This document shows positions 1-64,000 of a stretch of 64,000 nt of DNA, piece after piece. Below the pieces are notes generated by a model, which did not search any database, was not told where the DNA came from, and saw only the letters and a list, made by a program, of their open reading frames with translations. Made by a program: the position numbers and the translations under genes. The DNA comes from a virus: IMG/VR virus record IMGVR_UViG_3300029319_000006, positions 32,001-96,000 of that record, one strand, 5' to 3'. How positions within the stretch are numbered: the first letter of the stretch is position 1; each line of letters begins with the position of its first letter.

Positions 1-177
1 AGTATGATAAGGATAATCACTTTTACAGTGTTGTAACATTTGAGCTGCTACAACTCTATTAGCTGATTTTTGACGGGCGTTTTGCCAGCCAATAAAAATA
101 CAAGTTAATGTATTTTTTAAAGTTTTGAAGATGCTTTCAAGCAGATTCGTTGAGTAGTTGAGCACTAGAGTTGTCAT
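1..177 (-). CDS. Small hypothetical protein, runs off the window start (not in ORF track)
   Basis: ATG at 177 preceded by GGGAGG RBS inside the hsp20 3' end; open to position 1: MTTLVLNYSTNLLESIFKTFKKYINLYFYWLANARQKSANRVVAAQMLQHCKSDYPYHT. Confidence 0.6.
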   Translation of the reverse strand, partial: MTTLVLNYSTNLLESIFKTLKNTLTCIFIGWQNARQKSANRVVAAQMLQHCKSDYPYHT

Positions 178-604
178 TGGTTTTCCTCCCAGTTTTTCCA
201 ATTGAAATTTTCTGGGGTCGCATCTTTTCAGGAAGGACTACTTCGATAGAGACAGTAAGTATCCCATCCATCATTTCTGCACCACTGACTTCTGCGTATT
301 CCGATAACCTAAACGATTTGTAGAATTTACGACCACTTATTCCTTTATGAACATATTGTTCTTGATCTCTTCTTTGTTCACGCTCACCCTTGATGGATAA
401 CACGTGATCCTTGAGTTCAATTTCAATATCATCTTGAGAAAATCCAGCAATAGCCAATTCAATATCATACTTCATGTCGCCATTTTTGACTACATTGTGA
501 GGTGGATATGAATCTTTTGCGTGATTTGTTACTCGTTCGAGTTCGTCGAATAAATGATCGAAACCTAAAAATGCGTTTCGTGGAAAATGGAAATTACCAG
601 TCAT
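137..604 (-). CDS. hsp20: Small heat shock protein (Hsp20/IbpA family)
   Basis: FLGFD N-terminal motif, YPPHN, ELAIAGF, YVHKGIS.R.F...F.L, DGILTV, PQKISI; AGGAGG RBS. Confidence 0.95.
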   Translation of the reverse strand: MTGNFHFPRNAFLGFDHLFDELERVTNHAKDSYPPHNVVKNGDMKYDIELAIAGFSQDDIEIELKDHVLSIKGEREQRRDQEQYVHKGISGRKFYKSFRLSEYAEVSGAEMMDGILTVSIEVVLPEKMRPQKISIGKTGRKTNDNSSAQLLNESA

Positions 605-660
605 TGTTGCCTCCTTTATTAAGCAAGGTTAAAATATACAGCCCCCTCTATTGGGCAGCC
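605..660 (-). promoter_or_regulatory. ROSE-like RNA thermometer in hsp20 5' UTR
   Basis: mRNA CCUUGCUU-AAUA-AAGGAGG pairs the UUGCU motif with the SD with a bulged G (610-628); second upstream hairpin GGCUGCCC-AAUAGA-GGGGGCU. Confidence 0.7.
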
Positions 661-665
661 AATAG

Positions 666-673
666 TATATATA
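666..673 (-). promoter_or_regulatory. Possible late promoter variant (TATATATA) for hsp20
   Basis: One mismatch to TATAAATA; predicted start near 660 coincides with the 5' end of the UTR hairpins. Confidence 0.4.
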
Positions 674-691
674 ATATTTAAAATTTAGAAT

Positions 692-1924
692 TCAACATCC
701 ATTGTAAGAATCTTCAAATAAAATTCTTTCCAGGATCTCTAATACATGCTCACTATTATCTTTTGATGGAAAATTATCTTGAATAGCTTGTTTAATACAA
801 TTTCTAGTAAATGGTAATGGAAATCTTTTTCCTTCTGAATTTCTTCCAGTATTAATTAAATAAACATTACAATTGTGTCTAGTTATTTTTTGCATTAATA
901 AATCACTGTACCATGATATTGGTCTAGGCATAAATGGAGATCCATAACATGGTGAACAAACTCTTGTTATTTGATCTGATCCTGCTTCTGTTCCAGGCAT
1001 TTGACTTGTGTATCCAGTTTCAAAAAACTTACGAACAGTTTCACCACTTATTTTACTTATTGGAGGAAATGCTCCTTCTGCATCCATAGTTAAGAAAAAT
1101 ATATTATTTGCATGACCAAAATCTTGAGGTTCCGAATAAGCATTATCTACCATAGATATAGGATAACTTAATCTAGCGTTAGCAACACCAGGATTTTCAA
1201 CTACTAAACATGACATATTCTTTGCATTTTCAACTGCATTAAAAATAGTTTCATGTGTCTCAGGTGTTAGACCTTCGCTTTTTGCATAACAACCTACTTC
1301 TATCATTCTTATTCCATCATCAGTCCAAGCTATTTCATCATCACCTATAAGTTCAAAATCAGGATCACTACTAAGAGTTGTTTTGCCTGTCCCGCTTAAT
1401 CCAAACATAAGATTAGTAGTATTGTTGTAAGTGAATGCACTACAATGCATTGGAAGAATACCACGTCTAGGTAATTCAAAACTCATAATACCAAATATAC
1501 CTTTTTTTATTTCACCAAGAAATGTTGTACCAGCTATCAATACAAGTCTTGAATCTAAATGAATATAAATTTTAGGTTGATCTAATTTTAATTCTGTGTT
1601 ATGTAATATCTGCCAATCTTGCATTACTAAATTTGTAACACCATTATCAAACTCATATATTTCTTCAAACATATTTCGAATAAATTGAGCATGTCTATCA
1701 TCATTAGTTCTAATTCTAAACTTTTTATCAAATACATTTACACAAATATTGTGATCGTATTTTAGATTACACATTTGAGACCAGAATTTATCAAAGTCTT
1801 CTTGTTTACCTATTTTATTGTATTTGGGTCTTGATGTATCTAAACATTTAGTCTTATGACCAAAGTAAAATTTATTTTCAGGGCTTCGACCAGTTGGACT
1901 AGTCTTAATAGTATAATTTGGCAT
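692..1924 (-). CDS. pckA: Phosphoenolpyruvate carboxykinase (ATP), compact form
   Basis: TGRSP, GEIKKGIF, MHCSA, P-loop FGLSGTGKTTLS, IGDDE, GCYAK, NAR..YP, FLTMDA.G.FPP, YLINTG. Confidence 0.9.
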   Translation of the reverse strand: MPNYTIKTSPTGRSPENKFYFGHKTKCLDTSRPKYNKIGKQEDFDKFWSQMCNLKYDHNICVNVFDKKFRIRTNDDRHAQFIRNMFEEIYEFDNGVTNLVMQDWQILHNTELKLDQPKIYIHLDSRLVLIAGTTFLGEIKKGIFGIMSFELPRRGILPMHCSAFTYNNTTNLMFGLSGTGKTTLSSDPDFELIGDDEIAWTDDGIRMIEVGCYAKSEGLTPETHETIFNAVENAKNMSCLVVENPGVANARLSYPISMVDNAYSEPQDFGHANNIFFLTMDAEGAFPPISKISGETVRKFFETGYTSQMPGTEAGSDQITRVCSPCYGSPFMPRPISWYSDLLMQKITRHNCNVYLINTGRNSEGKRFPLPFTRNCIKQAIQDNFPSKDNSEHVLEILERILFEDSYNGC

Positions 1925-1927
1925 AAT

Positions 1928-2356
1928 TTATCCTGGCATTGTAAAAAGAGCTTTTATTCCATCATTTACTTTAATTGGTTTACGAGCAAATATAACCCAC
2001 TTAATGGCGTAAATAGTATCTTGTGTAGTACAAAATTCTCTAAAACTTGTTCCTGTAGTATAGACATCATCACATACTAATAAAGGATCATCTGGATTGT
2101 TAGAAGCATATTTGTTAAGAGCATTTTGTAAAGGAACACCTCCTCTAGGAATTCCAATAGCTTTTCTAAATGGTTCTTTTTGATAATCCATTATCATTGT
2201 AGCAAGTGCTCTCCACTCTGTATGATCTATAGCATCACATTCAATTTTCCATTTAAGTGGTAATCCTGCATGTGATTTGAAATCACCTATTTGAAATAAT
2301 CTTATAAATTCAAAATTAGGAACAGTTGTGGTATCAAATTGTTCATCAAACATCAT
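1928..2356 (-). CDS. Type I phosphoribosyltransferase (orotate PRT-like)
   Basis: GIPRGG and PRPP-binding loop LLVCDDVYTTGTS; GDFKSHAG resembles the PyrE N-terminus. Confidence 0.75.
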   Translation of the reverse strand: MMFDEQFDTTTVPNFEFIRLFQIGDFKSHAGLPLKWKIECDAIDHTEWRALATMIMDYQKEPFRKAIGIPRGGVPLQNALNKYASNNPDDPLLVCDDVYTTGTSFREFCTTQDTIYAIKWVIFARKPIKVNDGIKALFTMPG

Positions 2357-2546
2357 CTATCACCTTTACTATAGGTTCTTCAGAAGTTGCATCTATATAA
2401 TCTTCTTTATTACTGTAAAAAGATCTTGTTACAACATGTTTAACTAACATATCGTTTTTTATTTTATATGTAATCAATTCTTGTTTTACAATATTATGAT
2501 CATCTTGATCAGCCGCAATTTTCAATGGACCTGGTTTCATAATCAT
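2346..2546 (-). CDS. Hypothetical protein
   Basis: 66-aa ORF overlapping both neighbours in the operon. Confidence 0.6.
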   Translation of the reverse strand: MIMKPGPLKIAADQDDHNIVKQELITYKIKNDMLVKHVVTRSFYSNKEDYIDATSEEPIVKVIDDV

Positions 2547-3043
2547 ACTATATCCTCTATTTTCATAGCTTCATACTTTTCCATTGGTTGATGTATCCAA
2601 GGATTATCAGGCAATAGATCAACATAATAATCAGGTGTATATTCTGAACAACCTTTCATCCATAGTACTGCTGTTCTAACATCATCTATAAAAAAACCAT
2701 GATAATGTTTTAAATATTGTAAACTCTTTTCTAATGTTTTACCAGAGTCTGCTAAATCATCTACTAATATAACTTTATTACCCAGATTAGGAGTTGTCTT
2801 GGCTAACGAATTAGAAAAAATTAATTGTCCTTGTTTATCTTTCACTTTATCTCCATGATAAGATTCAGCAGCCATAATAGCTAATGGAACATCAAACAAT
2901 CTAGCAAATACATCTCCAACTCTCAACCCCCCTTTTGCTATACACACAACTTGATTAAATTCAAAACCATCACCGTGTATTTTTTTTGCTAACTTTTCAA
3001 TATCTCTTTCATATCGATCCCATGATATATTTAAACCAGTCAT
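2543..3043 (-). CDS. Purine (xanthine/hypoxanthine/guanine) phosphoribosyltransferase
   Basis: ISW..., IAKGGL, VILVDDLADSGKT, PDYY, WIHQPME; start moved to 3043 (ATGA overlap with the upstream stop). Confidence 0.85.
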   Translation of the reverse strand: MTGLNISWDRYERDIEKLAKKIHGDGFEFNQVVCIAKGGLRVGDVFARLFDVPLAIMAAESYHGDKVKDKQGQLIFSNSLAKTTPNLGNKVILVDDLADSGKTLEKSLQYLKHYHGFFIDDVRTAVLWMKGCSEYTPDYYVDLLPDNPWIHQPMEKYEAMKIEDIV

Positions 3044-3564
3044 TTTTTCTCCTTTATTCCAAATGATAATAATAGTCTTGATGAGTCTGGATATGCTGCA
3101 TGATGTATTCCTTTTGGAATATAAAGCCATTCACCTCTTTTTAATCTTTTAGATATAGTTGATCTAGTAGTCATAGTTTTCTTTATATCATCATAATCAC
3201 AACCATCTTCAAATACTCTCCAATTGCATTCACCCATTACTTGAACTACAAATACTGTCATTCCATCAGTGTGAGGAGGAGATGCTCTTGAATTTATCCC
3301 TAGTCCTGCATACACATGGACAGAATCCATTTTTAGATTAAAATTTTCTATTTGTTTTTTAACATAAGACATCAAAGGGAAAAATAAATTTTTTCGTTCA
3401 AAATTTAATCCAACAAATATTTTTCTTGTGTCTTGACTACGTTTATTAGTATTTGGATGACGAGCTATACTATCAAACCATGGTATTATTTGATCCCATG
3501 TTGGATAATAATCGTCGTTGATTTTAAACTTACCTTGTTGTACTTTATCAGGGGAAAAGTTCAT
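3040..3564 (-). CDS. JmjC/cupin 2OG-Fe(II) oxygenase (ROXA/YcfD-like)
   Basis: PPHTD..VFVVQVMG...W, L.RGEWLYIPKG.HH; start moved to 3564 (ATGA overlap). Confidence 0.8.
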   Translation of the reverse strand: MNFSPDKVQQGKFKINDDYYPTWDQIIPWFDSIARHPNTNKRSQDTRKIFVGLNFERKNLFFPLMSYVKKQIENFNLKMDSVHVYAGLGINSRASPPHTDGMTVFVVQVMGECNWRVFEDGCDYDDIKKTMTTRSTISKRLKRGEWLYIPKGIHHAAYPDSSRLLLSFGIKEKK

Positions 3565-3797
3565 AATTTTATTGCTAATATAATTAAAATACCAATTAAC
3601 AGTATGTTGGTTAATATCATTTGAACACATAATATTAAATGATACCATACCCATCTGTGTTTATATAAAGTATGAATATTTACTTTAGTGTCAACATCTG
3701 CAGAATCCAATAATTCTCTTTCAATATTATCTTCAGGTTTTTTTATAGTAGGTGAAAGAGATTTTATACTATTTGTAAATTGTTTCAACCAATCCAT
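3561..3797 (-). CDS. Hypothetical membrane protein
   Basis: 78 aa with C-terminal hydrophobic helix; operonic spacing. Confidence 0.65.
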   Translation of the reverse strand: MDWLKQFTNSIKSLSPTIKKPEDNIERELLDSADVDTKVNIHTLYKHRWVWYHLILCVQMILTNILLIGILIILAIKL

Positions 3798-3799
3798 AA

Positions 3800-4204
3800 T
3801 TACTTGTTTCCAATATTATATTTTGGACATAACTCCCACTGATCTTTTTCTTTAAATGGTAAAATTTTTATTAATCTTAATGGAGCACAATCAAGGTTTG
3901 TTTTAGTTATTTCAACCAAACCCCAATCACTCATAAGTGTAGCAATTGTATTTCGTCTTTGAATATCTGATAATTCTAAGTTAGCTTTTTTTCCATCTAA
4001 CATAAACAATTCTTTAAAATGTACAATGAAGTATCTACCTTGTTTATGCAAAATGTGACACGATTGAAATAGCTTTTTATCTTTCCTAGATGCTACTCCA
4101 ATTCGTGTAAGTGTTTCTCTGACTTTAAGAAAATCATCTGGTTCGTTTAAAGTTACTTCCAACATATCTGCTGGAGACCACTCTACAATATTATTTTCTT
4201 CCAC
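3800..4204 (-). CDS. regA: Translational repressor RegA
   Basis: DDFLKVRETLTRIGVA, QSCHILHKQG.YFIVHFKELF, PKYNIG. Confidence 0.97.
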   Translation of the reverse strand: MEENNIVEWSPADMLEVTLNEPDDFLKVRETLTRIGVASRKDKKLFQSCHILHKQGRYFIVHFKELFMLDGKKANLELSDIQRRNTIATLMSDWGLVEITKTNLDCAPLRLIKILPFKEKDQWELCPKYNIGNK

Positions 4205-4568
4205 CTTTACTCACCTTCTCTGTTATAATTTTTATTTGTTCAGGTGATAGGAGATGCCAGACTTGGCGTGCTTTATCATTGCTGTAGCCATAGTATTTTT
4301 TGATCACCTCAATATCACATTCCGTTTCAGGTTTAATCCATTTGGAAAATCTGTTACGCTTTCGAACGATATTTATAAGAAAGTGATATTGGAGTTTATT
4401 ACTAATATGGTGGAAACGATTCATTATATTTGCCATACCAACAGTATCATAAAAATATGATAATGATCTATTAATCATAAAAGGAGCATAGACTTTTTCA
4501 GCTATGTCATCTTCCATAATATCTTTTTTAGATGTATTAATACTATTCAAATATTGAAAAGGGTTCAT
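4191..4568 (-). CDS. gp62: Clamp loader small subunit gp62
   Basis: PF.YLNSIN, F.INRSLS, KKYYGYS..KA, KGG C-terminus; directly upstream of regA. Confidence 0.92.
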   Translation of the reverse strand: MNPFQYLNSINTSKKDIMEDDIAEKVYAPFMINRSLSYFYDTVGMANIMNRFHHISNKLQYHFLINIVRKRNRFSKWIKPETECDIEVIKKYYGYSNDKARQVWHLLSPEQIKIITEKVSKGGRK

Positions 4569-4867
4569 TATATTGTTTGTTCTATTCCACTATCTTGCCA
4601 GGGCCATTCAAGTTTTTCTTCAGCTTTTTCTATTTCCTCTTTAAGATCTTGTACAGTTATCTCTTCTGTATTAGGATTCTTATTAATATGATAATCATTC
4701 AAATATACTTGAGGTACAGTAGTATGTCCTCTTTCTTTAAGGAATTTTCTAGCATTATATGAATGAGAAATATCTATAGTATAGTATTTTTTTCCTATTT
4801 CGTCAAGCATTGATTTCATTATTGTACAAAAACCACAATGAGGTTGGGTGTAAAGAAATATACTCAT
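4568..4867 (-). CDS. Glutaredoxin (NrdC/NrdH-like)
   Basis: CGFC active site, TVPQV cis-Pro motif; start moved to MSIFLY after AGGAG. Confidence 0.85.
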   Translation of the reverse strand: MSIFLYTQPHCGFCTIMKSMLDEIGKKYYTIDISHSYNARKFLKERGHTTVPQVYLNDYHINKNPNTEEITVQDLKEEIEKAEEKLEWPWQDSGIEQTI

Positions 4868-4880
4868 TTTTTTTCTCCTT

Positions 4881-5462
4881 TCATATTTCACCTATTGATT
4901 TTAAACCAGTTATATCAGGTTCTTTATCCGACCCAAACATACTGCAATAATGTATATTTTGTTTTATTCCTTTAAATAAAATATTGTCAGCTGTATATAC
5001 ATCATAATTAAATTGATTACAATACTTTTCCCATTTAAATTCTCTTTCTACTTGAGAAGAATGTCTAGTCCAAAAAATTGTATCTATTTTAGTATCAAGT
5101 AATAAATCCCATGGCATTTGATCTAATATTTTTTTTTCTTCTTTGTAAAACTTTCTAGTTAGATTTCCTGGATAATAACTAGTTTTATATGCTCTTACAA
5201 AAACTCTTAATACATTTGAAGGTAATTCAGGGTATTGTTTAAAAAAATATCCGTAGCAAGGAATATTTTGTTTATGCCAAACTATAGATAATGTTTTATC
5301 TAATTTTGTTAATTGATCAAATGTATATGGATTATCTTGTAATTTTGATTTAAAATTTTCTTCACAAGATGCTGTGTAAATAAATTGTTTTACTAAAGGA
5401 TAGTTTGGATCTTTACTAATACAAACATCTAAACCAATTGTACTTGAATGATGAATGGCCAT
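4881..5462 (-). CDS. Hypothetical protein in halogenase cassette
   Basis: 193-aa ORF translationally coupled to the adenylation gene; no certain motif (weak GNAT-like impression only). Confidence 0.6.
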   Translation of the reverse strand: MAIHHSSTIGLDVCISKDPNYPLVKQFIYTASCEENFKSKLQDNPYTFDQLTKLDKTLSIVWHKQNIPCYGYFFKQYPELPSNVLRVFVRAYKTSYYPGNLTRKFYKEEKKILDQMPWDLLLDTKIDTIFWTRHSSQVEREFKWEKYCNQFNYDVYTADNILFKGIKQNIHYCSMFGSDKEPDITGLKSIGEI

Positions 5463-6436
5463 TATATTGTTATTTCTTGATTTCTTTTTACTTTACGTAA
5501 ATTATCATCTACTTGTATATTTTGTACTTTATGAGTTTCTATTTCAAAAGGAAATGTAATATTTTCTAAAAATAATTTTCTTCTCATTTCTCCTGTAAAA
5601 TAAACTTTACATGATTTTTTTTCTTTTCTGCATAATGCTAATGAAGCTCCTGCTTCTATTGCTAGCTTTTCAATTTGTTCTGGATATACTTTATCACCAC
5701 AATTATCCATTTTAAACATATTATATTTTCTACCAACAATCTTAAATCCATTTGTGTATTGTTCTACTAGATCACCAGAATACCACCAATCTTTTTGTGT
5801 TTTATATTTACACACAATTTCATTATCTTGTATTTTAAAATCAATGTTTGGATTTATATCATCATAACAATAATCATCTTGTAACTCAGTAGACATAATT
5901 ATAGGAGGAACTTCAGATGATCCATATGCTGTATCAACTCTTTTGGCTCCTTTAGATCTCAAATCTTCCATAAGATGATTAGGAGTAATATCACTACCAA
6001 CTTGCATGTGTTGAATAAAAGACAAATCTACGTTTTTCCATGATTTATGTTTGTGCCATGTTTTCCAAACATTAGGAAGTATAAGAGTATGTGTTGGTTT
6101 TATTTCTAGTAATCTAGATACATAATGATCTACTGTTGTTTCTATAAATAAATCACAATTAGATTCTTGAGCTAAAAATAAAGCCATGGAAGTAAATCCA
6201 ATTCCTCTTGGACTGTACAGTCCTAATAATACAGATTTTGAATTTAAATTCATATACTGAACATTATATTTTGCTATATCTGTCATAAGTTCAGATGAAT
6301 GTGAAAATATTTTAGGAGTACCAGTAGTACCAGACGAAGACACTGTAACTTGTCTATTACTTAAACCTTTTATTATACTTTCATAAACTTTTTTATTTTT
6401 ACTAATTCCGTATGGAACTCTATCAATATAAATCAT
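5462..6436 (-). CDS. ANL-superfamily adenylate-forming enzyme, minimal
   Basis: A3 SSSGTTGTPK, A5 YGSSE, A7 YSGDL, A8 IVGR, C-terminal Lys RKVKR; only 324 aa. Confidence 0.85.
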   Translation of the reverse strand: MIYIDRVPYGISKNKKVYESIIKGLSNRQVTVSSSGTTGTPKIFSHSSELMTDIAKYNVQYMNLNSKSVLLGLYSPRGIGFTSMALFLAQESNCDLFIETTVDHYVSRLLEIKPTHTLILPNVWKTWHKHKSWKNVDLSFIQHMQVGSDITPNHLMEDLRSKGAKRVDTAYGSSEVPPIIMSTELQDDYCYDDINPNIDFKIQDNEIVCKYKTQKDWWYSGDLVEQYTNGFKIVGRKYNMFKMDNCGDKVYPEQIEKLAIEAGASLALCRKEKKSCKVYFTGEMRRKLFLENITFPFEIETHKVQNIQVDDNLRKVKRNQEITI

Positions 6437-8109
6437 CTTTCACTCATAGCCTCTTCTAATACTTCATTATGTGTTCTTCCACCATACAGATATTTTTTAC
6501 TCCAATCATATACATGAGGAGCTATCTTAGCTATTTGCTGACCTTTTTGTTTTATATAATTATAATCTATTTCAGCTAATTTTAACAAATCTTTATCAAT
6601 TTGTAAATCACACAGTTTATCATCCCATCTATCTAAGTACATTTGTTGATCAGCCCATTGAAAATCTAGAAAGAAATTAGCTCCAAGATATCCTCTTGGA
6701 CTTCTATATTCCTTCCAATTCTTTTTTATATGATCATTATCAATTCCATATTGTCCCCATTTTCTCCAAAATTCAGTATCACGTCTTTTACTTAGAGTGT
6801 AATGATAACATATAAAATCACTTATCTGACTATGAAGTTTGTGTATTTCTCTTGTGACAGCTTTTTTTGTAGATTCTTTTATAATCGATCCTTTATATTT
6901 TTTTAAAGCATGATTAAGCATTTGCATTCCTGCTTGGCCAACATATACTACATTAGCTTCCATAGGATCTACAAATCCTTGAGACATTCCTATTCCTATA
7001 ACATTTTTATCCCAACATTTATCATAATATCCTTGTTCCCATTGAATTAATCTAGGTTCAGCTAAAAATTCATAACCATCCCAATAACTAATAAAGTCTT
7101 CTCTTGCTTTATCTTTATCATAAGTATTAGCATCAAATATGTAACCTGAACCCATTCTACTAAAAAGAGTAATAATAAATTGCCAGCCAGCTTCTCTAGC
7201 ATAACTTTGGGTGTAGGGCTTCATTTCATTATATGGATCCTTATACTTTAAAGGAGCTACCCAAGCACTTTGTGTAGGTTGTTGATCAATATGTTTAAAC
7301 TTTACATCCATTCCTTTAAGAAGTACTTTATGAAATCCTGAACAATCAACATATAAATCAGCTCCACACTTTAATCCATTTGCTAATGATAATTTATTCA
7401 CATATCCATCAGTGTCATAATGAACTCCATTAATATGAGATTTTATCCATTTTACTCCAAGTTTAAGAGCAGATAAGTCTCTAATTATTTTAGGAAATCT
7501 TGCAGCATCTGCATGCCATGTATAACTTCCATATCCACCAGTAACTTTATAGTTATCATTATAACGAGCAGATCTATTAGCCATAGATGGATAATATTGC
7601 TCCATAGTATACTCACCTTGCTCATGCCATTTATATTTTCCTGATCTTACTAAATGATACCAATAATCTCTACTTTTTTCATCTATACCAAATTTGTTAT
7701 TATTATCATTAAAATAATCTTCATCAGTTCTTTGATGATATAAATTATTTTTAAAGACATTTGTTCTATGAGTAAAACTAAAAGTATAATAATGTTGATA
7801 TTCTTTTTTAGCATTCCAATGATCAGTTACGTGTCTCATAGGTGTTTCTGTATTCCATCCAACAAAATGATTTCCCATTTTATGAATACCATGAACATTA
7901 CTTAACCACTGACGTTCATCAATACCCAACCAACTCAAAAGTTGACCAAGTTGAGGAACCATACTTTCACCAACTCCTAATATAGGTACTTTATCAGATT
8001 CTATTACTGTGACATCAATGTCACGATTAAACTTTTTTAAATATGCGGCTGTAAACCATCCAGCAACTCCACCTCCTACAACAATGATAGATTTTACATC
8101 AGTCTTCAT
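6433..8109 (-). CDS. Flavin-dependent tryptophan halogenase-like protein (PrnA family)
   Basis: VGGGVAG, GVGES, catalytic-Lys region HKMGNHFVGW, HADA, DLYVDCSGF, GWQFII, FVDPMEA, HY..SKRRDTEFW. Confidence 0.9.
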   Translation of the reverse strand: MKTDVKSIIVVGGGVAGWFTAAYLKKFNRDIDVTVIESDKVPILGVGESMVPQLGQLLSWLGIDERQWLSNVHGIHKMGNHFVGWNTETPMRHVTDHWNAKKEYQHYYTFSFTHRTNVFKNNLYHQRTDEDYFNDNNNKFGIDEKSRDYWYHLVRSGKYKWHEQGEYTMEQYYPSMANRSARYNDNYKVTGGYGSYTWHADAARFPKIIRDLSALKLGVKWIKSHINGVHYDTDGYVNKLSLANGLKCGADLYVDCSGFHKVLLKGMDVKFKHIDQQPTQSAWVAPLKYKDPYNEMKPYTQSYAREAGWQFIITLFSRMGSGYIFDANTYDKDKAREDFISYWDGYEFLAEPRLIQWEQGYYDKCWDKNVIGIGMSQGFVDPMEANVVYVGQAGMQMLNHALKKYKGSIIKESTKKAVTREIHKLHSQISDFICYHYTLSKRRDTEFWRKWGQYGIDNDHIKKNWKEYRSPRGYLGANFFLDFQWADQQMYLDRWDDKLCDLQIDKDLLKLAEIDYNYIKQKGQQIAKIAPHVYDWSKKYLYGGRTHNEVLEEAMSER

Positions 8110-8290
8110 ATTTTGCCTCCTCCCATGATTGCCTTATACAAACTAATGCTTGTTCTTCTTCTAAATACATTGATCTTGCATCAACTGCTAAAACACATTG
8201 ATCAGCAATATTAAACGCATCAATTTGTTCTGCAGTATATCCTCCTGTTGATAATGAAGAAACTAAAACTAAATAATATATATAGCTCAT
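8099..8290 (-). CDS. Hypothetical protein
   Basis: 63-aa ORF overlapping gp44 stop and halogenase start; hydrophobic N-terminus, two Cys. Confidence 0.55.
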   Translation of the reverse strand: MSYIYYLVLVSSLSTGGYTAEQIDAFNIADQCVLAVDARSMYLEEEQALVCIRQSWEEAKYED

Positions 8291-9249
8291 TTGAACTCCA
8301 CATTGGCCATTATTTCAGTTAAACATGCTACTGTATTAAGTTCGTGATCTGCTACAAAAGCATCTTTATATTGATAATCCGCTAAAATTAATACTAATTG
8401 AGGAATGCTTTTAGGTACAATAATTTCATTCATATTATCATATAATCCTCTAAAAATAGCAACTGTATCTATATCCATATGATTAACAACCCAAGTTCTC
8501 ATCTTCTTAAAGTCTTTAGCTTTTAAATATTTAGCTAAATCTGTAAAAGTATTAACATTACCAATACTATCTATCGAAGAAATACTACATCCCTTCTGAC
8601 AAAGACTTTGAGCTTGATTAAGTACTCTTCTCCAATCAGGAGCATACTTCATAATGAGATCAGCTGCAGCTTTAGGTTCAGTTTTTACATTCTCTTTGTC
8701 TAATATAGACATAAAGTGTTTATGAAATTGAGCTGCTAGTTGAGCTAAATCTTTTTTAGTTGTATTGAATTCATATGTAGAACATCTTGAATGTAGAGGT
8801 TCTATAATTCTATTTTTAAAATTACATGTAAAAATAAATCTACAATTACTTGCAAACTCTTCGATAAAACCTCTAAGAGCTGGTTGAGTAGATTGTGGGT
8901 TAAGATAGTCAGCCTCATCAAGAATAACTACCTTAACACCACCAGACAAAGATACACTAGAAGCAAACTGTTTTATTTTACCTCTTAGTGTATCAATGTT
9001 ACCTTCCTCTGAGCCATTGATCATTATATAATCCAAGCCGAGTTGCCTACACAATGCTTTTGCAACAGTAGTCTTTCCAGTTCCTGCAGACCCTGTGAAT
9101 AACATATTGGGCAACTCGCCATTATCTACAATTGCTTGAAACACGTTTTTTAACGGAGGAGGAAGAATCGTGTCTTCAATTGTCTGTGGACGATATTTTT
9201 CAACCCAGAGGAAGTGTTCACTTATACTTTTGTTCATAATATCTTTCAT
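8287..9249 (-). CDS. gp44: Clamp loader large subunit gp44 (AAA+)
   Basis: LWVEKYRP, GSAGTGKTT, ILDEADYL, Q.ALR, SRC; true start may be 9237. Confidence 0.97.
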   Translation of the reverse strand: MKDIMNKSISEHFLWVEKYRPQTIEDTILPPPLKNVFQAIVDNGELPNMLFTGSAGTGKTTVAKALCRQLGLDYIMINGSEEGNIDTLRGKIKQFASSVSLSGGVKVVILDEADYLNPQSTQPALRGFIEEFASNCRFIFTCNFKNRIIEPLHSRCSTYEFNTTKKDLAQLAAQFHKHFMSILDKENVKTEPKAAADLIMKYAPDWRRVLNQAQSLCQKGCSISSIDSIGNVNTFTDLAKYLKAKDFKKMRTWVVNHMDIDTVAIFRGLYDNMNEIIVPKSIPQLVLILADYQYKDAFVADHELNTVACLTEIMANVEFK

Positions 9250-9859
9250 AATCTAAAGGAAGATTTACATCTTCATAATCAATATAGTAATCATTATACA
9301 TTATTTTTGATCCAAGTAGCAACGAATAATATTTTGGATTATTTAAATTACTATCCCATGGTGCACCAAAAGCAAATGTAAATTTGGTATTAGTATGAGT
9401 GTTTAACATATAATGTGGCCATCTACCACTCATTATAAATGGTTTATCTATTTCTTCTTTTAAAGATATATCTCCTTGATCTGACATAAAGACTAAATCA
9501 TCTACATTACCTTGTAAAACATATCTAAACTTATGCTGTAATGTTGAAAACATTTCTGGACTACAATCTATGTGTGGAGGATTAGCTTGACCAGGTTTAG
9601 TAGTAATGATCATTATTCTACTTTTGCCTGTGTAAGGAAATACTACATCTTCAGACCATTCTTTTAAAGATGGAAAATCATTAGCATATGGAGTCCATTG
9701 ATAATCAGTCTTGTCAGCTGAATGCATTAAAGGCACATGCCAACAATTACGAAAATCATCTCTTATTATATTTTGATAATCTATATCATTTAGTTTATCT
9801 AAACAATCAAGAGGAGGGTTTTCTATATCTAAAGGTAAATATAGAAGTTTCTCAAACAT
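9218..9859 (-). CDS. 2OG-Fe(II) oxygenase-like protein (Asp/Asn beta-hydroxylase-like)
   Basis: SRIMII..KPG...PPHID and distal WPHYMLN giving an HxD...H triad. Confidence 0.6.
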   Translation of the reverse strand: MFEKLLYLPLDIENPPLDCLDKLNDIDYQNIIRDDFRNCWHVPLMHSADKTDYQWTPYANDFPSLKEWSEDVVFPYTGKSRIMIITTKPGQANPPHIDCSPEMFSTLQHKFRYVLQGNVDDLVFMSDQGDISLKEEIDKPFIMSGRWPHYMLNTHTNTKFTFAFGAPWDSNLNNPKYYSLLLGSKIMYNDYYIDYEDVNLPLDYERYYEQKYK

Positions 9860-10125
9860 TATTTTTGAGGAGCAGGAGGAACCGGTTGAGGTTGTTGAAC
9901 ATTACCACCAGCTTGATCTTGTTGATACTGCTCAGAAATTTGTATGAATTGTACTGCTTGATCTCTTAACTGACCAAGTGTAGACAACTCCTCACCTTTT
10001 ATAGCTCCTCTTTGAACCATTGTATCAATAACAGCTACTGTTGATCTACAGATTCTATTTCCAAGATCATAAGTAGGAGCATGTGATTCATGTGCTAGTT
10101 TTACTTCATCTTCTTTTGCCATCAT
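9859..10125 (-). CDS. Hypothetical protein
   Basis: 88-aa ORF coupled to gp45. Confidence 0.7.
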   Translation of the reverse strand: MMAKEDEVKLAHESHAPTYDLGNRICRSTVAVIDTMVQRGAIKGEELSTLGQLRDQAVQFIQISEQYQQDQAGGNVQQPQPVPPAPQK

Positions 10126-10799
10126 TTATCTCCATGTTTTGATGATTTTTCTAATGCAATCCAATATGTAAGATTGCCTGCTTCGTTAGTAAATTGAGAA
10201 ATAAGTTTCTTTGATATCTTAACTTTATAGTCATCAGATACCATTCTTAGATTAGCTATATTTAGTATGTATTTAAATGACTGATCTTTATAATCTCCAT
10301 CCACTTCTACGCTGTATGTATTAGCTGATGCGTTTTCTGGATCTACAACAGATAACTTAACACACCCTTCAGATGGTTCAATCATAAGTTCGCCATGAGA
10401 AAATATACCAGCTGCTCTTTTGATAGAATTGAGAGTATTAACATCTAAATTAAACCATACATCTTCTTCTGGCATAACTATTGGTTTATTAGGAGTAGTT
10501 AACATTTCAGTATCAGCATAATAATATTTTACTACTTCTCTACCACTTTGACTACTGACATGCATATATGATTGATCTAATTGTATGCGAGGAGTATCTA
10601 CTAGATTCAATACATTGAGAAACTCTTGCAAATCATATATTCCTATCAATGTAGAAAATTTTTCAGGTATAGCTGCCTCCGCTAATATATTTTTAGCTTC
10701 AGATATTGTCATTAGTTTCTGACCAGGTTTGATAACTATATTTGAATTTATACTAGCAAAGTTCTTTAATATATTAACTGTATTAGCACTTATTTCCAT
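10122..10799 (-). CDS. gp45: DNA polymerase sliding clamp gp45
   Basis: T..ILKNFASINS, GIYDLQEFL, YWIALE. Confidence 0.95.
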   Translation of the reverse strand: MEISANTVNILKNFASINSNIVIKPGQKLMTISEAKNILAEAAIPEKFSTLIGIYDLQEFLNVLNLVDTPRIQLDQSYMHVSSQSGREVVKYYYADTEMLTTPNKPIVMPEEDVWFNLDVNTLNSIKRAAGIFSHGELMIEPSEGCVKLSVVDPENASANTYSVEVDGDYKDQSFKYILNIANLRMVSDDYKVKISKKLISQFTNEAGNLTYWIALEKSSKHGDK

Positions 10800-12511
10800 T
10801 ATTTTATCCTACTAAAATTTTTGTGTTTCATCATTTCTATTTTATGAGCAAACTTACCATCAAGTAAATCACCTTTGTGAGATATAATAAAAACATTTGT
10901 ATCATCTTTAAGAGTATAAATGATTTTCATAAGATTGTCAACACCTTCGTGATCTAGTGATGAATCAAATGTTTCATCCAGAATTAATAAGTTAGTTGCT
11001 ACACTATGTTTCATCTTAGCTATCTGACGCCAGGTGAAAAGTAATGCTAAGTCTATACGTTGTTTTTCCCCTTCTGAGAACGAATCATATGTGAAGTTAT
11101 CTCTAAACCGTGATTTGATAGTTTCTTGAAAAGTTTCATCTAAATTAAACGATACAAAGAAATCTAATATTTGTAAATATTGATTACACAGTTTATTAAT
11201 AACAGGCAAGTATTGTTTTATTATTTTTGTTTTTATGCCTGTATCTCTAAGCATTTGAGATATTACTTGATCATAATTGTATTGTTCATTAAGAACTAAT
11301 TTTTGTTCTATTAAGTCTTTATCGGCTGTTTGTAATTCTTCTAGTTCAGATTTAGCTGATTCCATATCAGCTGATTGTCCAATATTTTCTATTTCAGATA
11401 ATGTTCTGTTAATATAAGATTGATATTGGTCTATAGATTGATTGTTAGCATGTAAATCTGATTGATATTGTCTAATAATTTTTAATTCTTGTTCTAACGA
11501 ATCTAAATTATCTTGTTTATTATTCAGGTTATTATCAGCTTTAGTCATAGCTTCTTGTAAGTCTTTAGCTTTATTTTTTCCTGTTTCAATACGCTGATTC
11601 TTTACCTCTATTGTTATAGACTGATCACAAGTGGGACATATGTCATTATCTTCAAAAAACTTTACTTCTTTTACTATCTTATTAACTTGTGTAGAAAACT
11701 TTGTTTTGTAAGTATTAAGTTGAGATATAGCTGATTGTGTTTGAGTTATTTGTGTTTCTGTAGTTTCTAAATTGTCATCTATTTTTTTAGATAGTTCATT
11801 GTTGGTTGACTGTATCTTTTCTATCTCTTGTCTATATTCTTCAATCTGATTTTGCTTTTCTACTTTAGCTTCTTTGTTAAGAGCTTCTATATCTTTAATA
11901 TATTTTTTTTGTGATATTATTTTAGTTTTAGCTACTTCAATATTATGAGATATATTTCTTATTTGTTCTTTTAATGCAGATACTTTCTCTTTCAGTAAAG
12001 AATTCATTTTACTGAATACATTAATGTCCAGAAGATCCTCAATCACATCTCTCCTATGTTGTGCTGAGAGTTGCATGAAGGGAATGAAGGAGGAGGACCC
12101 TAGCACAACAATCTGATGGAAACTTTTATGGTTAAGTTTCAGGATATTGCTTTCAAGAATCTTCTGGTACTCTTTGGCATGTGAATTCTGATTCAGCATC
12201 ACATCACCTTTCCAAATTTCAAAAAGATTAGGTTTTATACCTCTCACTATTTTGAAATCTGAACCCATTACGTTAAATTCTACTATTACTTTTGTACCTT
12301 TGTTATTAATACTATTAACCAGTTGAGCTTTGGATATATTTCTATGAGCTCTACCAAATAATGCAAAGGCTAAAGCATCTAACATAGTAGATTTACCGGA
12401 ACCATTATGACCTATTACTAACGTAGTAGGATGACTAACGAAGTCAATCTCAGACCAATTATTTCCTGTAGAAAGGAAATTTTTCCACTTCAACGATTTG
12501 AATGTAATCAT
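10799..12511 (-). CDS. gp46: Recombination endonuclease subunit gp46 (Rad50/SbcC-like)
   Basis: WKNFLS, GHNGSGKST, Zn hook CPTC, FSEGEKQRIDLA, LDE, ISH. Confidence 0.97.
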   Translation of the reverse strand: MITFKSLKWKNFLSTGNNWSEIDFVSHPTTLVIGHNGSGKSTMLDALAFALFGRAHRNISKAQLVNSINNKGTKVIVEFNVMGSDFKIVRGIKPNLFEIWKGDVMLNQNSHAKEYQKILESNILKLNHKSFHQIVVLGSSSFIPFMQLSAQHRRDVIEDLLDINVFSKMNSLLKEKVSALKEQIRNISHNIEVAKTKIISQKKYIKDIEALNKEAKVEKQNQIEEYRQEIEKIQSTNNELSKKIDDNLETTETQITQTQSAISQLNTYKTKFSTQVNKIVKEVKFFEDNDICPTCDQSITIEVKNQRIETGKNKAKDLQEAMTKADNNLNNKQDNLDSLEQELKIIRQYQSDLHANNQSIDQYQSYINRTLSEIENIGQSADMESAKSELEELQTADKDLIEQKLVLNEQYNYDQVISQMLRDTGIKTKIIKQYLPVINKLCNQYLQILDFFVSFNLDETFQETIKSRFRDNFTYDSFSEGEKQRIDLALLFTWRQIAKMKHSVATNLLILDETFDSSLDHEGVDNLMKIIYTLKDDTNVFIISHKGDLLDGKFAHKIEMMKHKNFSRIK

Positions 12512-13569
12512 GCTATTTCTAAAGTCTGAGCTTCTGTCATTAAATCAGATACTTGTTTTTTAATACGATCTTTATCCAGATCAGTATCAACAGCATCTAT
12601 ATAACTATACAACAAACTTGAAGTATCCTCAACAGATATTTCACCATCATCTACATTTTCTCCTAAAAATTCATTAAAATTTTCAGCTATTTTTAATTCT
12701 AATATGTCTCTATTTTGTACACGATCAATAAACTTATCAAATACAAAGGAATCTTTTTTATTGATTACTACTACTTTTACAAACTTACCGTCAATATTAT
12801 CAAGATTATAATGAAGATAATCTTGTTGGGAATCATCATATATTATTCTATGAAATAACGTATGAGGATTTTTGATCGCTGTAAGTTCTCTTGTAGCAGT
12901 ATCTAAAATATGAAAATGTTTATCATCATGTGCATCATTCCAAAAAAACTCCATTTGAGAACCTAAGTAGAATATATTACCATCTTGAGATTTTACATGA
13001 AAATGACCAGATAATACTCTTTCGAATCTTTTAAATAAATCTTTTTCTAAACCATGTTCATTTTTCATACCTCTTAACATTTCAAAACCTTTTATTTCAA
13101 AATGTCCAGCTAACCAATCACACTTAGCATTGTTTATGAAATCCATACATTGTTTTTCATTTTCTGAATCAATCCAAGGTACTAATCCTAAATTAAAACC
13201 ATCATAGTCCATAACTTTTGGTTCTTGGACAATAGTTATTTCATTCATGTAATGACCAAGCAATTCTTTTAGAGAATTTATATCACCAGTATTTTTATAA
13301 TAGGTGTCGTGATTGCCACGAATAATATCCATGTGGATACCGTGCTGTCGTAACGGTTTAAGAAATGAATACCTGTTACGATTAAGAGCCCTGAAATTAA
13401 TGAATTTTCGATTGTCATAATAATCACCAAGGTGCAAGATATGGCTAATATTGTTTTCCAAAAGATAAGGAAAAAATACATCAGAATAAAATTTCTCTGC
13501 GTTATCGATAAATATGTCGCTGCTATTGCGAATGCCACAGTGGGTATCATTGATTATTGCTACTTTCAT
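12508..13569 (-). CDS. gp47: Recombination endonuclease subunit gp47 (Mre11/SbcD-like)
   Basis: DTH, HLGDYYD, GNHD, GHF, SGHFH metallophosphoesterase motifs. Confidence 0.96.
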   Translation of the reverse strand: MKVAIINDTHCGIRNSSDIFIDNAEKFYSDVFFPYLLENNISHILHLGDYYDNRKFINFRALNRNRYSFLKPLRQHGIHMDIIRGNHDTYYKNTGDINSLKELLGHYMNEITIVQEPKVMDYDGFNLGLVPWIDSENEKQCMDFINNAKCDWLAGHFEIKGFEMLRGMKNEHGLEKDLFKRFERVLSGHFHVKSQDGNIFYLGSQMEFFWNDAHDDKHFHILDTATRELTAIKNPHTLFHRIIYDDSQQDYLHYNLDNIDGKFVKVVVINKKDSFVFDKFIDRVQNRDILELKIAENFNEFLGENVDDGEISVEDTSSLLYSYIDAVDTDLDKDRIKKQVSDLMTEAQTLEIA

Positions 13570-13656
13570 TTATATGTTTGCCCAAACAACTGTAACTGTA
13601 AGTATTACTAATGTTACTACAGCTACTGATAATAATATTACTGGAAAATGTTTCAT
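13570..13656 (-). CDS. 28-aa single-transmembrane microprotein (not in ORF track)
   Basis: MKHFPVILLSVAVVTLVILTVTVVWANI; TAATG overlap with gp55 stop and stop directly abutting gp47 ATG. Confidence 0.6.
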   Translation of the reverse strand: MKHFPVILLSVAVVTLVILTVTVVWANI

Positions 13657-14252
13657 TATAAAAACTCACTCAAATCTGAATCTGCTATACTAGATCTTTT
13701 CATTCTTTTTTGTTTACGTTTTTCTTCTTCCATAAACACTTTAAATTCTGTATCTTTTGCCTTTACATCATCTATCCTATTCTTCAAAGTGTCAACAAAA
13801 TTTCTTACTACTGTATTAGATGTACCATCTCCACTTGGATCATCTATATATTCTTCTATGCCAGAAGATTTTATATATTTCATTTTAATATCTTGTTGTT
13901 TCTTTTCTTTTGCTATACGTCGTAAAAAAGCATACCAAGATATTTGTGTGAAATAAGCAAAGGCATTTGGATTACCAGTTCTTGTAGCTGCTTCAATATT
14001 ATAATTTTTTATAGCCTTCAAACAGTTTTCAATAGCATCCATAACCATTTCTTCTCTATACGTATATCGTATAAAGTTAGATTTATAAGATAATCCTTCA
14101 GCAATCTTTAAAAAACATTTAGCTATGTAATCTGGAACAATAGGAAGCTGTTCATTATTATTTTTAGATTGTTCTACAGTGACACAATAATCAACTACAG
14201 CTTGTGAAAATTCTTTATTATTTACATAATGTTTGTTTTGAGTCTTTGCCAT
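13656..14252 (-). CDS. gp55: Late transcription sigma factor gp55
   Basis: HYVNNKEF, NFIRYTYREEM..DAIEN, NAFAYFTQI...AF.RRI.KEKKQ, acidic C-tail LSEFL. Confidence 0.96.
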   Translation of the reverse strand: MAKTQNKHYVNNKEFSQAVVDYCVTVEQSKNNNEQLPIVPDYIAKCFLKIAEGLSYKSNFIRYTYREEMVMDAIENCLKAIKNYNIEAATRTGNPNAFAYFTQISWYAFLRRIAKEKKQQDIKMKYIKSSGIEEYIDDPSGDGTSNTVVRNFVDTLKNRIDDVKAKDTEFKVFMEEEKRKQKRMKRSSIADSDLSEFL

Positions 14253-14272
14253 AATATACCTCAGTTTATAAT

Positions 14273-14301
14273 ATTATACTACAATTATTACTTACAGTCC
14301 A
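14273..14301 (-). promoter_or_regulatory. Sigma70-type promoter for gp55
   Basis: TGGACT-17bp-TATAAT on minus strand, GAGG RBS downstream. Confidence 0.55.
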
Positions 14302-14315
14302 CAATAAAATAGTTG

Positions 14316-14344
14316 TTGACCAATTACATTTTTTGGTGGATAAT
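14316..14344 (+). promoter_or_regulatory. Divergent sigma70-type promoter (antisense, no ORF)
   Basis: TTGACC-17bp-GATAAT on plus strand. Confidence 0.45.
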
Positions 14345-14372
14345 AAGACACCAGTCTTCGAGGGCAGTATAT

Positions 14373-14831
14373 CTAGTGAAGGGTTGGTTTTTTTGGATAT
14401 AATGTAACTACATTACTATGTTCATCAATAAAATCTTCTTCTAGATCTTCTTCATTAACTGTAATCTCTGGACTATTTTTTTTATTTAGTTTTTGTGTAA
14501 GTTTGTTAATTTTTTCAACAACTTCTTTTTCTGACATTTCTGATTCTTTGACAGCAGAATGATAATGTTTTAATACAGGAACTGATGGATTTGCTTCTCC
14601 TATAATTGACATAGCATTAAGTGCTATTAAATTATCAGGTCCTTCAGCAACTGTCATCCATGGTTTCATAGCATAGTATCTTGTATAATCTGGACCAAGA
14701 ACACAAGTTATTGCATATGCTCTTCTAATCAAAAGATCTTGATATTCTTCACTAGCCCATTCTATAATTTCACAAACTATTTCATCACCACTATTTAATT
14801 TAAATTGTTTGATTTCTTGTTTATTACTCAT
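14373..14831 (-). CDS. Conserved T4-like hypothetical protein (Sm-like fold) between uvsW and gp55
   Basis: FKL.SGDEIVC N-terminal motif, MKPW, TLH C-terminus; synteny. Confidence 0.65.
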   Translation of the reverse strand: MSNKQEIKQFKLNSGDEIVCEIIEWASEEYQDLLIRRAYAITCVLGPDYTRYYAMKPWMTVAEGPDNLIALNAMSIIGEANPSVPVLKHYHSAVKESEMSEKEVVEKINKLTQKLNKKNSPEITVNEEDLEEDFIDEHSNVVTLYPKKPTLH

Positions 14832-16311
14832 TAAGATCCACCACTATTACTTTATACTTGAATTGTTCTCTCTTATATATCTTTAATCTTTCCGCACTAT
14901 GTAACAAAGTATAATTTTGTCGTTTTTTCCAATGTAAGTCATCTGCTATATCAAATAACTTAGTTGGTTTATCATCATCAGATTTTCTTAATCCTCTACC
15001 AATTGATTGTAACACTCTTATTTGAGACTTTGAAGGACTAGCAAAAATAATATTATGCAAATTCCTAATATTGACGCCAGTACTGAAAGTCCCCAAAGAA
15101 GCAACAATAATTGCATTTTTTTGTTTTTCTACTATTCCTCTAATAGCTTCTCTATCAGATGTTGGTACTTCTCCAGAAACAAAGAATGCTTTTCTATTCT
15201 TTTTCTTATTATTATTTATAAGATCAAATAAAATTTTACCGTGTGACTCAACTCTTGAATATAGTACTAATGTATTACCATCACATTGTAAAGCTAAATT
15301 CTGAATAAATTTATTTCTGTTTTTATGTGTAATAATATAATTAATTTCATCTTGATATACTTGCTTACCAAAATTTTGTCTGATATTTTTATCGTAATTC
15401 AATAATAATATTTTTATATCAAGAGGAGCTAATGTATCATTATCTTGTAATTCTTTGGTACTTATAGCTTTAAAAACTGGACCAAATAATCCTTCTAATA
15501 CTAATTTATGTGTTAAAGTTCCATCCAATGTTCCAGTAGTACCAAATCTATATTTGGCTTCAGTAGCTTTATTCATAATGGAAGATAATGATTTGGATTT
15601 AAAACCGTGACATTCATCTCCAAAAACCATTCCAAATTGTTCAAACCATTTTTTTGGTAGTTTATATATTGATTGCCATGTAGATATAATTACTCTTTTT
15701 TCAGTTATTTTATCCTTACCAGAATATATTTTATGAACATCTTTTTCTACATCCATTTCATAATCTTTAAAATCATTATACATCTGTTCTACTAATCCAG
15801 TAGTTGGAACAATAATCAAAACTTTTGATGGTTTTCCATTTTTATCTTCATTTATTATTTCAAGATAGTATTTCATAATAACATAAATTATGTATGATTT
15901 ACCTGATCCTGTAGGAGATAATATAATAGCTCTGTTTCTACTTAAAGCTAACTTAATAGCTTCTTCTTGATAATTTCTTAGAGGGAGAGGAAGATTAAAA
16001 TCAAAATCAAATATAACATCATTACCAAGTGGAGCACCATAATCAGTTTCTTTGGTTTCAATGACATAACTTCTATCTTTTGCAAATTTTTTTAAATTTA
16101 ACCATAAACCAGCATTAAGTTCACCAGTCATGCGATTAAATAATTTTATTTTACCATCCCACACTTTATGTTTGTAAGCTGGCATAAATTTATAACCTGG
16201 AACATAAAATGAAAAGTATTCACTAAGTTCAGCTCCTAGTCCAGGCTCTACATCTATTTTCAACATACTTTGATCTTTAAGACCACATACTATATCAGCC
16301 GCCAGCTTCAA
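14824..16311 (-). CDS. uvsW: RNA-DNA/DNA helicase UvsW
   Basis: WDGKI, LRNYQ, SPTGSGKS, DECH, TGT, STGVNI, LQSIGRGLR. Confidence 0.96.
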   Translation of the reverse strand: MKLAADIVCGLKDQSMLKIDVEPGLGAELSEYFSFYVPGYKFMPAYKHKVWDGKIKLFNRMTGELNAGLWLNLKKFAKDRSYVIETKETDYGAPLGNDVIFDFDFNLPLPLRNYQEEAIKLALSRNRAIILSPTGSGKSYIIYVIMKYYLEIINEDKNGKPSKVLIIVPTTGLVEQMYNDFKDYEMDVEKDVHKIYSGKDKITEKRVIISTWQSIYKLPKKWFEQFGMVFGDECHGFKSKSLSSIMNKATEAKYRFGTTGTLDGTLTHKLVLEGLFGPVFKAISTKELQDNDTLAPLDIKILLLNYDKNIRQNFGKQVYQDEINYIITHKNRNKFIQNLALQCDGNTLVLYSRVESHGKILFDLINNNKKKNRKAFFVSGEVPTSDREAIRGIVEKQKNAIIVASLGTFSTGVNIRNLHNIIFASPSKSQIRVLQSIGRGLRKSDDDKPTKLFDIADDLHWKKRQNYTLLHSAERLKIYKREQFKYKVIVVDLNE

Positions 16312-16738
16312 ATACTTTCCACCTTATCATATTACCAACAGTTTGATGTCTCCAATTAAGATTATTTACAATCTCATTTAATGTATCTATCATAGTTTTT
16401 AAGTACTGTATTTTCAATTCTGATTCTTGTATCTCTTTATCTGAATCATAATAATAATCCATTTCACCTTTCATTATTTTAAGTCCATCTAAAGGATCAT
16501 AGCTCCATCCAAGTTTATCTATTTGTTCCTGTGACATTTTACCATTGTACCATAACCATTTATCTTTTAACAAAGATTTTTGATTCATTTCTTGTTTTTT
16601 TAATTTAAGTTTAGCATTGGTTAGTAGTGCCAAATATTTTGCATGCAATGCAGGAGTCTGCCTTGATACTTCATCTAAATTACTATTGGGTAGTTTGGAG
16701 TCAGTTTCCCACTGCTCCAGGATCTGTTCTAATGTCAT
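16295..16738 (-). CDS. uvsY: Recombination mediator UvsY
   Basis: W..D, P.LHAKYL, W.NGK, I.W..FEAG; upstream of uvsW. Confidence 0.9.
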   Translation of the reverse strand: MTLEQILEQWETDSKLPNSNLDEVSRQTPALHAKYLALLTNAKLKLKKQEMNQKSLLKDKWLWYNGKMSQEQIDKLGWSYDPLDGLKIMKGEMDYYYDSDKEIQESELKIQYLKTMIDTLNEIVNNLNWRHQTVGNMIRWKVFEAGG

Positions 16739-16749
16739 TATATACTCCG

Positions 16750-17301
16750 TTATTTCAATTCAAAAGTAGAGAATCTAAACGTAGCTGGAAAAGTAATAAA
16801 TTGTACATCTCCACTAGTAGATTCTAAAGTCATATCTCCTAAGCTAGTTGGTATGGCATCATTATATTTTATAGTTCTTATTTTATTATTATGACTACTA
16901 AGAATAGACAAAGTCATATCACAATAAGTGGGTGGTTTAGTAGTATCTCTTTTTGTAGGTACCCTGTCAGGTGTTTGTACTATTCTTTGCATCCAATTGT
17001 ACATTTCTGTATATGAGTTTAAATTTTCATCCACTATTATTATAACTGTTAATTCAGTAAATGTCAACTTATCAGCTGCAAAAGGAACAGTAGCTATTCT
17101 TCTGAAAGGAACTTCAATTGAATTGGAACTAAGAGATGGATGTAATACAGTCTGACAAAAAAATTGTAGATTAGAAAAATGTTTTCTATCTATTGAAAGT
17201 TGAAAAGAAGTAGGTTGTAAAAAATTTAAATTATTTAAACCAGTACTACTATTTAATGTATCATCTACAGAAACTGTAAGATTAGGATTTAATGTAGGCA
17301 T
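16750..17301 (-). CDS. gp3: Tail completion/sheath stabiliser gp3
   Basis: NFLQPTSF, FFCQ...P, VDENLNSY.E...W, DMTL.ILSS, P.SLG. Confidence 0.85.
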   Translation of the reverse strand: MPTLNPNLTVSVDDTLNSSTGLNNLNFLQPTSFQLSIDRKHFSNLQFFCQTVLHPSLSSNSIEVPFRRIATVPFAADKLTFTELTVIIIVDENLNSYTEMYNWMQRIVQTPDRVPTKRDTTKPPTYCDMTLSILSSHNNKIRTIKYNDAIPTSLGDMTLESTSGDVQFITFPATFRFSTFELK

Positions 17302-17324
17302 TTTTTTCCTTCTAAATTACCTAC

Positions 17325-17332
17325 TATTTATA
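17325..17332 (-). promoter_or_regulatory. T4-type late promoter TATAAATA
   Basis: Exact motif about 24 nt upstream of gp3. Confidence 0.8.
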
Positions 17333-17365
17333 TAAAAAAAATATACTTTTTTTGCAAAATAACTG

Positions 17366-17394
17366 TTGACTTTTGTTTAACTTTATGGTATAAA
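17366..17394 (+). promoter_or_regulatory. Early sigma70-type promoter
   Basis: TTGACT-17bp-TATAAA with TGn extended -10 and upstream A/T tracts; AGGAG RBS at 17412-17416. Confidence 0.8.
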
Positions 17395-17426
17395 GGTATT
17401 ATAAGTTATGAAGGAGAATATAAATT

Positions 17427-17702
17427 ATGATTAATTATGTAACAGGAAATGAATACACAGGAAGAAATGCAGCTACTTTAGAAGAGGCTGGTTTTGACTA
17501 CGAAGATGCATTCGTTACTTTCAAACAAGCTATCAAATTAGATGGCATTTCTGGAAAAGCTCTTAAAGGTATTAAGAAAGCTGCTTCTTTAGTTAGATTC
17601 TCTAAGACAGAGAAAGTAGAAGAAGATGGTAAAATGGTTGCTAAACCAATTTACTTTTCAGTTTTTGATATTAAAGAAGTTTTAGCAAGGAGGGTTTCAT
17701 AA
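17427..17702 (+). CDS. Stand-alone ArdC N-terminal-like ssDNA-binding domain protein
   Basis: N..TG..Y.G.N...L, F.TFKQ, KG.K, Y..VF pattern of ArdC-N/DUF1738; own promoter and RBS. Confidence 0.65.
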   Translation: MINYVTGNEYTGRNAATLEEAGFDYEDAFVTFKQAIKLDGISGKALKGIKKAASLVRFSKTEKVEEDGKMVAKPIYFSVFDIKEVLARRVS

Positions 17703-17923
17703 TGCCAGAGATTGTATTGAAAGATTTTTATGTTAATGGAGCTGTCAGTTTAGATACTATATCTAAATGTGATCTTGATACATTAGCTGAATTATTAGTA
17801 AAAAATCATTCACCACAAGCACATGAGCTATGGTCTGCTCTAGGTGCTCATTTACAGGATCATTTTGAATATGGTAATTCTACTTGGGGTGAATTTGCAG
17901 AAGAAGGATTAGATACACTATGA
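17702..17923 (+). CDS. Hypothetical acidic protein
   Basis: TAATG-coupled to previous ORF, GGAGG RBS. Confidence 0.65.
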   Translation: MPEIVLKDFYVNGAVSLDTISKCDLDTLAELLVKNHSPQAHELWSALGAHLQDHFEYGNSTWGEFAEEGLDTL

Positions 17924-17975
17924 ATTAATTAATTACAGGCCCTGTTCGCCACTTACCCATTCTTGGATAGACACC

Positions 17976-18001
17976 AAAAAAAGAGCCGCTTTCGCGGCTC
18001 T
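17976..18001 (-). terminator. Rho-independent terminator after gp23, possibly bidirectional
   Basis: AGAGCCGC-GAAA-GCGGCTCT followed by a T-run on the minus strand. Confidence 0.9.
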
Positions 18002-18038
18002 CTTCGTTTTTATGTAGGGTTTATTCCCTATCTTTTTA

Positions 18039-19376
18039 TTAAGTTAGAATATTATCTACTCTGAATATTCTGTAGTACTGATTGGTTCTGTTGGATGCAA
18101 GACCATTAGATGGTGCATTACCTACAAATGGATTTGACGCCATGCCATATCTAGTTTTGAAACCGATTCTTGGCTGGAAGTCATTCTCCCCAACAGCACG
18201 TACCATTGTTAGTGGTACATATGGACAATAGAACACACCTGCGTCATATGGGTTTGTACCCTTATATCCAACGTTGATGTAATCTGTGTCTGCATATGGA
18301 TCAATGTAAACTCTGATCCTACCGTTTAAAACACCTGCAAATGTATTGCCTGTATCGTCTACGTTTAAGTTAGTGGACATATTTGGAGCATAATCCAACA
18401 TTCCACCAGCAGCAAGAGCTGTAGCTACGTCAGAAGAACATACGACGAAGTTACCTTTACCACGTCTTGTTTCTTTTGCAATTACGTTAGCTTCTCTATC
18501 TAACTGAACACCTAGACCTTTAAACTTTTCAGCTGACCAACGACCATCTGCATCTGAACTTACGTTAAAGATACCATTGGTAGTTACGTTAGCTTGTCTA
18601 GCACCGATTTTAGCTTGTGCGTTAATTGTACGTACAACCTCACGGTTAATTTCAGCTAAGATTTCAGTTGACAAGATGTTTGACAACTCTGTCTCAGCGT
18701 CAAGACCATGAATTGCTTTCAAGTCTTGTGCTAGTTCTAGAGTGTATTCAGCTTTGAGAGCTCTTGACTTTGCAGTCACTGTTGATTTCTCAATGGTGAA
18801 TCCCATCTCAGCAATTGATTCTCCAGTGTTACCTAGAGCTTCAGCTTCTGCTGTTGAATATGCGTCAGCTTGTACAGGAACATAAGTTGTATCTGAGTCA
18901 ACAATACTTGCGTCAACGTCAGTATCACTTACTCCAGCAAGACCTGATGGTCCTTTTGAATCTGTTGAAGCTGTAGATGAATCTCCAGAATAATTCTGAA
19001 GTGCTTCACTAAACAATGCTTCATCATCTGTTGCTGCACCAGCTTTTGAAGTCTTATATCTTGACTTCATTGCGAAGATAAGACCAGTAGGTCCAGTCAT
19101 TGGCTGAACACCACAAATGTCATATGCCATTAAATTTGGCATAGCTCTTCTTACTAATGAGATTAAAATTGGATTCCAGTTTGCTACAGAAGCAGAATTG
19201 GTACCAGCAATCTCTTGGAGTTGCTCTCCTTGCTCTCTCAAAGCCTTCTCAGTATTCTCAAGAACAACTGCTGTAACTGAACGCTTTACAGCGCTATCAA
19301 TTTTACCAGCTGCTTCTTCATCTAATACTGGAGACCACTTTTCAACGAGCCTATCGTATGAATTAGATTTTTCCAT
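18039..19376 (-). CDS. gp23: Major capsid protein gp23
   Basis: LVRRAMP, GVQPMTGPTGLIFAM, AKSRALKAEY..ELAQDLKAIHGLDAE, YCPYVPL, FQPRIGFKTRYG. Confidence 0.99.
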   Translation of the reverse strand: MEKSNSYDRLVEKWSPVLDEEAAGKIDSAVKRSVTAVVLENTEKALREQGEQLQEIAGTNSASVANWNPILISLVRRAMPNLMAYDICGVQPMTGPTGLIFAMKSRYKTSKAGAATDDEALFSEALQNYSGDSSTASTDSKGPSGLAGVSDTDVDASIVDSDTTYVPVQADAYSTAEAEALGNTGESIAEMGFTIEKSTVTAKSRALKAEYTLELAQDLKAIHGLDAETELSNILSTEILAEINREVVRTINAQAKIGARQANVTTNGIFNVSSDADGRWSAEKFKGLGVQLDREANVIAKETRRGKGNFVVCSSDVATALAAGGMLDYAPNMSTNLNVDDTGNTFAGVLNGRIRVYIDPYADTDYINVGYKGTNPYDAGVFYCPYVPLTMVRAVGENDFQPRIGFKTRYGMASNPFVGNAPSNGLASNRTNQYYRIFRVDNILT

Positions 19377-19391
19377 TACATGGATCTCCTA

Positions 19392-20360
19392 TTACTTTTT
19401 AGTTTGTCTAATTGCAGAAATGTATGATTCCATTGCTGGACTCACTTCGACTTGAGCTGTTGCTTCTTCGTCATCCACATTTTCTGCGATTGGTGATGTA
19501 GCAGTTTTTTTCTTGAAATATGATTCTTTCAAAGTATCCACTTTTGATTTGAATGCTTCTTCAGACTCAAATTCAACACTTTCTGCTAGTTTTTTTAGCT
19601 TTTCTACTTGAGTTTCAGCTAGATCCTTAGATGCTTCACGAATAACTTCGTTTCGCTGGTAAGTTTCTACTCTTGCGCTCATGTCTATAGCTTTTTGAAC
19701 TGCGTCGTTGTACTTTTCTTCAAGTTCTACGTTCGCAGTTGCTAGTTCGTCTACTAGGTCAACCTTGGTATCAGGAACTTCTACATAAGACTCTTGGAAA
19801 AGATCCTTCATCTTATTCATAAAGTTTTCTGCAATCTCAGTTCTTAGACCTGATTGTATTGCAATTTTATTTTCCTCTACCCATTGTTCAACCACATAGT
19901 TGAGGTAGCTGTCTACTTTTTCGACAAGTTCTTCTTTAGTTTTAGATACTTCCTCATCAAGCTGAGTTTTGTATTCTTCTTCTAAACGATTTATCTCATC
20001 TGCAAGTTTTGACTTTACCGCTGCTTCAAAGATTACTGCTGTTTTAGCTTTAAACTCATCACTGAGTGTAGCTTCAGATTCGACTAAGGCATTTAAGTCT
20101 TCACTAAAATCTCCATCTATTTCTACATCTTCGGCTTTCATGCCTTTGCCACCAGCAGGTGCTTTTGACATTGGTTCGCTTTGGACCTTATCACCTTTTC
20201 TGTGAGGCGCTTTCTTTTTAGGATCAGCGGCCTTATCAGCGTCGGCAATAGACTGGTCTTCAGCATTTTTTGGATCGTGAGCCTCTTCAACTTCATTCTC
20301 GTTGAGCTCAACATCCTGTGCTTCGGCTTCGACTTTTTCAGTCTTTACTTCTTCAGTCAT
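19392..20360 (-). CDS. gp22: Prohead core scaffold gp22
   Basis: Acidic coiled coil, FK.K...IFEAAV, VDSYLNYVVE.W; between gp21 and gp23. Confidence 0.92.
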   Translation of the reverse strand: MTEEVKTEKVEAEAQDVELNENEVEEAHDPKNAEDQSIADADKAADPKKKAPHRKGDKVQSEPMSKAPAGGKGMKAEDVEIDGDFSEDLNALVESEATLSDEFKAKTAVIFEAAVKSKLADEINRLEEEYKTQLDEEVSKTKEELVEKVDSYLNYVVEQWVEENKIAIQSGLRTEIAENFMNKMKDLFQESYVEVPDTKVDLVDELATANVELEEKYNDAVQKAIDMSARVETYQRNEVIREASKDLAETQVEKLKKLAESVEFESEEAFKSKVDTLKESYFKKKTATSPIAENVDDEEATAQVEVSPAMESYISAIRQTKK

Positions 20361-20369
20361 GTTTGACTC

Positions 20370-21029
20370 CTATAAGTTAGATTTCATTAACGAGAGGAAA
20401 TTTTTAAACTCACGAACTTGCGTTTCATATAGATCCGCACGTGGAGCACGTTTAATTTCAGTCTCTATTTTTTCAATTTCTTGAGGTTCAAGGATGCCAT
20501 TATTCCAAACCCAGTCTACACCTTCCATTACTCCATTTACAAAGGCTTGCGGTGCTGATGGATCTTGTACGATATCAACCGTATTAAGCATAAAGTCATC
20601 TTTGACGTACATAGTACCGTTTCTTTCCTCAAGGCTACCCATACCACGAGTTGAGACACCTAGTTGAACACCACCATCAAGAAGACCAGTTACGATCTTT
20701 CCCATAGGAGTTTCCAATATGCGTGCCTTCCCCATAACATTATTTCCATCCATTTGGAGGTCAGTAATCTTATGGGATACTTTATCCAAGTTAACAGTTG
20801 GTCCATCAGGGTGATTCAATTCACCGACCGCTCTGTCCTTGGAAACTTGTTCACGGACATATTTGTTCACTGCAGATTCCATAACTGCTTTGGGATATAT
20901 TCGTCCGTTTCTATTCTTTGATTCTGCCATAGCAAAGACACCCTCAATCATATGAGATTTAGAGCCATCTTCTGCTTTTTCAACAATGCATTTTACATCA
21001 TTTTCTCTATATTCAGTTATAAGTTTCAT
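20370..21029 (-). CDS. gp21: Prohead protease gp21
   Basis: MKLITE, NRNGRIY, GELNHP, GVSTRGMGS, DIVQDPSAP. Confidence 0.97.
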   Translation of the reverse strand: MKLITEYRENDVKCIVEKAEDGSKSHMIEGVFAMAESKNRNGRIYPKAVMESAVNKYVREQVSKDRAVGELNHPDGPTVNLDKVSHKITDLQMDGNNVMGKARILETPMGKIVTGLLDGGVQLGVSTRGMGSLEERNGTMYVKDDFMLNTVDIVQDPSAPQAFVNGVMEGVDWVWNNGILEPQEIEKIETEIKRAPRADLYETQVREFKNFLSLMKSNL

Positions 21030-21307
21030 TAGCCTCTAGTTCCTACTTGACTTAATTTAATAGCAGCATTAGCTGCAAATATACAATCAGTTTTGGCTTT
21101 GCTCAAAATAAGAGATTCTTGTCCAGCCACTGTAGTTGATCCTAAAACATTTCCACTAGGAGCATCCACTAATGTAACTAAATATGCTGTTGTACCGGAA
21201 TTCACTACTCTAACAAATATTGAACTTCCTACTGTAGATGCTGCTCCTGTTGAAGTTGGAGCTGCAATTTCAGCTGCTTGTAATACTATTCCTGCATGCA
21301 TACCCAT
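21029..21307 (-). CDS. Hypothetical head-module protein
   Basis: 92-aa beta-rich ORF coupled to gp21. Confidence 0.65.
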   Translation of the reverse strand: MGMHAGIVLQAAEIAAPTSTGAASTVGSSIFVRVVNSGTTAYLVTLVDAPSGNVLGSTTVAGQESLILSKAKTDCIFAANAAIKLSQVGTRG

Positions 21308-21309
21308 TT

Positions 21310-21528
21310 TTACCCCTTATATTGCTTTACAAATTCTTTAGCCATTCTTTCAGCTTCACGTTGATTTTTATAACTATCTAATCTATCACCATCAATGTAT
21401 ACAACAAATTCATTTCTATCCTTTAAGATTTTAACAGGAATTTTTCCCATTTTTTTATTGAAAACCATCTTACCCCTAGGTTTTCTTCCTGTTAATTCTC
21501 TTAATTCTTTAAAACTTATTGTTTTCAT
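21310..21528 (-). CDS. Hypothetical basic head-module protein (gp68 position)
   Basis: 72 aa, downstream of a late promoter. Confidence 0.6.
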   Translation of the reverse strand: MKTISFKELRELTGRKPRGKMVFNKKMGKIPVKILKDRNEFVVYIDGDRLDSYKNQREAERMAKEFVKQYKG

Positions 21529-21540
21529 TCTTTTAACTTT

Positions 21541-21548
21541 TATTTATA
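21541..21548 (-). promoter_or_regulatory. T4-type late promoter TATAAATA
   Basis: Exact motif upstream of the prohead gene block. Confidence 0.8.
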
Positions 21549-21559
21549 CAAATAGATTT

Positions 21560-21904
21560 TTAGGCAGCTTCATCTGGTGTTTCTTGTTCAGATTCTTCAT
21601 CATTTTCTATATGATCTTCTGAATCTTCTTGATTATCTTCATTATCTTCTGAAGCCTCATCAGAATCTTCTTCAGACTCTTCCTCTGCTTCCTCTGGTTC
21701 TTCACTATTAAATATTTGATTAGCTACTGCTATTTTTTCTTGGTCTAAAGCATCATTTACTTTTTGTTTCATTAATTCTGCAAAAGTAGGTTGAGCTTTA
21801 CTAAAATCTTGATTAGCCACATTGTTTATTATATCTTCAATGTTCACATCAATTTCTACACCAGCTGGTACAGTTTCATTTTCTTTTTCTTGTGCTTCTG
21901 CCAT
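21560..21904 (-). CDS. Acidic prohead core protein (gp67-like)
   Basis: Very acidic 114 aa immediately downstream of portal. Confidence 0.65.
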   Translation of the reverse strand: MAEAQEKENETVPAGVEIDVNIEDIINNVANQDFSKAQPTFAELMKQKVNDALDQEKIAVANQIFNSEEPEEAEEESEEDSDEASEDNEDNQEDSEDHIENDEESEQETPDEAA

Positions 21905-23502
21905 TATATACTCCTAAGTTTTCTAATTACATTTTCTTGAGGTTCTTCATCATCTAATCTAAATTGTGATTGATCATCAGATTGATTTTGTGATTCTTCA
22001 TCTTCTTTATCTTCAATTTCTCCAGCAGATTTCTCTGCTGCTATTTGTTTTTGCATATCTTGCAATTCATCATCTTTCATCATTAGTATATTTTTCATAA
22101 CCCATTCTTTAGAAAAGAATTCTCCAACATATTGTTGTACATTGTCAAGATTTTGAAATCTATTTTGCATAAGTTCTGATTCTTTTAACTCTGCAAAATG
22201 ATTATCTCTTGCATAATCAACCACTATATCTTGTTCCCAACTATTCCAATCTTCTTCTGTACAAATTTGTTTCATTATACATTGTTTTTTCAGAATTTCT
22301 GTGAATATCATGGAAAAACGTTTTCTTAATCTATCAATAAACTTTTGAAACTTAACTTCATCTCTACTTATTTCTGTAGATCTTCCAAGACTAAACTGAG
22401 CTTCTTGTTCTAATCTGTTGATAGGAACATTTAAAGATCTGTATAATCTTTTTTGAAAATAAATTATATCATCAATTTGTCCTAAATTATCACCACCAGG
22501 TAAAGTAGATATTTCTGTACCTCGACCACCTTCTCTTCTAGGTAACCAAAAATCTTCAAGCATAGACATATGCTTTCTATCATCTCTTATTTTTCCTGTA
22601 TCTGCATCATATACTAATTTATTTCTATATCGAGACATAATGTCTTTCATGTAATTGTCAGCTTTACCTCTAGGTAAATTACCAACATCAATATAGAATA
22701 TTCTTCTTTCTGGAGCTCTTGCTAGTCTGTATATAACTAGAGAATCTTCCATCATACGCAATTGGTTTATTGGTTTTAATGCTTTATGTAAATGTGATAC
22801 AACTCTTTTTCTATCTATATCTAATAATCCAGAAGTAACATAAGAAACTGAATCAGAAGATAACTTTACTCCTTGATTAGTTCCTCCAGGTTTTTCTTGA
22901 TAGATATAAAATTCATTTATATGATCTATTAATGTAGCTCCTGTTTCAGGATCTTTTTTTCTTTTAACTTCTTTTACTTTCCTAATCTTAGAAGCATCAA
23001 TAGGTCTTATTTCTTGGATGCCAGCTTTTAGATTACTCTCATCAACAACTAAATGGTGATATATTCTACCATCAATATACCATCTCTTAATAATGTCATG
23101 TCCTAGTTCATTAAACTTTAACATAGAACATACATTTTGAAATTCTTCATCTATAGATTTTTTTAATGCATCACTTAATCCTTCTACATGATCTAATACT
23201 AAATCTACAGGGGATCTGTTTTCATTTGCTGTAACAGCTTCGTTTACAATATCTTCTATTGCAGCATCTACCTCCGGATGGGTTGCTACAGCTCGATATT
23301 GTCTTATATTTTGTAAATTATCTTTTCCATAATCACTTTCTCCAAGATTAACATACGTTCCATAATGTGCACCCGCAGCAGTAACGTAACCAGCACCGTC
23401 TTGATCAACGGGTGGTACAATTGATTGCATTTTTTCAGCTTTTTTATCTTTGGCTCTTTTAATTTCAAAGCCAAATAATCTTAAGCTACCTTGTTCAGCC
23501 AT
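21904..23502 (-). CDS. gp20: Portal protein gp20
   Basis: LFGF, EVD.AIEDIVNE, WYIDGR, YRLARAPERRIFYIDVGNLP, EDFWLPRREGGRGTEI. Confidence 0.98.
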   Translation of the reverse strand: MAEQGSLRLFGFEIKRAKDKKAEKMQSIVPPVDQDGAGYVTAAGAHYGTYVNLGESDYGKDNLQNIRQYRAVATHPEVDAAIEDIVNEAVTANENRSPVDLVLDHVEGLSDALKKSIDEEFQNVCSMLKFNELGHDIIKRWYIDGRIYHHLVVDESNLKAGIQEIRPIDASKIRKVKEVKRKKDPETGATLIDHINEFYIYQEKPGGTNQGVKLSSDSVSYVTSGLLDIDRKRVVSHLHKALKPINQLRMMEDSLVIYRLARAPERRIFYIDVGNLPRGKADNYMKDIMSRYRNKLVYDADTGKIRDDRKHMSMLEDFWLPRREGGRGTEISTLPGGDNLGQIDDIIYFQKRLYRSLNVPINRLEQEAQFSLGRSTEISRDEVKFQKFIDRLRKRFSMIFTEILKKQCIMKQICTEEDWNSWEQDIVVDYARDNHFAELKESELMQNRFQNLDNVQQYVGEFFSKEWVMKNILMMKDDELQDMQKQIAAEKSAGEIEDKEDEESQNQSDDQSQFRLDDEEPQENVIRKLRSI

Positions 23503-23518
23503 ATGTATCCTTTCAAAT

Positions 23519-23543
23519 GGGGTAGCAATATTTATGCTACCCC
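23519..23543 (-). terminator. Hairpin between gp19 and gp20 overlapping a late-promoter variant
   Basis: Perfect 9-bp inverted repeat GGGGTAGCA/TGCTACCCC; CATAAATA at 23529-23536. Confidence 0.6.
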
Positions 23544-23555
23544 TATCTATTCATA

Positions 23556-24083
23556 TTAAGAAGTAGTTCCAGCTTCCCAGTATTGTACTTGGAATTCAAC
23601 AGTAAATCTCTCAATATCATTTTCTAAACCGTAGCTTAGATCTATTGGAGATATTGCTGTTGGAAAACAACCTCTAAAGTTATATGTCTTTAATGTTGAT
23701 CCATCCTTATCGATCTGATCTACTACTAAATCAGCTTCGTAATCAGTAACATTAGTTAAACCAGTATTTGCACTATGTGCATTCATACCGTTCATCCAAC
23801 GTTCCATTGAATTTCTCACATTAAAGTCTGTGTCGTTAATAATAGTTGGAGTCCAAACATCAAATGTTCTATCTCCAGCCATCTTTAACTGACGACCTCT
23901 AAAGGGAATTATTATAGTTCCCATAGTTGAGCCAGGCAACTGAGCTGCCTCGCACAAGAAAGATGTAAGTTCTACATCTCCGTTTGCATATCCAGGAAAG
24001 TTGATAGTGGCTTTAAACAAATTGGGTCTAGCACCACCACCCCTTATTTTGGATTTAAAATCATCAACGCCTAATACTGCCAT
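23556..24083 (-). CDS. gp19: Tail tube protein gp19
   Basis: GGARPNLF, LPGS, FRGR.LK.AGDRTF..W, E.F.V.F. Confidence 0.95.
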   Translation of the reverse strand: MAVLGVDDFKSKIRGGGARPNLFKATINFPGYANGDVELTSFLCEAAQLPGSTMGTIIIPFRGRQLKMAGDRTFDVWTPTIINDTDFNVRNSMERWMNGMNAHSANTGLTNVTDYEADLVVDQIDKDGSTLKTYNFRGCFPTAISPIDLSYGLENDIERFTVEFQVQYWEAGTTS

Positions 24084-24095
24084 TTTCTATCTCCC

Positions 24096-25706
24096 TTATA
24101 CCGATAGTCCGGCAACTTCTTCGAAGTCAACCCCAGATCTTACGGCTACAAAATTAAGAGTGATGTAGTTGATTGAGCGTGCAGGCTTAATGAATACATT
24201 AGCCACAAATTCATTTCTATCAATGACTGCAGCTGTATTATTTGTAGCATCACAAACTACTCTAAAGTCTGTAATACCTCTCCTTCCTTTTACTTCTCTC
24301 AAGAAAGGTTCTACAATATTTACAAACTCTGCTCGAGTAAATTCATCATTCAATTCGAATAATGTATTTCTAGCAGCGAGTGCAATAGCTCTTTCAATTA
24401 CATTGAATAATCTTCTAACATTTATTCTATCAAATGCTGAAGGTCTATTCATATGTGTTTTATCTCCAAATAGCAATACACCTTGTCCAGGTAAATTAGC
24501 TATTGGATTGATACTAGCTTTATAAAGAGTATCTCTTTCAGATTTAGGAGGTGTGTAAGCTAAACTCGTAACTCCTAAATAAGCTCCTCTTCTAGGTCCA
24601 GCTGGTGAAAACCAAGGTGCAGCGTTTGCATCTGAAGCTGCCATAATACCAGCTGTTGAAGATGCTGCTGGAATATGAATAAATTTATCATTGAATTTAT
24701 CATATACCTTTAAGTAATTATTATCACATACAGCGTATGAACTAAATGTTACAGCATCTAAGTCAGTTACAGCTGAAGCAGTTGGAGTTGCATTTCCTAC
24801 AATAGAATTTTTAGCAGGAGAAGCTACAACAACACAATCTTTACGTGATGCTGCAGTTGCAATTAAATCATTAACTACAGTAGCATTTGTTCCTGATGCT
24901 AATGACATTGGAGCTATTAGAAAATCAAGTTCAATTGTATCTTTATCTTCAAATTGATCAAAAGCTCTAAATAAGTCATCTGTTCCTACAGTAGAACCAT
25001 CAAGTCCTCCTACTAAGGATATGTTACCAGCTGAATCTGCTAATGCATGAGAGTTAATTCTCACCCAATTTGAAGCTCTATTAATCACTTCTTTGAAATA
25101 ATTACTTGATCCATCTGCATTAGTAGCTGTAGATAATCCTGAAACGAATGGATATCTTTCAAGAACTTCTCCAGCAGTTCCTGTAATGACACCATCTTGA
25201 TCTAATACAAGAACATGCCTTTCATTTCCTGTTGGAGCTTTATCAAATTCTGCTTTGAATGAAGCTGATTTTCCTGCAAAATTTACTGCTCCAGCCCATT
25301 CAACTTTTAAGGAATTTCCTAAAAGTCCTGGATATTTTGCAAAAATTTTTCCTGTTGAATAAGTACCTTGTTCATAATCAGTATTATTTTTGATTAGAAC
25401 TGCTGCTGCTGAACTATCACATGCATTTCTTGCAGAAGCGTCAGCTGCTCTTGATACTTGTAGTTGATTAGAATATTTTAAAAAGTATGAAGCAGATAAA
25501 AAATCTGCGGCATAACTATCTGATGGAGATCCAAACGTATCAGCAAGAGACTTTTCATTTTGAATAAGTGTTGCTTCTTCTACAGGACCCCATTTGAATG
25601 ATCCGCCAAAAGCGCCTGTTGTCGACTGGACATTGGGTACCACACCCGATAGGTCGACTTCTTTGACGACAATAGCTGGAGATTCTGAAGGTGTACCAAT
25701 TGCCAT
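24096..25706 (-). CDS. gp18: Tail sheath protein gp18
   Basis: SP.IVVKEVDL, F.WGP, PWFSPAG, SAFDRINVRRLF, FELND.FTR, IKPARSINYITLNF. Confidence 0.97.
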   Translation of the reverse strand: MAIGTPSESPAIVVKEVDLSGVVPNVQSTTGAFGGSFKWGPVEEATLIQNEKSLADTFGSPSDSYAADFLSASYFLKYSNQLQVSRAADASARNACDSSAAAVLIKNNTDYEQGTYSTGKIFAKYPGLLGNSLKVEWAGAVNFAGKSASFKAEFDKAPTGNERHVLVLDQDGVITGTAGEVLERYPFVSGLSTATNADGSSNYFKEVINRASNWVRINSHALADSAGNISLVGGLDGSTVGTDDLFRAFDQFEDKDTIELDFLIAPMSLASGTNATVVNDLIATAASRKDCVVVASPAKNSIVGNATPTASAVTDLDAVTFSSYAVCDNNYLKVYDKFNDKFIHIPAASSTAGIMAASDANAAPWFSPAGPRRGAYLGVTSLAYTPPKSERDTLYKASINPIANLPGQGVLLFGDKTHMNRPSAFDRINVRRLFNVIERAIALAARNTLFELNDEFTRAEFVNIVEPFLREVKGRRGITDFRVVCDATNNTAAVIDRNEFVANVFIKPARSINYITLNFVAVRSGVDFEEVAGLSV

Positions 25707-25771
25707 GTCTTTTCCTCTTTCCAGTAATCGAATTATAAGTTTTTTTTCATAATACGGAGTTCAATTACCAA

Positions 25772-25779
25772 TATTTATA
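25772..25779 (-). promoter_or_regulatory. T4-type late promoter TATAAATA
   Basis: Exact motif upstream of gp18. Confidence 0.8.
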
Positions 25780-25790
25780 ATTCTTAATAT

Positions 25791-27392
25791 TTAGTAGGGA
25801 GTTCCCCACTCTTCTACCCATTTTTTAGTAGACCATTGATCTTGACGTTCTTGTTGTTCAGCATGATCTAATCCATCATCAATGTGTCCAAATGGTAAAA
25901 CATCATCTTCAATTACTTTCATTTGTTGTTTAAATAACATATCTTTGATATCAACATCTGTTAATGTAGAGAAATAACTTCCTGTAGCAAAGTATGCAAA
26001 CATTACTAAATTCATCATTAAATCATCATGGTTACCATCAGATGCTTCATATGATACACCTTTAGATACAAAAGTGGATATTTCTAATATTGTATTCTCA
26101 TCTACAATTTTCAATTTGTTTTCTTCTAATAAATCTTTGATTCCTGAACATCCTATTCTTTTTACTTTACGATTCATTTCAATACCAATTCTACTAGATT
26201 TTACTGTAGACTCCATGAATAAATTTTCATATTCTAAATCATTATATAAACCATTTGTAACTAATGTTCCTTGATCATTTGATTCTACAACAACCCAAGC
26301 ATTATTATAGAATTTTGCATACTTATATATAATGTCAGGGAAGAGTAACGGAGAGATAAGGTTATTGCGATATACAGCAACTTGCTCAAAAGGCCGTGTG
26401 CTAATATCGATCAAAGTAAATGTAGAATAATCCTGTCCTCTTCCTTTAGAAACATCAACAGTCATCACATATTGATGATCTGTTTGAGGTTCTTTGTATA
26501 TAAAGGTACTATTTCCCTCTGATATTTTTTTAGGTGGTTGTGCCCTCATTCCCATTAATGTTTCTGCATTAATAAGAGTGTCTCCAGTTCCAAAAAATGT
26601 ATTACCAAATTCTTGATCAAATTGTAATTGAGAAGTATTTGCAATTGTTTCTTGTTTCCATTTTTTATCCCTTCCTGGAACATCCCACCAATCAACACGA
26701 AATGGTTTAAACTCATTTACTCTTTGTATAGCTCCTGTCCATATTTTTTCAAATTGATTACCTATTCCATTAGCAGTAGATGTAATTACAACTTTTGTAT
26801 CTTTACCAGAAGAAATAACTGGATATGTAGATGTATAAAATTCTGAAGCATTTTCAACAAAAGCAAACTCATCAAGGTATAATAAATTTACAGACATACC
26901 TCTAATAGAAGATCCAGATGTTGCTGCAGATATAACTCTACTATTATTACTAAATTCTATACTTCTTTTATTTAAAGCCTTACATCCTGGTTGTAAAAAG
27001 AATGGTAAGTTTTCTAACATAAGAGTTATTCTACTTAACATTTCTTGAGCAGTAGCTCCTTTGTTTGCTAAAATAGCAACAACTTTTTCTGGATTAAATA
27101 TAGCATACCATAATAAAAAGGCAACAGAAGAAATAGATTTTCCTGATTGTCTACAAGCTAATATTATAGAAAATCTGTTATCATTAAAATGTTTGAACAT
27201 TTTTTCTTGATAAGGATATAATTTGAATGGTACTAAACCTAGATCAACATGAATAATTTTACAATAATTTTCAGCAAAATAAGCTGGTGAATCCATACAT
27301 TTTTTATATTCACTTACTTCATCAAGTGTAAAATTAGTAATAACACCATCTTTTTTGACATTGACATTACCTAAATAAGTTTCATTATTCAT
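25791..27392 (-). CDS. gp17: Terminase large subunit gp17
   Basis: RQSGKS, LYLDEFAF, TSTANG, FDQEF, VDVS.GRGQDYS, HDDLMM; start likely MNNETYLG. Confidence 0.97.
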   Translation of the reverse strand: MNNETYLGNVNVKKDGVITNFTLDEVSEYKKCMDSPAYFAENYCKIIHVDLGLVPFKLYPYQEKMFKHFNDNRFSIILACRQSGKSISSVAFLLWYAIFNPEKVVAILANKGATAQEMLSRITLMLENLPFFLQPGCKALNKRSIEFSNNSRVISAATSGSSIRGMSVNLLYLDEFAFVENASEFYTSTYPVISSGKDTKVVITSTANGIGNQFEKIWTGAIQRVNEFKPFRVDWWDVPGRDKKWKQETIANTSQLQFDQEFGNTFFGTGDTLINAETLMGMRAQPPKKISEGNSTFIYKEPQTDHQYVMTVDVSKGRGQDYSTFTLIDISTRPFEQVAVYRNNLISPLLFPDIIYKYAKFYNNAWVVVESNDQGTLVTNGLYNDLEYENLFMESTVKSSRIGIEMNRKVKRIGCSGIKDLLEENKLKIVDENTILEISTFVSKGVSYEASDGNHDDLMMNLVMFAYFATGSYFSTLTDVDIKDMLFKQQMKVIEDDVLPFGHIDDGLDHAEQQERQDQWSTKKWVEEWGTPY

Positions 27393-27744
27393 CTGTCTTA
27401 TAGTCATTAATGTCAACTACTTTTTCCTCATTATCTTTTTTTAACAACATACGTTGTAAATCACTAGTAGAACCAATAAAGACGTTATTATTAGTTGTGT
27501 TGGGAATTTCTTTTACTTTATCATCTGGTTTATCATAATCTTTTTTCTTTTTATGTAGATCCATTAAAGAATCACTTATTTCACCAATATTTTTTATCAT
27601 ACCAGACATAACTTCAAATGCTCTAGGATGTTCGGTAGCTTTGGCCACATCAACCATATCATCTAAAGCTGCAGAACCTTTTGCTAAAAGTTCATGTTTG
27701 ATTTGCCTTGCGTATTCAAAATCATTTTTTGCGTTATCAGACAT
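27385..27744 (-). CDS. gp16: Terminase small subunit gp16
   Basis: DFEYAR, EHPRAFEV, NNVFIGSTSDLQ; start moved to MSDNAK. Confidence 0.9.
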   Translation of the reverse strand: MSDNAKNDFEYARQIKHELLAKGSAALDDMVDVAKATEHPRAFEVMSGMIKNIGEISDSLMDLHKKKKDYDKPDDKVKEIPNTTNNNVFIGSTSDLQRMLLKKDNEEKVVDINDYKTDE

Positions 27745-27745
27745 T

Positions 27746-28543
27746 TTAACTACTATCAAAATCGAATAGAGAAGCATAATCAGCAGAATCATTAAATCCA
27801 AAATCACTATCTGCGGATACACTAAATGGTTGTGGTCTTGTTCTAAACTTAGCTACTTGTAAATCAGAATCTCTTAGTCCTCTATTTATTTCAAACATAT
27901 TGGTTTCTGCTGTTCTAATAACTTTAGATTCAGCAATTGGACCATAAAAATTTATTCTCATATCAAATGTTAGAGTATATATTATTGTTCTTCTTTGTTC
28001 TAATGATCCTTCAAAATCATCAGCAAAATCTACTCCTGTTAAAGCTATTGGAATATCTTCTTTTACATTTGGAAAATCAGTACCAAAAGGTTTTATTGTT
28101 ACTGAATATTGAGGATTAAAAAATGGTAAAATTTGTTCAACAATTTGTAAACAATCATCTTGACTTTTTGCATATATACTTAATTGAAATCCAATATTAT
28201 ATGGAACAAAAGTATAAAATTTATTTCTTAGAGCACTTGTTGAACCTGATTGTTGAAAAGTATTAGTTTTTTGTAATTGTCTTCCTGCATCATAATTAAT
28301 TGATATAATCTCAAACGACATACGTGGTAGTTTTATAGCTACTTTTGTATTAGTATCTAAATCTGGATTTTCTCTGATTCTTTCTAAATATTTTCTACTT
28401 GGTGCATAAGATAAAGGAACTTTTACTTGAGAAATAACTTTCCCAGCACTATCTTTTCTTAGAACATAAAGATTGTTGAAAAGAGTACCAAATACTGCTA
28501 CACTTTTTCTTAATCTCTGATGATAAAACCATGTTCCAAACAT
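27746..28543 (-). CDS. gp15: Tail sheath stabiliser/terminator gp15
   Basis: FYH..LRK....FGTLFN, KVPLSYAP, LPRMSF, QIVEQILPFF.P. Confidence 0.93.
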   Translation of the reverse strand: MFGTWFYHQRLRKSVAVFGTLFNNLYVLRKDSAGKVISQVKVPLSYAPSRKYLERIRENPDLDTNTKVAIKLPRMSFEIISINYDAGRQLQKTNTFQQSGSTSALRNKFYTFVPYNIGFQLSIYAKSQDDCLQIVEQILPFFNPQYSVTIKPFGTDFPNVKEDIPIALTGVDFADDFEGSLEQRRTIIYTLTFDMRINFYGPIAESKVIRTAETNMFEINRGLRDSDLQVAKFRTRPQPFSVSADSDFGFNDSADYASLFDFDSS

Positions 28544-28545
28544 TG

Positions 28546-28806
28546 TTAACCTTTATAAATTTTTTGTAAATGATCTTCAAATGCTTCTACTTTAGCTAGT
28601 CTATCTGGCCAAAGAATATATTCTTTTTCAGGATTCTTCTTCAAATTGTTTAGTAACGGTACAATTGCATTATAAAGATTATCTAATCTATCTCTTGTAG
28701 CAGTAGCATCAGTAGATACTGATTCAGCTTTTTTAGTGGCTGTTTGAACAGCTTCTAACTCTTCTTCATCAACTGCTGTAAAACCAAAATCAAATATATC
28801 AGACAT
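28546..28806 (-). CDS. Hypothetical protein
   Basis: 86 aa, FDFGFTAVDE and PLLNNLKKNPEKEYI.WP; in late operon. Confidence 0.75.
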   Translation of the reverse strand: MSDIFDFGFTAVDEEELEAVQTATKKAESVSTDATATRDRLDNLYNAIVPLLNNLKKNPEKEYILWPDRLAKVEAFEDHLQKIYKG

Positions 28807-28934
28807 TATTCACACTTTACACATTTACATCCTGTACAAACATCATTTGCACATTCTAAACATTCTTTCTCACAATGAGATGGATGATCACATTTTTTAC
28901 ATTTATTTTCATATGTTATTTCTCTAAGTAACAT
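28806..28934 (-). CDS. 42-aa Cys/His-rich metallothionein-like protein (not in ORF track)
   Basis: MLLREITYENKCKKCDHPSHCEKECLECANDVCTGCKCVKCE; 9 Cys + 2 His; TAATG overlaps at both ends. Confidence 0.75.
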   Translation of the reverse strand: MLLREITYENKCKKCDHPSHCEKECLECANDVCTGCKCVKCE

Positions 28935-29839
28935 TAATTATTCTCCGGATCACCAAATGGATTGTCCTCACTAAAATCTAAGAAATCGGATGTAGCTGTT
29001 TTAAAATCAGTATTCTGTTCATTTTGCGATATCTGATTATCTTGACTCAGTATAGTACTTATAGTAGCTAAAGAAACATTTCCGGCACTATCTTGTGGAA
29101 GAGAACCAACAACTTGCCTTCCTGTTATAAAATTATGAAATTTTCCATCACTTGCTCCAACATGTATTAATCCTAATTCTCTACTTGTAGGATTCCAACT
29201 TGAAACTTCTCCAGACATTATAGTACCTGATGCTAATGTTTGTGTAACATTTTCTCCTATAAAGAATCCTTGACTTGCACTATCTAATCTAAAATTATAT
29301 TCGTATGCATATGAAGTCTCTATATTATCTATTACATCAACACCAGTATCAAGATCTTCATCATTATACTCAAATAACTCACAGCGAAGTTTATAAGTTA
29401 CTAAATTACTTAATTGATAAAAAGGTTGTTCATGTTCAACATGCATAATTTGAAATAATGAATTTGATAATGGTAAGTATACCAAATCTCCTTCTTTAGG
29501 TCTAACTGAATTAATGTCGTTATCAATTCTACTAATGGTATTTTTCCATCTTCGTCTTGCAACAACAAAAGTAGCTTGATCTCTTATCTCAACTCCAAAT
29601 CTTGTAAAGAGATCTCCTTCACCATCAAACGCATCAGTATTTTCTAAATACATTTCTATTTTATAAGAAGCACTAAACTTAGAAGGAACATCATCACCAA
29701 AAACTCTATCTTCATTTACTATAGTTCTTGGAAGATAGTAAACATCTTGACCATACATCTTTAGAGATTCTATAACAATATCTTCGTATAGATTTTGTTC
29801 TGATCTTACTTTTTGACTAAAATGTAAATTGGTAGCCAT
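28934..29839 (-). CDS. gp14: Neck protein gp14
   Basis: EQ.L.ED...ES...YG.DV.YLPR, P.EGDLVY.P, FYQL, DFSEDNPFG. Confidence 0.93.
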   Translation of the reverse strand: MATNLHFSQKVRSEQNLYEDIVIESLKMYGQDVYYLPRTIVNEDRVFGDDVPSKFSASYKIEMYLENTDAFDGEGDLFTRFGVEIRDQATFVVARRRWKNTISRIDNDINSVRPKEGDLVYLPLSNSLFQIMHVEHEQPFYQLSNLVTYKLRCELFEYNDEDLDTGVDVIDNIETSYAYEYNFRLDSASQGFFIGENVTQTLASGTIMSGEVSSWNPTSRELGLIHVGASDGKFHNFITGRQVVGSLPQDSAGNVSLATISTILSQDNQISQNEQNTDFKTATSDFLDFSEDNPFGDPENN

Positions 29840-29841
29840 TA

Positions 29842-30594
29842 TTACCCCACAAAGAAATCAACTGGTAATTCAGCATCTGATCTTATTTTTTCTCTAAGTC
29901 GTTCTAATTCTTGGGTAGCATCATCATATATTTGTCTACCATTAAGTTGAACTCCTCCAGGTAAGACCATACCATCAAATTTAACTAAATTTTGACCCCA
30001 TTGTTGTTTTATTAATTGTGTAGTATATTCCTTTAACCACATATCATTCCATACTGATGTATAGGTAGCTTCATCTACATGAAGATGAGTTTCAATTATA
30101 ATGTATTCGCCTGCTTTGATATCTTCTTCTTCAAACTCTCCATGTATATACAATCTGTTTTGTTTTCTTACAAAATCTATTTGTGGTGCACCATTTAATT
30201 TATTGTCTAATAATGACAAATATTGTTGTATTTGTTCATAATATGCTAAATCTCCTACATAAGAATGCATATTAGCAATATCATTTAGATGCATTTGATA
30301 TTTTATACTAAACATATTTCTAGAATATAAAGATGAACTTACTCTAAACATTTTAGTTACAAATATAGTTCCTGTTGGTAATGTAATAAATTTGTTAGTA
30401 ACATCAGAAGCAGTTACTAGATGTTTTGTATAAGCTCTAAAAGTTGCATCACTGTGATATTCTCTATAGTATTGAAGTGCTTCATCAACACGATCATCTA
30501 CTTGATCATCATCTACATTAATTTCTGTTACAGGAGCTCCCAATCTCCTTTTACAATAATCTATTAATGTTGCTCTACTAGTTGGTGTAGCCAT
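29842..30594 (-). CDS. gp13: Neck protein gp13
   Basis: LIDYC.RRLGAPV.EINV, W.K.Y...L.K.QWG.NL.KF, LPGGV.LNG. Confidence 0.93.
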   Translation of the reverse strand: MATPTSRATLIDYCKRRLGAPVTEINVDDDQVDDRVDEALQYYREYHSDATFRAYTKHLVTASDVTNKFITLPTGTIFVTKMFRVSSSLYSRNMFSIKYQMHLNDIANMHSYVGDLAYYEQIQQYLSLLDNKLNGAPQIDFVRKQNRLYIHGEFEEEDIKAGEYIIIETHLHVDEATYTSVWNDMWLKEYTTQLIKQQWGQNLVKFDGMVLPGGVQLNGRQIYDDATQELERLREKIRSDAELPVDFFVG

Positions 30595-30604
30595 TTGTTT
30601 ATCC

Positions 30605-31909
30605 TTAATTTAATAATGAACCAGATGCATCATAAACATTTATTCTATAGTATGATCCGTGTTGACCATCTAATAAATCAGCATCTAATCCATTTCCAGC
30701 TCCGTCTCTTGTTTTTATATCTGTGTATATTGTTGCTCCATATAATGAAGTTAATTCTGCTGAATCTATTTTTATATCACCAGAAGATAAACCTATTCCA
30801 GTTCCTCCTGTAAAATGTGCTCTAACTTCACTTGCAGAAGGTCCTGTATATGTTATAACTCCTGTTCCAGAATTGTAAGCCAGAGATCCATCTCCACCAG
30901 CATCTGTAATTGTTATAGCACCTCTAGCTCTAGAATTTAAAAAGTATAAATTACTTCCTTCTGATAAATCACTTGTACTAAAGGATGTAAGTCCTATTCT
31001 AGCATTTAATGTAGATCCACTTGTAGTTCCTAATGCCATTGTAGCATTTGCAGAATCAAAAGTTAATGATGAAACACCAGCAATAGGAACAACACCAATA
31101 CTATCAATAAATCCACTTGCATCTACTTTTATTTTAGGAACAAATGAATTACTTCCATAAGATCCAGCTACTCCAGATTGAGATGTTCTTGCTAGATATT
31201 TTACAGATAATTTACCATTTGCACTATCTTTAGATGTTATAACTCCAGATGTTGGAAGTGTTACTGATGTAGCTCCTGTTGTAGTAAGAGCTATAGAATT
31301 TCCTACTGTAGTAGAAAAACCATCTCCAAATGTTACATCTCCATAAATTTTAAAAGCTCTATCAGCATTCAAAACATCTATTGTAATAGTTCTATCAGCA
31401 GATAAATTATTACCCACAACAGCATTATCTGATACAAATCTAGTTTCAAAGTTTGTATTAGAAACATCTCTTAATCCAAATGTAGTAATATCTGTTATTG
31501 ATCCAGCTTCGATTGATGGAGTTGTTAATGTTGCTGAAGTTAATGTTTTATTAGTAAGAGTTTCAATACCATTAATAGTAGCAAAATTAGCACCTGATAA
31601 AGCAGCATTGAATTGACCTATAGTACCAGATAATGTATTATTAGTTAAGTTAAAAGTTTTATTAGTTAGTGTTTGAGACGAAGTTAGTGTAGGAATCTCA
31701 CTTGAATCTATTCTAATAATAACATCTTGATTCCTTGCTCCAGTCGGAACAATTTCCATACCTCCACCGTCAGTCAATGCTCTGACATAGTTACCACTAG
31801 TATTAGAATCTAGTTTTATTATTTGACTTTGTACAATGTTTATAGTAGTATTAGAGTCTAGCCCTGCAGCTAGAGATGTACTTAAAAATGTACTAAGATT
31901 TTTTACCAT
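30605..31909 (-). CDS. Virion fibre-like structural protein
   Basis: QTLTNKT repeats, DLSEGSNLYF/DAGGDGS module, GLDADLLDG motif. Confidence 0.7.
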   Translation of the reverse strand: MVKNLSTFLSTSLAAGLDSNTTINIVQSQIIKLDSNTSGNYVRALTDGGGMEIVPTGARNQDVIIRIDSSEIPTLTSSQTLTNKTFNLTNNTLSGTIGQFNAALSGANFATINGIETLTNKTLTSATLTTPSIEAGSITDITTFGLRDVSNTNFETRFVSDNAVVGNNLSADRTITIDVLNADRAFKIYGDVTFGDGFSTTVGNSIALTTTGATSVTLPTSGVITSKDSANGKLSVKYLARTSQSGVAGSYGSNSFVPKIKVDASGFIDSIGVVPIAGVSSLTFDSANATMALGTTSGSTLNARIGLTSFSTSDLSEGSNLYFLNSRARGAITITDAGGDGSLAYNSGTGVITYTGPSASEVRAHFTGGTGIGLSSGDIKIDSAELTSLYGATIYTDIKTRDGAGNGLDADLLDGQHGSYYRINVYDASGSLLN

Positions 31910-34855
31910 TTATGCTTGTGCCTCTGACCATTTAAGTTCGATCGTTCCGTCACCTCGACCCGCCAAGAAGAAAATATTAATAGCTAAAATATCAGGTCCA
32001 TCTGGATACTTAAAGTCTCCTCCTAATGGTGCTCCATCCATCTGTTTGATAGAAGATAGATCTTGCACAGTAGTAAGTGTTTCAAGATATCCTGTAGCTG
32101 TTGAAAATGAAAATATAGTTTCTCCAGGTAATGCAAAAGATCCTGTAGTCCAATTTATATCGTTTCTGTTAGCATATTGAGCGAATGAAGGTTGTCCTCC
32201 ATCTGCTTCAGAAACTAGACTTCTCCATGTTGCATCTCCCCAGTTTTTAGGATTCAAAATCCCTTGACAAATACAGTCACCTTGTGAGAATCCACGACCC
32301 ATAGCAACTGTAATTTCTTGCAATAACATCTGACTTCTATTAAGTAAGTCTTGTGCTCCTAATCTTCCAACTGAAGCGTTAGATACTGATGGAGCTAATC
32401 TAATAGCAAATGCAGTTCTTGGAGTTGTTGTAACTCGGAAGTCATTAACCGAATGGTTAAATAAATATCCTCGGTCAAATTGGAATCCTCCATCCATAAC
32501 TAAAGCTGAACCCCAATGTGATAATGTAGGTGAACAAGTGTTTGATATTTCAGCAACACCAGTATTTACTGAATGAGCTGCAACAGCACCAGCACTTACT
32601 GTAACATTATTACCTTGTAAAAATTGAGTTAGAGTAGCAGCTCTTGCAACTCCTGTAAAGTTACCTGGACCATCTGTTGCACTTCTTCCCGTATAAGTCA
32701 TTATTTCATTATCAATTAATAAAGTTCCATTGTCACTAAACTCATTTAATTCTTTTACAGGAATAGTTGATGCTGCACTATCAATAGTAGAAGTTAAAAA
32801 GGTTATTGGACTATCATTATCGATTGCATATCTTACTGGTAAGTTACCTGATCTCATAAATGCTTCAGTATTTAAGTTATTGTTTCTAATTCTATGACAA
32901 TATACCCATTTACCATCAGATCCTCTAACCATAAAGTGAACAAAACCAGCTCCATACCATGAATATTCAATTCCAATCATTTGCATTCTACTTGTATTGA
33001 AAGTGTATCCAGATGGACCAGTACCATCTAATTTATCTAAGTTCCATTTAGATTGAGGTACTCTTATTTGTGTTATTTTTTGTCCTCTTACTCCAGATGC
33101 AGTAATACCTCTATAATCTGGTGACATATTAAATGATGTATCACTTTCTACATTAGTTACAAAATGAGTCATACCTTTTATAGATATTTTAGATCCAGCT
33201 CTTAATTGTTCAGTAAATCTTGTATTGGATCCAACAACATTATTACTATTTTGTGTAACAGCTATTGTACCAGTAATATTAAATGTAGAAGTTCTTTGTA
33301 CAACAAATATTTGTTGTCCATCAAATTCCCAATATAATCCATTTTGATCATCAAACATTCCAGCTCTAACAGCAGCACCTACCCAATTTTTTACTTGAAC
33401 AGTTGCAATTTCAGAAAGTTGGCAAGTAGTATCTCCTAATGTTCCTGTTGCAATAACAGTAAATGTATAGTCATCTGTAATACTATTAACTGTATAAGTT
33501 CCAGAATATCCAGATGTTTCTAATCCAACTAATTCAACAGAAGCTCCAGCTTGTAACCCGTGATCAATATCATCAGTTTTTATAGTTATTGTAGCACCTG
33601 GAGATGTTCCACTTGCTGTAACAGCTTGTAAATCATATACAGGAGCAAATAATGTACCTGAAGAAAATAAGAATCCTTTACCAGATTGATATCTAAAATA
33701 TCGTTTTGTCTGACGAGTAACAGAAGCAGCATATGTTGGTGTCTTGGTTGATAATATAACACCACCATCTGAAGGTCTATGAAGAATAGTAGCATTACTA
33801 ATAGCAAATACTTGAGCATTTGCAGGACTTGTCACCGCAGCACCAGGTCTTGCATCATATTTCATTTGATTAGGTTCAGGGGATGCTTTCATAAAGAAAG
33901 GTCCTGATGCTTTATCTTTATTAGTACCAGTTCCCATTATAACGTGTAATGGTGTTCCAGGTACAAGTCCATGAGGTTTTGCAAAATGTAGTGTTATTTC
34001 CGACGGGTCCGCTCCGTCTGACGTAACGCTAGTTGGAGTAGGTAATGCAGCATTACTATACAAAGCTCCTTTTCTTACTAATGTTTCTTCTGTTTTTAAA
34101 CTATCACCATCTGAAGAGCCAACAACTCCTCTTGCATAATATTTTAATGTATGAGAGTTGGGGACAGATTCAATAATGTAACTTCCATCTGCTCTTGAAA
34201 ATCCAGATGTTCCAGCATTTAAGCTAGATACGTTTACAACATCTCCAACACTTAATCCATGAGCAGTGTTTATAGATCCATTTGCTGAATCTTTAAAAGT
34301 AACTGTTATAAGACTATTGGTTGTATTATCAGTTTGGAAATCAGTTATAATAGTATTTACTGAAAGATCAACACCAGGTAAATCATAGGTTGATGGATAT
34401 CCTTTTACTGATCCAAAACCAGCCCACTTAGTAGGTTGTAATCCATATTCAAAGTCAGCATCAATAAGTGACTCACCTTGAGATATTCTCATTCTTTCAA
34501 TAGCATCAGTACCAAAATCCCATGGTCTCATTTTCTGACCATAATCATATTTGTCTTCCGCAAAAATTTGAAGATCATCACTAGCACTCATTGCAGATGT
34601 ATCAGATTGTAAAATTAATCTAGTAAATCCATCGTGGGCAGTAGTAACAGTAGGCCAATTTGTACTTGTACTTGTAAAAAAGTTAGCTACGGTACCAGCA
34701 AAAGTGGTATCAGCAAAATTGTAAATAATTATATTATCTGTTACATTTGTTATGAGTAAAAATTTATCTAATGTGTATCGCCCAGGAACTTCAATATATC
34801 CTACACCTGCTGCACCTGGTACAAACACATAATCTCTTAGTAAATTCTTTGCCAT
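31910..34855 (-). CDS. Large virion structural protein
   Basis: 981 aa beta-rich, repeated HGL..G modules, SLIDADFEYGLQPTKW, RYQSGKG, YSWYGAG. Confidence 0.7.
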   Translation of the reverse strand: MAKNLLRDYVFVPGAAGVGYIEVPGRYTLDKFLLITNVTDNIIIYNFADTTFAGTVANFFTSTSTNWPTVTTAHDGFTRLILQSDTSAMSASDDLQIFAEDKYDYGQKMRPWDFGTDAIERMRISQGESLIDADFEYGLQPTKWAGFGSVKGYPSTYDLPGVDLSVNTIITDFQTDNTTNSLITVTFKDSANGSINTAHGLSVGDVVNVSSLNAGTSGFSRADGSYIIESVPNSHTLKYYARGVVGSSDGDSLKTEETLVRKGALYSNAALPTPTSVTSDGADPSEITLHFAKPHGLVPGTPLHVIMGTGTNKDKASGPFFMKASPEPNQMKYDARPGAAVTSPANAQVFAISNATILHRPSDGGVILSTKTPTYAASVTRQTKRYFRYQSGKGFLFSSGTLFAPVYDLQAVTASGTSPGATITIKTDDIDHGLQAGASVELVGLETSGYSGTYTVNSITDDYTFTVIATGTLGDTTCQLSEIATVQVKNWVGAAVRAGMFDDQNGLYWEFDGQQIFVVQRTSTFNITGTIAVTQNSNNVVGSNTRFTEQLRAGSKISIKGMTHFVTNVESDTSFNMSPDYRGITASGVRGQKITQIRVPQSKWNLDKLDGTGPSGYTFNTSRMQMIGIEYSWYGAGFVHFMVRGSDGKWVYCHRIRNNNLNTEAFMRSGNLPVRYAIDNDSPITFLTSTIDSAASTIPVKELNEFSDNGTLLIDNEIMTYTGRSATDGPGNFTGVARAATLTQFLQGNNVTVSAGAVAAHSVNTGVAEISNTCSPTLSHWGSALVMDGGFQFDRGYLFNHSVNDFRVTTTPRTAFAIRLAPSVSNASVGRLGAQDLLNRSQMLLQEITVAMGRGFSQGDCICQGILNPKNWGDATWRSLVSEADGGQPSFAQYANRNDINWTTGSFALPGETIFSFSTATGYLETLTTVQDLSSIKQMDGAPLGGDFKYPDGPDILAINIFFLAGRGDGTIELKWSEAQA

Positions 34856-34862
34856 TTTCTTC

Positions 34863-36830
34863 CTATCCTAATGCGACTGAGAACGCTATTGTCTGAGCTC
34901 TTGTTGAAAAATTTGAAGCATCTGCAGAATCTCCTTTATCCCCTTTCGGTCCTCTTTGTCCTATTGATGTATAAATTTGCCAATTACTATTTATATAGAT
35001 GAATTCAATAATACTTTGACCTAAATCTAGAACAAAATTTTCTGCAAAACCTTCAATTGTAGAACCATTTCTATTGACAGTAACTGAATTTGTTGAAAAA
35101 TTAGCAACGTCAATTAATTTTACATAATCACCTGTTTGTGGATTTGCTGGTAAGGTAACAGTAAAACCTCCTCCAGAAGTATTTAATGCATATCTACCTG
35201 CATTTACAGCTGTAAAACCTGAAGTATATACTACGTAATTAGATGAAAAAGCTGCAAAGTCTGAATCAAAACCTAGATATGTTCCTCTTAATTTACCAAA
35301 ATTCCAAGTAGCTAATTCCCAATCAGTACCACCAACATTAATTGTTTGATCCGTTGGTGTACCACTATCAATACCATCCTGAACTAGATTACTAAATGCA
35401 TACCACTCACCATTATCAGCATCTCTAAAAAATCCAGCTCTTCTAATTGTTGTTCCACCATCTTTTGAATATCTACCAACAATACCAATATCAACTGTAT
35501 CTGCACTATTACTATCTGCAACTTTAATTAAGGAGTTAGTAACAGAAAGATCTGCTTGAGCATTTGATGTTTGAGTACCTGATACTGTTAAGTTTCCATA
35601 AACAACCACATCATTATTTACTGACATAGCATTAAATTGTACTGAGTCAGTAGTTCCTACTGGTTGTCCAATTGAAATTTGTCCAGCTCCACTTAAAGTA
35701 ACACCAGTACCTTGAGAAAAATGTGATCTTACTTCTGCTGGAGAAGGACCAACGTATGAAATAACTCCTGTAGAATTATTATACGTCATAGAACCATCAC
35801 CACCACCATCACTAACAGATATTGCTCTTTTAGCAGCAGAATCTGCTCTTGATGTTGTATAATATAAATTTGATCCTTCGGTTACATCTGTTGTAAATAT
35901 ACTTGCATTAATGTAAGAATCAACTCTAGTATCAAGATAATATAAATTAGTACCTTCAGGTAAATCTGTAGTTGATCTAGTTCCTAATGATGCAGCAGAT
36001 AATGTACCTTGTAGTTCTCCAGCTAATGCTTTTACATTGCTTGCTGCAATAATATCTTCACCACGTATATTCTTTCCAGCACCTATTCCTCCTACAGTAA
36101 CAATGGAACCTGATGTTTGAGTTGCTGCTTCTGTTGCATCATTTGTAGATATTCTTCCAGTATTACTAATTGTAATTAAATCATCAGCAGCAGAAGGAGG
36201 TGATAAACTAACTGGATTTTTTCCAACATTTCTTATAATATTAATTTGTGAATTAGTACCATCTAATCCAATAACTAATTTATTGCTTGCACTGTTTCCT
36301 CTTGTTCCTATAATATGATTTTGTTGATTCTTAACTCCTAATACTAAACCTGATCCATCTAAAGAGTCTTTAGATATAAAGGACAACAGAGCTTGTGTAC
36401 TATCTCCAAGATTCGTATCCATATTAAAAGATACACCACCAAACTGTTGACCAAACATAGGAGTAGAGTCTATAATAGGATCTACAATAGTTTTATTGGT
36501 AAGAGTTTGTGATCTTGTAGTTCTAATGTAAGTAGGAGTGAGAGGATCTAAGAAAGCACTATCTACTTTTACAGTAATAGCAGAATCAACTCTAGCTGTT
36601 GTATAATATAATTTAGTATTATGTTCAGTTAAATCAGCTGTATTTTTAAGAGAAAAATCACTATCGAAACCACCATATGCTCCTGTTAAACCTCCAGTAA
36701 TATTAGCTGTACCAGAAACAGTCATGTTACCAGTAACTACTGAATTTCCTCCAACAGTAAGATTGGTACCTATAGTAGCACTATCTCCTACAAATAAACC
36801 TTTTCTTACTTTAAAATCTTTAACTGCCAT
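34863..36830 (-). CDS. Tail-fibre-like structural protein
   Basis: DFKVRKGL N-terminus, EG.NLYY repeats, TVTLPANP..GD domain, short collagen GQRGPKGDKGD. Confidence 0.75.
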   Translation of the reverse strand: MAVKDFKVRKGLFVGDSATIGTNLTVGGNSVVTGNMTVSGTANITGGLTGAYGGFDSDFSLKNTADLTEHNTKLYYTTARVDSAITVKVDSAFLDPLTPTYIRTTRSQTLTNKTIVDPIIDSTPMFGQQFGGVSFNMDTNLGDSTQALLSFISKDSLDGSGLVLGVKNQQNHIIGTRGNSASNKLVIGLDGTNSQINIIRNVGKNPVSLSPPSAADDLITISNTGRISTNDATEAATQTSGSIVTVGGIGAGKNIRGEDIIAASNVKALAGELQGTLSAASLGTRSTTDLPEGTNLYYLDTRVDSYINASIFTTDVTEGSNLYYTTSRADSAAKRAISVSDGGGDGSMTYNNSTGVISYVGPSPAEVRSHFSQGTGVTLSGAGQISIGQPVGTTDSVQFNAMSVNNDVVVYGNLTVSGTQTSNAQADLSVTNSLIKVADSNSADTVDIGIVGRYSKDGGTTIRRAGFFRDADNGEWYAFSNLVQDGIDSGTPTDQTINVGGTDWELATWNFGKLRGTYLGFDSDFAAFSSNYVVYTSGFTAVNAGRYALNTSGGGFTVTLPANPQTGDYVKLIDVANFSTNSVTVNRNGSTIEGFAENFVLDLGQSIIEFIYINSNWQIYTSIGQRGPKGDKGDSADASNFSTRAQTIAFSVALG

Positions 36831-36842
36831 AGTTCACTTTCC

Positions 36843-39800
36843 CTATGAGATTATTTGTTTAACTGGTTTAATATTAACTGTTCCCATCCCAGCTGCTCTT
36901 GTAAATTGTAATCTAATATTTGCTCCAGATACATCTGCAGATAATGTTCCTATATCACTATCATTTTCAAATGAACTTACCATACCATATTCAGCAAAAG
37001 AAACTGTTGACTTATTGTAAGTAACAAGTACCTTGGATACTTGTGATGCATCTATAACATCTTCTGACATATGAACTGTATACTCTATAGACATAAAATC
37101 TGAGTTGTGAGGAGTAGTATCAACAATAACTCCAGATCCAGATGTAGCTTGTACAAGTGTTGGAGTTGAACTTATAGATCCTAATGTATTAACTAAACTA
37201 TTTACTGTAGGACTTGCAGATGAATCAATATCTATTCTTCCTCCTGCAGTTAATGTAATACCATTACCTCCAGAAAAATGAGCTTTAACTTCAGCAGCAC
37301 TTGGTCCTGTATATGTAAATTTTCCAGATGCTGAATCATATGTCATAGATCCATCACCACCAGCGTCTATTAAACTAAACGCTTCTCTAGATCTCTTTTT
37401 AGTATAATCACTATCAAATAATGTAGTAGTAAAATTTCCACCATCAGCAGTGTTGATTGCAAACACTCCTGTAGCTGAATCAAAACTAATATTACTAATA
37501 CCAGCAACATCAATAAGACTTGCACTATCTATTTGACCTTGAGCATTTATTTTTATTCTTGGAATTTTAGTTCCTGATCCATAATGACCAGCTACCACTC
37601 CAGTGTTAGTAATACTTAAAGTATTAGATGCAGAATCAAAACTTAATCCTGTACCATTTAATGTAGTTTCATCTAATGCATCATTAAAGTCTGAATCAAA
37701 ATTAGCCTTTGTATAAATTGTTTCTACATCAAAGGAAAATCTTCCTAATGAACTATCATATGATAAATCTCCTCCTGCAGAAAAATAACTTCTTGGATTA
37801 TTACCTAATGATCCTACTAGAATTGTTCCTGTTGCATCAGGTAATTTTATAGTTCTTGCAGCAGTTGGACTATCCCAATCTAAAATACATTCATGTATTG
37901 AATTTTTATTATTATTCCATTCTAGATATTGATCTCTATGAAATACTATTCTATTATCATGGAAAACAGTATTAAGATGTATTCCTTCATCTTCAACAGA
38001 AATACTATTACCCATGGCATTTCCATGAGTAGTACAATAATATAATAAACTATCTGGTGCATTTAATGGTACAGCAAATACAACAGAAGCTCCTGGATTT
38101 CCAGCTACACCATTGACAGTAACACCAGTTGTATATGGATTTCCACTACCATCTTTAAAAGCTAATGGATGAGTACCATTAGTTCCAGCACTTTGATCAA
38201 ATGTATATGTAACACCTCTTTTTAGAGTTATAACTGGATTAGTTACACCATCTAGTACAAATTTGTTACCACCACTGCTTATAACTGTAACCACAAAAGT
38301 AGTTGAACCTGAAAAAGCACCTGATTTATTTACATTTAATTCAATACTACCTTCTTCTGATCCATTAGTAGTAGTTATAATAGATCCATTTATTGAACTA
38401 TATAATTGACTATTTCCTGAATCATCTTTTCCATAAAAGTTAATTCTTCCTAAAGTGTCTCCTGGAAGAGGAGAAACAGAAGTTCTATAAAGATCAAAAC
38501 TTGGAGATGCAATCCCTGATGCTTCATCAGAAATTAATTCCATATTAGTAAAATCACTAAATTGGTTTCCACCTTTTACCTTTAAGGATTCTTTACCACC
38601 AATAGTAAATTTAACTTCATCATCAGAACTAACTTCCATAATTGTATCACTATCAGCATCAAGAATAAATTGATTGCCTTTGATATTAACAGAACTATTT
38701 CTAATAATTTTACCATTTCGTCCAGCAGCAAGATCTTTATCAATAAAGTATAATGATAATTGAGATGAATCTATACCAAAAACTCCATTACTATCTTTAG
38801 TAACAGGAGAAGTTGTTGAAAAATGAGATCTTACTTCTAATGCAGTTGGACCATCATATGTAATAACACCAGTTGTAGCATTATAATTTAATGCTCCATC
38901 CCCCCCATTATCAGTAACACTAATAGCATTCTTAGCATCACTATCTGCTCTTGTAGAAAGATAATATAAATTTGTTCCCTCTGAAACATCTGATGTACTA
39001 TGAAAAGAAAGAAGATTAATATCTCTTCTTAATGGTCTATTGAATACCCAAGCTGCATCACTATGACTGTATATTAATGAAGCTCCAGATCCACCTAAAG
39101 TTAATCCACCATCATTACTAGCAGCAGAGTCTACAGCTGAATCGGCTAGTACTATATTTTTATCTTGTAAATTAACAGTAGTGGAATTAATCTGTGTTGT
39201 TGTTCCTTGTACTTGAAGGTTACCAAGAATTTTAACTGAACCAGTATTAGCATTATAAGCAGCTGGATCAATAATTAATTCAGCAGGACCTCTTAATGCT
39301 CCAGTTAATGTCACTTGGTTGAAAACTGGATTGGATGCAGAATCTAAAGGTTGTGGATTTTTGAAATTACCAGTTGTACTATCATAAAGTAAAGAATTAC
39401 TTGCAGAAAAATGTTTTCTTGTTTCATCTGCACTTGGTCCAGTGTACGTAAATATAGCATTGACACTATCATAAGAAAATGATCCATCACCTCCAGCATC
39501 ATTAGCAGAAAAAGCTGGTTTAACTGCTGCAATAGCTCTAGCATTAGAAAAATATAAATTAGTAGAACCTTCAGCTAAACTATCTGTAGTATATGCATCT
39601 AAAGTTGGAAAAGCTGATAATATAGTTCCTGTAGATAATTTTAAATCTAATCTACCTAATGATGGTTCATATCCAAAAGAATCAACTGTATTAGCTAATA
39701 CATTACTAGCTCCAGTAACAATACCTTTACTGTTTACTGTTATTAATGGAATTTGTGTTCCAGAACCAAATGTTCCAGGAGTAATTGCTTGTATTGGAAG

Positions 39801-40148
39801 TTTTATACTTGCTGGACGAGGAAATGCTTGACTATCAGCTTGAAAATCTGCACTATCAAATGTAATAGCGTGTTTTAAGTTGTCTTTTAATACTTGTCCT
39901 GCAGGATAAAAACCAAATTTTTGCCTATCAGAATCCCATCTTATTAAGTAAGAATAATTTCCTGGAGCAAACGCTTGACCTGATGCAATAGAATCAGATC
40001 CAGCTTTTGCAAAAAGCATTGCTCCATCTACATCATCTAAACCAGTTAAATTTCCATTAGAAACTTGACCAACACCGACAGGCCTTCCAATAGTAACTTT
40101 TTTTATAATAGTATTTTTCTTAATACTAGCATTAGCATTAGTTGCCAT
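36843..40148 (-). CDS. Large fibre-like structural protein with cupredoxin-like domain
   Basis: Three GGDG..Y...G..TY.GP modules, HPL...YYCTTHGNAMG. Confidence 0.75.
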   Translation of the reverse strand: MATNANASIKKNTIIKKVTIGRPVGVGQVSNGNLTGLDDVDGAMLFAKAGSDSIASGQAFAPGNYSYLIRWDSDRQKFGFYPAGQVLKDNLKHAITFDSADFQADSQAFPRPASIKLPIQAITPGTFGSGTQIPLITVNSKGIVTGASNVLANTVDSFGYEPSLGRLDLKLSTGTILSAFPTLDAYTTDSLAEGSTNLYFSNARAIAAVKPAFSANDAGGDGSFSYDSVNAIFTYTGPSADETRKHFSASNSLLYDSTTGNFKNPQPLDSASNPVFNQVTLTGALRGPAELIIDPAAYNANTGSVKILGNLQVQGTTTQINSTTVNLQDKNIVLADSAVDSAASNDGGLTLGGSGASLIYSHSDAAWVFNRPLRRDINLLSFHSTSDVSEGTNLYYLSTRADSDAKNAISVTDNGGDGALNYNATTGVITYDGPTALEVRSHFSTTSPVTKDSNGVFGIDSSQLSLYFIDKDLAAGRNGKIIRNSSVNIKGNQFILDADSDTIMEVSSDDEVKFTIGGKESLKVKGGNQFSDFTNMELISDEASGIASPSFDLYRTSVSPLPGDTLGRINFYGKDDSGNSQLYSSINGSIITTTNGSEEGSIELNVNKSGAFSGSTTFVVTVISSGGNKFVLDGVTNPVITLKRGVTYTFDQSAGTNGTHPLAFKDGSGNPYTTGVTVNGVAGNPGASVVFAVPLNAPDSLLYYCTTHGNAMGNSISVEDEGIHLNTVFHDNRIVFHRDQYLEWNNNKNSIHECILDWDSPTAARTIKLPDATGTILVGSLGNNPRSYFSAGGDLSYDSSLGRFSFDVETIYTKANFDSDFNDALDETTLNGTGLSFDSASNTLSITNTGVVAGHYGSGTKIPRIKINAQGQIDSASLIDVAGISNISFDSATGVFAINTADGGNFTTTLFDSDYTKKRSREAFSLIDAGGDGSMTYDSASGKFTYTGPSAAEVKAHFSGGNGITLTAGGRIDIDSSASPTVNSLVNTLGSISSTPTLVQATSGSGVIVDTTPHNSDFMSIEYTVHMSEDVIDASQVSKVLVTYNKSTVSFAEYGMVSSFENDSDIGTLSADVSGANIRLQFTRAAGMGTVNIKPVKQIIS

Positions 40149-40162
40149 GCTCTCTCCTTAAA

Positions 40163-40510
40163 TCATCTTGTAACCGACGGGTTAACTATTATTTGACCTT
40201 CTAAAACTCTTTCAATAATATTATTACCATTACTATCTTGATTTGTAATTTCAACATCATAAACATATCTACTAGCTGTAAAAGAAGATGTTTGTTGATT
40301 AGTAAGTGTTAAGTTCAATATACCTGATGATCTTGGTGCTTGAAACATAACAGAAAAAGAAGTTGCAGAATCATTACTATGTGTTCTTCTAATTTTAGAC
40401 GCTGCAGTAAATCCTGTTAAATCTTTTACTGAACCATTTTGATTTGCTAATTCTAATTTTAGAGTGACATCAGAGCCTTGATCTATTGAAATATCTTCAT
40501 ACTGCGCCAT
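40163..40510 (-). CDS. Ig-like adaptor protein of fibre module
   Basis: IDQGSD, DLTGFTA...IR, L.LT..QT, RYVYDVEI, R.LEG.I.V.P.VTR. Confidence 0.65.
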   Translation of the reverse strand: MAQYEDISIDQGSDVTLKLELANQNGSVKDLTGFTAASKIRRTHSNDSATSFSVMFQAPRSSGILNLTLTNQQTSSFTASRYVYDVEITNQDSNGNNIIERVLEGQIIVNPSVTR

Positions 40511-40545
40511 TTTTAAAAAACTCTTAGTTTAGTTACTTTTTCCAT

Positions 40546-40553
40546 TATTTATA
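40546..40553 (-). promoter_or_regulatory. T4-type late promoter TATAAATA
   Basis: Exact motif upstream of 40510. Confidence 0.75.
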
Positions 40554-41226
40554 AGAAATATTTTTCTAATCCTTGATACATGTAAGATTGTTCCTGACAA
40601 ATTAAACAAAGAGTTTTTCTAGGATCATGTGCCAAATGATTTTTCACATACTTGTAGGGTGTTGCATCATTTTTCCATCTGAAATAATAATCATAATCAA
40701 ACTTTAAGTATTTACAAATTGATAAATGATTGTAAGAAAGATATCTATCCAAACCACTATATTTTATCATATAGTAATCTTTATTATCAATAAAGTTTTG
40801 AAATACATGTGTCAAGGTTTTTGGATACATTCCAATAACAGAAGTGTTTATTTTTGCATCAAACTCCCATAAAATATCCTGATGATGTTGAAGATCAGGA
40901 TTAATAGTAAGAATTTTGTTTGGTTGAATTCTTTTCAATATAGAATCTATAGAATTTTGTATTACAATGTCTAAATCAAAATATAAGGTTGGAGAATTCC
41001 AAGGTAAGTTAAACAGTTGAATCTTCCACCAAAAAGATTCTAAGTCTAAACTTAAATCCAACGGAATTGGTCTTAGTTTCCAATCTAACAAATTATCATC
41101 TGTTAAGCAATAAAAAGAAAATGGTAGGGAACAATTTTTCTCTACCATTTTATAAAGTCGATCTACTCGATCTGAAGTATACTTTGTACCGTATTTAATG
41201 CATACTATATTATAATGGGTTTTCAA
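40549..41226 (-). CDS. GT-A fold glycosyltransferase
   Basis: VCIKYGTKY, FYCLTD, WWK..LF, DxD motif LYFDLDIVI, INTSV. Confidence 0.8.
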   Translation of the reverse strand: MKTHYNIVCIKYGTKYTSDRVDRLYKMVEKNCSLPFSFYCLTDDNLLDWKLRPIPLDLSLDLESFWWKIQLFNLPWNSPTLYFDLDIVIQNSIDSILKRIQPNKILTINPDLQHHQDILWEFDAKINTSVIGMYPKTLTHVFQNFIDNKDYYMIKYSGLDRYLSYNHLSICKYLKFDYDYYFRWKNDATPYKYVKNHLAHDPRKTLCLICQEQSYMYQGLEKYFL

Positions 41227-41896
41227 GATCTTCTATGACCTCCTCCCAAAAATTATCTGCATCTTTAAATACGTATGCTACAGTTATTCTATAACAATTT
41301 GTATAAGCTGCATGATAACAAATTTTTTCTGGTTCCATATAGCTACCAAAATAAGTCATTTTACAATTCCAACCTTTTTGATCCTGTACACGAACTCTTT
41401 CTTTTTTATCTAAATCCCAATAATCAAACCAACCATCTCCTGTTTCAGACCAAGAACAAATAATGTTGTACCCAGGAGCATTAGCATTATTGTGCCAGGA
41501 AATAAATCCTCCAGGTGGATATGCAGCATTCAAAGCATTGTTGTTTGCAGATATAAAAGAAATAAGTTTAGTATTTAAATCTTTAGATGCATTACATATA
41601 TCTTCATGTGCTCTTTTATTCATAGGAAGTTTTTCTTGATCTTGCCATTTAAGTCCTGTATATCCTCTAAGAACTGCAGGAAAACCATCGTGAGCTCTAC
41701 CTTCACGCATAATTTTATTCATATAATCATCAGACACCCAATCTTCTTGTTTTTGTTCAAAATTACTTATTTGTGCTTTATTAGCAATAGCTGGTTTTCC
41801 ATTATCTTGAATAGTCATTAATTTATCTTTATATTCATCCAATATATCAATAAATTCTTGATTATTTAATTTTATATCTCTCACTGGTGTCATCAT
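41210..41896 (-). CDS. 2OG-Fe(II) oxygenase-like protein
   Basis: YPPGGFISWHNN ... YHAA...C.R.T; HxN...H...R pattern. Confidence 0.6.
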   Translation of the reverse strand: MMTPVRDIKLNNQEFIDILDEYKDKLMTIQDNGKPAIANKAQISNFEQKQEDWVSDDYMNKIMREGRAHDGFPAVLRGYTGLKWQDQEKLPMNKRAHEDICNASKDLNTKLISFISANNNALNAAYPPGGFISWHNNANAPGYNIICSWSETGDGWFDYWDLDKKERVRVQDQKGWNCKMTYFGSYMEPEKICYHAAYTNCYRITVAYVFKDADNFWEEVIEDLENPL

Positions 41897-41897
41897 T

Positions 41898-42704
41898 TTA
41901 CAAAATTCCTTTCTCGCTATACTTATCCATTCCAGAAGAATAATGATGTATTATAGGATGTTTAGAAGCATAAACATTTGGTTGAGTCCAGGGTAATCCA
42001 AAAGAACTATAATAATTCCATCTATAATTTTCTTCAAAAAATTTCCATTTGAGTTCTTTATATTTTGGTGAATGCCACAACAACCACCATAAAGTAAGTT
42101 GATCCCAAATCCAAAAACTTTTAGGAACTTCTTGTATCTCTATTGGTAATTCTATTGCAGCTCTTTGTTTTAAATATACATTATACCAATCCATCATAAA
42201 TTGTTTTACTAATGGATTAGTATTATTATATAAACAAACTCCTCCACAATGAGTAAGATGTTGAGGATTAGAACCAGTATATCCATTATCTAATGTATTT
42301 TCCCCCCATGACCATTCAGCAAAATGTCTAGCACCCTCTTTAGTAAGATTAACAAATCTCATATCATAGTTTTGTATTTGATCAAAAACTGTACATATAT
42401 CTTCATGGACTACTTCCATATCCACATCTAAGTACATAGTAATATCATATGGAGAATTTGCCATACCCCACATTTTTTCTCTGTTAGTACTTCCAGGTGT
42501 TGGTAAAATTTTATCGTAAGGAGTAAATAAAGTTTTTAAATTTTCATCTTCTAAAAAAAGTTTTTCTGTAAACAGAGTAATTTTAGCATCTGGCATATAA
42601 TCTAAAATAGTTTCTGCTAAAAAATATCCAGCTTTTAAAAAACTTTCAAATTTTGTAGCTACAAATACAAATCCTTTACTTAGATTCTTCTGATTGTTCA
42701 CCAT
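41898..42704 (-). CDS. GT-A fold glycosyltransferase (GT8-like)
   Basis: GFVFVA, SPYD.T.YLDVD, GGV..Y, WDQ..LW, RWN, IIHHY. Confidence 0.78.
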   Translation of the reverse strand: MVNNQKNLSKGFVFVATKFESFLKAGYFLAETILDYMPDAKITLFTEKLFLEDENLKTLFTPYDKILPTPGSTNREKMWGMANSPYDITMYLDVDMEVVHEDICTVFDQIQNYDMRFVNLTKEGARHFAEWSWGENTLDNGYTGSNPQHLTHCGGVCLYNNTNPLVKQFMMDWYNVYLKQRAAIELPIEIQEVPKSFWIWDQLTLWWLLWHSPKYKELKWKFFEENYRWNYYSSFGLPWTQPNVYASKHPIIHHYSSGMDKYSEKGIL

Positions 42705-43134
42705 TCATATTTTCCATTAATAATATAGTTGCATAAGCATTCAATTCAATAGTGTTTTTTGCTTTTCTTATTTTACTTTTTAATTTTCTATTATCAGATG
42801 CTTTTATTTCAGGTATCTCAAAAGCTGCTAATTTGTAATTAAAAAGTTCTTCAAGACGTTTAGTTTCCATAAGCTCTTTGTCTTTTTTTATTTTAGCTTC
42901 ACGTTGTTGCTTATGCCTTTTTAATCTTTCTTCTGTAAAAGCATCAATCTGTGATAATGAATTTTGTTTTAAGATTTCTTCATAATCAGTAGATATAACA
43001 CCTTTTTCATCATATTTGGAAACTTTTGCAACGCTAGTAGAAAACGATCCATCATCATGTGTAATATTAAGACGGACTGTCAATCTATCTTTCGCTGCAT
43101 TTTCCCAAAATGGATGTTTCCATTCTTTCTTCAT
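42676..43134 (-). CDS. Hypothetical protein
   Basis: 152 aa, AGGAG RBS, lies between Tyr-repeat gene and glycosyltransferase. Confidence 0.7.
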   Translation of the reverse strand: MKKEWKHPFWENAAKDRLTVRLNITHDDGSFSTSVAKVSKYDEKGVISTDYEEILKQNSLSQIDAFTEERLKRHKQQREAKIKKDKELMETKRLEELFNYKLAAFEIPEIKASDNRKLKSKIRKAKNTIELNAYATILLMENMNGEQSEESK

Positions 43135-43143
43135 TTTTATCTC

Positions 43144-46101
43144 CTATGATATTCTAACGTATAATGTATAAGTTTCTTCAGTTCCACTAGATGCTTGTAT
43201 TGTAGTTCCTTCAAAGTCGGTAAGATATTCTTGTATATATCCTGTTTGATAATCTTGCTCGTAATAAGCAAGAAAGTTAGCTCCATCAAAAAATCCTTCA
43301 AAATCTCCAGCATATAGTTGTACATATGTAGCAACATACTGTTGTGTCTCTCCAACAGTTTCATAAACTGTTTCAAATGTTCCCGTATAATCTCCAGCTA
43401 TTGTACTTATATATCCTGTTTCATAAGGTACAGATTCAAATGTTCCTACATAAGTGCCTGTATAAAGTTTCGTATAATTAGCTTGAAAATAATTGACAAA
43501 ACTTCTTGTATACTGACTAGTGTAATTACGTACATAAGGTGGTCCTATATCTCTAACATAAGCTGGTCCTACTCCTAAATACATCAGACCAGCTGGTTGA
43601 TTCTGAGTATATACTCTTAAATAACCAAAACCAAAATAAGGACTACCAGATCCTGGAGCATACTGACCTCCAGTGAATCCTATAGCACCTTGATATTCAT
43701 TTTGATAGTAAACTAAAGGACCAAAACCAGTAGTAAAATAATTACCTGCATCTTCATTAGTATATGCTACGTTTCCAGTACCAGTAAAACTCTGTGTAGG
43801 AAGTCCAGCGTAAGGTTGAAGATTACTAACATAATCGACTGTTCGTATACCTAAAAATATTCTTACAAAAAATGATGAAAAATTTCTTGCACTTCCACTA
43901 TAAAATACTCTTCTACTTACTCCAAGATACGGGAACCCCACTACATATGAAACAACATTTCTATGATATATAGCATCAAAGACAGGCAAACCACCACCTG
44001 TGGCCCCACTTTGAGTTCCAAAAGCACCAGCTAGATCTGTTCCTGATACATAATAAAGTGGCATAATTACAGTTTGACCAGGTAAAGTTGTGTCGCCATC
44101 ATCAAGAAAATGTCTAACTGGATATCCAGTTCCACTAAGATAATTTGGAGATCCAGGACCACCAGGAAAAAATCTACGTGTATAAATTTCAGGACCTTGT
44201 ACATAAACAGGACCCATAGTTATTTGGCGAACATAGAAAGTAGAAACATTTCTAACGTAATAATTAGTACCTAAATAAAATTCTCTTGTATAAGTAGTTT
44301 CATAATTTGGATAATAATCAGGAAAAATATTAGCTCTTGAATAGTAACTTACATAAAAGAACTCTCCAGTAACAAAATATATCATATTGGCTGCACGAAC
44401 ATAATAACTAGAAGCTCCTGTATAAATATTTCCAAAATTACCTGGAGGTCCTGTTACATAATCTCCAGTTTCAGTAGTTCCATCACCAGGTCCAAGATAT
44501 GCTGAAAATCCAGTATATTGCTGGCCCTGATAATAAGCAACAAAATATGCTGTAAAAGGACGTAAAAAAGAACCAGTATAATTTCTTGCATAATTTCTTT
44601 GATATGATTCTTCCACATCTCTTTCATATGTTCCTGTATATGCTCTTGTATAAGCAGGACCGTCTTGAATACCTCCATAAACTTCTTCAAAAGTTCCTGT
44701 ATAAGCAGCTAGATAATCTTTTTGATATAGTGTATCATATGCTTTTAAGTATCCAGTTTCTCCTGGAATATCTGATTCATCACCACCTTCATATACTCTT
44801 GTATATGTTGCTGTATATTGGTTTGTATATCCTCTAACATAATTAATATTAAATGTGTTAGCAAAAGCTGCTACATATGCAACATCAGTTGTAGTTTTCT
44901 TTGTATCGGTAGCAGAACCTTTTGAAACCCATGTACCGGGATCTGTAGGAGCTCCATCTCCAGAAGTCCTTAGTTGATAAGTTCCAATTTTGCTATCTTG
45001 TATTCTTTTCTGAAATAATTTTCTAAAAGTTCTAGTTGATGCAGAATCCAAATCTCTTATACTAAAAAATTCAGAAGCAGCAGCTTCAGATCTATCTTGA
45101 ACAGTAATGGTGTTTCCCATTCCTTCACCATGAATATAACAAAAGTATCTTAAGCCAGAATCTGGAGCTGATGCATCTATTGTTATTTTTACATATCTTC
45201 TTAACTTACCGTTAGATGTTCCTCCTGAACTACGACCAGCATTAAAAGTTGTTGTATTGATATAATCAGAAGCTGAAACAACAGAACCATTTAAGTAATA
45301 TACAACTCCTGTTTGATAAGCTGATCCTCCATTTTTAAAAACTAGAGGGTGATCATCATTAGTAGAATCAGTCTGATCAAAAGTATAAGTGTTAAGTCTT
45401 TGAGCTGTTAAAGAAGGATTTTGAGCTCCATTAAGATAGTAATAATTTCCACTACCTGGATTTGCTACTGTAACATTAAAATTTATCGAATAAGATTTAT
45501 TAATATAAAGAGGAGCAGCAGAAGTTTGAAAAAATGAACTAGCATTACCAGTTCTTTGCCACACTTTATAATTTACAGTTGTACCATCTGTTTGAGTATC
45601 TGTAAATACAGTTCCTCTATCAGTATATCCTACTCCAGGAGATGCTTCAGAAAGTTTATAAGTTCCTAAACCATCATTAGTAAATGTATAAGTTAATGCT
45701 TTATCAATATTAGCATTGAGATCTGATTCTGGTACTTGTTTAAATCCAGTTTGTCCACCTCCATCAACCCACATTAATGGTCTGTATAAAGATAAATCTG
45801 AATCTTCCATAGCATAAGAAGAATCATATCTTTGATAAAGTCTGTAAGTGGTAGAGCCAGAGGTTATGCTTGTTCCAGGAGCTGTACCAACTGGTTCATT
45901 AAAAAATGTATCGGTAAATGTACCAACATCATTATATTTTCTACTACCAATTCTTTTAGTAGTAAGACGACCAACTTCATTAGAATCAGCTAAGCCAACG
46001 TATTCTAATAAATTAAAATATCCAAAATATTTACCGACTTCGGTATCGGTCATTTCTTTGATGCTTGTACCGCTACCGTCTCTTCTAAGTAAATTGCCCA
46101 T
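43144..46101 (-). CDS. Large Tyr-repeat virion/fibre protein with cupredoxin-like domain
   Basis: 985 aa; C-terminal ~560 aa with [Y/F]xxx periodicity; HPL...YFCYIHGEGMG; late promoter upstream. Confidence 0.75.
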   Translation of the reverse strand: MGNLLRRDGSGTSIKEMTDTEVGKYFGYFNLLEYVGLADSNEVGRLTTKRIGSRKYNDVGTFTDTFFNEPVGTAPGTSITSGSTTYRLYQRYDSSYAMEDSDLSLYRPLMWVDGGGQTGFKQVPESDLNANIDKALTYTFTNDGLGTYKLSEASPGVGYTDRGTVFTDTQTDGTTVNYKVWQRTGNASSFFQTSAAPLYINKSYSINFNVTVANPGSGNYYYLNGAQNPSLTAQRLNTYTFDQTDSTNDDHPLVFKNGGSAYQTGVVYYLNGSVVSASDYINTTTFNAGRSSGGTSNGKLRRYVKITIDASAPDSGLRYFCYIHGEGMGNTITVQDRSEAAASEFFSIRDLDSASTRTFRKLFQKRIQDSKIGTYQLRTSGDGAPTDPGTWVSKGSATDTKKTTTDVAYVAAFANTFNINYVRGYTNQYTATYTRVYEGGDESDIPGETGYLKAYDTLYQKDYLAAYTGTFEEVYGGIQDGPAYTRAYTGTYERDVEESYQRNYARNYTGSFLRPFTAYFVAYYQGQQYTGFSAYLGPGDGTTETGDYVTGPPGNFGNIYTGASSYYVRAANMIYFVTGEFFYVSYYSRANIFPDYYPNYETTYTREFYLGTNYYVRNVSTFYVRQITMGPVYVQGPEIYTRRFFPGGPGSPNYLSGTGYPVRHFLDDGDTTLPGQTVIMPLYYVSGTDLAGAFGTQSGATGGGLPVFDAIYHRNVVSYVVGFPYLGVSRRVFYSGSARNFSSFFVRIFLGIRTVDYVSNLQPYAGLPTQSFTGTGNVAYTNEDAGNYFTTGFGPLVYYQNEYQGAIGFTGGQYAPGSGSPYFGFGYLRVYTQNQPAGLMYLGVGPAYVRDIGPPYVRNYTSQYTRSFVNYFQANYTKLYTGTYVGTFESVPYETGYISTIAGDYTGTFETVYETVGETQQYVATYVQLYAGDFEGFFDGANFLAYYEQDYQTGYIQEYLTDFEGTTIQASSGTEETYTLYVRIS

Positions 46102-46106
46102 ACTTT

Positions 46107-46134
46107 ATTATACTCTAATTTTATAAATTGTCAA
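46107..46134 (-). promoter_or_regulatory. Consensus sigma70 promoter, predicted leaderless transcript
   Basis: TTGACA-16bp-TATAAT ending 6 nt before the ATG at 46101. Confidence 0.5.
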
Positions 46135-46137
46135 GTG

Positions 46138-46145
46138 TATTTATA
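46138..46145 (-). promoter_or_regulatory. T4-type late promoter TATAAATA
   Basis: Exact motif upstream of 46101. Confidence 0.75.
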
Positions 46146-46148
46146 AAG

Positions 46149-46667
46149 TTATTTTGGTGGCTGAGGCCAAACCACTTTATCTGGATCTTTTAAGTTATCC
46201 ATCATTTCTCTTAATGCTTTTCTATATTTTCTCCAAGGCATTACATCTTCTTCATTATCTAATCCTTTACTAATTTCAAGATCTGCTTGTGATAATAAAC
46301 TATTTCTTTGATCTCTTATTCCACCTAGCTTAATCATTTTAATATTTTCTAGATAATCCTTATCTTGTTGAGCTTTTGTTTTTAATATAGAGCCATCTGG
46401 ATGTTTAGTAGTAGAATGTCTATTAACTTCTTTATAAGTCACATACCATGTTTTATCTTCTCTTTGTTTTGCTTGATCAATCTTTACTATTTTTAAATCA
46501 GAAGAAGGTAAAGGTCTAGTACCAGTATCAATCACTTCATAACCTAAATTTTTTAAAAAATCTGGTTTTACAGGCCCAGGAGGAAAACTAGTGTTAGGAT
46601 TAGCTCTTTTTATTTCTCCAAGATTAGAAAATATTTTTTGTGTTTCTACATGTATCCAATTTTGCAT
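46149..46667 (-). CDS. Tail fibre assembly chaperone-like protein
   Basis: NPNTSFP, R.QRN.LL...D, W.KYR.ALR, WP..P C-terminus. Confidence 0.75.
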   Translation of the reverse strand: MQNWIHVETQKIFSNLGEIKRANPNTSFPPGPVKPDFLKNLGYEVIDTGTRPLPSSDLKIVKIDQAKQREDKTWYVTYKEVNRHSTTKHPDGSILKTKAQQDKDYLENIKMIKLGGIRDQRNSLLSQADLEISKGLDNEEDVMPWRKYRKALREMMDNLKDPDKVVWPQPPK

Positions 46668-46680
46668 TATTTCTCCTATC

Positions 46681-49170
46681 CTAAGCTATAGCTAAAAATA
46701 AATAACTAGCTCCATTTATATTTATAGTATCAGTTGCATCAGAATGATTGGATAATTTGAATCCACCTTCCATTCCACTACCAGCAGCTCCAGCATTAAA
46801 ATAATTTCCTCTCCATCTATCATAGCTATTAAGAACTCTATTAGCGGCACCGTCATCAGTAGCAATTTGTTCACTAGTTGAAGGATTTGCACCAGTCCAA
46901 GGCCAAGCTATAACAGACGCTTCTCCAGAAGCGTTAATTACCATACCATTACCACCTGCAGTATTAGAACGAGGATCATTTAAAAACATATACCATTTAC
47001 CAGCATCATCATATCTTTTTATTAAGATAAATCTAGCTGGACCACTAAAACTACAATCCACTGTTAAATTAGAACCAGTTCCTGTATAAGTTCCTACTTT
47101 AGTTACTCCAGGAAATGTTTTCCATGCACAAAATTGGTATGGATGATTATTACCACTACCAATAAGTACATTTGTATTAACATACACATAATTATTACTA
47201 ACTAGCATTGGATCATATCCTAAAAATGGATGTTGAGTAGCATAATTAGCCGAGGTTACAGTTGTTTTAGCTTCACTAGAATTCAGTCTAATATAATCAG
47301 GCATATCATATAAACTACCAGTAGAAAATGCTTTGTGATAAACATACCAGTTATTATATGCACCACCATCCATAGGGTGTATCCAAACCATTTCAGCTCC
47401 ACCATCCAGATTGTGATAATGAAAACTAGCTCCCGCATCACCTTCAATACCTGAAGAGAAACTCATTACTTTAGGTCTAGCTTTAAAATAAGCAAATGTA
47501 ACATCTGCAGCGCTATTGTTGGTTCCCCCTGTAAACGGACTAGCTCCTCCAGCTGTAGTAGTGTAATCAACAGAGTTTATAAAATAACCATCTCTAAATT
47601 TTCCAAGGGTTTGCTGTAATGCTGTATTTGAACCACCAGCCTCATTATAAGCATTATGGAAATTTGTTGATATATTTTTCCCTGTATTAACTCTTGTTGC
47701 TCCATGATTTAATGCAAAGTAATGATTTGGAAATCTATTGTTTACAGTACAGACTTGACTTTTTTCATTTCCGCTTGTACCATCACCATTGAATATAACA
47801 AAATCAGGGGGTGATATTCCTTGAACATCTGAAGAATCAAATAACCCTTGAACCATTCCCGATTTGGGTTGATCATTTGTACGAGAATTGCCCCTGTTTG
47901 GATAATCTGAGAATGAAGGAGTAAGACCATCTCTTATAGAAACAACTTGTTCACCAGATACTGGTTCTTGTAACACAGAAGGTTTAGATACAGCTAAACC
48001 CATATAAAACACACCATTACTATTATGTGAAGCATTACTAGTCGTTATATAATATCCACCACTAAAAGCTCTATGATGTGTCGCGTTATTAAGAGTACCA
48101 TAATAAGAGGTATTATTATTTTTATTGTGACTTATATAATACTGAGAAGTTGTAGCACTACCTGCATTATATTCTCCTTCATATCCGCTTCCAGCGTTTA
48201 TACCTAACTTATCAAAATACATATACCAATGTGCATTACTTGGAGTAGTAGTATCATCATCCGCTCTTTTATGAAAAAACCATTGATCATCTGTAAACTT
48301 CCATCCCCCATTACTAAAACCTGATCCTTGAGTATTCCATCCTTTTTTACTAGTACCATCTCCATACCATCCAAAAGTGCGAATTGCAGGAGTCAGTCCA
48401 TCATGTGAAAAATCATATCCTCCTCCAAGCATTACTAATATACCTTCTTTACCAAAACCCGTAGATCTTACTGTTGTACCTAATTGTAATAAAGTAGAGG
48501 TATTACCTGGACTGTAATCCCAAAATGCTCCATCTCCTGCACCATAGGAACCTGGAGGAACACCACCGGTATTATCCCATTCTATATGATAATATTGACT
48601 ACTAGAACCCATGTCGGTGCCAATATTAGATTGCCAATATAGTGGTGCTTGAGTAGCATCAATTCTAAAATACCAAGCAGCAATAGGAGGAGAATTTAAA
48701 GGGTTTGGAACATCATCCCACCCAGTTGATGAATCCACTACCATACTTGCCATAAACTTTTCTTTTTTTCTAAAAGTTACAACAGCATATTCATCATTCT
48801 GGAGATTAATTTTAGTAGAGTTAGCCATTTTAAAGCCTTTTCTAACTCCATCTAATGTCAAACTTTGAATACCATTAGCGTCTGAAAAAGCAGAATTGCC
48901 AACTTCTTGTGAAAAATAACTTTGTAATCCACCATTATAATCTGTAGAAACGAATGCATGAGTACCACTACCTCCTCCATTTAAATTATAGAAAAACATG
49001 CAACCACCATCAACACTAATGTCGACTCCAGTTTCTATTTCTCTCTGAATTGCAGTGTTGCAGTAACTACTATTTCCAGTGTAATAAGTAACACTAAAAT
49101 AATCTTCTAAATAATCTTTTTTAGCAGAACCAGCGGCTGCTTGTAACATTTTTCTTGCAACTGAACTCAT
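46681..49170 (-). CDS. Tail fibre distal/receptor-binding-like protein
   Basis: Repeated YTG(N/T)G/S, PDFV, IKR.D..W modules; Y(L)FLAIA C-terminus; followed by chaperone. Confidence 0.65.
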   Translation of the reverse strand: MSSVARKMLQAAAGSAKKDYLEDYFSVTYYTGNSSYCNTAIQREIETGVDISVDGGCMFFYNLNGGGSGTHAFVSTDYNGGLQSYFSQEVGNSAFSDANGIQSLTLDGVRKGFKMANSTKINLQNDEYAVVTFRKKEKFMASMVVDSSTGWDDVPNPLNSPPIAAWYFRIDATQAPLYWQSNIGTDMGSSSQYYHIEWDNTGGVPPGSYGAGDGAFWDYSPGNTSTLLQLGTTVRSTGFGKEGILVMLGGGYDFSHDGLTPAIRTFGWYGDGTSKKGWNTQGSGFSNGGWKFTDDQWFFHKRADDDTTTPSNAHWYMYFDKLGINAGSGYEGEYNAGSATTSQYYISHNKNNNTSYYGTLNNATHHRAFSGGYYITTSNASHNSNGVFYMGLAVSKPSVLQEPVSGEQVVSIRDGLTPSFSDYPNRGNSRTNDQPKSGMVQGLFDSSDVQGISPPDFVIFNGDGTSGNEKSQVCTVNNRFPNHYFALNHGATRVNTGKNISTNFHNAYNEAGGSNTALQQTLGKFRDGYFINSVDYTTTAGGASPFTGGTNNSAADVTFAYFKARPKVMSFSSGIEGDAGASFHYHNLDGGAEMVWIHPMDGGAYNNWYVYHKAFSTGSLYDMPDYIRLNSSEAKTTVTSANYATQHPFLGYDPMLVSNNYVYVNTNVLIGSGNNHPYQFCAWKTFPGVTKVGTYTGTGSNLTVDCSFSGPARFILIKRYDDAGKWYMFLNDPRSNTAGGNGMVINASGEASVIAWPWTGANPSTSEQIATDDGAANRVLNSYDRWRGNYFNAGAAGSGMEGGFKLSNHSDATDTININGASYLFLAIA

Positions 49171-49182
49171 ATAAAAAACCTT

Positions 49183-51081
49183 TTATTTCACATCAACACC
49201 AGCTAAAAATCCATAGTAACTAGTACCACCATTATACGATACAAAAGTAAAAACAGTAACAGCATTTGCAGCTGATGCTATTGAAGGAGCAGTTCCTCCT
49301 GGCCAATCTACAGTTGCAGGCCAAGTTACTCCATTTGCTCCTGTTCCATCTTGTATAATTACCACAGTAAAAGCAGTAACCCCACCAACACCTGGAGAGG
49401 GCACTGATGGATTACTGAATGTAAAAGTAGTTCCTCCACTTTGAACTGTATGTACAAAGAAATTTGAATTATTTAGATCTAAGTCTTGCGTACTATTACT
49501 GCCAAGAGTAGATGTAACTACTGTTTCATGGTAAGATCCTGCTGTAACTCTTGAGGATAAATTAACATAGCCACTGGCATTAGCTGTTACTACTTTACTT
49601 GCTTCAGATGTACCTAGTGAGGTTATATCATTATAGTTAAGTTCTGCACCAGTAGCAGTAACAACCGTTCCTGCATATCTAAGATTTCCTGTTGGTATAG
49701 CAACAACTCCTGTACCAGCACACTGTAATTCCATATCAACATTTTGACCAGATTGAGTATTTGTTGATAATATTACAGTATCAGATCCTACACCAGTAGT
49801 TTGGATCTTTAAAAAATTATCTGCAGTTCCTGTTTTTGAAAAAACAATTCTAGGATTTCCATCACTATCAACAATTTTATCTTGTTCATGCATTGCAACA
49901 TTAACTAATCGTTTATTAGTTAAAGTATCAGAACTTGTTGGTGTTACATATCCAGCAGAAGCATGATTTCCATAACTAAAAGCTGTATCCCAATTTGAAC
50001 TATTATCAGGTATAACAGCATAAACTCCTGCATTATTTTTTTTCAATATACCATTATCAAATGAATCAAAATCAGCATCTAAGAGAGCGGTTGTAGATGT
50101 TGTATAAGCAGAATTCCAATTGGTAGAATTATCACTCACAATAGAATATGATCCAGCTCCACTTCTTTTCATTAAACCATTAGTACTAAAATCAGCATCC
50201 AATATAGAAGTTAATGAAGTTGTATAAGCAGAATTCCAATTTGAGAATGTAGACGGAATACCACCGACAGATAATCCTGATAATCTTGCTGAATCAGTTT
50301 CTCTTATAATATCCAAAGGACCTGTTTTTAGTCCAGCTTGCCATCTATCAGTATTTTCATTAAAATATACTACCGCACTATCAGTACCAGGTCTATCAAC
50401 TGCTAATCCTGGTCTATTTGCATTGTTTACAGCAATACCATCATTTACTACAACATAAGGATCAGCAACACGTTGATTACCAACAATAGTAACACCGCTT
50501 AAAGTAGCACTCGCTGCAACTAAACCACCACTTGCTCTTATTTGACCTGAGAAGACTGCACTATCATTAACTGTCAATGATCCACCTATAGTAGTACTAT
50601 CTAAAGTGGTTATTCCTTGTACATCTAAATTTCCTGTTATTGTACCACTATCTGCTAATAATCGATCAGCATTTAAAGTTCCATCAAAAAATCCATGTCT
50701 CCATTCTTTAGTACTATCTCCAATATCAAAACTATTATCTACGTCAGGAATAATATTTGAAGTAACATCTGCACTAAAAGAAACTGTATCTGTGTCAGCA
50801 TCACCTATTCTTAAGGCTCCTCCAACAACAACATCTCCTTGCATTCTTGCATCACCAACTACTCTTAATTTACCTCCAACTGTAACATTACCAGCAAATG
50901 CAGGTGAACTATCAGCAGCAGTAAATTTTCCTGCAACTTCATTTACAGCTCCTGTAATATTTTTGGAAGTCGTTACTAGAGTAGATACATCACCAACTGA
51001 ATCAATTAATTGATTGTGTCTTAATCTTTGTAAATTAAGATTGTCTGTAATATTAGTATGTGGTATCTTAGAATTAGGCAT
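49183..51081 (-). CDS. Tail fibre protein
   Basis: NWNSAY repeats, TLTNK, C-terminal TFTFSN...QDGTG...WP..V.WPGG.AP domain. Confidence 0.72.
   Translation of the reverse strand: MPNSKIPHTNITDNLNLQRLRHNQLIDSVGDVSTLVTTSKNITGAVNEVAGKFTAADSSPAFAGNVTVGGKLRVVGDARMQGDVVVGGALRIGDADTDTVSFSADVTSNIIPDVDNSFDIGDSTKEWRHGFFDGTLNADRLLADSGTITGNLDVQGITTLDSTTIGGSLTVNDSAVFSGQIRASGGLVAASATLSGVTIVGNQRVADPYVVVNDGIAVNNANRPGLAVDRPGTDSAVVYFNENTDRWQAGLKTGPLDIIRETDSARLSGLSVGGIPSTFSNWNSAYTTSLTSILDADFSTNGLMKRSGAGSYSIVSDNSTNWNSAYTTSTTALLDADFDSFDNGILKKNNAGVYAVIPDNSSNWDTAFSYGNHASAGYVTPTSSDTLTNKRLVNVAMHEQDKIVDSDGNPRIVFSKTGTADNFLKIQTTGVGSDTVILSTNTQSGQNVDMELQCAGTGVVAIPTGNLRYAGTVVTATGAELNYNDITSLGTSEASKVVTANASGYVNLSSRVTAGSYHETVVTSTLGSNSTQDLDLNNSNFFVHTVQSGGTTFTFSNPSVPSPGVGGVTAFTVVIIQDGTGANGVTWPATVDWPGGTAPSIASAANAVTVFTFVSYNGGTSYYGFLAGVDVK
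50099..50241. repeat. Intragenic 120-bp-period repeat
   Basis: GTTGTATAAGCAGAATTCCAATT identical at 50099-50121 and 50219-50241; encodes NWNSAYTT; degenerate third unit NWDTAF. Confidence 0.85.
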
Positions 51082-51274
51082 TGGAAACTTTCTCTAAAAT
51101 CGTTTGAAGCATACCCTTCATATCTGAAACTTCTTTTTTTAAATTTTCTATTTCTAATCTTTGAGCATTCTTCCGTTTATTTATATTGACAATCATACCC
51201 GTGTCTTCATCTCTTCTTAAATCAGGAAATTCAGCTACTCTTTGTAATTGTCTTGGTTTATTCAATTTCATCAT
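51074..51274 (-). CDS. Hypothetical protein
   Basis: L.RD..TG.IVN plus short coiled coil; overlaps neighbours. Confidence 0.7.
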   Translation of the reverse strand: MMKLNKPRQLQRVAEFPDLRRDEDTGMIVNINKRKNAQRLEIENLKKEVSDMKGMLQTILEKVSNA

Positions 51275-52971
51275 GATGTAGCAATAGTCCTTATATTAGC
51301 AAATACTGGAGGATGAGTTTGTCTTGTTGTGTGCATAGTTATTTTTATTTGATACTCATCAAATGCTTTTAAATCAAAAACACTAAAAGCATATTCTCTA
51401 AATGCTGTATAATTATCAGTAGGAGCAATATCGTTATAACCCATACCTTTTACTTGTTTAGTTGTTTTACTAAATTCAACAAAACTTTGATCTGTTAATT
51501 TTGATCCATCATCACCAGCTGTTTTTGTTCTAAAATAAACACTAAATTCAGCTCCTTTTGGTCTTACAGCATCCATGTAAACTACAATAGATGTAGCAGA
51601 TGTTTCTAACTTATAAGGTATAGTTAGATGTTGTGCAGCAGCTGTTCCCCCTGAAGATGCAGAATCAGCTACAAATGATACTGATGATAAAGTATTTTTA
51701 CCAGTGGCTGCAGCAGCAGCTTGAAAATCAACTAATGCAGCTTCACAACCTACAAAAGATGTGTTAACATTAAAATGAGGGGCAACATTAGCATCATCAG
51801 TAATCATAGTTACAGTAAATTTACCTGAAGGATTACCACTAAGTCTTAAAGTTTCATTTTCAGTTGTAGCAATCATATGAGGATTTTTAAGTCTTATAGT
51901 TTTAAAAGGTAATAGTTTTATATCACTAGTAGTGTTATAAGCTGTTTCAGATCCTGCAAAACTTTTACTTGTTGTTAAATCTGCTTTTGCAAAAAGTGAA
52001 GTTTTCTTAGGTGTTACATTAGGAAGATTAAGATATATTTGATCTATACCATAATTTTCTGTAGCAAGTAATCCTGTTCCTCCAGCTCTTATACTTGCAG
52101 TAGCATTTGAATCAGCATTGAATGTATATCCAAAAGGATCAGCATTTACAATTGTTCTTTCACCTAATACACTTCTTCCAAACATTCCATTTATAGAACC
52201 ACTACTATCAAAACTATTCACTCCATCAGTTGATAATACAACTTTATCACCAGGTTGAAAACCATGTGAAGGATGTCTAACTTTTACTAATGTACTAGCT
52301 GCAGTAAATGTTAAAGGATCAAAACTATAGTGACTTAATCCATCTCTAACTGTAGATTCTGTTAATTTTTTAGGTCCTGGATTATTAGCAAACATAACAG
52401 CTGTGTGTTTAGTAGCTGTAGTAAATTGAGCTTTATAAACTTTAAATGTTACATCTTTACTATTATCTGCTTCCCAAGAAGTTCCATTAGAAGAACTATA
52501 ATATGCACCTTGTTCAGTAGATGAATTAAATGTGTAAAATTCTTGTGTACTTCCATATAAGTAATTTAAATTTTTAGCAATATACATCTGATATTGTCCA
52601 GCTGGAGCTGAAGTGTATATTACAAATGAACATAATGTGTTAGCAGGCACATATATTGGATGTCTAAATTCAAATTTAAATTCTCTAGCAGCAGCAAAAG
52701 TTGTACCAGCAAAAGATCCACCAGGATCAGTTTTAGCTCTGATTTGTGCTGCAGTAGCTGTAACTCTTGTACCAGGAATATATCTAATAGAAGAAGGTGC
52801 ACCATCTTCACTTGTTGGTCTCATTTCTATTGTGATTCCATAATCATCATCTGCTGGTGCTTTGGCAAAGAATATGCCAATTGCAGTTAATGTACTAGCT
52901 TGATCAACAACAAAGGTTTGAGCTGTTGGATTTCTTTGTTCTGCTAGTTGAAGTAAACCTGCTTGAGCCAT
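51271..52971 (-). CDS. Virion structural protein, VrlC-like C-terminal part
   Basis: P.AQTF, IFFAK, SSNG.SW, D.TF..YKA.F, F.EY.F, F..YQIKI.M, R.IA. Confidence 0.7.
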   Translation of the reverse strand: MAQAGLLQLAEQRNPTAQTFVVDQASTLTAIGIFFAKAPADDDYGITIEMRPTSEDGAPSSIRYIPGTRVTATAAQIRAKTDPGGSFAGTTFAAAREFKFEFRHPIYVPANTLCSFVIYTSAPAGQYQMYIAKNLNYLYGSTQEFYTFNSSTEQGAYYSSSNGTSWEADNSKDVTFKVYKAQFTTATKHTAVMFANNPGPKKLTESTVRDGLSHYSFDPLTFTAASTLVKVRHPSHGFQPGDKVVLSTDGVNSFDSSGSINGMFGRSVLGERTIVNADPFGYTFNADSNATASIRAGGTGLLATENYGIDQIYLNLPNVTPKKTSLFAKADLTTSKSFAGSETAYNTTSDIKLLPFKTIRLKNPHMIATTENETLRLSGNPSGKFTVTMITDDANVAPHFNVNTSFVGCEAALVDFQAAAAATGKNTLSSVSFVADSASSGGTAAAQHLTIPYKLETSATSIVVYMDAVRPKGAEFSVYFRTKTAGDDGSKLTDQSFVEFSKTTKQVKGMGYNDIAPTDNYTAFREYAFSVFDLKAFDEYQIKITMHTTRQTHPPVFANIRTIATS

Positions 52972-54186
52972 TTATTTCTCCCTCACAAATAGTCCTACAA
53001 TAAATGTTTGTAAAACTCGATAATAATATCTTGTTGCTATTTTTAGTTCAAACGGTCTTTTTCCATTACCCCATTCTAAACACTCTTTGAATTCTTTATA
53101 AACTTTTTCAGCTGTTCCATTTGCTATGTGTTTACGACCAAGATATCTATAACCTCTTCTCATAGCTTCTCCCCACCATTTATTGTGAAGATTTTTCTTA
53201 CACCAATCAACTGCATTAGCTTTATCACTAGAAAGAAAAGCACCACTAGATACAGCATGAGTAGCTATAACACAACTATTATTTGAAGACTCTTTTCCTC
53301 CATTACCTTTATCACCTTGAACAGCTTCTGACCATGTTTCAGCTATATATCCACCATCACTATGTTTAGCATCTCCTTGTCCAGCTACACCTAATGCAGT
53401 AGCACTAGTACCAGTTCCTGCTTGATTATGATAAGCTAATGAATTATTAATATTTTCTATTGTATCGTGATATGTGTAGGTTCCACTCCAATTTGTAACT
53501 TGATAATACCCATATTCTTTATCATTGCCTCCATCATCATTTTTTGAAGTAGTTGTATTTGGAGTAGCTGTAGGTTGAGCATTAGTAGTAGGAGTTACTT
53601 CAGGTTCTTGCCATACTTGTTCTATTGCTGTATAAGTGTATGATGAAGTAGTACTATATTGATAATAATTTTCATATTGTCCATAACCTTTAAAAATAGC
53701 TGTTCCATAAGATTTACATTTAGCTTTATTTGGAGAGGATATATCAATAGCCATAAAAGTGTGTCCATCTGTATTCAATGGCCAACTTATGTCCGCATTA
53801 CTTTGTAAATAAAATACTCCTCTTAGTATTCCATTAGCAGTTGATGTTACTGGAGTATTTACAGCTCCTCCATTAGTAGCACCACTGTAAGCTAAATTAC
53901 TTGCTGAAGGAAATGATGTAGCATTTACATATTGTTCACCAGGTTCTTTTAATGAAGAATTACCTGATGCAGAAGTGAAATCTGATTCACTATAAGAAGT
54001 ATTTACAAATCTAGTAACTTCTTTATTTCCAAAAAATATCCAATGAGGAATATTAGGTCTTAGTCCGGTAAATTCAAAATATATAAATTTTGGTCTGTGC
54101 ACTGGAATGGGATCATAACCAACTACAGATTCATGTGTTGTTGTTTGATAACCAGTTTTTTGTACAGATACGTCTACATATGGCAT
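52972..54186 (-). CDS. Virion structural protein, VrlC-like middle part with C-terminal CVIAT domain
   Basis: F..TGLRPN, G.LRG.F; Thr/Pro linker; C-terminal CVIATHA...GYR.LG. Confidence 0.6.
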   Translation of the reverse strand: MPYVDVSVQKTGYQTTTHESVVGYDPIPVHRPKFIYFEFTGLRPNIPHWIFFGNKEVTRFVNTSYSESDFTSASGNSSLKEPGEQYVNATSFPSASNLAYSGATNGGAVNTPVTSTANGILRGVFYLQSNADISWPLNTDGHTFMAIDISSPNKAKCKSYGTAIFKGYGQYENYYQYSTTSSYTYTAIEQVWQEPEVTPTTNAQPTATPNTTTSKNDDGGNDKEYGYYQVTNWSGTYTYHDTIENINNSLAYHNQAGTGTSATALGVAGQGDAKHSDGGYIAETWSEAVQGDKGNGGKESSNNSCVIATHAVSSGAFLSSDKANAVDWCKKNLHNKWWGEAMRRGYRYLGRKHIANGTAEKVYKEFKECLEWGNGKRPFELKIATRYYYRVLQTFIVGLFVREK

Positions 54187-54195
54187 TTTATTTCC

Positions 54196-57165
54196 TTAGT
54201 CGTTTGTAACTACTTCGTTTGTACCCTTAACAATAAGTGAAGAGTTAGAAGTTGAAGAATAACTTTGATCAACTTTTCTTCTTACTGTAAAATAATCTCC
54301 TTCCGGAATCAATTCACTAGAAGCTATATGTTGAGGTGTTTCAAATTGATTTACATTTTCTATTGAAGTAGCTTTTTGTTGGCTAAAGTCTGCTACTGAT
54401 TCAGTATACTTAGGCCAAATTGTACTTCCTTTTACTACACATAATCCACCAGAAGCTGCTGAGTCATATGTCATTCCAATTGCTTTATGATATATTTTTG
54501 GTGTAAGTACATTTACAGATGGCATTTTATTGATTCTAGCTCTATACTCATCATTATACCAATCGGATTGTAATTTATCCTGAAAATTATCTCCTGTCAA
54601 TCCTTCCATTTGTCTTATTGTACTTTGATTATTAGGATCATACACTTCCATTTTAGCTAAATTTAATTCAGCTGCAGATAAGGTATATAATCTTTCTAAG
54701 TTACCAAGTCTTCTATCAATTCTATTGATATCAGCCATCTTATATCCTTGGTAATTATATGTAAAAGTTCCAGCATCATTTTTATTCATAGTAAATGGAT
54801 TCAAATGTATTTCATGTAATATCATATCAGCTGGATCAATATTATTTGGCATAGTAGGTTTGACTGCAGCAGTACCATAATTATAAATTAGTTGACCTTG
54901 AGGAGTCATTGTTATAGCATCAGTTCTAGGATTAAAATATTTTGCTGTTCCTATTTGTAAATTATCTTGATTCCTTGGTAAAAATTCTATTCTACTGATA
55001 CCTCCAGAAAAAGTTCCATTGGCTGGATTCTTAGATGGTCTCATATCAATACAATCTGCTAATCTATAATTTTGACCAGCTGGACTACTGAATGAAGGTA
55101 TTTTATCATAATCTAAGTTTACATATGAATTTGGTCCAAAAAATCCAGTATTTCCAGCACTTGGTGTTGAATGTAAAAAATACCTATACTGTACATTAAT
55201 TGTACCAGCAGGAGCAGAAACTCCAGACTTTAATGTTCCAGTTCCTGGTCCATAAAAATTATCTGTTTGACCATTATTAAAGTTAAATTTATATGTAATA
55301 TCTTCATTAGTTGTATCATCAATAACTTTATGAAACTTAAATATATCATTTTTAGTAACAGTGAAAACACCACTAGATAAAGATAAACTTGAATCAGTTT
55401 GAAATAATCCAGTAGTAGGATCTGGTGTTAACGTTTTTGTTTTTAAAACAAGAGATCTGTTTTCAAATGTTAATAATTTTGCATTTCCAGCAGGAACATT
55501 TCCAGGAGTTGTTGCACCATTTTTATATCCTGTTGTAATAGTTTTTGATGTGGATGTCCCAGTCATAGAGAGATTACTATAGATATCTCCACTATCCATC
55601 ACCCATAACCATTGATCAGTATCGTCAAAAGTTCCTGTTGTAGTTGAAACTGCATTTGAAGGATTAGTTAATCCTGTTTTTACTACACCTATCGTACCAG
55701 TAACAGATGATGTTTCACTAACTCTTGCTCTTGGCATTCTAAATAATAAATTGTTGTCTTGTTTATCAATAAGGTCAAAGTTACCTAAAACATTTTTTAA
55801 ATTAACAAAACTTGTACCACTTGTTCCAACACTTCTTACATCACCTAGATTATTATTACTATCTAAACTTATATCAAATACATGAGTTTTAAGAGTAGAT
55901 CCAAATTTATCAACCATTCTTACTTTAGCAGTTCCAATAGTTGTTCCTCCATGATCTCTAGCATTTTTTAAGTTTACTGTTCCATAAGTTGGTATTTCTC
56001 CAATCATACCAAAAGAACTATCAATATTTGAAAGAAAATAATTTCCGTAATTAGCACCAACAAATTCATTAGTTATTATATTAATATTTTCATCTACGTT
56101 AGGATCGTTTGGTTTTCTAACTCTGAATGGTAATGGATTATCACGAGTAATTTTATTACCTTTGATAAATGCAGTACCACTAGATATTTCAATTGATAAA
56201 AAGTCTGTACTTGCACTATCATCTTTTATTGTTATATCAAATTCACCTATTGCACTTCTCTCAATAAAATCTCCAGTAATAGCATCTGTTCTAGCATTTA
56301 ATATTTTAGCAATATTACCTAAAGTTCTATCTGATGTACTAATATTACTTACAATCTTACCATTCTTAATTTCATATATTGAATAGAATGTATCTCCTGC
56401 AGATATCGCATCTTGAGTAGTAAGAGTTAATATAATTTGTAATCTATCAGCACCAGGCGAAGTAAGATTTGGAGTAGCTCCAGCATTATCAAACAATGCT
56501 ACATTATCTGATGAAGTCACTATTTGTTGAGTTACTTTAAATCCAACTGTTTTAGATGGAGTGGCACTAAATTTATCAAGAACTAATGTTTGAGCTTCCA
56601 CATGAATTAAATGACCAGCAGCATAAGTGTCAAAAGATGGTACTTCTATGATTGAACCACTTCCCACAGCATCACTAACATTCTCAATAGTTATATTACC
56701 TAAAGTCGAAGACAGAACAGCTCCTGGAGCAAACTGTTTGGGTTGAGAGGTATCAGTGGCTACGGATGAACCTCCTGTTTTACCTTTACCCATTCTTACC
56801 ATAATTACATCTTGAGCTGCATCAGGTATAATTGCTTTTACTGTAGCAAATAAATCTCCATCATTAATTATTGTACCTTTTAAAGCAGCATGACCAGTTG
56901 GTAATGAAGTTACTTTGATATATGTGTAAGAAAATGAATCTGATCCTGCGGCTAATGTTCCAGAATTATTAAATATTGCTCCTTCACTTACAATAAATTT
57001 AGCAAGTCTTTCAATTTCTTTTTGTATAATTGTTTGAGATTGAGTTAATTCTCTAGCTTGTAATGCTTTACCTGAATTAAATAATATACGGTGGTAATGA
57101 TCACTGTCTCTATAATCATCATTATATGTACTTAAAAAAGTTGTTTTTGATACGTTAGTAACCAT
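54196..57165 (-). CDS. Virion structural protein, VrlC/DUF4815-like N-terminal part
   Basis: YNDDY, RILF..G.ALQARELTQ.Q, PGADRL, M.DI..I..R..NLE, DNF. Confidence 0.78.
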   Translation of the reverse strand: MVTNVSKTTFLSTYNDDYRDSDHYHRILFNSGKALQARELTQSQTIIQKEIERLAKFIVSEGAIFNNSGTLAAGSDSFSYTYIKVTSLPTGHAALKGTIINDGDLFATVKAIIPDAAQDVIMVRMGKGKTGGSSVATDTSQPKQFAPGAVLSSTLGNITIENVSDAVGSGSIIEVPSFDTYAAGHLIHVEAQTLVLDKFSATPSKTVGFKVTQQIVTSSDNVALFDNAGATPNLTSPGADRLQIILTLTTQDAISAGDTFYSIYEIKNGKIVSNISTSDRTLGNIAKILNARTDAITGDFIERSAIGEFDITIKDDSASTDFLSIEISSGTAFIKGNKITRDNPLPFRVRKPNDPNVDENINIITNEFVGANYGNYFLSNIDSSFGMIGEIPTYGTVNLKNARDHGGTTIGTAKVRMVDKFGSTLKTHVFDISLDSNNNLGDVRSVGTSGTSFVNLKNVLGNFDLIDKQDNNLLFRMPRARVSETSSVTGTIGVVKTGLTNPSNAVSTTTGTFDDTDQWLWVMDSGDIYSNLSMTGTSTSKTITTGYKNGATTPGNVPAGNAKLLTFENRSLVLKTKTLTPDPTTGLFQTDSSLSLSSGVFTVTKNDIFKFHKVIDDTTNEDITYKFNFNNGQTDNFYGPGTGTLKSGVSAPAGTINVQYRYFLHSTPSAGNTGFFGPNSYVNLDYDKIPSFSSPAGQNYRLADCIDMRPSKNPANGTFSGGISRIEFLPRNQDNLQIGTAKYFNPRTDAITMTPQGQLIYNYGTAAVKPTMPNNIDPADMILHEIHLNPFTMNKNDAGTFTYNYQGYKMADINRIDRRLGNLERLYTLSAAELNLAKMEVYDPNNQSTIRQMEGLTGDNFQDKLQSDWYNDEYRARINKMPSVNVLTPKIYHKAIGMTYDSAASGGLCVVKGSTIWPKYTESVADFSQQKATSIENVNQFETPQHIASSELIPEGDYFTVRRKVDQSYSSTSNSSLIVKGTNEVVTND

Positions 57166-57174
57166 TTTTTATCC

Positions 57175-58569
57175 TCAAAGTTGAACGACGAGTTTTATAT
57201 CGTCTGTACTAGCAGTCGTTCGAGTTTGTGCAGAAGCATTATTAATAAAGAATATTTCACCTGAATATCTGTCTACATCAGGTCTTATGTTATGTTGTCC
57301 TGTTGCAATTGTTCTTGTACTACCCAATCCTTCAACAGTAATTGTTTCTCCTGATCTAAATGGAGTAAATCCTGATGCTTCATCTTGATGATACCATATT
57401 GTAGAATCTTGAATAAAATCTACCCAAGCCTTAGCATTACTGTCTCCTGTTATTTCAACATCATTTGCAAAAGCAAAAGAACTAGAAATTGGTGATGTAA
57501 CTCTAATTTTCTTTAAACAGTTTCCTGCTGTACCTTGAAACTTATTTCTAGATGCACTGTCTACTAATGGATTTTTCCATAATGCTATTTGTCTATAATC
57601 ATTATCAACTATCCAATTACCAGAAACATTTCCTTCTGGTTTAATATGAAACATCATAGCTGAAGCTCTTAAATCATTTATTGGATTAGCTCCAAGACCG
57701 TTACTATCGTGAGCAAAAACTGGAACAACAGTAGCGTTAGTTCCTCCAGGTGAAGTTATTCTTATATTAGCTTGTTTATAACCAGATCCTAAAAATGGTG
57801 ATATGTCTGTGGTTCCAGAACTTTCACCAACTTCTACAGCTGTTATAACACCAGATCCTACAACAGCGTATGCTTTGGCTCCATTTCCATCACCTACTAC
57901 AGTCAAAGAAGTAGTTGCACTGTCATATCCAGATCCACCATTAGTTACTCTATATCCTAAGATTTGGCCAGACACAGCAGCATTTTGAATTGTAAACTGA
58001 GCAAATCCAGGATCAGTTGCTGAAGCAGAATCAACTTTCTTTACAGGCATAAAATTAGATGTAGTAAAAAAGTTTGTATCAGCAGTAGAAATAGAATACA
58101 TAAATTTCCAGATATATCCATCTGCTTCAATTGGTAATGATACATTAGTATGATCTGGTTTAACAGTAGAAACTTGGTTGTTACCTAAAGAATCTTTACC
58201 CACTCTTAAACATACGTATACATTATTTTCTGCTGTTTTTACATAATAAGATGTAGCTGGATGTCCTGTAGAATTATCATTATATTGTGCATATTGTGTA
58301 TTAGTTGTCCAATCTTTGATAGGTACCACATGAGAAAATGCTTCAATAGCTTTTACAGACTGTAAATTATATCTAAACAATCTAGTTTCTCTATCTGTAA
58401 CATTTGGTGTTGGTGCAACATCTGTATTTGCTATAGGATCCCATTGTTGTGATCTACCAACTGCTATATAGTAATTATTATTAGAATCACCAAGTTTTGT
58501 ACCCGTCGCTTCATCAAACAATTGACTTAGAAATGTTCTTTTAATTTTATCTGTAATAATTGCTGTCAT
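57175..58569 (-). CDS. gp8: Baseplate wedge gp8
   Basis: M.AIIT, YI..GR..W, VYVCL, DGYIWKFMY, DYRQI, SGEI.FI.N, DDIKLVVQL. Confidence 0.88.
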   Translation of the reverse strand: MTAIITDKIKRTFLSQLFDEATGTKLGDSNNNYYIAVGRSQQWDPIANTDVAPTPNVTDRETRLFRYNLQSVKAIEAFSHVVPIKDWTTNTQYAQYNDNSTGHPATSYYVKTAENNVYVCLRVGKDSLGNNQVSTVKPDHTNVSLPIEADGYIWKFMYSISTADTNFFTTSNFMPVKKVDSASATDPGFAQFTIQNAAVSGQILGYRVTNGGSGYDSATTSLTVVGDGNGAKAYAVVGSGVITAVEVGESSGTTDISPFLGSGYKQANIRITSPGGTNATVVPVFAHDSNGLGANPINDLRASAMMFHIKPEGNVSGNWIVDNDYRQIALWKNPLVDSASRNKFQGTAGNCLKKIRVTSPISSSFAFANDVEITGDSNAKAWVDFIQDSTIWYHQDEASGFTPFRSGETITVEGLGSTRTIATGQHNIRPDVDRYSGEIFFINNASAQTRTTASTDDIKLVVQL

Positions 58570-58581
58570 AATTGTTTCCTA

Positions 58582-59580
58582 TTAAGATACTGTATGTCCT
58601 TCACCACCCATCACATACCAGTTTGTTCCGTCCCAGATAAGTGTTGCTGTATCGAATTGTTGAAATGTTACTCCTGTTGATCCTTGAGGGAATTGAGCTG
58701 CAGTGATACTTAATACTAAATCACCAGCACCTGATTGTCTTATTACATGCAAGTTAAGAGTTTTACTTGCAGGACCATTAGGTAATGTTACTGTACCAGC
58801 ACCACCTTGTAATAATAATAAACTTTTTGTGAGTGATGCAGTATCACCATTTGATAATGTTTCTGAAGATAATCCATATTGATTTATGTTTACAATTCCT
58901 GTACCTTTGGAAGAAATATCTAAACCTATATTAGCGTCTGTGCTTCCAATAACTGATAAACTAGGTGTATTACCATTTGATACACCAGTAACTTTTATTC
59001 TATTTCTTGTGTTTCCTACATCAGTAAATGAAATAACTGGATTGCCTGTAGAATCAGAAAGATGAGTTGTAATTTTAGGAGAGGATATGGTAGGTGAAGC
59101 TAAAGATTTATTTGTTAATGTTTGATTATGAGCTTCCATTACCATTACATCATTACTACCTAAAAGAGGTAAAACAACATTTCTATTTGCTGCCAGATTA
59201 CTTGGTACAAAATTATAATGATGTGATGAATCTAAATCTTTTATTTTAAATCTATCAAATGTAGCACTATCTATAGATGGTTGAGTTAAAGTTTTATTAG
59301 TTAAAGTTTGAGATGCTGTATTTAATGTTACTTCACCAGATGCATTAGGAAAATCAATATTTCTTTCTGCAGTTGGATTTACATGACCAATCTTTGTTCT
59401 AAAAGATGCTCCAATGAAATCTACACCACTATCAGTAAGAGCAGATACACCAGCACCTCCTCCGCCAACTAATGTGTAAAGTTCAGTAAAATTTTCATTA
59501 ATTTTAGTACCAGCAGTTCTTAACGTATCGCCTGTACCATCATTAGCTGAAGTACCAGTATTAATTGTTTGTCTTGCCAT
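58582..59580 (-). CDS. Baseplate/fibre connector with gp9/gp10-type N-terminus
   Basis: RQ.INTG..ANDGTGDTLR..G.KINENF.ELY; QTLTNK repeats. Confidence 0.8.
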   Translation of the reverse strand: MARQTINTGTSANDGTGDTLRTAGTKINENFTELYTLVGGGGAGVSALTDSGVDFIGASFRTKIGHVNPTAERNIDFPNASGEVTLNTASQTLTNKTLTQPSIDSATFDRFKIKDLDSSHHYNFVPSNLAANRNVVLPLLGSNDVMVMEAHNQTLTNKSLASPTISSPKITTHLSDSTGNPVISFTDVGNTRNRIKVTGVSNGNTPSLSVIGSTDANIGLDISSKGTGIVNINQYGLSSETLSNGDTASLTKSLLLLQGGAGTVTLPNGPASKTLNLHVIRQSGAGDLVLSITAAQFPQGSTGVTFQQFDTATLIWDGTNWYVMGGEGHTVS

Positions 59581-59604
59581 GTTTTATCTCTTTTTTCTTA
59601 ACAT

Positions 59605-59612
59605 TATTTATA
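59605..59612 (-). promoter_or_regulatory. T4-type late promoter TATAAATA
   Basis: Exact motif upstream of 59580. Confidence 0.78.
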
Positions 59613-59621
59613 TGTGTAAAA

Positions 59622-60689
59622 TCAAGGTCCTGTTGGATAATGAGCAGAATCTGCACTATTTGAAGAAGAATCAAACAATGTCCTATATCTATGCTCATCA
59701 AATCTTGGAAGTAGAATAACACCTGATGGTGAATCTCTATCCATTCTAATTGCTGTTGCAGTTTCAGAATCATCCATTAAGAATGAATTAGGTGTAATCA
59801 GTTCTCTAAATGTTAGTGTAGCAGTACTATCCATTATAGTTGTAAGACTTCTTTCTATGTCTTTTTCTACATCTGCTCTAATCATACCAATAGTACCATC
59901 ACCTCTTTGAATAAGTGTAGTATCTACACTACCAAGTAAATTCATATTAGCTATAGTTTCTGTAGAAGTAGTAAATACTGGTTTTGATCCTGGTCCTGAT
60001 TCTCTTAATGATTGAATAACATTACCATTTACTAATTCTAAAACAATTTGAGCTGCTAGATGAGCTCCAGCTGGGTGAACAAATAATTTATAAGCATCTT
60101 CCCATTGTTGTACAGGAATTGCACTTTTTATGAGAATAGACATTACTTGAAATTGTCCATTATCAGTTAAAAACTTTTGAGATTCTGATCCTAATACACC
60201 AGCAGCAGTTTTAATTTGCTGACCTGATGAATTAACACTATCTAAATTATAATCTATAGCAGGACCTACATGAAAAATATTTTCTTTTGGATAGATTACT
60301 TGAGGATCATCATTAAAAAATCCACGGAAGAATTGTTGTATACTATATTTGGTACCTTTAGATCTATATAATTGATTTGAAAACTTTATTGCTTCTCTTT
60401 TATTTAAGAATCCTCCAAATGTAGCATTACCTAATAATAACTCATCTTCTAAAAATTTTAATAAATCTTCTGGAACTTGAGTAGCGTCTCTACTTGAATA
60501 TAAATCATGGATTTGACCAGAAGGTTTTCCAGATGAATCCATATATTCATAATATGCATCAAACAATGCTTTTAACTTAGGATAATCAATACCAAAATAC
60601 TCTGGTAGAATATTATCAACTTCTGCTCTTTGCAGATTTAATAATCTTCTATTAAGATCAGTAGTAGTTTTATCTTGTTCGTATTCCAT
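59622..60689 (-). CDS. gp7: Baseplate wedge initiator gp7-like (short)
   Basis: LPEYF..DYP, F..AYYEY, Y.SKGT..S...FFR, HPAG; follows gp6. Confidence 0.75.
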   Translation of the reverse strand: MEYEQDKTTTDLNRRLLNLQRAEVDNILPEYFGIDYPKLKALFDAYYEYMDSSGKPSGQIHDLYSSRDATQVPEDLLKFLEDELLLGNATFGGFLNKREAIKFSNQLYRSKGTKYSIQQFFRGFFNDDPQVIYPKENIFHVGPAIDYNLDSVNSSGQQIKTAAGVLGSESQKFLTDNGQFQVMSILIKSAIPVQQWEDAYKLFVHPAGAHLAAQIVLELVNGNVIQSLRESGPGSKPVFTTSTETIANMNLLGSVDTTLIQRGDGTIGMIRADVEKDIERSLTTIMDSTATLTFRELITPNSFLMDDSETATAIRMDRDSPSGVILLPRFDEHRYRTLFDSSSNSADSAHYPTGP

Positions 60690-62695
60690 TAATTTGCAGC
60701 ATCAGTTGTTACAGGAGTTGTTACAGACAAAGTTGGATCAAATACAAATCTATCATTTCTTACAGGAGCTAGCACACTTTGGTTAGCTGGAACTACAGAC
60801 AATTTCAATTGAGTTTCACCACCTGATAATGCAGTTGGATTAAAAAATTGTATTGTAACAGTTCCATCATTAGCATTGTAACTTCCAATGTTATCTGTTA
60901 TTACAACACCTCCTGCAGCTGTAACTATTTGTAAAGTATTAGAATTTAATAAATTTTTGATTAAACATAGTTGACTATTAAAAGTAAATTCTGTAGATGT
61001 TACTATAAATGTATCATTATCTGGAACAGCAATAGAAGCAGGAAATTGTAAAGTTTGACTTATCCTGTTGACAGCTAAAGATAATTTGTTTATATTAAAT
61101 GTTGTGCTGTTACTAGACAAATTATTATTTTGCATGTAAGTAGCTGCATCATTATATGCTTTATTTGTAACAAAAGAAACTATTTTATCCAATTGAGTTG
61201 TTGTAACAGTTCCTGGACTAGTTAATAAGGATTTAATTGTTGCAATTAAGTTTGGAACTGATGGTGCAAATCTTTGTTGCATTCTAACATTAGCTCTTGA
61301 TGATAAAATAGCTGTAGAAGATTCATCAATTAAAGATAACATATTTGATCTTCTAAATGATTGATCAAATTTACCTGTATTATTTGAAAAATAATTTGCT
61401 ACAGTAGTATCCACATTTGCTTGTACAGCATTCACTGTAAGATCAGTTAACTTAGGATTAAATTGAAAAAATGTATCTACTTCAACAAATGTTGTTACTG
61501 GATCTACAAATCTTAGATTAAATGATACTACAGCTAATTGTGCAGCTAAATCTAAAATTCCTAATTTAGTTGCTGATATAGTATCATCAGATACTGAATC
61601 TTCAAATAATATAGAAACATATACAGCTCCAAATTCTTGTAATGCATTATCTTGACCACCCCAAGATGTTATATCACTTATCAAACCTCCATAATTTTTA
61701 AGAATCATAGCTGAATAATCAGCTGCAGTCACCATTCTATTTTGAGTAGCATATTGAAATGGAGCATTTTGTCTCATAGATTCAATGCTTTCCTTATCTT
61801 TACCACCAGCAGAATTGATAAATGTTGTTACATTTAATGTAGCTGATATAGTACCAGAATTGAAAGTAGCTTGGGGAGTAAAAACACTAGCTCCATTTGC
61901 TGCAGCACCTTTAGTAGAAAGATACTGTAATTCAATTCTATTTCCTGCACTTGGAGCAATACCAAAAGTAGAACCATCACCAAAAGATAGTTCAAAGAAT
62001 CCATTTGGAGATTCTTTTAATATATAAACTGTTGAATTAGCACTTAGACTTGTTGCCTTAGTTATATTTTGAAAGGTTGTAGATTGTGTTGATGTAGTAC
62101 TATCAAATACTTTTACTGTTACAGATTCAGAATTCAAAGTTGTATCTGGAATAATATAAACAGGATTATCTTCATATTCTCCAACTAAAAATGTTTTAGT
62201 TTTTAAAGTACCTTCAGATATTGGAATTCTATTCAAACCATCAGAAGTTTTGAATTCATAAAAACCACTACCATTATCTGTAGCTTCAAATGGTTCAATA
62301 GTTTGGAATACATAACTTATATCATCTACTGTCGTATTAAATTTAGTATATGCTGGTAAACTTACTTTAGATGCTCTTCCTGCAGCAGTTGAATTGAATG
62401 TAAGTCTTACCGTTCCTATAGAAGATGCATCTGTATCAGGAATATAACCTATACCCTCAGCTAAAGAAACCATAGAAGATCTTAATTGAGCTGTTGGTAA
62501 ATAAGATTCATTCAATGCAAAGTTTGCTATAAGACCATTTATGTGAGTATTATATGCCAGAACATCTAAAATATTATTTAATCCTGAAGCCTCAAAATTA
62601 TAATCTTTAAACTCTTCTTTATTTTCAAAGAAAGTTTTTAAATTACTTTTTATATTATTAAAGTCTAACGCTGTTGATCTTATTGTTGTCGCCAT
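60689..62695 (-). CDS. gp6: Baseplate wedge gp6
   Basis: LDF..IK..L, DYNFEASGL..ILDVLAYNTH, FGDG, QNR.VT..DY, WGG. Confidence 0.95.
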   Translation of the reverse strand: MATTIRSTALDFNNIKSNLKTFFENKEEFKDYNFEASGLNNILDVLAYNTHINGLIANFALNESYLPTAQLRSSMVSLAEGIGYIPDTDASSIGTVRLTFNSTAAGRASKVSLPAYTKFNTTVDDISYVFQTIEPFEATDNGSGFYEFKTSDGLNRIPISEGTLKTKTFLVGEYEDNPVYIIPDTTLNSESVTVKVFDSTTSTQSTTFQNITKATSLSANSTVYILKESPNGFFELSFGDGSTFGIAPSAGNRIELQYLSTKGAAANGASVFTPQATFNSGTISATLNVTTFINSAGGKDKESIESMRQNAPFQYATQNRMVTAADYSAMILKNYGGLISDITSWGGQDNALQEFGAVYVSILFEDSVSDDTISATKLGILDLAAQLAVVSFNLRFVDPVTTFVEVDTFFQFNPKLTDLTVNAVQANVDTTVANYFSNNTGKFDQSFRRSNMLSLIDESSTAILSSRANVRMQQRFAPSVPNLIATIKSLLTSPGTVTTTQLDKIVSFVTNKAYNDAATYMQNNNLSSNSTTFNINKLSLAVNRISQTLQFPASIAVPDNDTFIVTSTEFTFNSQLCLIKNLLNSNTLQIVTAAGGVVITDNIGSYNANDGTVTIQFFNPTALSGGETQLKLSVVPANQSVLAPVRNDRFVFDPTLSVTTPVTTDAAN

Positions 62696-62699
62696 TTTT

Positions 62700-63146
62700 C
62701 TATCTCAACCTTGTAACTGTAGTAGTAAATGTGATAAATTCGGAAGTATTCACAACTTGATATTCTATAGTCACACTTAGATCATTTCTTTCCGCATTTA
62801 TATTTGTTTCTAATCTCAGCAATTTAGCTCTTGGCTCGTATGTATTACATGCTGATATTATTTGTTCTTTTAATTCTTCTTCTGAATCATCATCCGCTAA
62901 TTCAAATAACATTGCTCTAATATTAGCACCAAAAAAAGGTTGGAATGGTTTTTCAAAAAAATTAGTTTGTATCAAATTTTTTAATGCTTGCGTAACAGCT
63001 GCAGCATCATTTTTTTTAAAAAGTTCACCATTAGGTTTGGCAGTAAAAGATAAATCTACATCTCTGTATTGACGAGTTCTACTAGTAACAATAGTACTAG
63101 TATTTTGCTTACCATCCTGGGTAGAAAAAACTCTAGTTGTTGCCAT
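62700..63146 (-). CDS. gp25: Baseplate wedge gp25
   Basis: Y.DVDL.F, A....L.NL..T...EKPF.P.FG, YEPR, L.RLR-like end. Confidence 0.92.
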   Translation of the reverse strand: MATTRVFSTQDGKQNTSTIVTSRTRQYRDVDLSFTAKPNGELFKKNDAAAVTQALKNLIQTNFFEKPFQPFFGANIRAMLFELADDDSEEELKEQIISACNTYEPRAKLLRLETNINAERNDLSVTIEYQVVNTSEFITFTTTVTRLR

Positions 63147-63165
63147 GTTTAACCTCTTTAACCAT

Positions 63166-63173
63166 TATTTATG
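63166..63173 (-). promoter_or_regulatory. Late promoter variant CATAAATA
   Basis: One mismatch to TATAAATA, 20 nt upstream of gp25. Confidence 0.55.
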
Positions 63174-64000
63174 GCTCTTTGTCCCCAACATTAAATCCTT
63201 TTTCTTTAAGAACAAAATATGCCCAAGGATAATAATATAAACTACTTCTTGACAGATTATCTCCCCAACAAGCCTTGCCTGTTGTTCTTATATCAAAATG
63301 AATTAACTCTCCACCTTTACTTCTACCAAAAAATGCAGCTCCTTTATTTGTGTATATTCCTATACCAGTCAATCCTTCATCACAAGCAATTCTCAATAGT
63401 TGTGCTCTTTGTTGATTATTTAAACCATATACAGAAATATCAACAGCATTTCCAAGTGTATGTTGACTTGTTAATCCTGCACCTTTACTTTTTGTTTTAG
63501 GATTCTTTGGATTTCTAAATCCACTTACAACAGTTAGTTTTTTTCCAAATTTTATAGAAACTCTTTCCAATTTTTGAATCAAAATAGGATCTACTCTTCT
63601 AGCTGCTTCAGGTATACTCCAAATTAAATTATTTGAAGTTCCTGCAACAGGATATGTTATATTAGGAATAGGAGATAATGGTTCTCTTAACATACATTCT
63701 ACTAATTCACCCTGTGATAGTTTATGACCATTATATTCTGTTGATACTTCTCTGTTAAAAGTTCCTGTATAATCAGATCCTAATTTAGGCATTGTAATTA
63801 TTAATCTAGCAGTTATTACAGGCCTTCTTGCAAGATCACAATCTAAACTATCATAAGATAAAATTAACTGTTCAAAATAAGCATTATCTTTTAAGTAAGC
63901 AGCTATGTCAAATAATCTTTCACTTGATTCAAAACCATTTGCATCTATTGCTCTATAAACTACAGCTCTACCTTGTGATTTCAAATCATTTATACTATTT
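63169..64000 (-). CDS. C-terminal part of a protein with peptidase M15 (Zn D-Ala-D-Ala-type) domain; 5' end outside window
   Basis: SGFR, SQH..G.AVD, GIG.Y, IH.D; frame remains open to the window edge. Confidence 0.8.
   Translation of the reverse strand, partial: NSINDLKSQGRAVVYRAIDANGFESSERLFDIAAYLKDNAYFEQLILSYDSLDCDLARRPVITARLIITMPKLGSDYTGTFNREVSTEYNGHKLSQGELVECMLREPLSPIPNITYPVAGTSNNLIWSIPEAARRVDPILIQKLERVSIKFGKKLTVVSGFRNPKNPKTKSKGAGLTSQHTLGNAVDISVYGLNNQQRAQLLRIACDEGLTGIGIYTNKGAAFFGRSKGGELIHFDIRTTGKACWGDNLSRSSLYYYPWAYFVLKEKGFNVGDKEP

Follow-up and report, generated by a model that had tools for sequence, protein, structure and literature searches.

The dipeptide Asp-Ser (DS), and more sharply the tripeptide DSA, occurs in excess in the tail proteins of the marine T4-like phage analysed here (a window of 64,000 nucleotides, positions 32,001 to 96,000 of IMG/VR record IMGVR_UViG_3300029319_000006), and this excess is a real, conserved, protein-level and lineage-specific motif of the distal tail only. 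It may act as a cap at strand ends or as an assembly motif, a role that we infer tentatively; DS as a site of sugar attachment is a candidate only. Four enriched fibre proteins, which have modules in common, are listed with observed against expected counts.

36843..40148, minus strand: 1101-aa tail fibre, richest in DS of all the proteins (DS 27 against 10.3, DT 3 against 7.8)
34863..36830, minus strand: 655-aa fibre with a T4 gp9/gp10-type attachment domain (DS 14 against 5.0, p 0.0005)
30605..31909, minus strand: 434-aa fibre with modules common to the 1101-aa fibre (DS 7 against 3.5, DT 0 against 3.8)
49183..51081, minus strand: 632-aa fibre-like protein (DS 10 against 5.2, p 0.024)

The count of the 1101-aa fibre, matched in PHROG to tail fibre and baseplate-wedge fibre connector families, was reached in 0 of 2000 shuffles; eight of its sites are DSA, and the sites stand mostly in differing contexts. 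Its homologues at eight IMG/VR loci range from 25 DS (8.2 expected) to 40 (15.6 expected). For the 655-aa fibre, with Foldseek matches to the N-terminal domains of CBA120 TSP4 and to T4 gp9/gp10, 120 homologues gave a DS observed/expected ratio (O/E) of 1.5-3.8 (median 2.4) and a DT ratio of 0.48. Thirteen DS columns are conserved in this protein, three of them invariant (439, 488, 522), and they hold 72% of the DS found in 105 homologues. These columns sit in longer conserved motifs, among them NLYYTTARADSDAKNAIS, GGDGSFxYDSATGTFTYTGP and NIVLADSAxDSAA. The contexts 'GxI-DS-xGVV' and 'SxxF-DS-A' are common to the 434-aa and 1101-aa fibres, and homologues of the 632-aa protein, which has PHROG tail-fibre C-terminal matches, carry 10, 13 and 17 DS (3.5, 7.3 and 10.2 expected). 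The excess extends to the outer baseplate and to the sheath stabiliser:

57175..58569, minus strand: gp8-like baseplate wedge protein (DS 8 against 2.8, p 0.0045)
58582..59580, minus strand: 332-aa outer baseplate protein (DS 4 against 1.9)
59622..60689, minus strand: 355-aa gp7-like protein, DS-rich towards its C-terminal end (DS 7 against 2.4, p 0.0065)
27746..28543, minus strand: gp15-like tail sheath stabiliser with a DS-rich C-terminus (DS 5 against 1.7, p 0.017)

In gp8, DS is kept at positions 28, 180, 337 and 376, and largely at 388, across orthologues of 51-74% identity; none stands at these positions in the HTVC008M, C48C1, L039 and L040 orthologues. Orthologues of the 332-aa protein show 4, 5 and 5 DS (1.6, 2.1 and 2.3 expected). 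Within the gp7-like protein, five of seven DS lie in the final 70 residues, and the C-terminal motif TLFD-SxNSADSAHYPF is kept in nearly all of 13 orthologues. The hand counts of the first-pass annotation were all reproduced exactly, including its C-terminal cluster in gp15 (four of the five DS within the final 41 residues).

When 17 tail, baseplate and fibre proteins are pooled, no dipeptide is as over-represented as DS (110 against 64.8-65.8 expected, z 5.6), and DSA is sharper still (34 observed, 5.0 expected). The reverse pair SD shows no enrichment, and DT falls below expectation (O/E 0.62): after Asp, Ser is strongly favoured over Thr. Shuffling inside blocks of 6 to 40 residues left z values of 5.4-6.2 for DS and 10-13 for DSA, and the observed count was reached in none of 1000 such shuffles. 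The 110 DS sites have 94 distinct flanking contexts, and repeat copies therefore do not explain the excess, which still stands after these copies are collapsed. Both Ser codon families are used at DS (AGT 52, TCT 32, TCA 25, AGC 1), which places selection on the protein; since, in addition, the genome-wide frequency of GANTC equals expectation, the signal is not a DNA motif. In the 13 non-fibre tail proteins the DS excess is marginal (52 against 40.7, p 0.05), and DSA reaches 15 against 3.0 (p 6e-7).

The enrichment had been claimed for the whole virion; it stands for the fibres, the outer baseplate and gp15, but not for the capsid and several other structural proteins, two of which (the 981-aa protein and gp6) serve as controls:

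18039..19376, minus strand: major capsid protein gp23 (DS 4 against 2.3, p 0.18, not significant)
31910..34855, minus strand: 981-aa fibre-like protein, control without DS enrichment (DS 4 against 5.7, DG 14 against 6.2)
60689..62695, minus strand: gp6, DS-poor control (DS 2 against 3.7)

Three of the four DS in gp23 do lie in one loop, as had been noticed; the loop is variable, and C48C1 has D-A, D-V and D-A there. Orthologues of the 981-aa protein carry 3 and 1 DS (6.7 and 6.2 expected), and gp6 has 0-1 DS in relatives (about 4 expected), 3 in HTVC008M (4.1) and 2 in T4 (3.0). No enrichment was seen in the sheath (3 against 3.1), the 829-aa protein (2 against 5.0), the tube, the portal or the 566-aa and 404-aa proteins, and the counts of the 985-aa (7 against 3.7, p 0.08) and 989-aa (8 against 6.4, p 0.30) proteins are not significant. 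The low counts that had been set against the fibres were also recovered (halogenase 0, UvsW 0, gp17 1, tube 0, gp13 0, gp6 2, portal 2). However, DS O/E is 0.74 in non-tail proteins and 0.73 in the non-structural proteins of HTVC008M, so the zero counts of the enzymes are a generic baseline and the contrast is not sequon avoidance; no extra DS avoidance relative to HTVC008M was found in the non-virion, cytoplasmic phage proteins.

The trait was found in 72 of the 81 lineages sampled and marks a large uncultured clade of T4-like phages from the sea. Corrected for composition, the tail-protein DS ratio stays well above 1 (1.67), and relatives are not equally enriched: the excess is absent from HTVC008M (1.09), T4 (1.14), C48C1 (1.03) and MED4-213 (0.81). 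One lineage nested in the DS-rich clade (L117/G031, 96-97% support for the nesting) has lost the baseplate excess, with 4 DS against 6.5 and no DSA in its gp7-like, 332-aa and gp8 proteins taken together. Its VrlC-like protein is much larger (1733 aa), and its architecture therefore differs.

The motif takes the form of a hydrophobic residue, Asp-Ser and then a small residue, most often Ala. Hydrophobic residues are in excess at positions -1 (56 against 34) and -3 (48 against 34) and recur five positions past the Ser; the residue after Ser is often small (55 against 29) and hardly ever basic (1 against 9). No comparable context surrounds DG, NS or DT. In AF2 models of the 655-aa fibre and gp8, both of low confidence (pLDDT 66 and 59), 16 of 22 DS sites belong to non-regular segments, mostly right behind a strand; of the other six, three stand at the N-terminus of a helix and three within short helices of low confidence. 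All eight sites of gp8, in this poor model, are in non-regular DSSP states right after strands. No other class of serine is as well conserved as the one that follows Asp (0.72, the others scoring 0.28-0.69; p 3e-6), and S-to-T changes are rarer there (6% against 15%). In a fibre of the Roseobacter phage CRP-207, the corresponding turn of the homologous motifs still carries Asx-Ser or Ser (SYNSGTG, TYSAGAI), and DS also occurs inside fibre repeats of HTVC008M (EGxTxDSFETTL, IAEIDSG) and C48C1 (IRTDSEVNALIDSKI).

Enrichment, directionality, conservation, clade distribution and sequence context are direct observations; what they are best read as, with somewhat less than even confidence, is a strand-end or turn-capping (Asx-Ser) motif or an assembly motif. 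The motif would be positioned at the end of a β-strand, at the start of a short small-residue loop or helix, where an Asx-Ser cap would serve folding or subunit contacts. It may have been fixed at many positions of the distal tail set (the fibres with shared modules, three outer baseplate proteins, namely gp8, the gp7-like and the 332-aa protein, and the C-terminal end of gp15) as the tail apparatus diversified in one uncultured marine T4-like clade, and purifying selection would have held it since; no covalent modification would be required. Counted for the cap, beside the sequence context, the modelled positions, the conserved columns and serines and the fibre repeats of other phages, were the lack of any tested glycosyltransferase that tracks the trait, the absence of extra DS avoidance in non-virion proteins and the use of DG in place of DS elsewhere among the fibre-like proteins of this virion (981 aa). 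Counted against it, generic turn and cap propensities predict neither a 5- to 9-fold DSA excess in non-homologous proteins nor the absence of that excess from the orthologues of four outgroup phages; the settings are mixed (loops, helix starts, C-terminal tails), with no single micro-environment, and the DS clusters in the probably flexible tails of gp15 and the gp7-like protein are something a folding cap does not need. That several protein families gained the motif in a coordinated way hints that they have a trans-acting partner in common.

One such partner could be an enzyme. Phi-D-S-A might be the acceptor motif at which a phage-encoded system modifies Ser in the cytoplasm, on the fibres and outer baseplate, most likely through O-glycosylation by soluble GT-A or GT25-type enzymes; we regard this as possible but less likely than the cap. 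The excess is clade-specific and spans non-homologous distal tail proteins, Ser is preferred to Thr and highly conserved at DS, sites cluster in C-terminal tails, and putative glycosyltransferases without TM segments lie within the fibre operon, in the following cassette:

42676..43134, minus strand: 152-aa conserved protein, the first cassette gene
41898..42704, minus strand: P0003, 268-aa putative GT-A glycosyltransferase with a DVD motif
41210..41896, minus strand: P0002, 228 aa, probably a cupin-fold or 2OG-oxygenase-like protein, from Atlas feature neighbours
40549..41226, minus strand: P0001, 225-aa putative GT-A glycosyltransferase with a DLD motif (phrog_1962 glycosyltransferase, E 8e-11)
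40163..40510, minus strand: 115-aa fibre assembly chaperone-like protein (phrog_1084 and phrog_3304, 'L-shaped tail fiber protein assembly')

P0003 has no match in Pfam, NCBIfam or PDB sequences and no TM-like segment; its neighbours in the Atlas are clusters from phages, and only a minority of these bear GT8, Nucleotid_trans or Mannosyl_trans3. Neither P0001 nor P0002 matches Pfam. P0002 was rejected as a glycosyltransferase, its Atlas neighbours (score 0.92, no more than a lead) being clusters of phage 'Asp/Asn beta-hydroxylase' and 2OG-Fe(II) oxygenase; it has homologues in C48C1 (42%) and G031 (44%). The 152-aa protein is 72-77% identical among cassette-bearing loci (36% in C48C1, 42% in G031). 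Elsewhere the genome holds a glycan island with four GT25-like genes, a GT8-like gene, two epimerase/dehydratases, an FkbM methyltransferase and a radical SAM-SPASM gene, and GT25 (PF01755) is present in 7/7 long DS-rich records against 0/4 DS-normal ones. This pattern, however, amounts to about one evolutionary contrast, because the AU test does not fix the position of C48C1 (p 0.53). The GT-A enzymes at 40549-42704, which had been proposed as writers, do not track DS in either direction: P0003 is missing from G017 (84% complete) and G018, both DS-rich, and present in DS-normal C48C1, which has the same cassette of P0003, P0002 and chaperone, and in G031; P0001 is missing from DS-rich G016; L055 and L056 have DS-rich fibres and no cassette inside 10 kb upstream; and L117/G031 retains cassette, GT25 and GT8-like genes without a baseplate excess. 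No glycosyltransferase examined tracks the trait, and co-occurrence gives no support for a glycosylation link. The capsid and sheath, where a glycan shield would be expected, are not enriched, and the baseline DS level of cytoplasmic phage proteins also speaks against modification. Phage glycosyltransferases glycosylate DNA too. The host-recognition clusters of pelagimyophages generally carry sugar genes, which have been read as LPS modification (PMC7029224).

The partner could instead act non-covalently, as a fibre assembly chaperone or other assembly factor, a metal ion at an interface or docking contacts between baseplate and fibre, which we consider improbable. The enriched set comprises the proteins that join fibre to baseplate (gp7-like, gp8, 332-aa, fibres with gp9/gp10-type domains), and the chaperone gene is always beside DS-rich fibres, with or without glycosyltransferases; it is also conserved beside the fibres of C48C1, HTVC008M, L055 and G031. 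The lineage that lost baseplate DS is the one of differing architecture. All of these are candidate partners only, and context analysis found no His, Cys or Asp-rich metal site pattern alongside DS. To our knowledge, T4 gp8 and gp7 have no need of fibre chaperones, which counts against this reading.

An artefact of composition, of loops shared by Asp and Ser, of repeat copies or of post hoc protein choice is hardly credible: four of the enriched proteins have modules in common, proteins were picked by eye and the non-fibre DS excess alone is marginal, but the pooled dipeptide rank, the block shuffles, unenriched SD, the 94 contexts, the non-fibre DSA and the recurrence of the excess in >70 independent lineages refute it. 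Equally remote is modification of the virion by a host's general Bacteroidota O-glycosylation at D-(S/T)-x, the analogy first drawn for DS. As a string the analogy holds, DSA matching the published motif (PMC8550257, PMC8729774), and one fibre homologue lies in a Saprospiraceae-labelled MAG; but the targets of that system lie outside the cytoplasm (PMC8729774), whereas virions assemble inside it. Thr is depleted after Asp, the 21% of DS followed by D or N fall outside even the extended motif, the closest cultured relatives infect SAR11 and OM43 hosts, and the Saprospiraceae contig is phage-like over all 22 kb read.

Among known systems, AIDA-I/TibA heptosylation and the serine-rich repeat proteins, cases of repeat adhesins hyper-glycosylated in the cytoplasm, are precedents for soluble enzymes modifying many serines of repetitive, β-rich surface proteins. 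We know of no DS rule in them, and their enzyme families differ from the candidates here. Mycobacteriophages encode glycosylation of their own virions, with capsid and tail tube as targets. The likeness lies in glycosyltransferase genes beside structural genes and in what would be a cytoplasmic process on Ser-rich stretches and C-terminal tails; unlike there, the capsid and tube are not DS-enriched in this phage. Bacteroidota modify exported proteins outside the cytoplasm (PMC8729774), and their sequon D-(S/T)-(A/I/L/V/M/T, extended S/G/F/C) is the same three-residue string with a small or aliphatic residue next, here mostly Ala. That system accepts Ser and Thr, whereas the proteins considered here are virion parts in the cytoplasm, with Thr depleted after Asp, and the host probably does not belong to the Bacteroidota. 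In the pelagimyophage host recognition cluster, a variable VrlC-gp14 block contains fibres and glycosyltransferases, GT8 being commonest, which are read as modifying host LPS; a DS or DSA bias is not described (Zaragoza-Solas et al. 2020, PMC7029224). This architecture matches the one found here, and the cultured member HTVC008M is without the bias. Many DS of this phage stand at fixed positions within the conserved short motifs of fibre repeat modules that other phages share (e.g., TDDLTEGSTNLYFT...RA, seen in the fibres of CRP-207 and C48C1); the modules of CRP-207 and C48C1 have RS, TA, NS or RG where DS stands here, and the DS bias described here reaches baseplate proteins outside the modules.

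Across a pooled set of 17 proteins of the tail, baseplate and fibres (10,211 aa, window 27746-62695), no dipeptide is as enriched as Asp-Ser (DS), which occurs 110 times against 64.8 expected (z 5.6); the composition-corrected observed/expected ratio (O/E) of the tail set is 1.67, well above 1. The DS counts that the first-pass annotation had made by hand for individual proteins were all reproduced, and the following proteins exceed their own shuffled expectation.

DS counts per protein (window coordinates and strand; protein; DS seen against expected; shuffle p)
36843-40148, minus; 1101-aa fibre; 27 against 10.3; <0.0005
34863-36830, minus; 655-aa fibre; 14 against 5.0; 0.0005
57175-60689, minus, outer baseplate trio of a gp7-like (355 aa), a 332-aa and a gp8 protein; gp8; 8 against 2.8; 0.0045
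same trio; gp7-like protein; 7 against 2.4; 0.0065
gp15; 5 against 1.7; 0.017
49183-51081, minus; fibre-like 632-aa protein; 10 against 5.2; 0.024
30605-31909, minus; 434-aa fibre; 7 against 3.5; 0.047

DS-dense stretches include gp8 and the C-terminal third of the 1101-aa fibre. Asp-Thr (DT) is among the most depleted dipeptides of the pooled set (42 against 68.5; O/E 0.62), and the bias extends to the residue after Ser, which is Ala at 34 of the 110 sites, so that DSA occurs 34 times against 5.0 expected (O/E 6.8). Permuting residues inside blocks of 6 to 40 residues, which keeps the local composition, left the excess in place (z 5.4-6.2 for DS, 10-13 for DSA), and Ser-Asp is not enriched in the pooled tail proteins; the joint occupancy of loops by Asp and Ser is thereby ruled out as the cause. 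Inflation by repeat copies is ruled out as well, since clustering the 110 sites by their flanks gives 94 groups. The Ser codons at DS are AGT (52), TCT (32), TCA (25) and AGC (1), and the genome contains GANTC at its expected frequency; with about half of these codons being AGT, an origin in GANTC/CcrM sites formed by GAT-TCN is ruled out, and the bias acts at the protein level. When the analysis is confined to the 13 tail proteins without shared fibre modules, DS is marginal (52 against 40.7) and DSA stands at 15 against 3.0 (p 6e-7). Lys-Ser is strongly depleted in the same 17 proteins (15 against 38.3; O/E 0.39), whereas HTVC008M (1.15), C48C1 (0.92) and T4 (0.88) show no such depletion.

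The enrichment had been proposed to be virion-wide, which is not borne out, as gp23, sheath, tube, portal and gp6 show no enrichment. In gp23 (window 18039-19376) DS occurs 4 times against 2.3 (p 0.18) and in the sheath 3 times against 3.1; shuffle counts gave no DS enrichment in the tube, portal, gp6, 981-aa, 829-aa, 566-aa and 404-aa proteins, and neither the 985-aa (7 against 3.7, p 0.08) nor the 989-aa protein (8 against 6.4, p 0.30) reaches significance. Three gp23 DS (residues 130-163) lie in a variable insertion loop, where C48C1 retains Asp, with Ala, Val and Ala replacing Ser. The scarcity of DS in enzymes is correct as a count (zero in the halogenase and in UvsW), but its reading as sequon avoidance fails, because DS O/E is 0.74 over all non-tail proteins of this phage and 0.73 over the non-structural proteins of HTVC008M, a generic baseline. 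Two fibre-like proteins with ordinary DS are rich in Asp-Gly, namely the 981-aa protein (window 31910-34855; 14 against 6.2) and the product of window 46681-49170 (11 against 6.0), and different fibre folds within one virion seem to prefer different Asp-x turns.

The phage is represented by a single contig of 146.8 kb, of which the window covers bases 32001-96000; G+C is about 31% and all large genes of the window lie on the minus strand. Its major capsid protein shares 65% identity with the counterpart in Phage C48C1, 60% with the one in Pelagibacter phage HTVC008M and 59% with the one in OM43 phage Melnitz, and the best cultured gp23 relatives have Pelagibacter and Methylophilales as hosts, or none recorded. 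A fibre homologue (P0111) sits on a 50-kb contig, JAOJPH010000008.1 (GCA_028262585.1), in a MAG labelled Saprospiraceae bacterium; over the 22 kb read this contig is phage-like (fibres, collagen-like proteins, radical SAM, DegT), and it is probably a phage contig inside a MAG and no evidence of host. Compared with the 1.67 of the studied phage, tail-set DS O/E is well below in four T4-like phages, T4 (1.14), HTVC008M (1.09), C48C1 (1.03) and Prochlorococcus phage MED4-213 (0.81); the excess is not generic for T4-like phage fibres. For DSA, O/E is 6.8 here, compared with 1.4 and 1.3 in HTVC008M and C48C1, respectively. All 120 database homologues of the 655-aa fibre have a DS O/E of 1.5-3.8 (median 2.4), and the family has 13 conserved DS columns, three of them invariant (Ser at residues 440, 489 and 523 of the 655-aa fibre), with 72% of DS falling in conserved columns. 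Across 109 IMG/VR loci anchored on gp8, most lineages, at gp8 identities as low as 33%, have an outer baseplate trio with DS O/E of about 2-3.5 and a DSA count 5-15 times the expected one; DS is scarce throughout in the inner baseplate (gp6, gp5-like, gp25). With HTVC008M as the root, the gp8 tree has DS-normal lineages at its base and a clade (support 100) in which 72 of 81 rows are DS-rich; nested inside this clade (96-97% support), one locus, L117, is clearly DS-normal (O/E 0.5, no DSA), and L090, L040 and L074 are further nested lineages with low DS. The placement of C48C1 is ambiguous (AU p 0.53), so it was dropped as an independent loss of the trait. The DS bias is real, directional, Ser-specific, conserved and clade-specific, and is limited to fibres and the proteins that carry them.

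Conservation was followed in 12 families of clade proteins, of which eight belong to the tail. Ser that follows Asp has a conservation of 0.71, compared with 0.46 for the remaining serines (p 3e-6). In the eight tail families it ranks first among the serine classes (0.72), and it changes to Thr in 6% of cases against 15%. Orthologues of gp8 at 51-74% identity retain DS at positions 28, 180, 337 and 376, and largely at 388; HTVC008M, C48C1 and two relatives' loci (L039 and L040) have mostly unrelated residues there. Around DS, hydrophobic residues are in excess at -1 and -3, small residues occupy the three positions after Ser and a hydrophobic residue returns five after it, and a basic residue follows DS once against 9 expected; this context reads as a strand end, DS, a short loop and the next strand. 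The AF2 models of gp8 (pLDDT 59) and the 655-aa fibre (pLDDT 66) are poor and were therefore used for secondary-structure context alone, in which 16 of 22 DS sites are non-regular, mostly right after strands, three are at helix N-termini and three in short low-confidence helices. By Foldseek, the 655-aa fibre has a T4 gp9/gp10-type attachment domain. Its C-terminus (window 34863-34960) carries a short collagen-like G-x-y run, GPKGDKGDS, and the neighbouring fibres in a lineage from Tara (L055:15297-18044) have Pfam Collagen repeats.

Many DS are embedded in longer conserved fibre motifs, and NLYYTTAR, GGDGSxxY...G.FTYTGP and NAQGQI are common to the 1101-, 655- and 434-aa fibres, their IMG/VR homologues and Roseobacter phage CRP-207; conserved motifs thus recur within and between fibres and in the fibres of other phages. 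In CRP-207, however, the homologous motifs place N-S or S at the corresponding turn and NLYYTDARA is not followed by DS; the C48C1 counterpart is NLYFTEARARG. HTVC008M and C48C1 build DS into different fibre repeats of their own. One C48C1 protein of 1568 aa, named "baseplate wedge tail fiber connector" (L003:14306-19012), consists of helical repeats of about 44 residues, each with DS at apparent helix starts (IRTDSEVNALIDSKI, LIDSADATAIVNSK), and contains 31 DS against 17.7.

Two GT-A enzymes at 40549-42704 had been suggested as writers of a modification on these serines. This stretch holds three genes, two of which are glycosyltransferase-like and lie between fibre genes, within the structural module. 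Together with the chaperone-like and 152-aa genes on either side, the order is:

40163-40510, fibre chaperone-like gene
40549-41226, minus strand, P0001 (225 aa, DLD motif)
41210-41896, minus strand, P0002 (228 aa)
41898-42704, minus strand, P0003 (268 aa, DVD motif)
42676-43134, minus strand, 152-aa gene

P0001 matches the phrog_1962 glycosyltransferase family at 8e-11, the sole PHROG match of P0001 and P0003, and the Atlas neighbours of P0003 are phage clusters, a minority with GT8, GT77 or mannosyltransferase families; from the DxD motifs and the one PHROG match, both are putative GT-A enzymes. P0002 does not belong to the glycosyltransferases. The Atlas clusters closest to it consist of phage proteins annotated as Asp/Asn beta-hydroxylase or 2OG-Fe(II) oxygenase, which offers no more than a lead, and it is conserved alongside P0003 in C48C1 and in the relative G031. 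One of its structural neighbours carries Phage_tail_APC. Searches of the three proteins against Pfam, NCBIfam and PDB sequences gave nothing meaningful, and none has TM-like segments. Outside the window, Pfam confirmed a sugar island at genome 112000-130000 with four GT25-like genes (two over the cut-off) and one GT8-like gene, these lying at 112-127 kb, together with a weak match to Mannosyl_trans3, genes for two NAD epimerase/dehydratases and an FkbM methyltransferase, and one radical SAM-SPASM gene. Genes for IMPDH/GMP-reductase and phosphoribosyltransferase are interspersed in the island, which is largely common to two relatives' records (G005 and G008) and of which HTVC008M has no part.

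The same enzyme cassette is found in eight IMG/VR loci, with fibre DS at 25 against 8.2, 40 against 15.6, 29 against 12.8 and 33 against 11.1, and DT down to 2 against 18.1. Across long or complete records, the distribution of enzymes and DS is as follows.

Outer baseplate DS and enzyme genes, searched per gene family (record; DS; GT25; GT8-like; P0003; P0001)
Studied phage; rich; yes; yes; yes; yes
G016 (144 kb); rich; yes; yes; yes; no
G017 (142 kb); rich; yes; no; no; weak
G018 (98 kb); rich; yes; yes; no; yes
G021 (69 kb); rich; yes; no; yes; yes
G022 (57 kb); rich; yes; yes; no; no
G023 (55 kb); rich; yes; yes; no; no
G019 (131 kb); normal; no; no; no; no
HTVC008M; normal; no; no; no; no
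C48C1; normal; no; no; yes; weak
MED4-213; normal; no; no; no; no
G031 (44.8 kb, L117 lineage); normal; yes; yes; yes; not found

The expected co-occurrence of DS with the fibre-adjacent genes does not hold: P0003 occurs in C48C1 and G031, both DS-normal, and is lacking in the DS-rich records G017 and G018, and P0001 is missing from DS-rich G016. DS-normal C48C1 shares the order of the 152-aa, P0003, P0002 and chaperone genes, at 36-56% identity. In the widespread Tara lineage, a DS-rich fibre (15 against 7.0) comes with the chaperone, and the 10 kb upstream contain radical SAM and DegT genes in place of the cassette. In G001, the closest gp8 relative, P0003 is absent over the contig's 18 kb downstream of gp8, syntenic position included; a P0003 search in 15 gp8-bearing IMG/VR records was uninformative, these being fragments. 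The two glycosyltransferase genes adjoining the fibres are poor writer candidates. The GT8-like gene of G016 (G016:C1:71096-71768) is interrupted by one in-frame TGA, which may be a pseudogene mark, a sequencing error or a recoded stop. Before G031 was added, GT25 was present in 7/7 long DS-rich records and 0/4 DS-normal ones, a pattern close to a single evolutionary contrast. G031 breaks this perfect co-occurrence: its gp8 is 96% identical to that of L117, and it carries two GT25 genes, a GT8-like gene and the cassette, with DS in the trio at 4 against 6.5, no DSA, and 9 against 10.3 in the VrlC-like protein. A fibre cut at its contig end has DSA 2 against 0.2, so fibres of the L117/G031 lineage may keep the motif. 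None of the enzymes tested is both necessary and sufficient for the DS trait.

The most economical reading, which we favour tentatively and hold to be quite possible, is that DS(A) would be a strand-end cap or assembly element that became fixed in the tail apparatus of the clade. Two facts speak against this reading: DSA is in such large excess in proteins that are not homologous, and outgroup orthologues lack the excess. Both would be the expected product of a shared trans-acting reader. That such a reader is an enzyme modifying Ser is rather unlikely. A more specific form, in which these uncultured marine T4-like phages, a large and abundant clade, mark their receptor-binding apparatus with hydrophobic-Asp-Ser-Ala and soluble phage enzymes from the GT25/GT8-rich island, not the two fibre-adjacent genes, modify Ser in the cytoplasm, is in our view doubtful; if true, it would constitute a phage-specific protein O-glycosylation code on tail fibres. 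A non-covalent partner as the shared reader (a chaperone, an ion or a docking fibre) appears improbable.

The 5- to 9-fold excess of DSA in proteins of the distal tail is a simple, quantifiable sequence marker, which defines a large uncultured clade and pinpoints dozens of exact conserved serines. The results bear on how marine myophage fibres are built and on the abundance of sugar enzymes in fibre gene blocks. Should the serines be modified, virion glycosylation would gain a new acceptor code, with effects on host range and particle survival at sea; should they be unmodified, DS(A) would be a recurrent capping or assembly element, useful to model and annotate these fibres.

Tailed-phage virions assemble in the cytoplasm. 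The general O-glycosylation system of a Bacteroidota host recognizes D-(S/T)-(A/I/L/V/M/T; extended S/G/F/C), is extracytoplasmic and accepts Thr (PMC8550257, PMC8729774), and is rejected as the cause on mechanism. The likeness therefore goes no further than the string. DS precedes A, I, L, V, M or T at 56 of 110 sites (background 38%) and DSA reaches 34 against 5.0, whereas DT is depleted (O/E 0.62), DTA occurs 3 times against 5.4, and 23 of 110 sites are DSD or DSN. The gene order, with gp6, gp7-like, 332-aa, gp8, VrlC-like 989-aa, a variable block of fibres and enzymes, gp13 and gp14, is the same layout as that of the pelagimyophage "host recognition cluster", in which fibres are interspersed with glycosyltransferases (PMC7029224).
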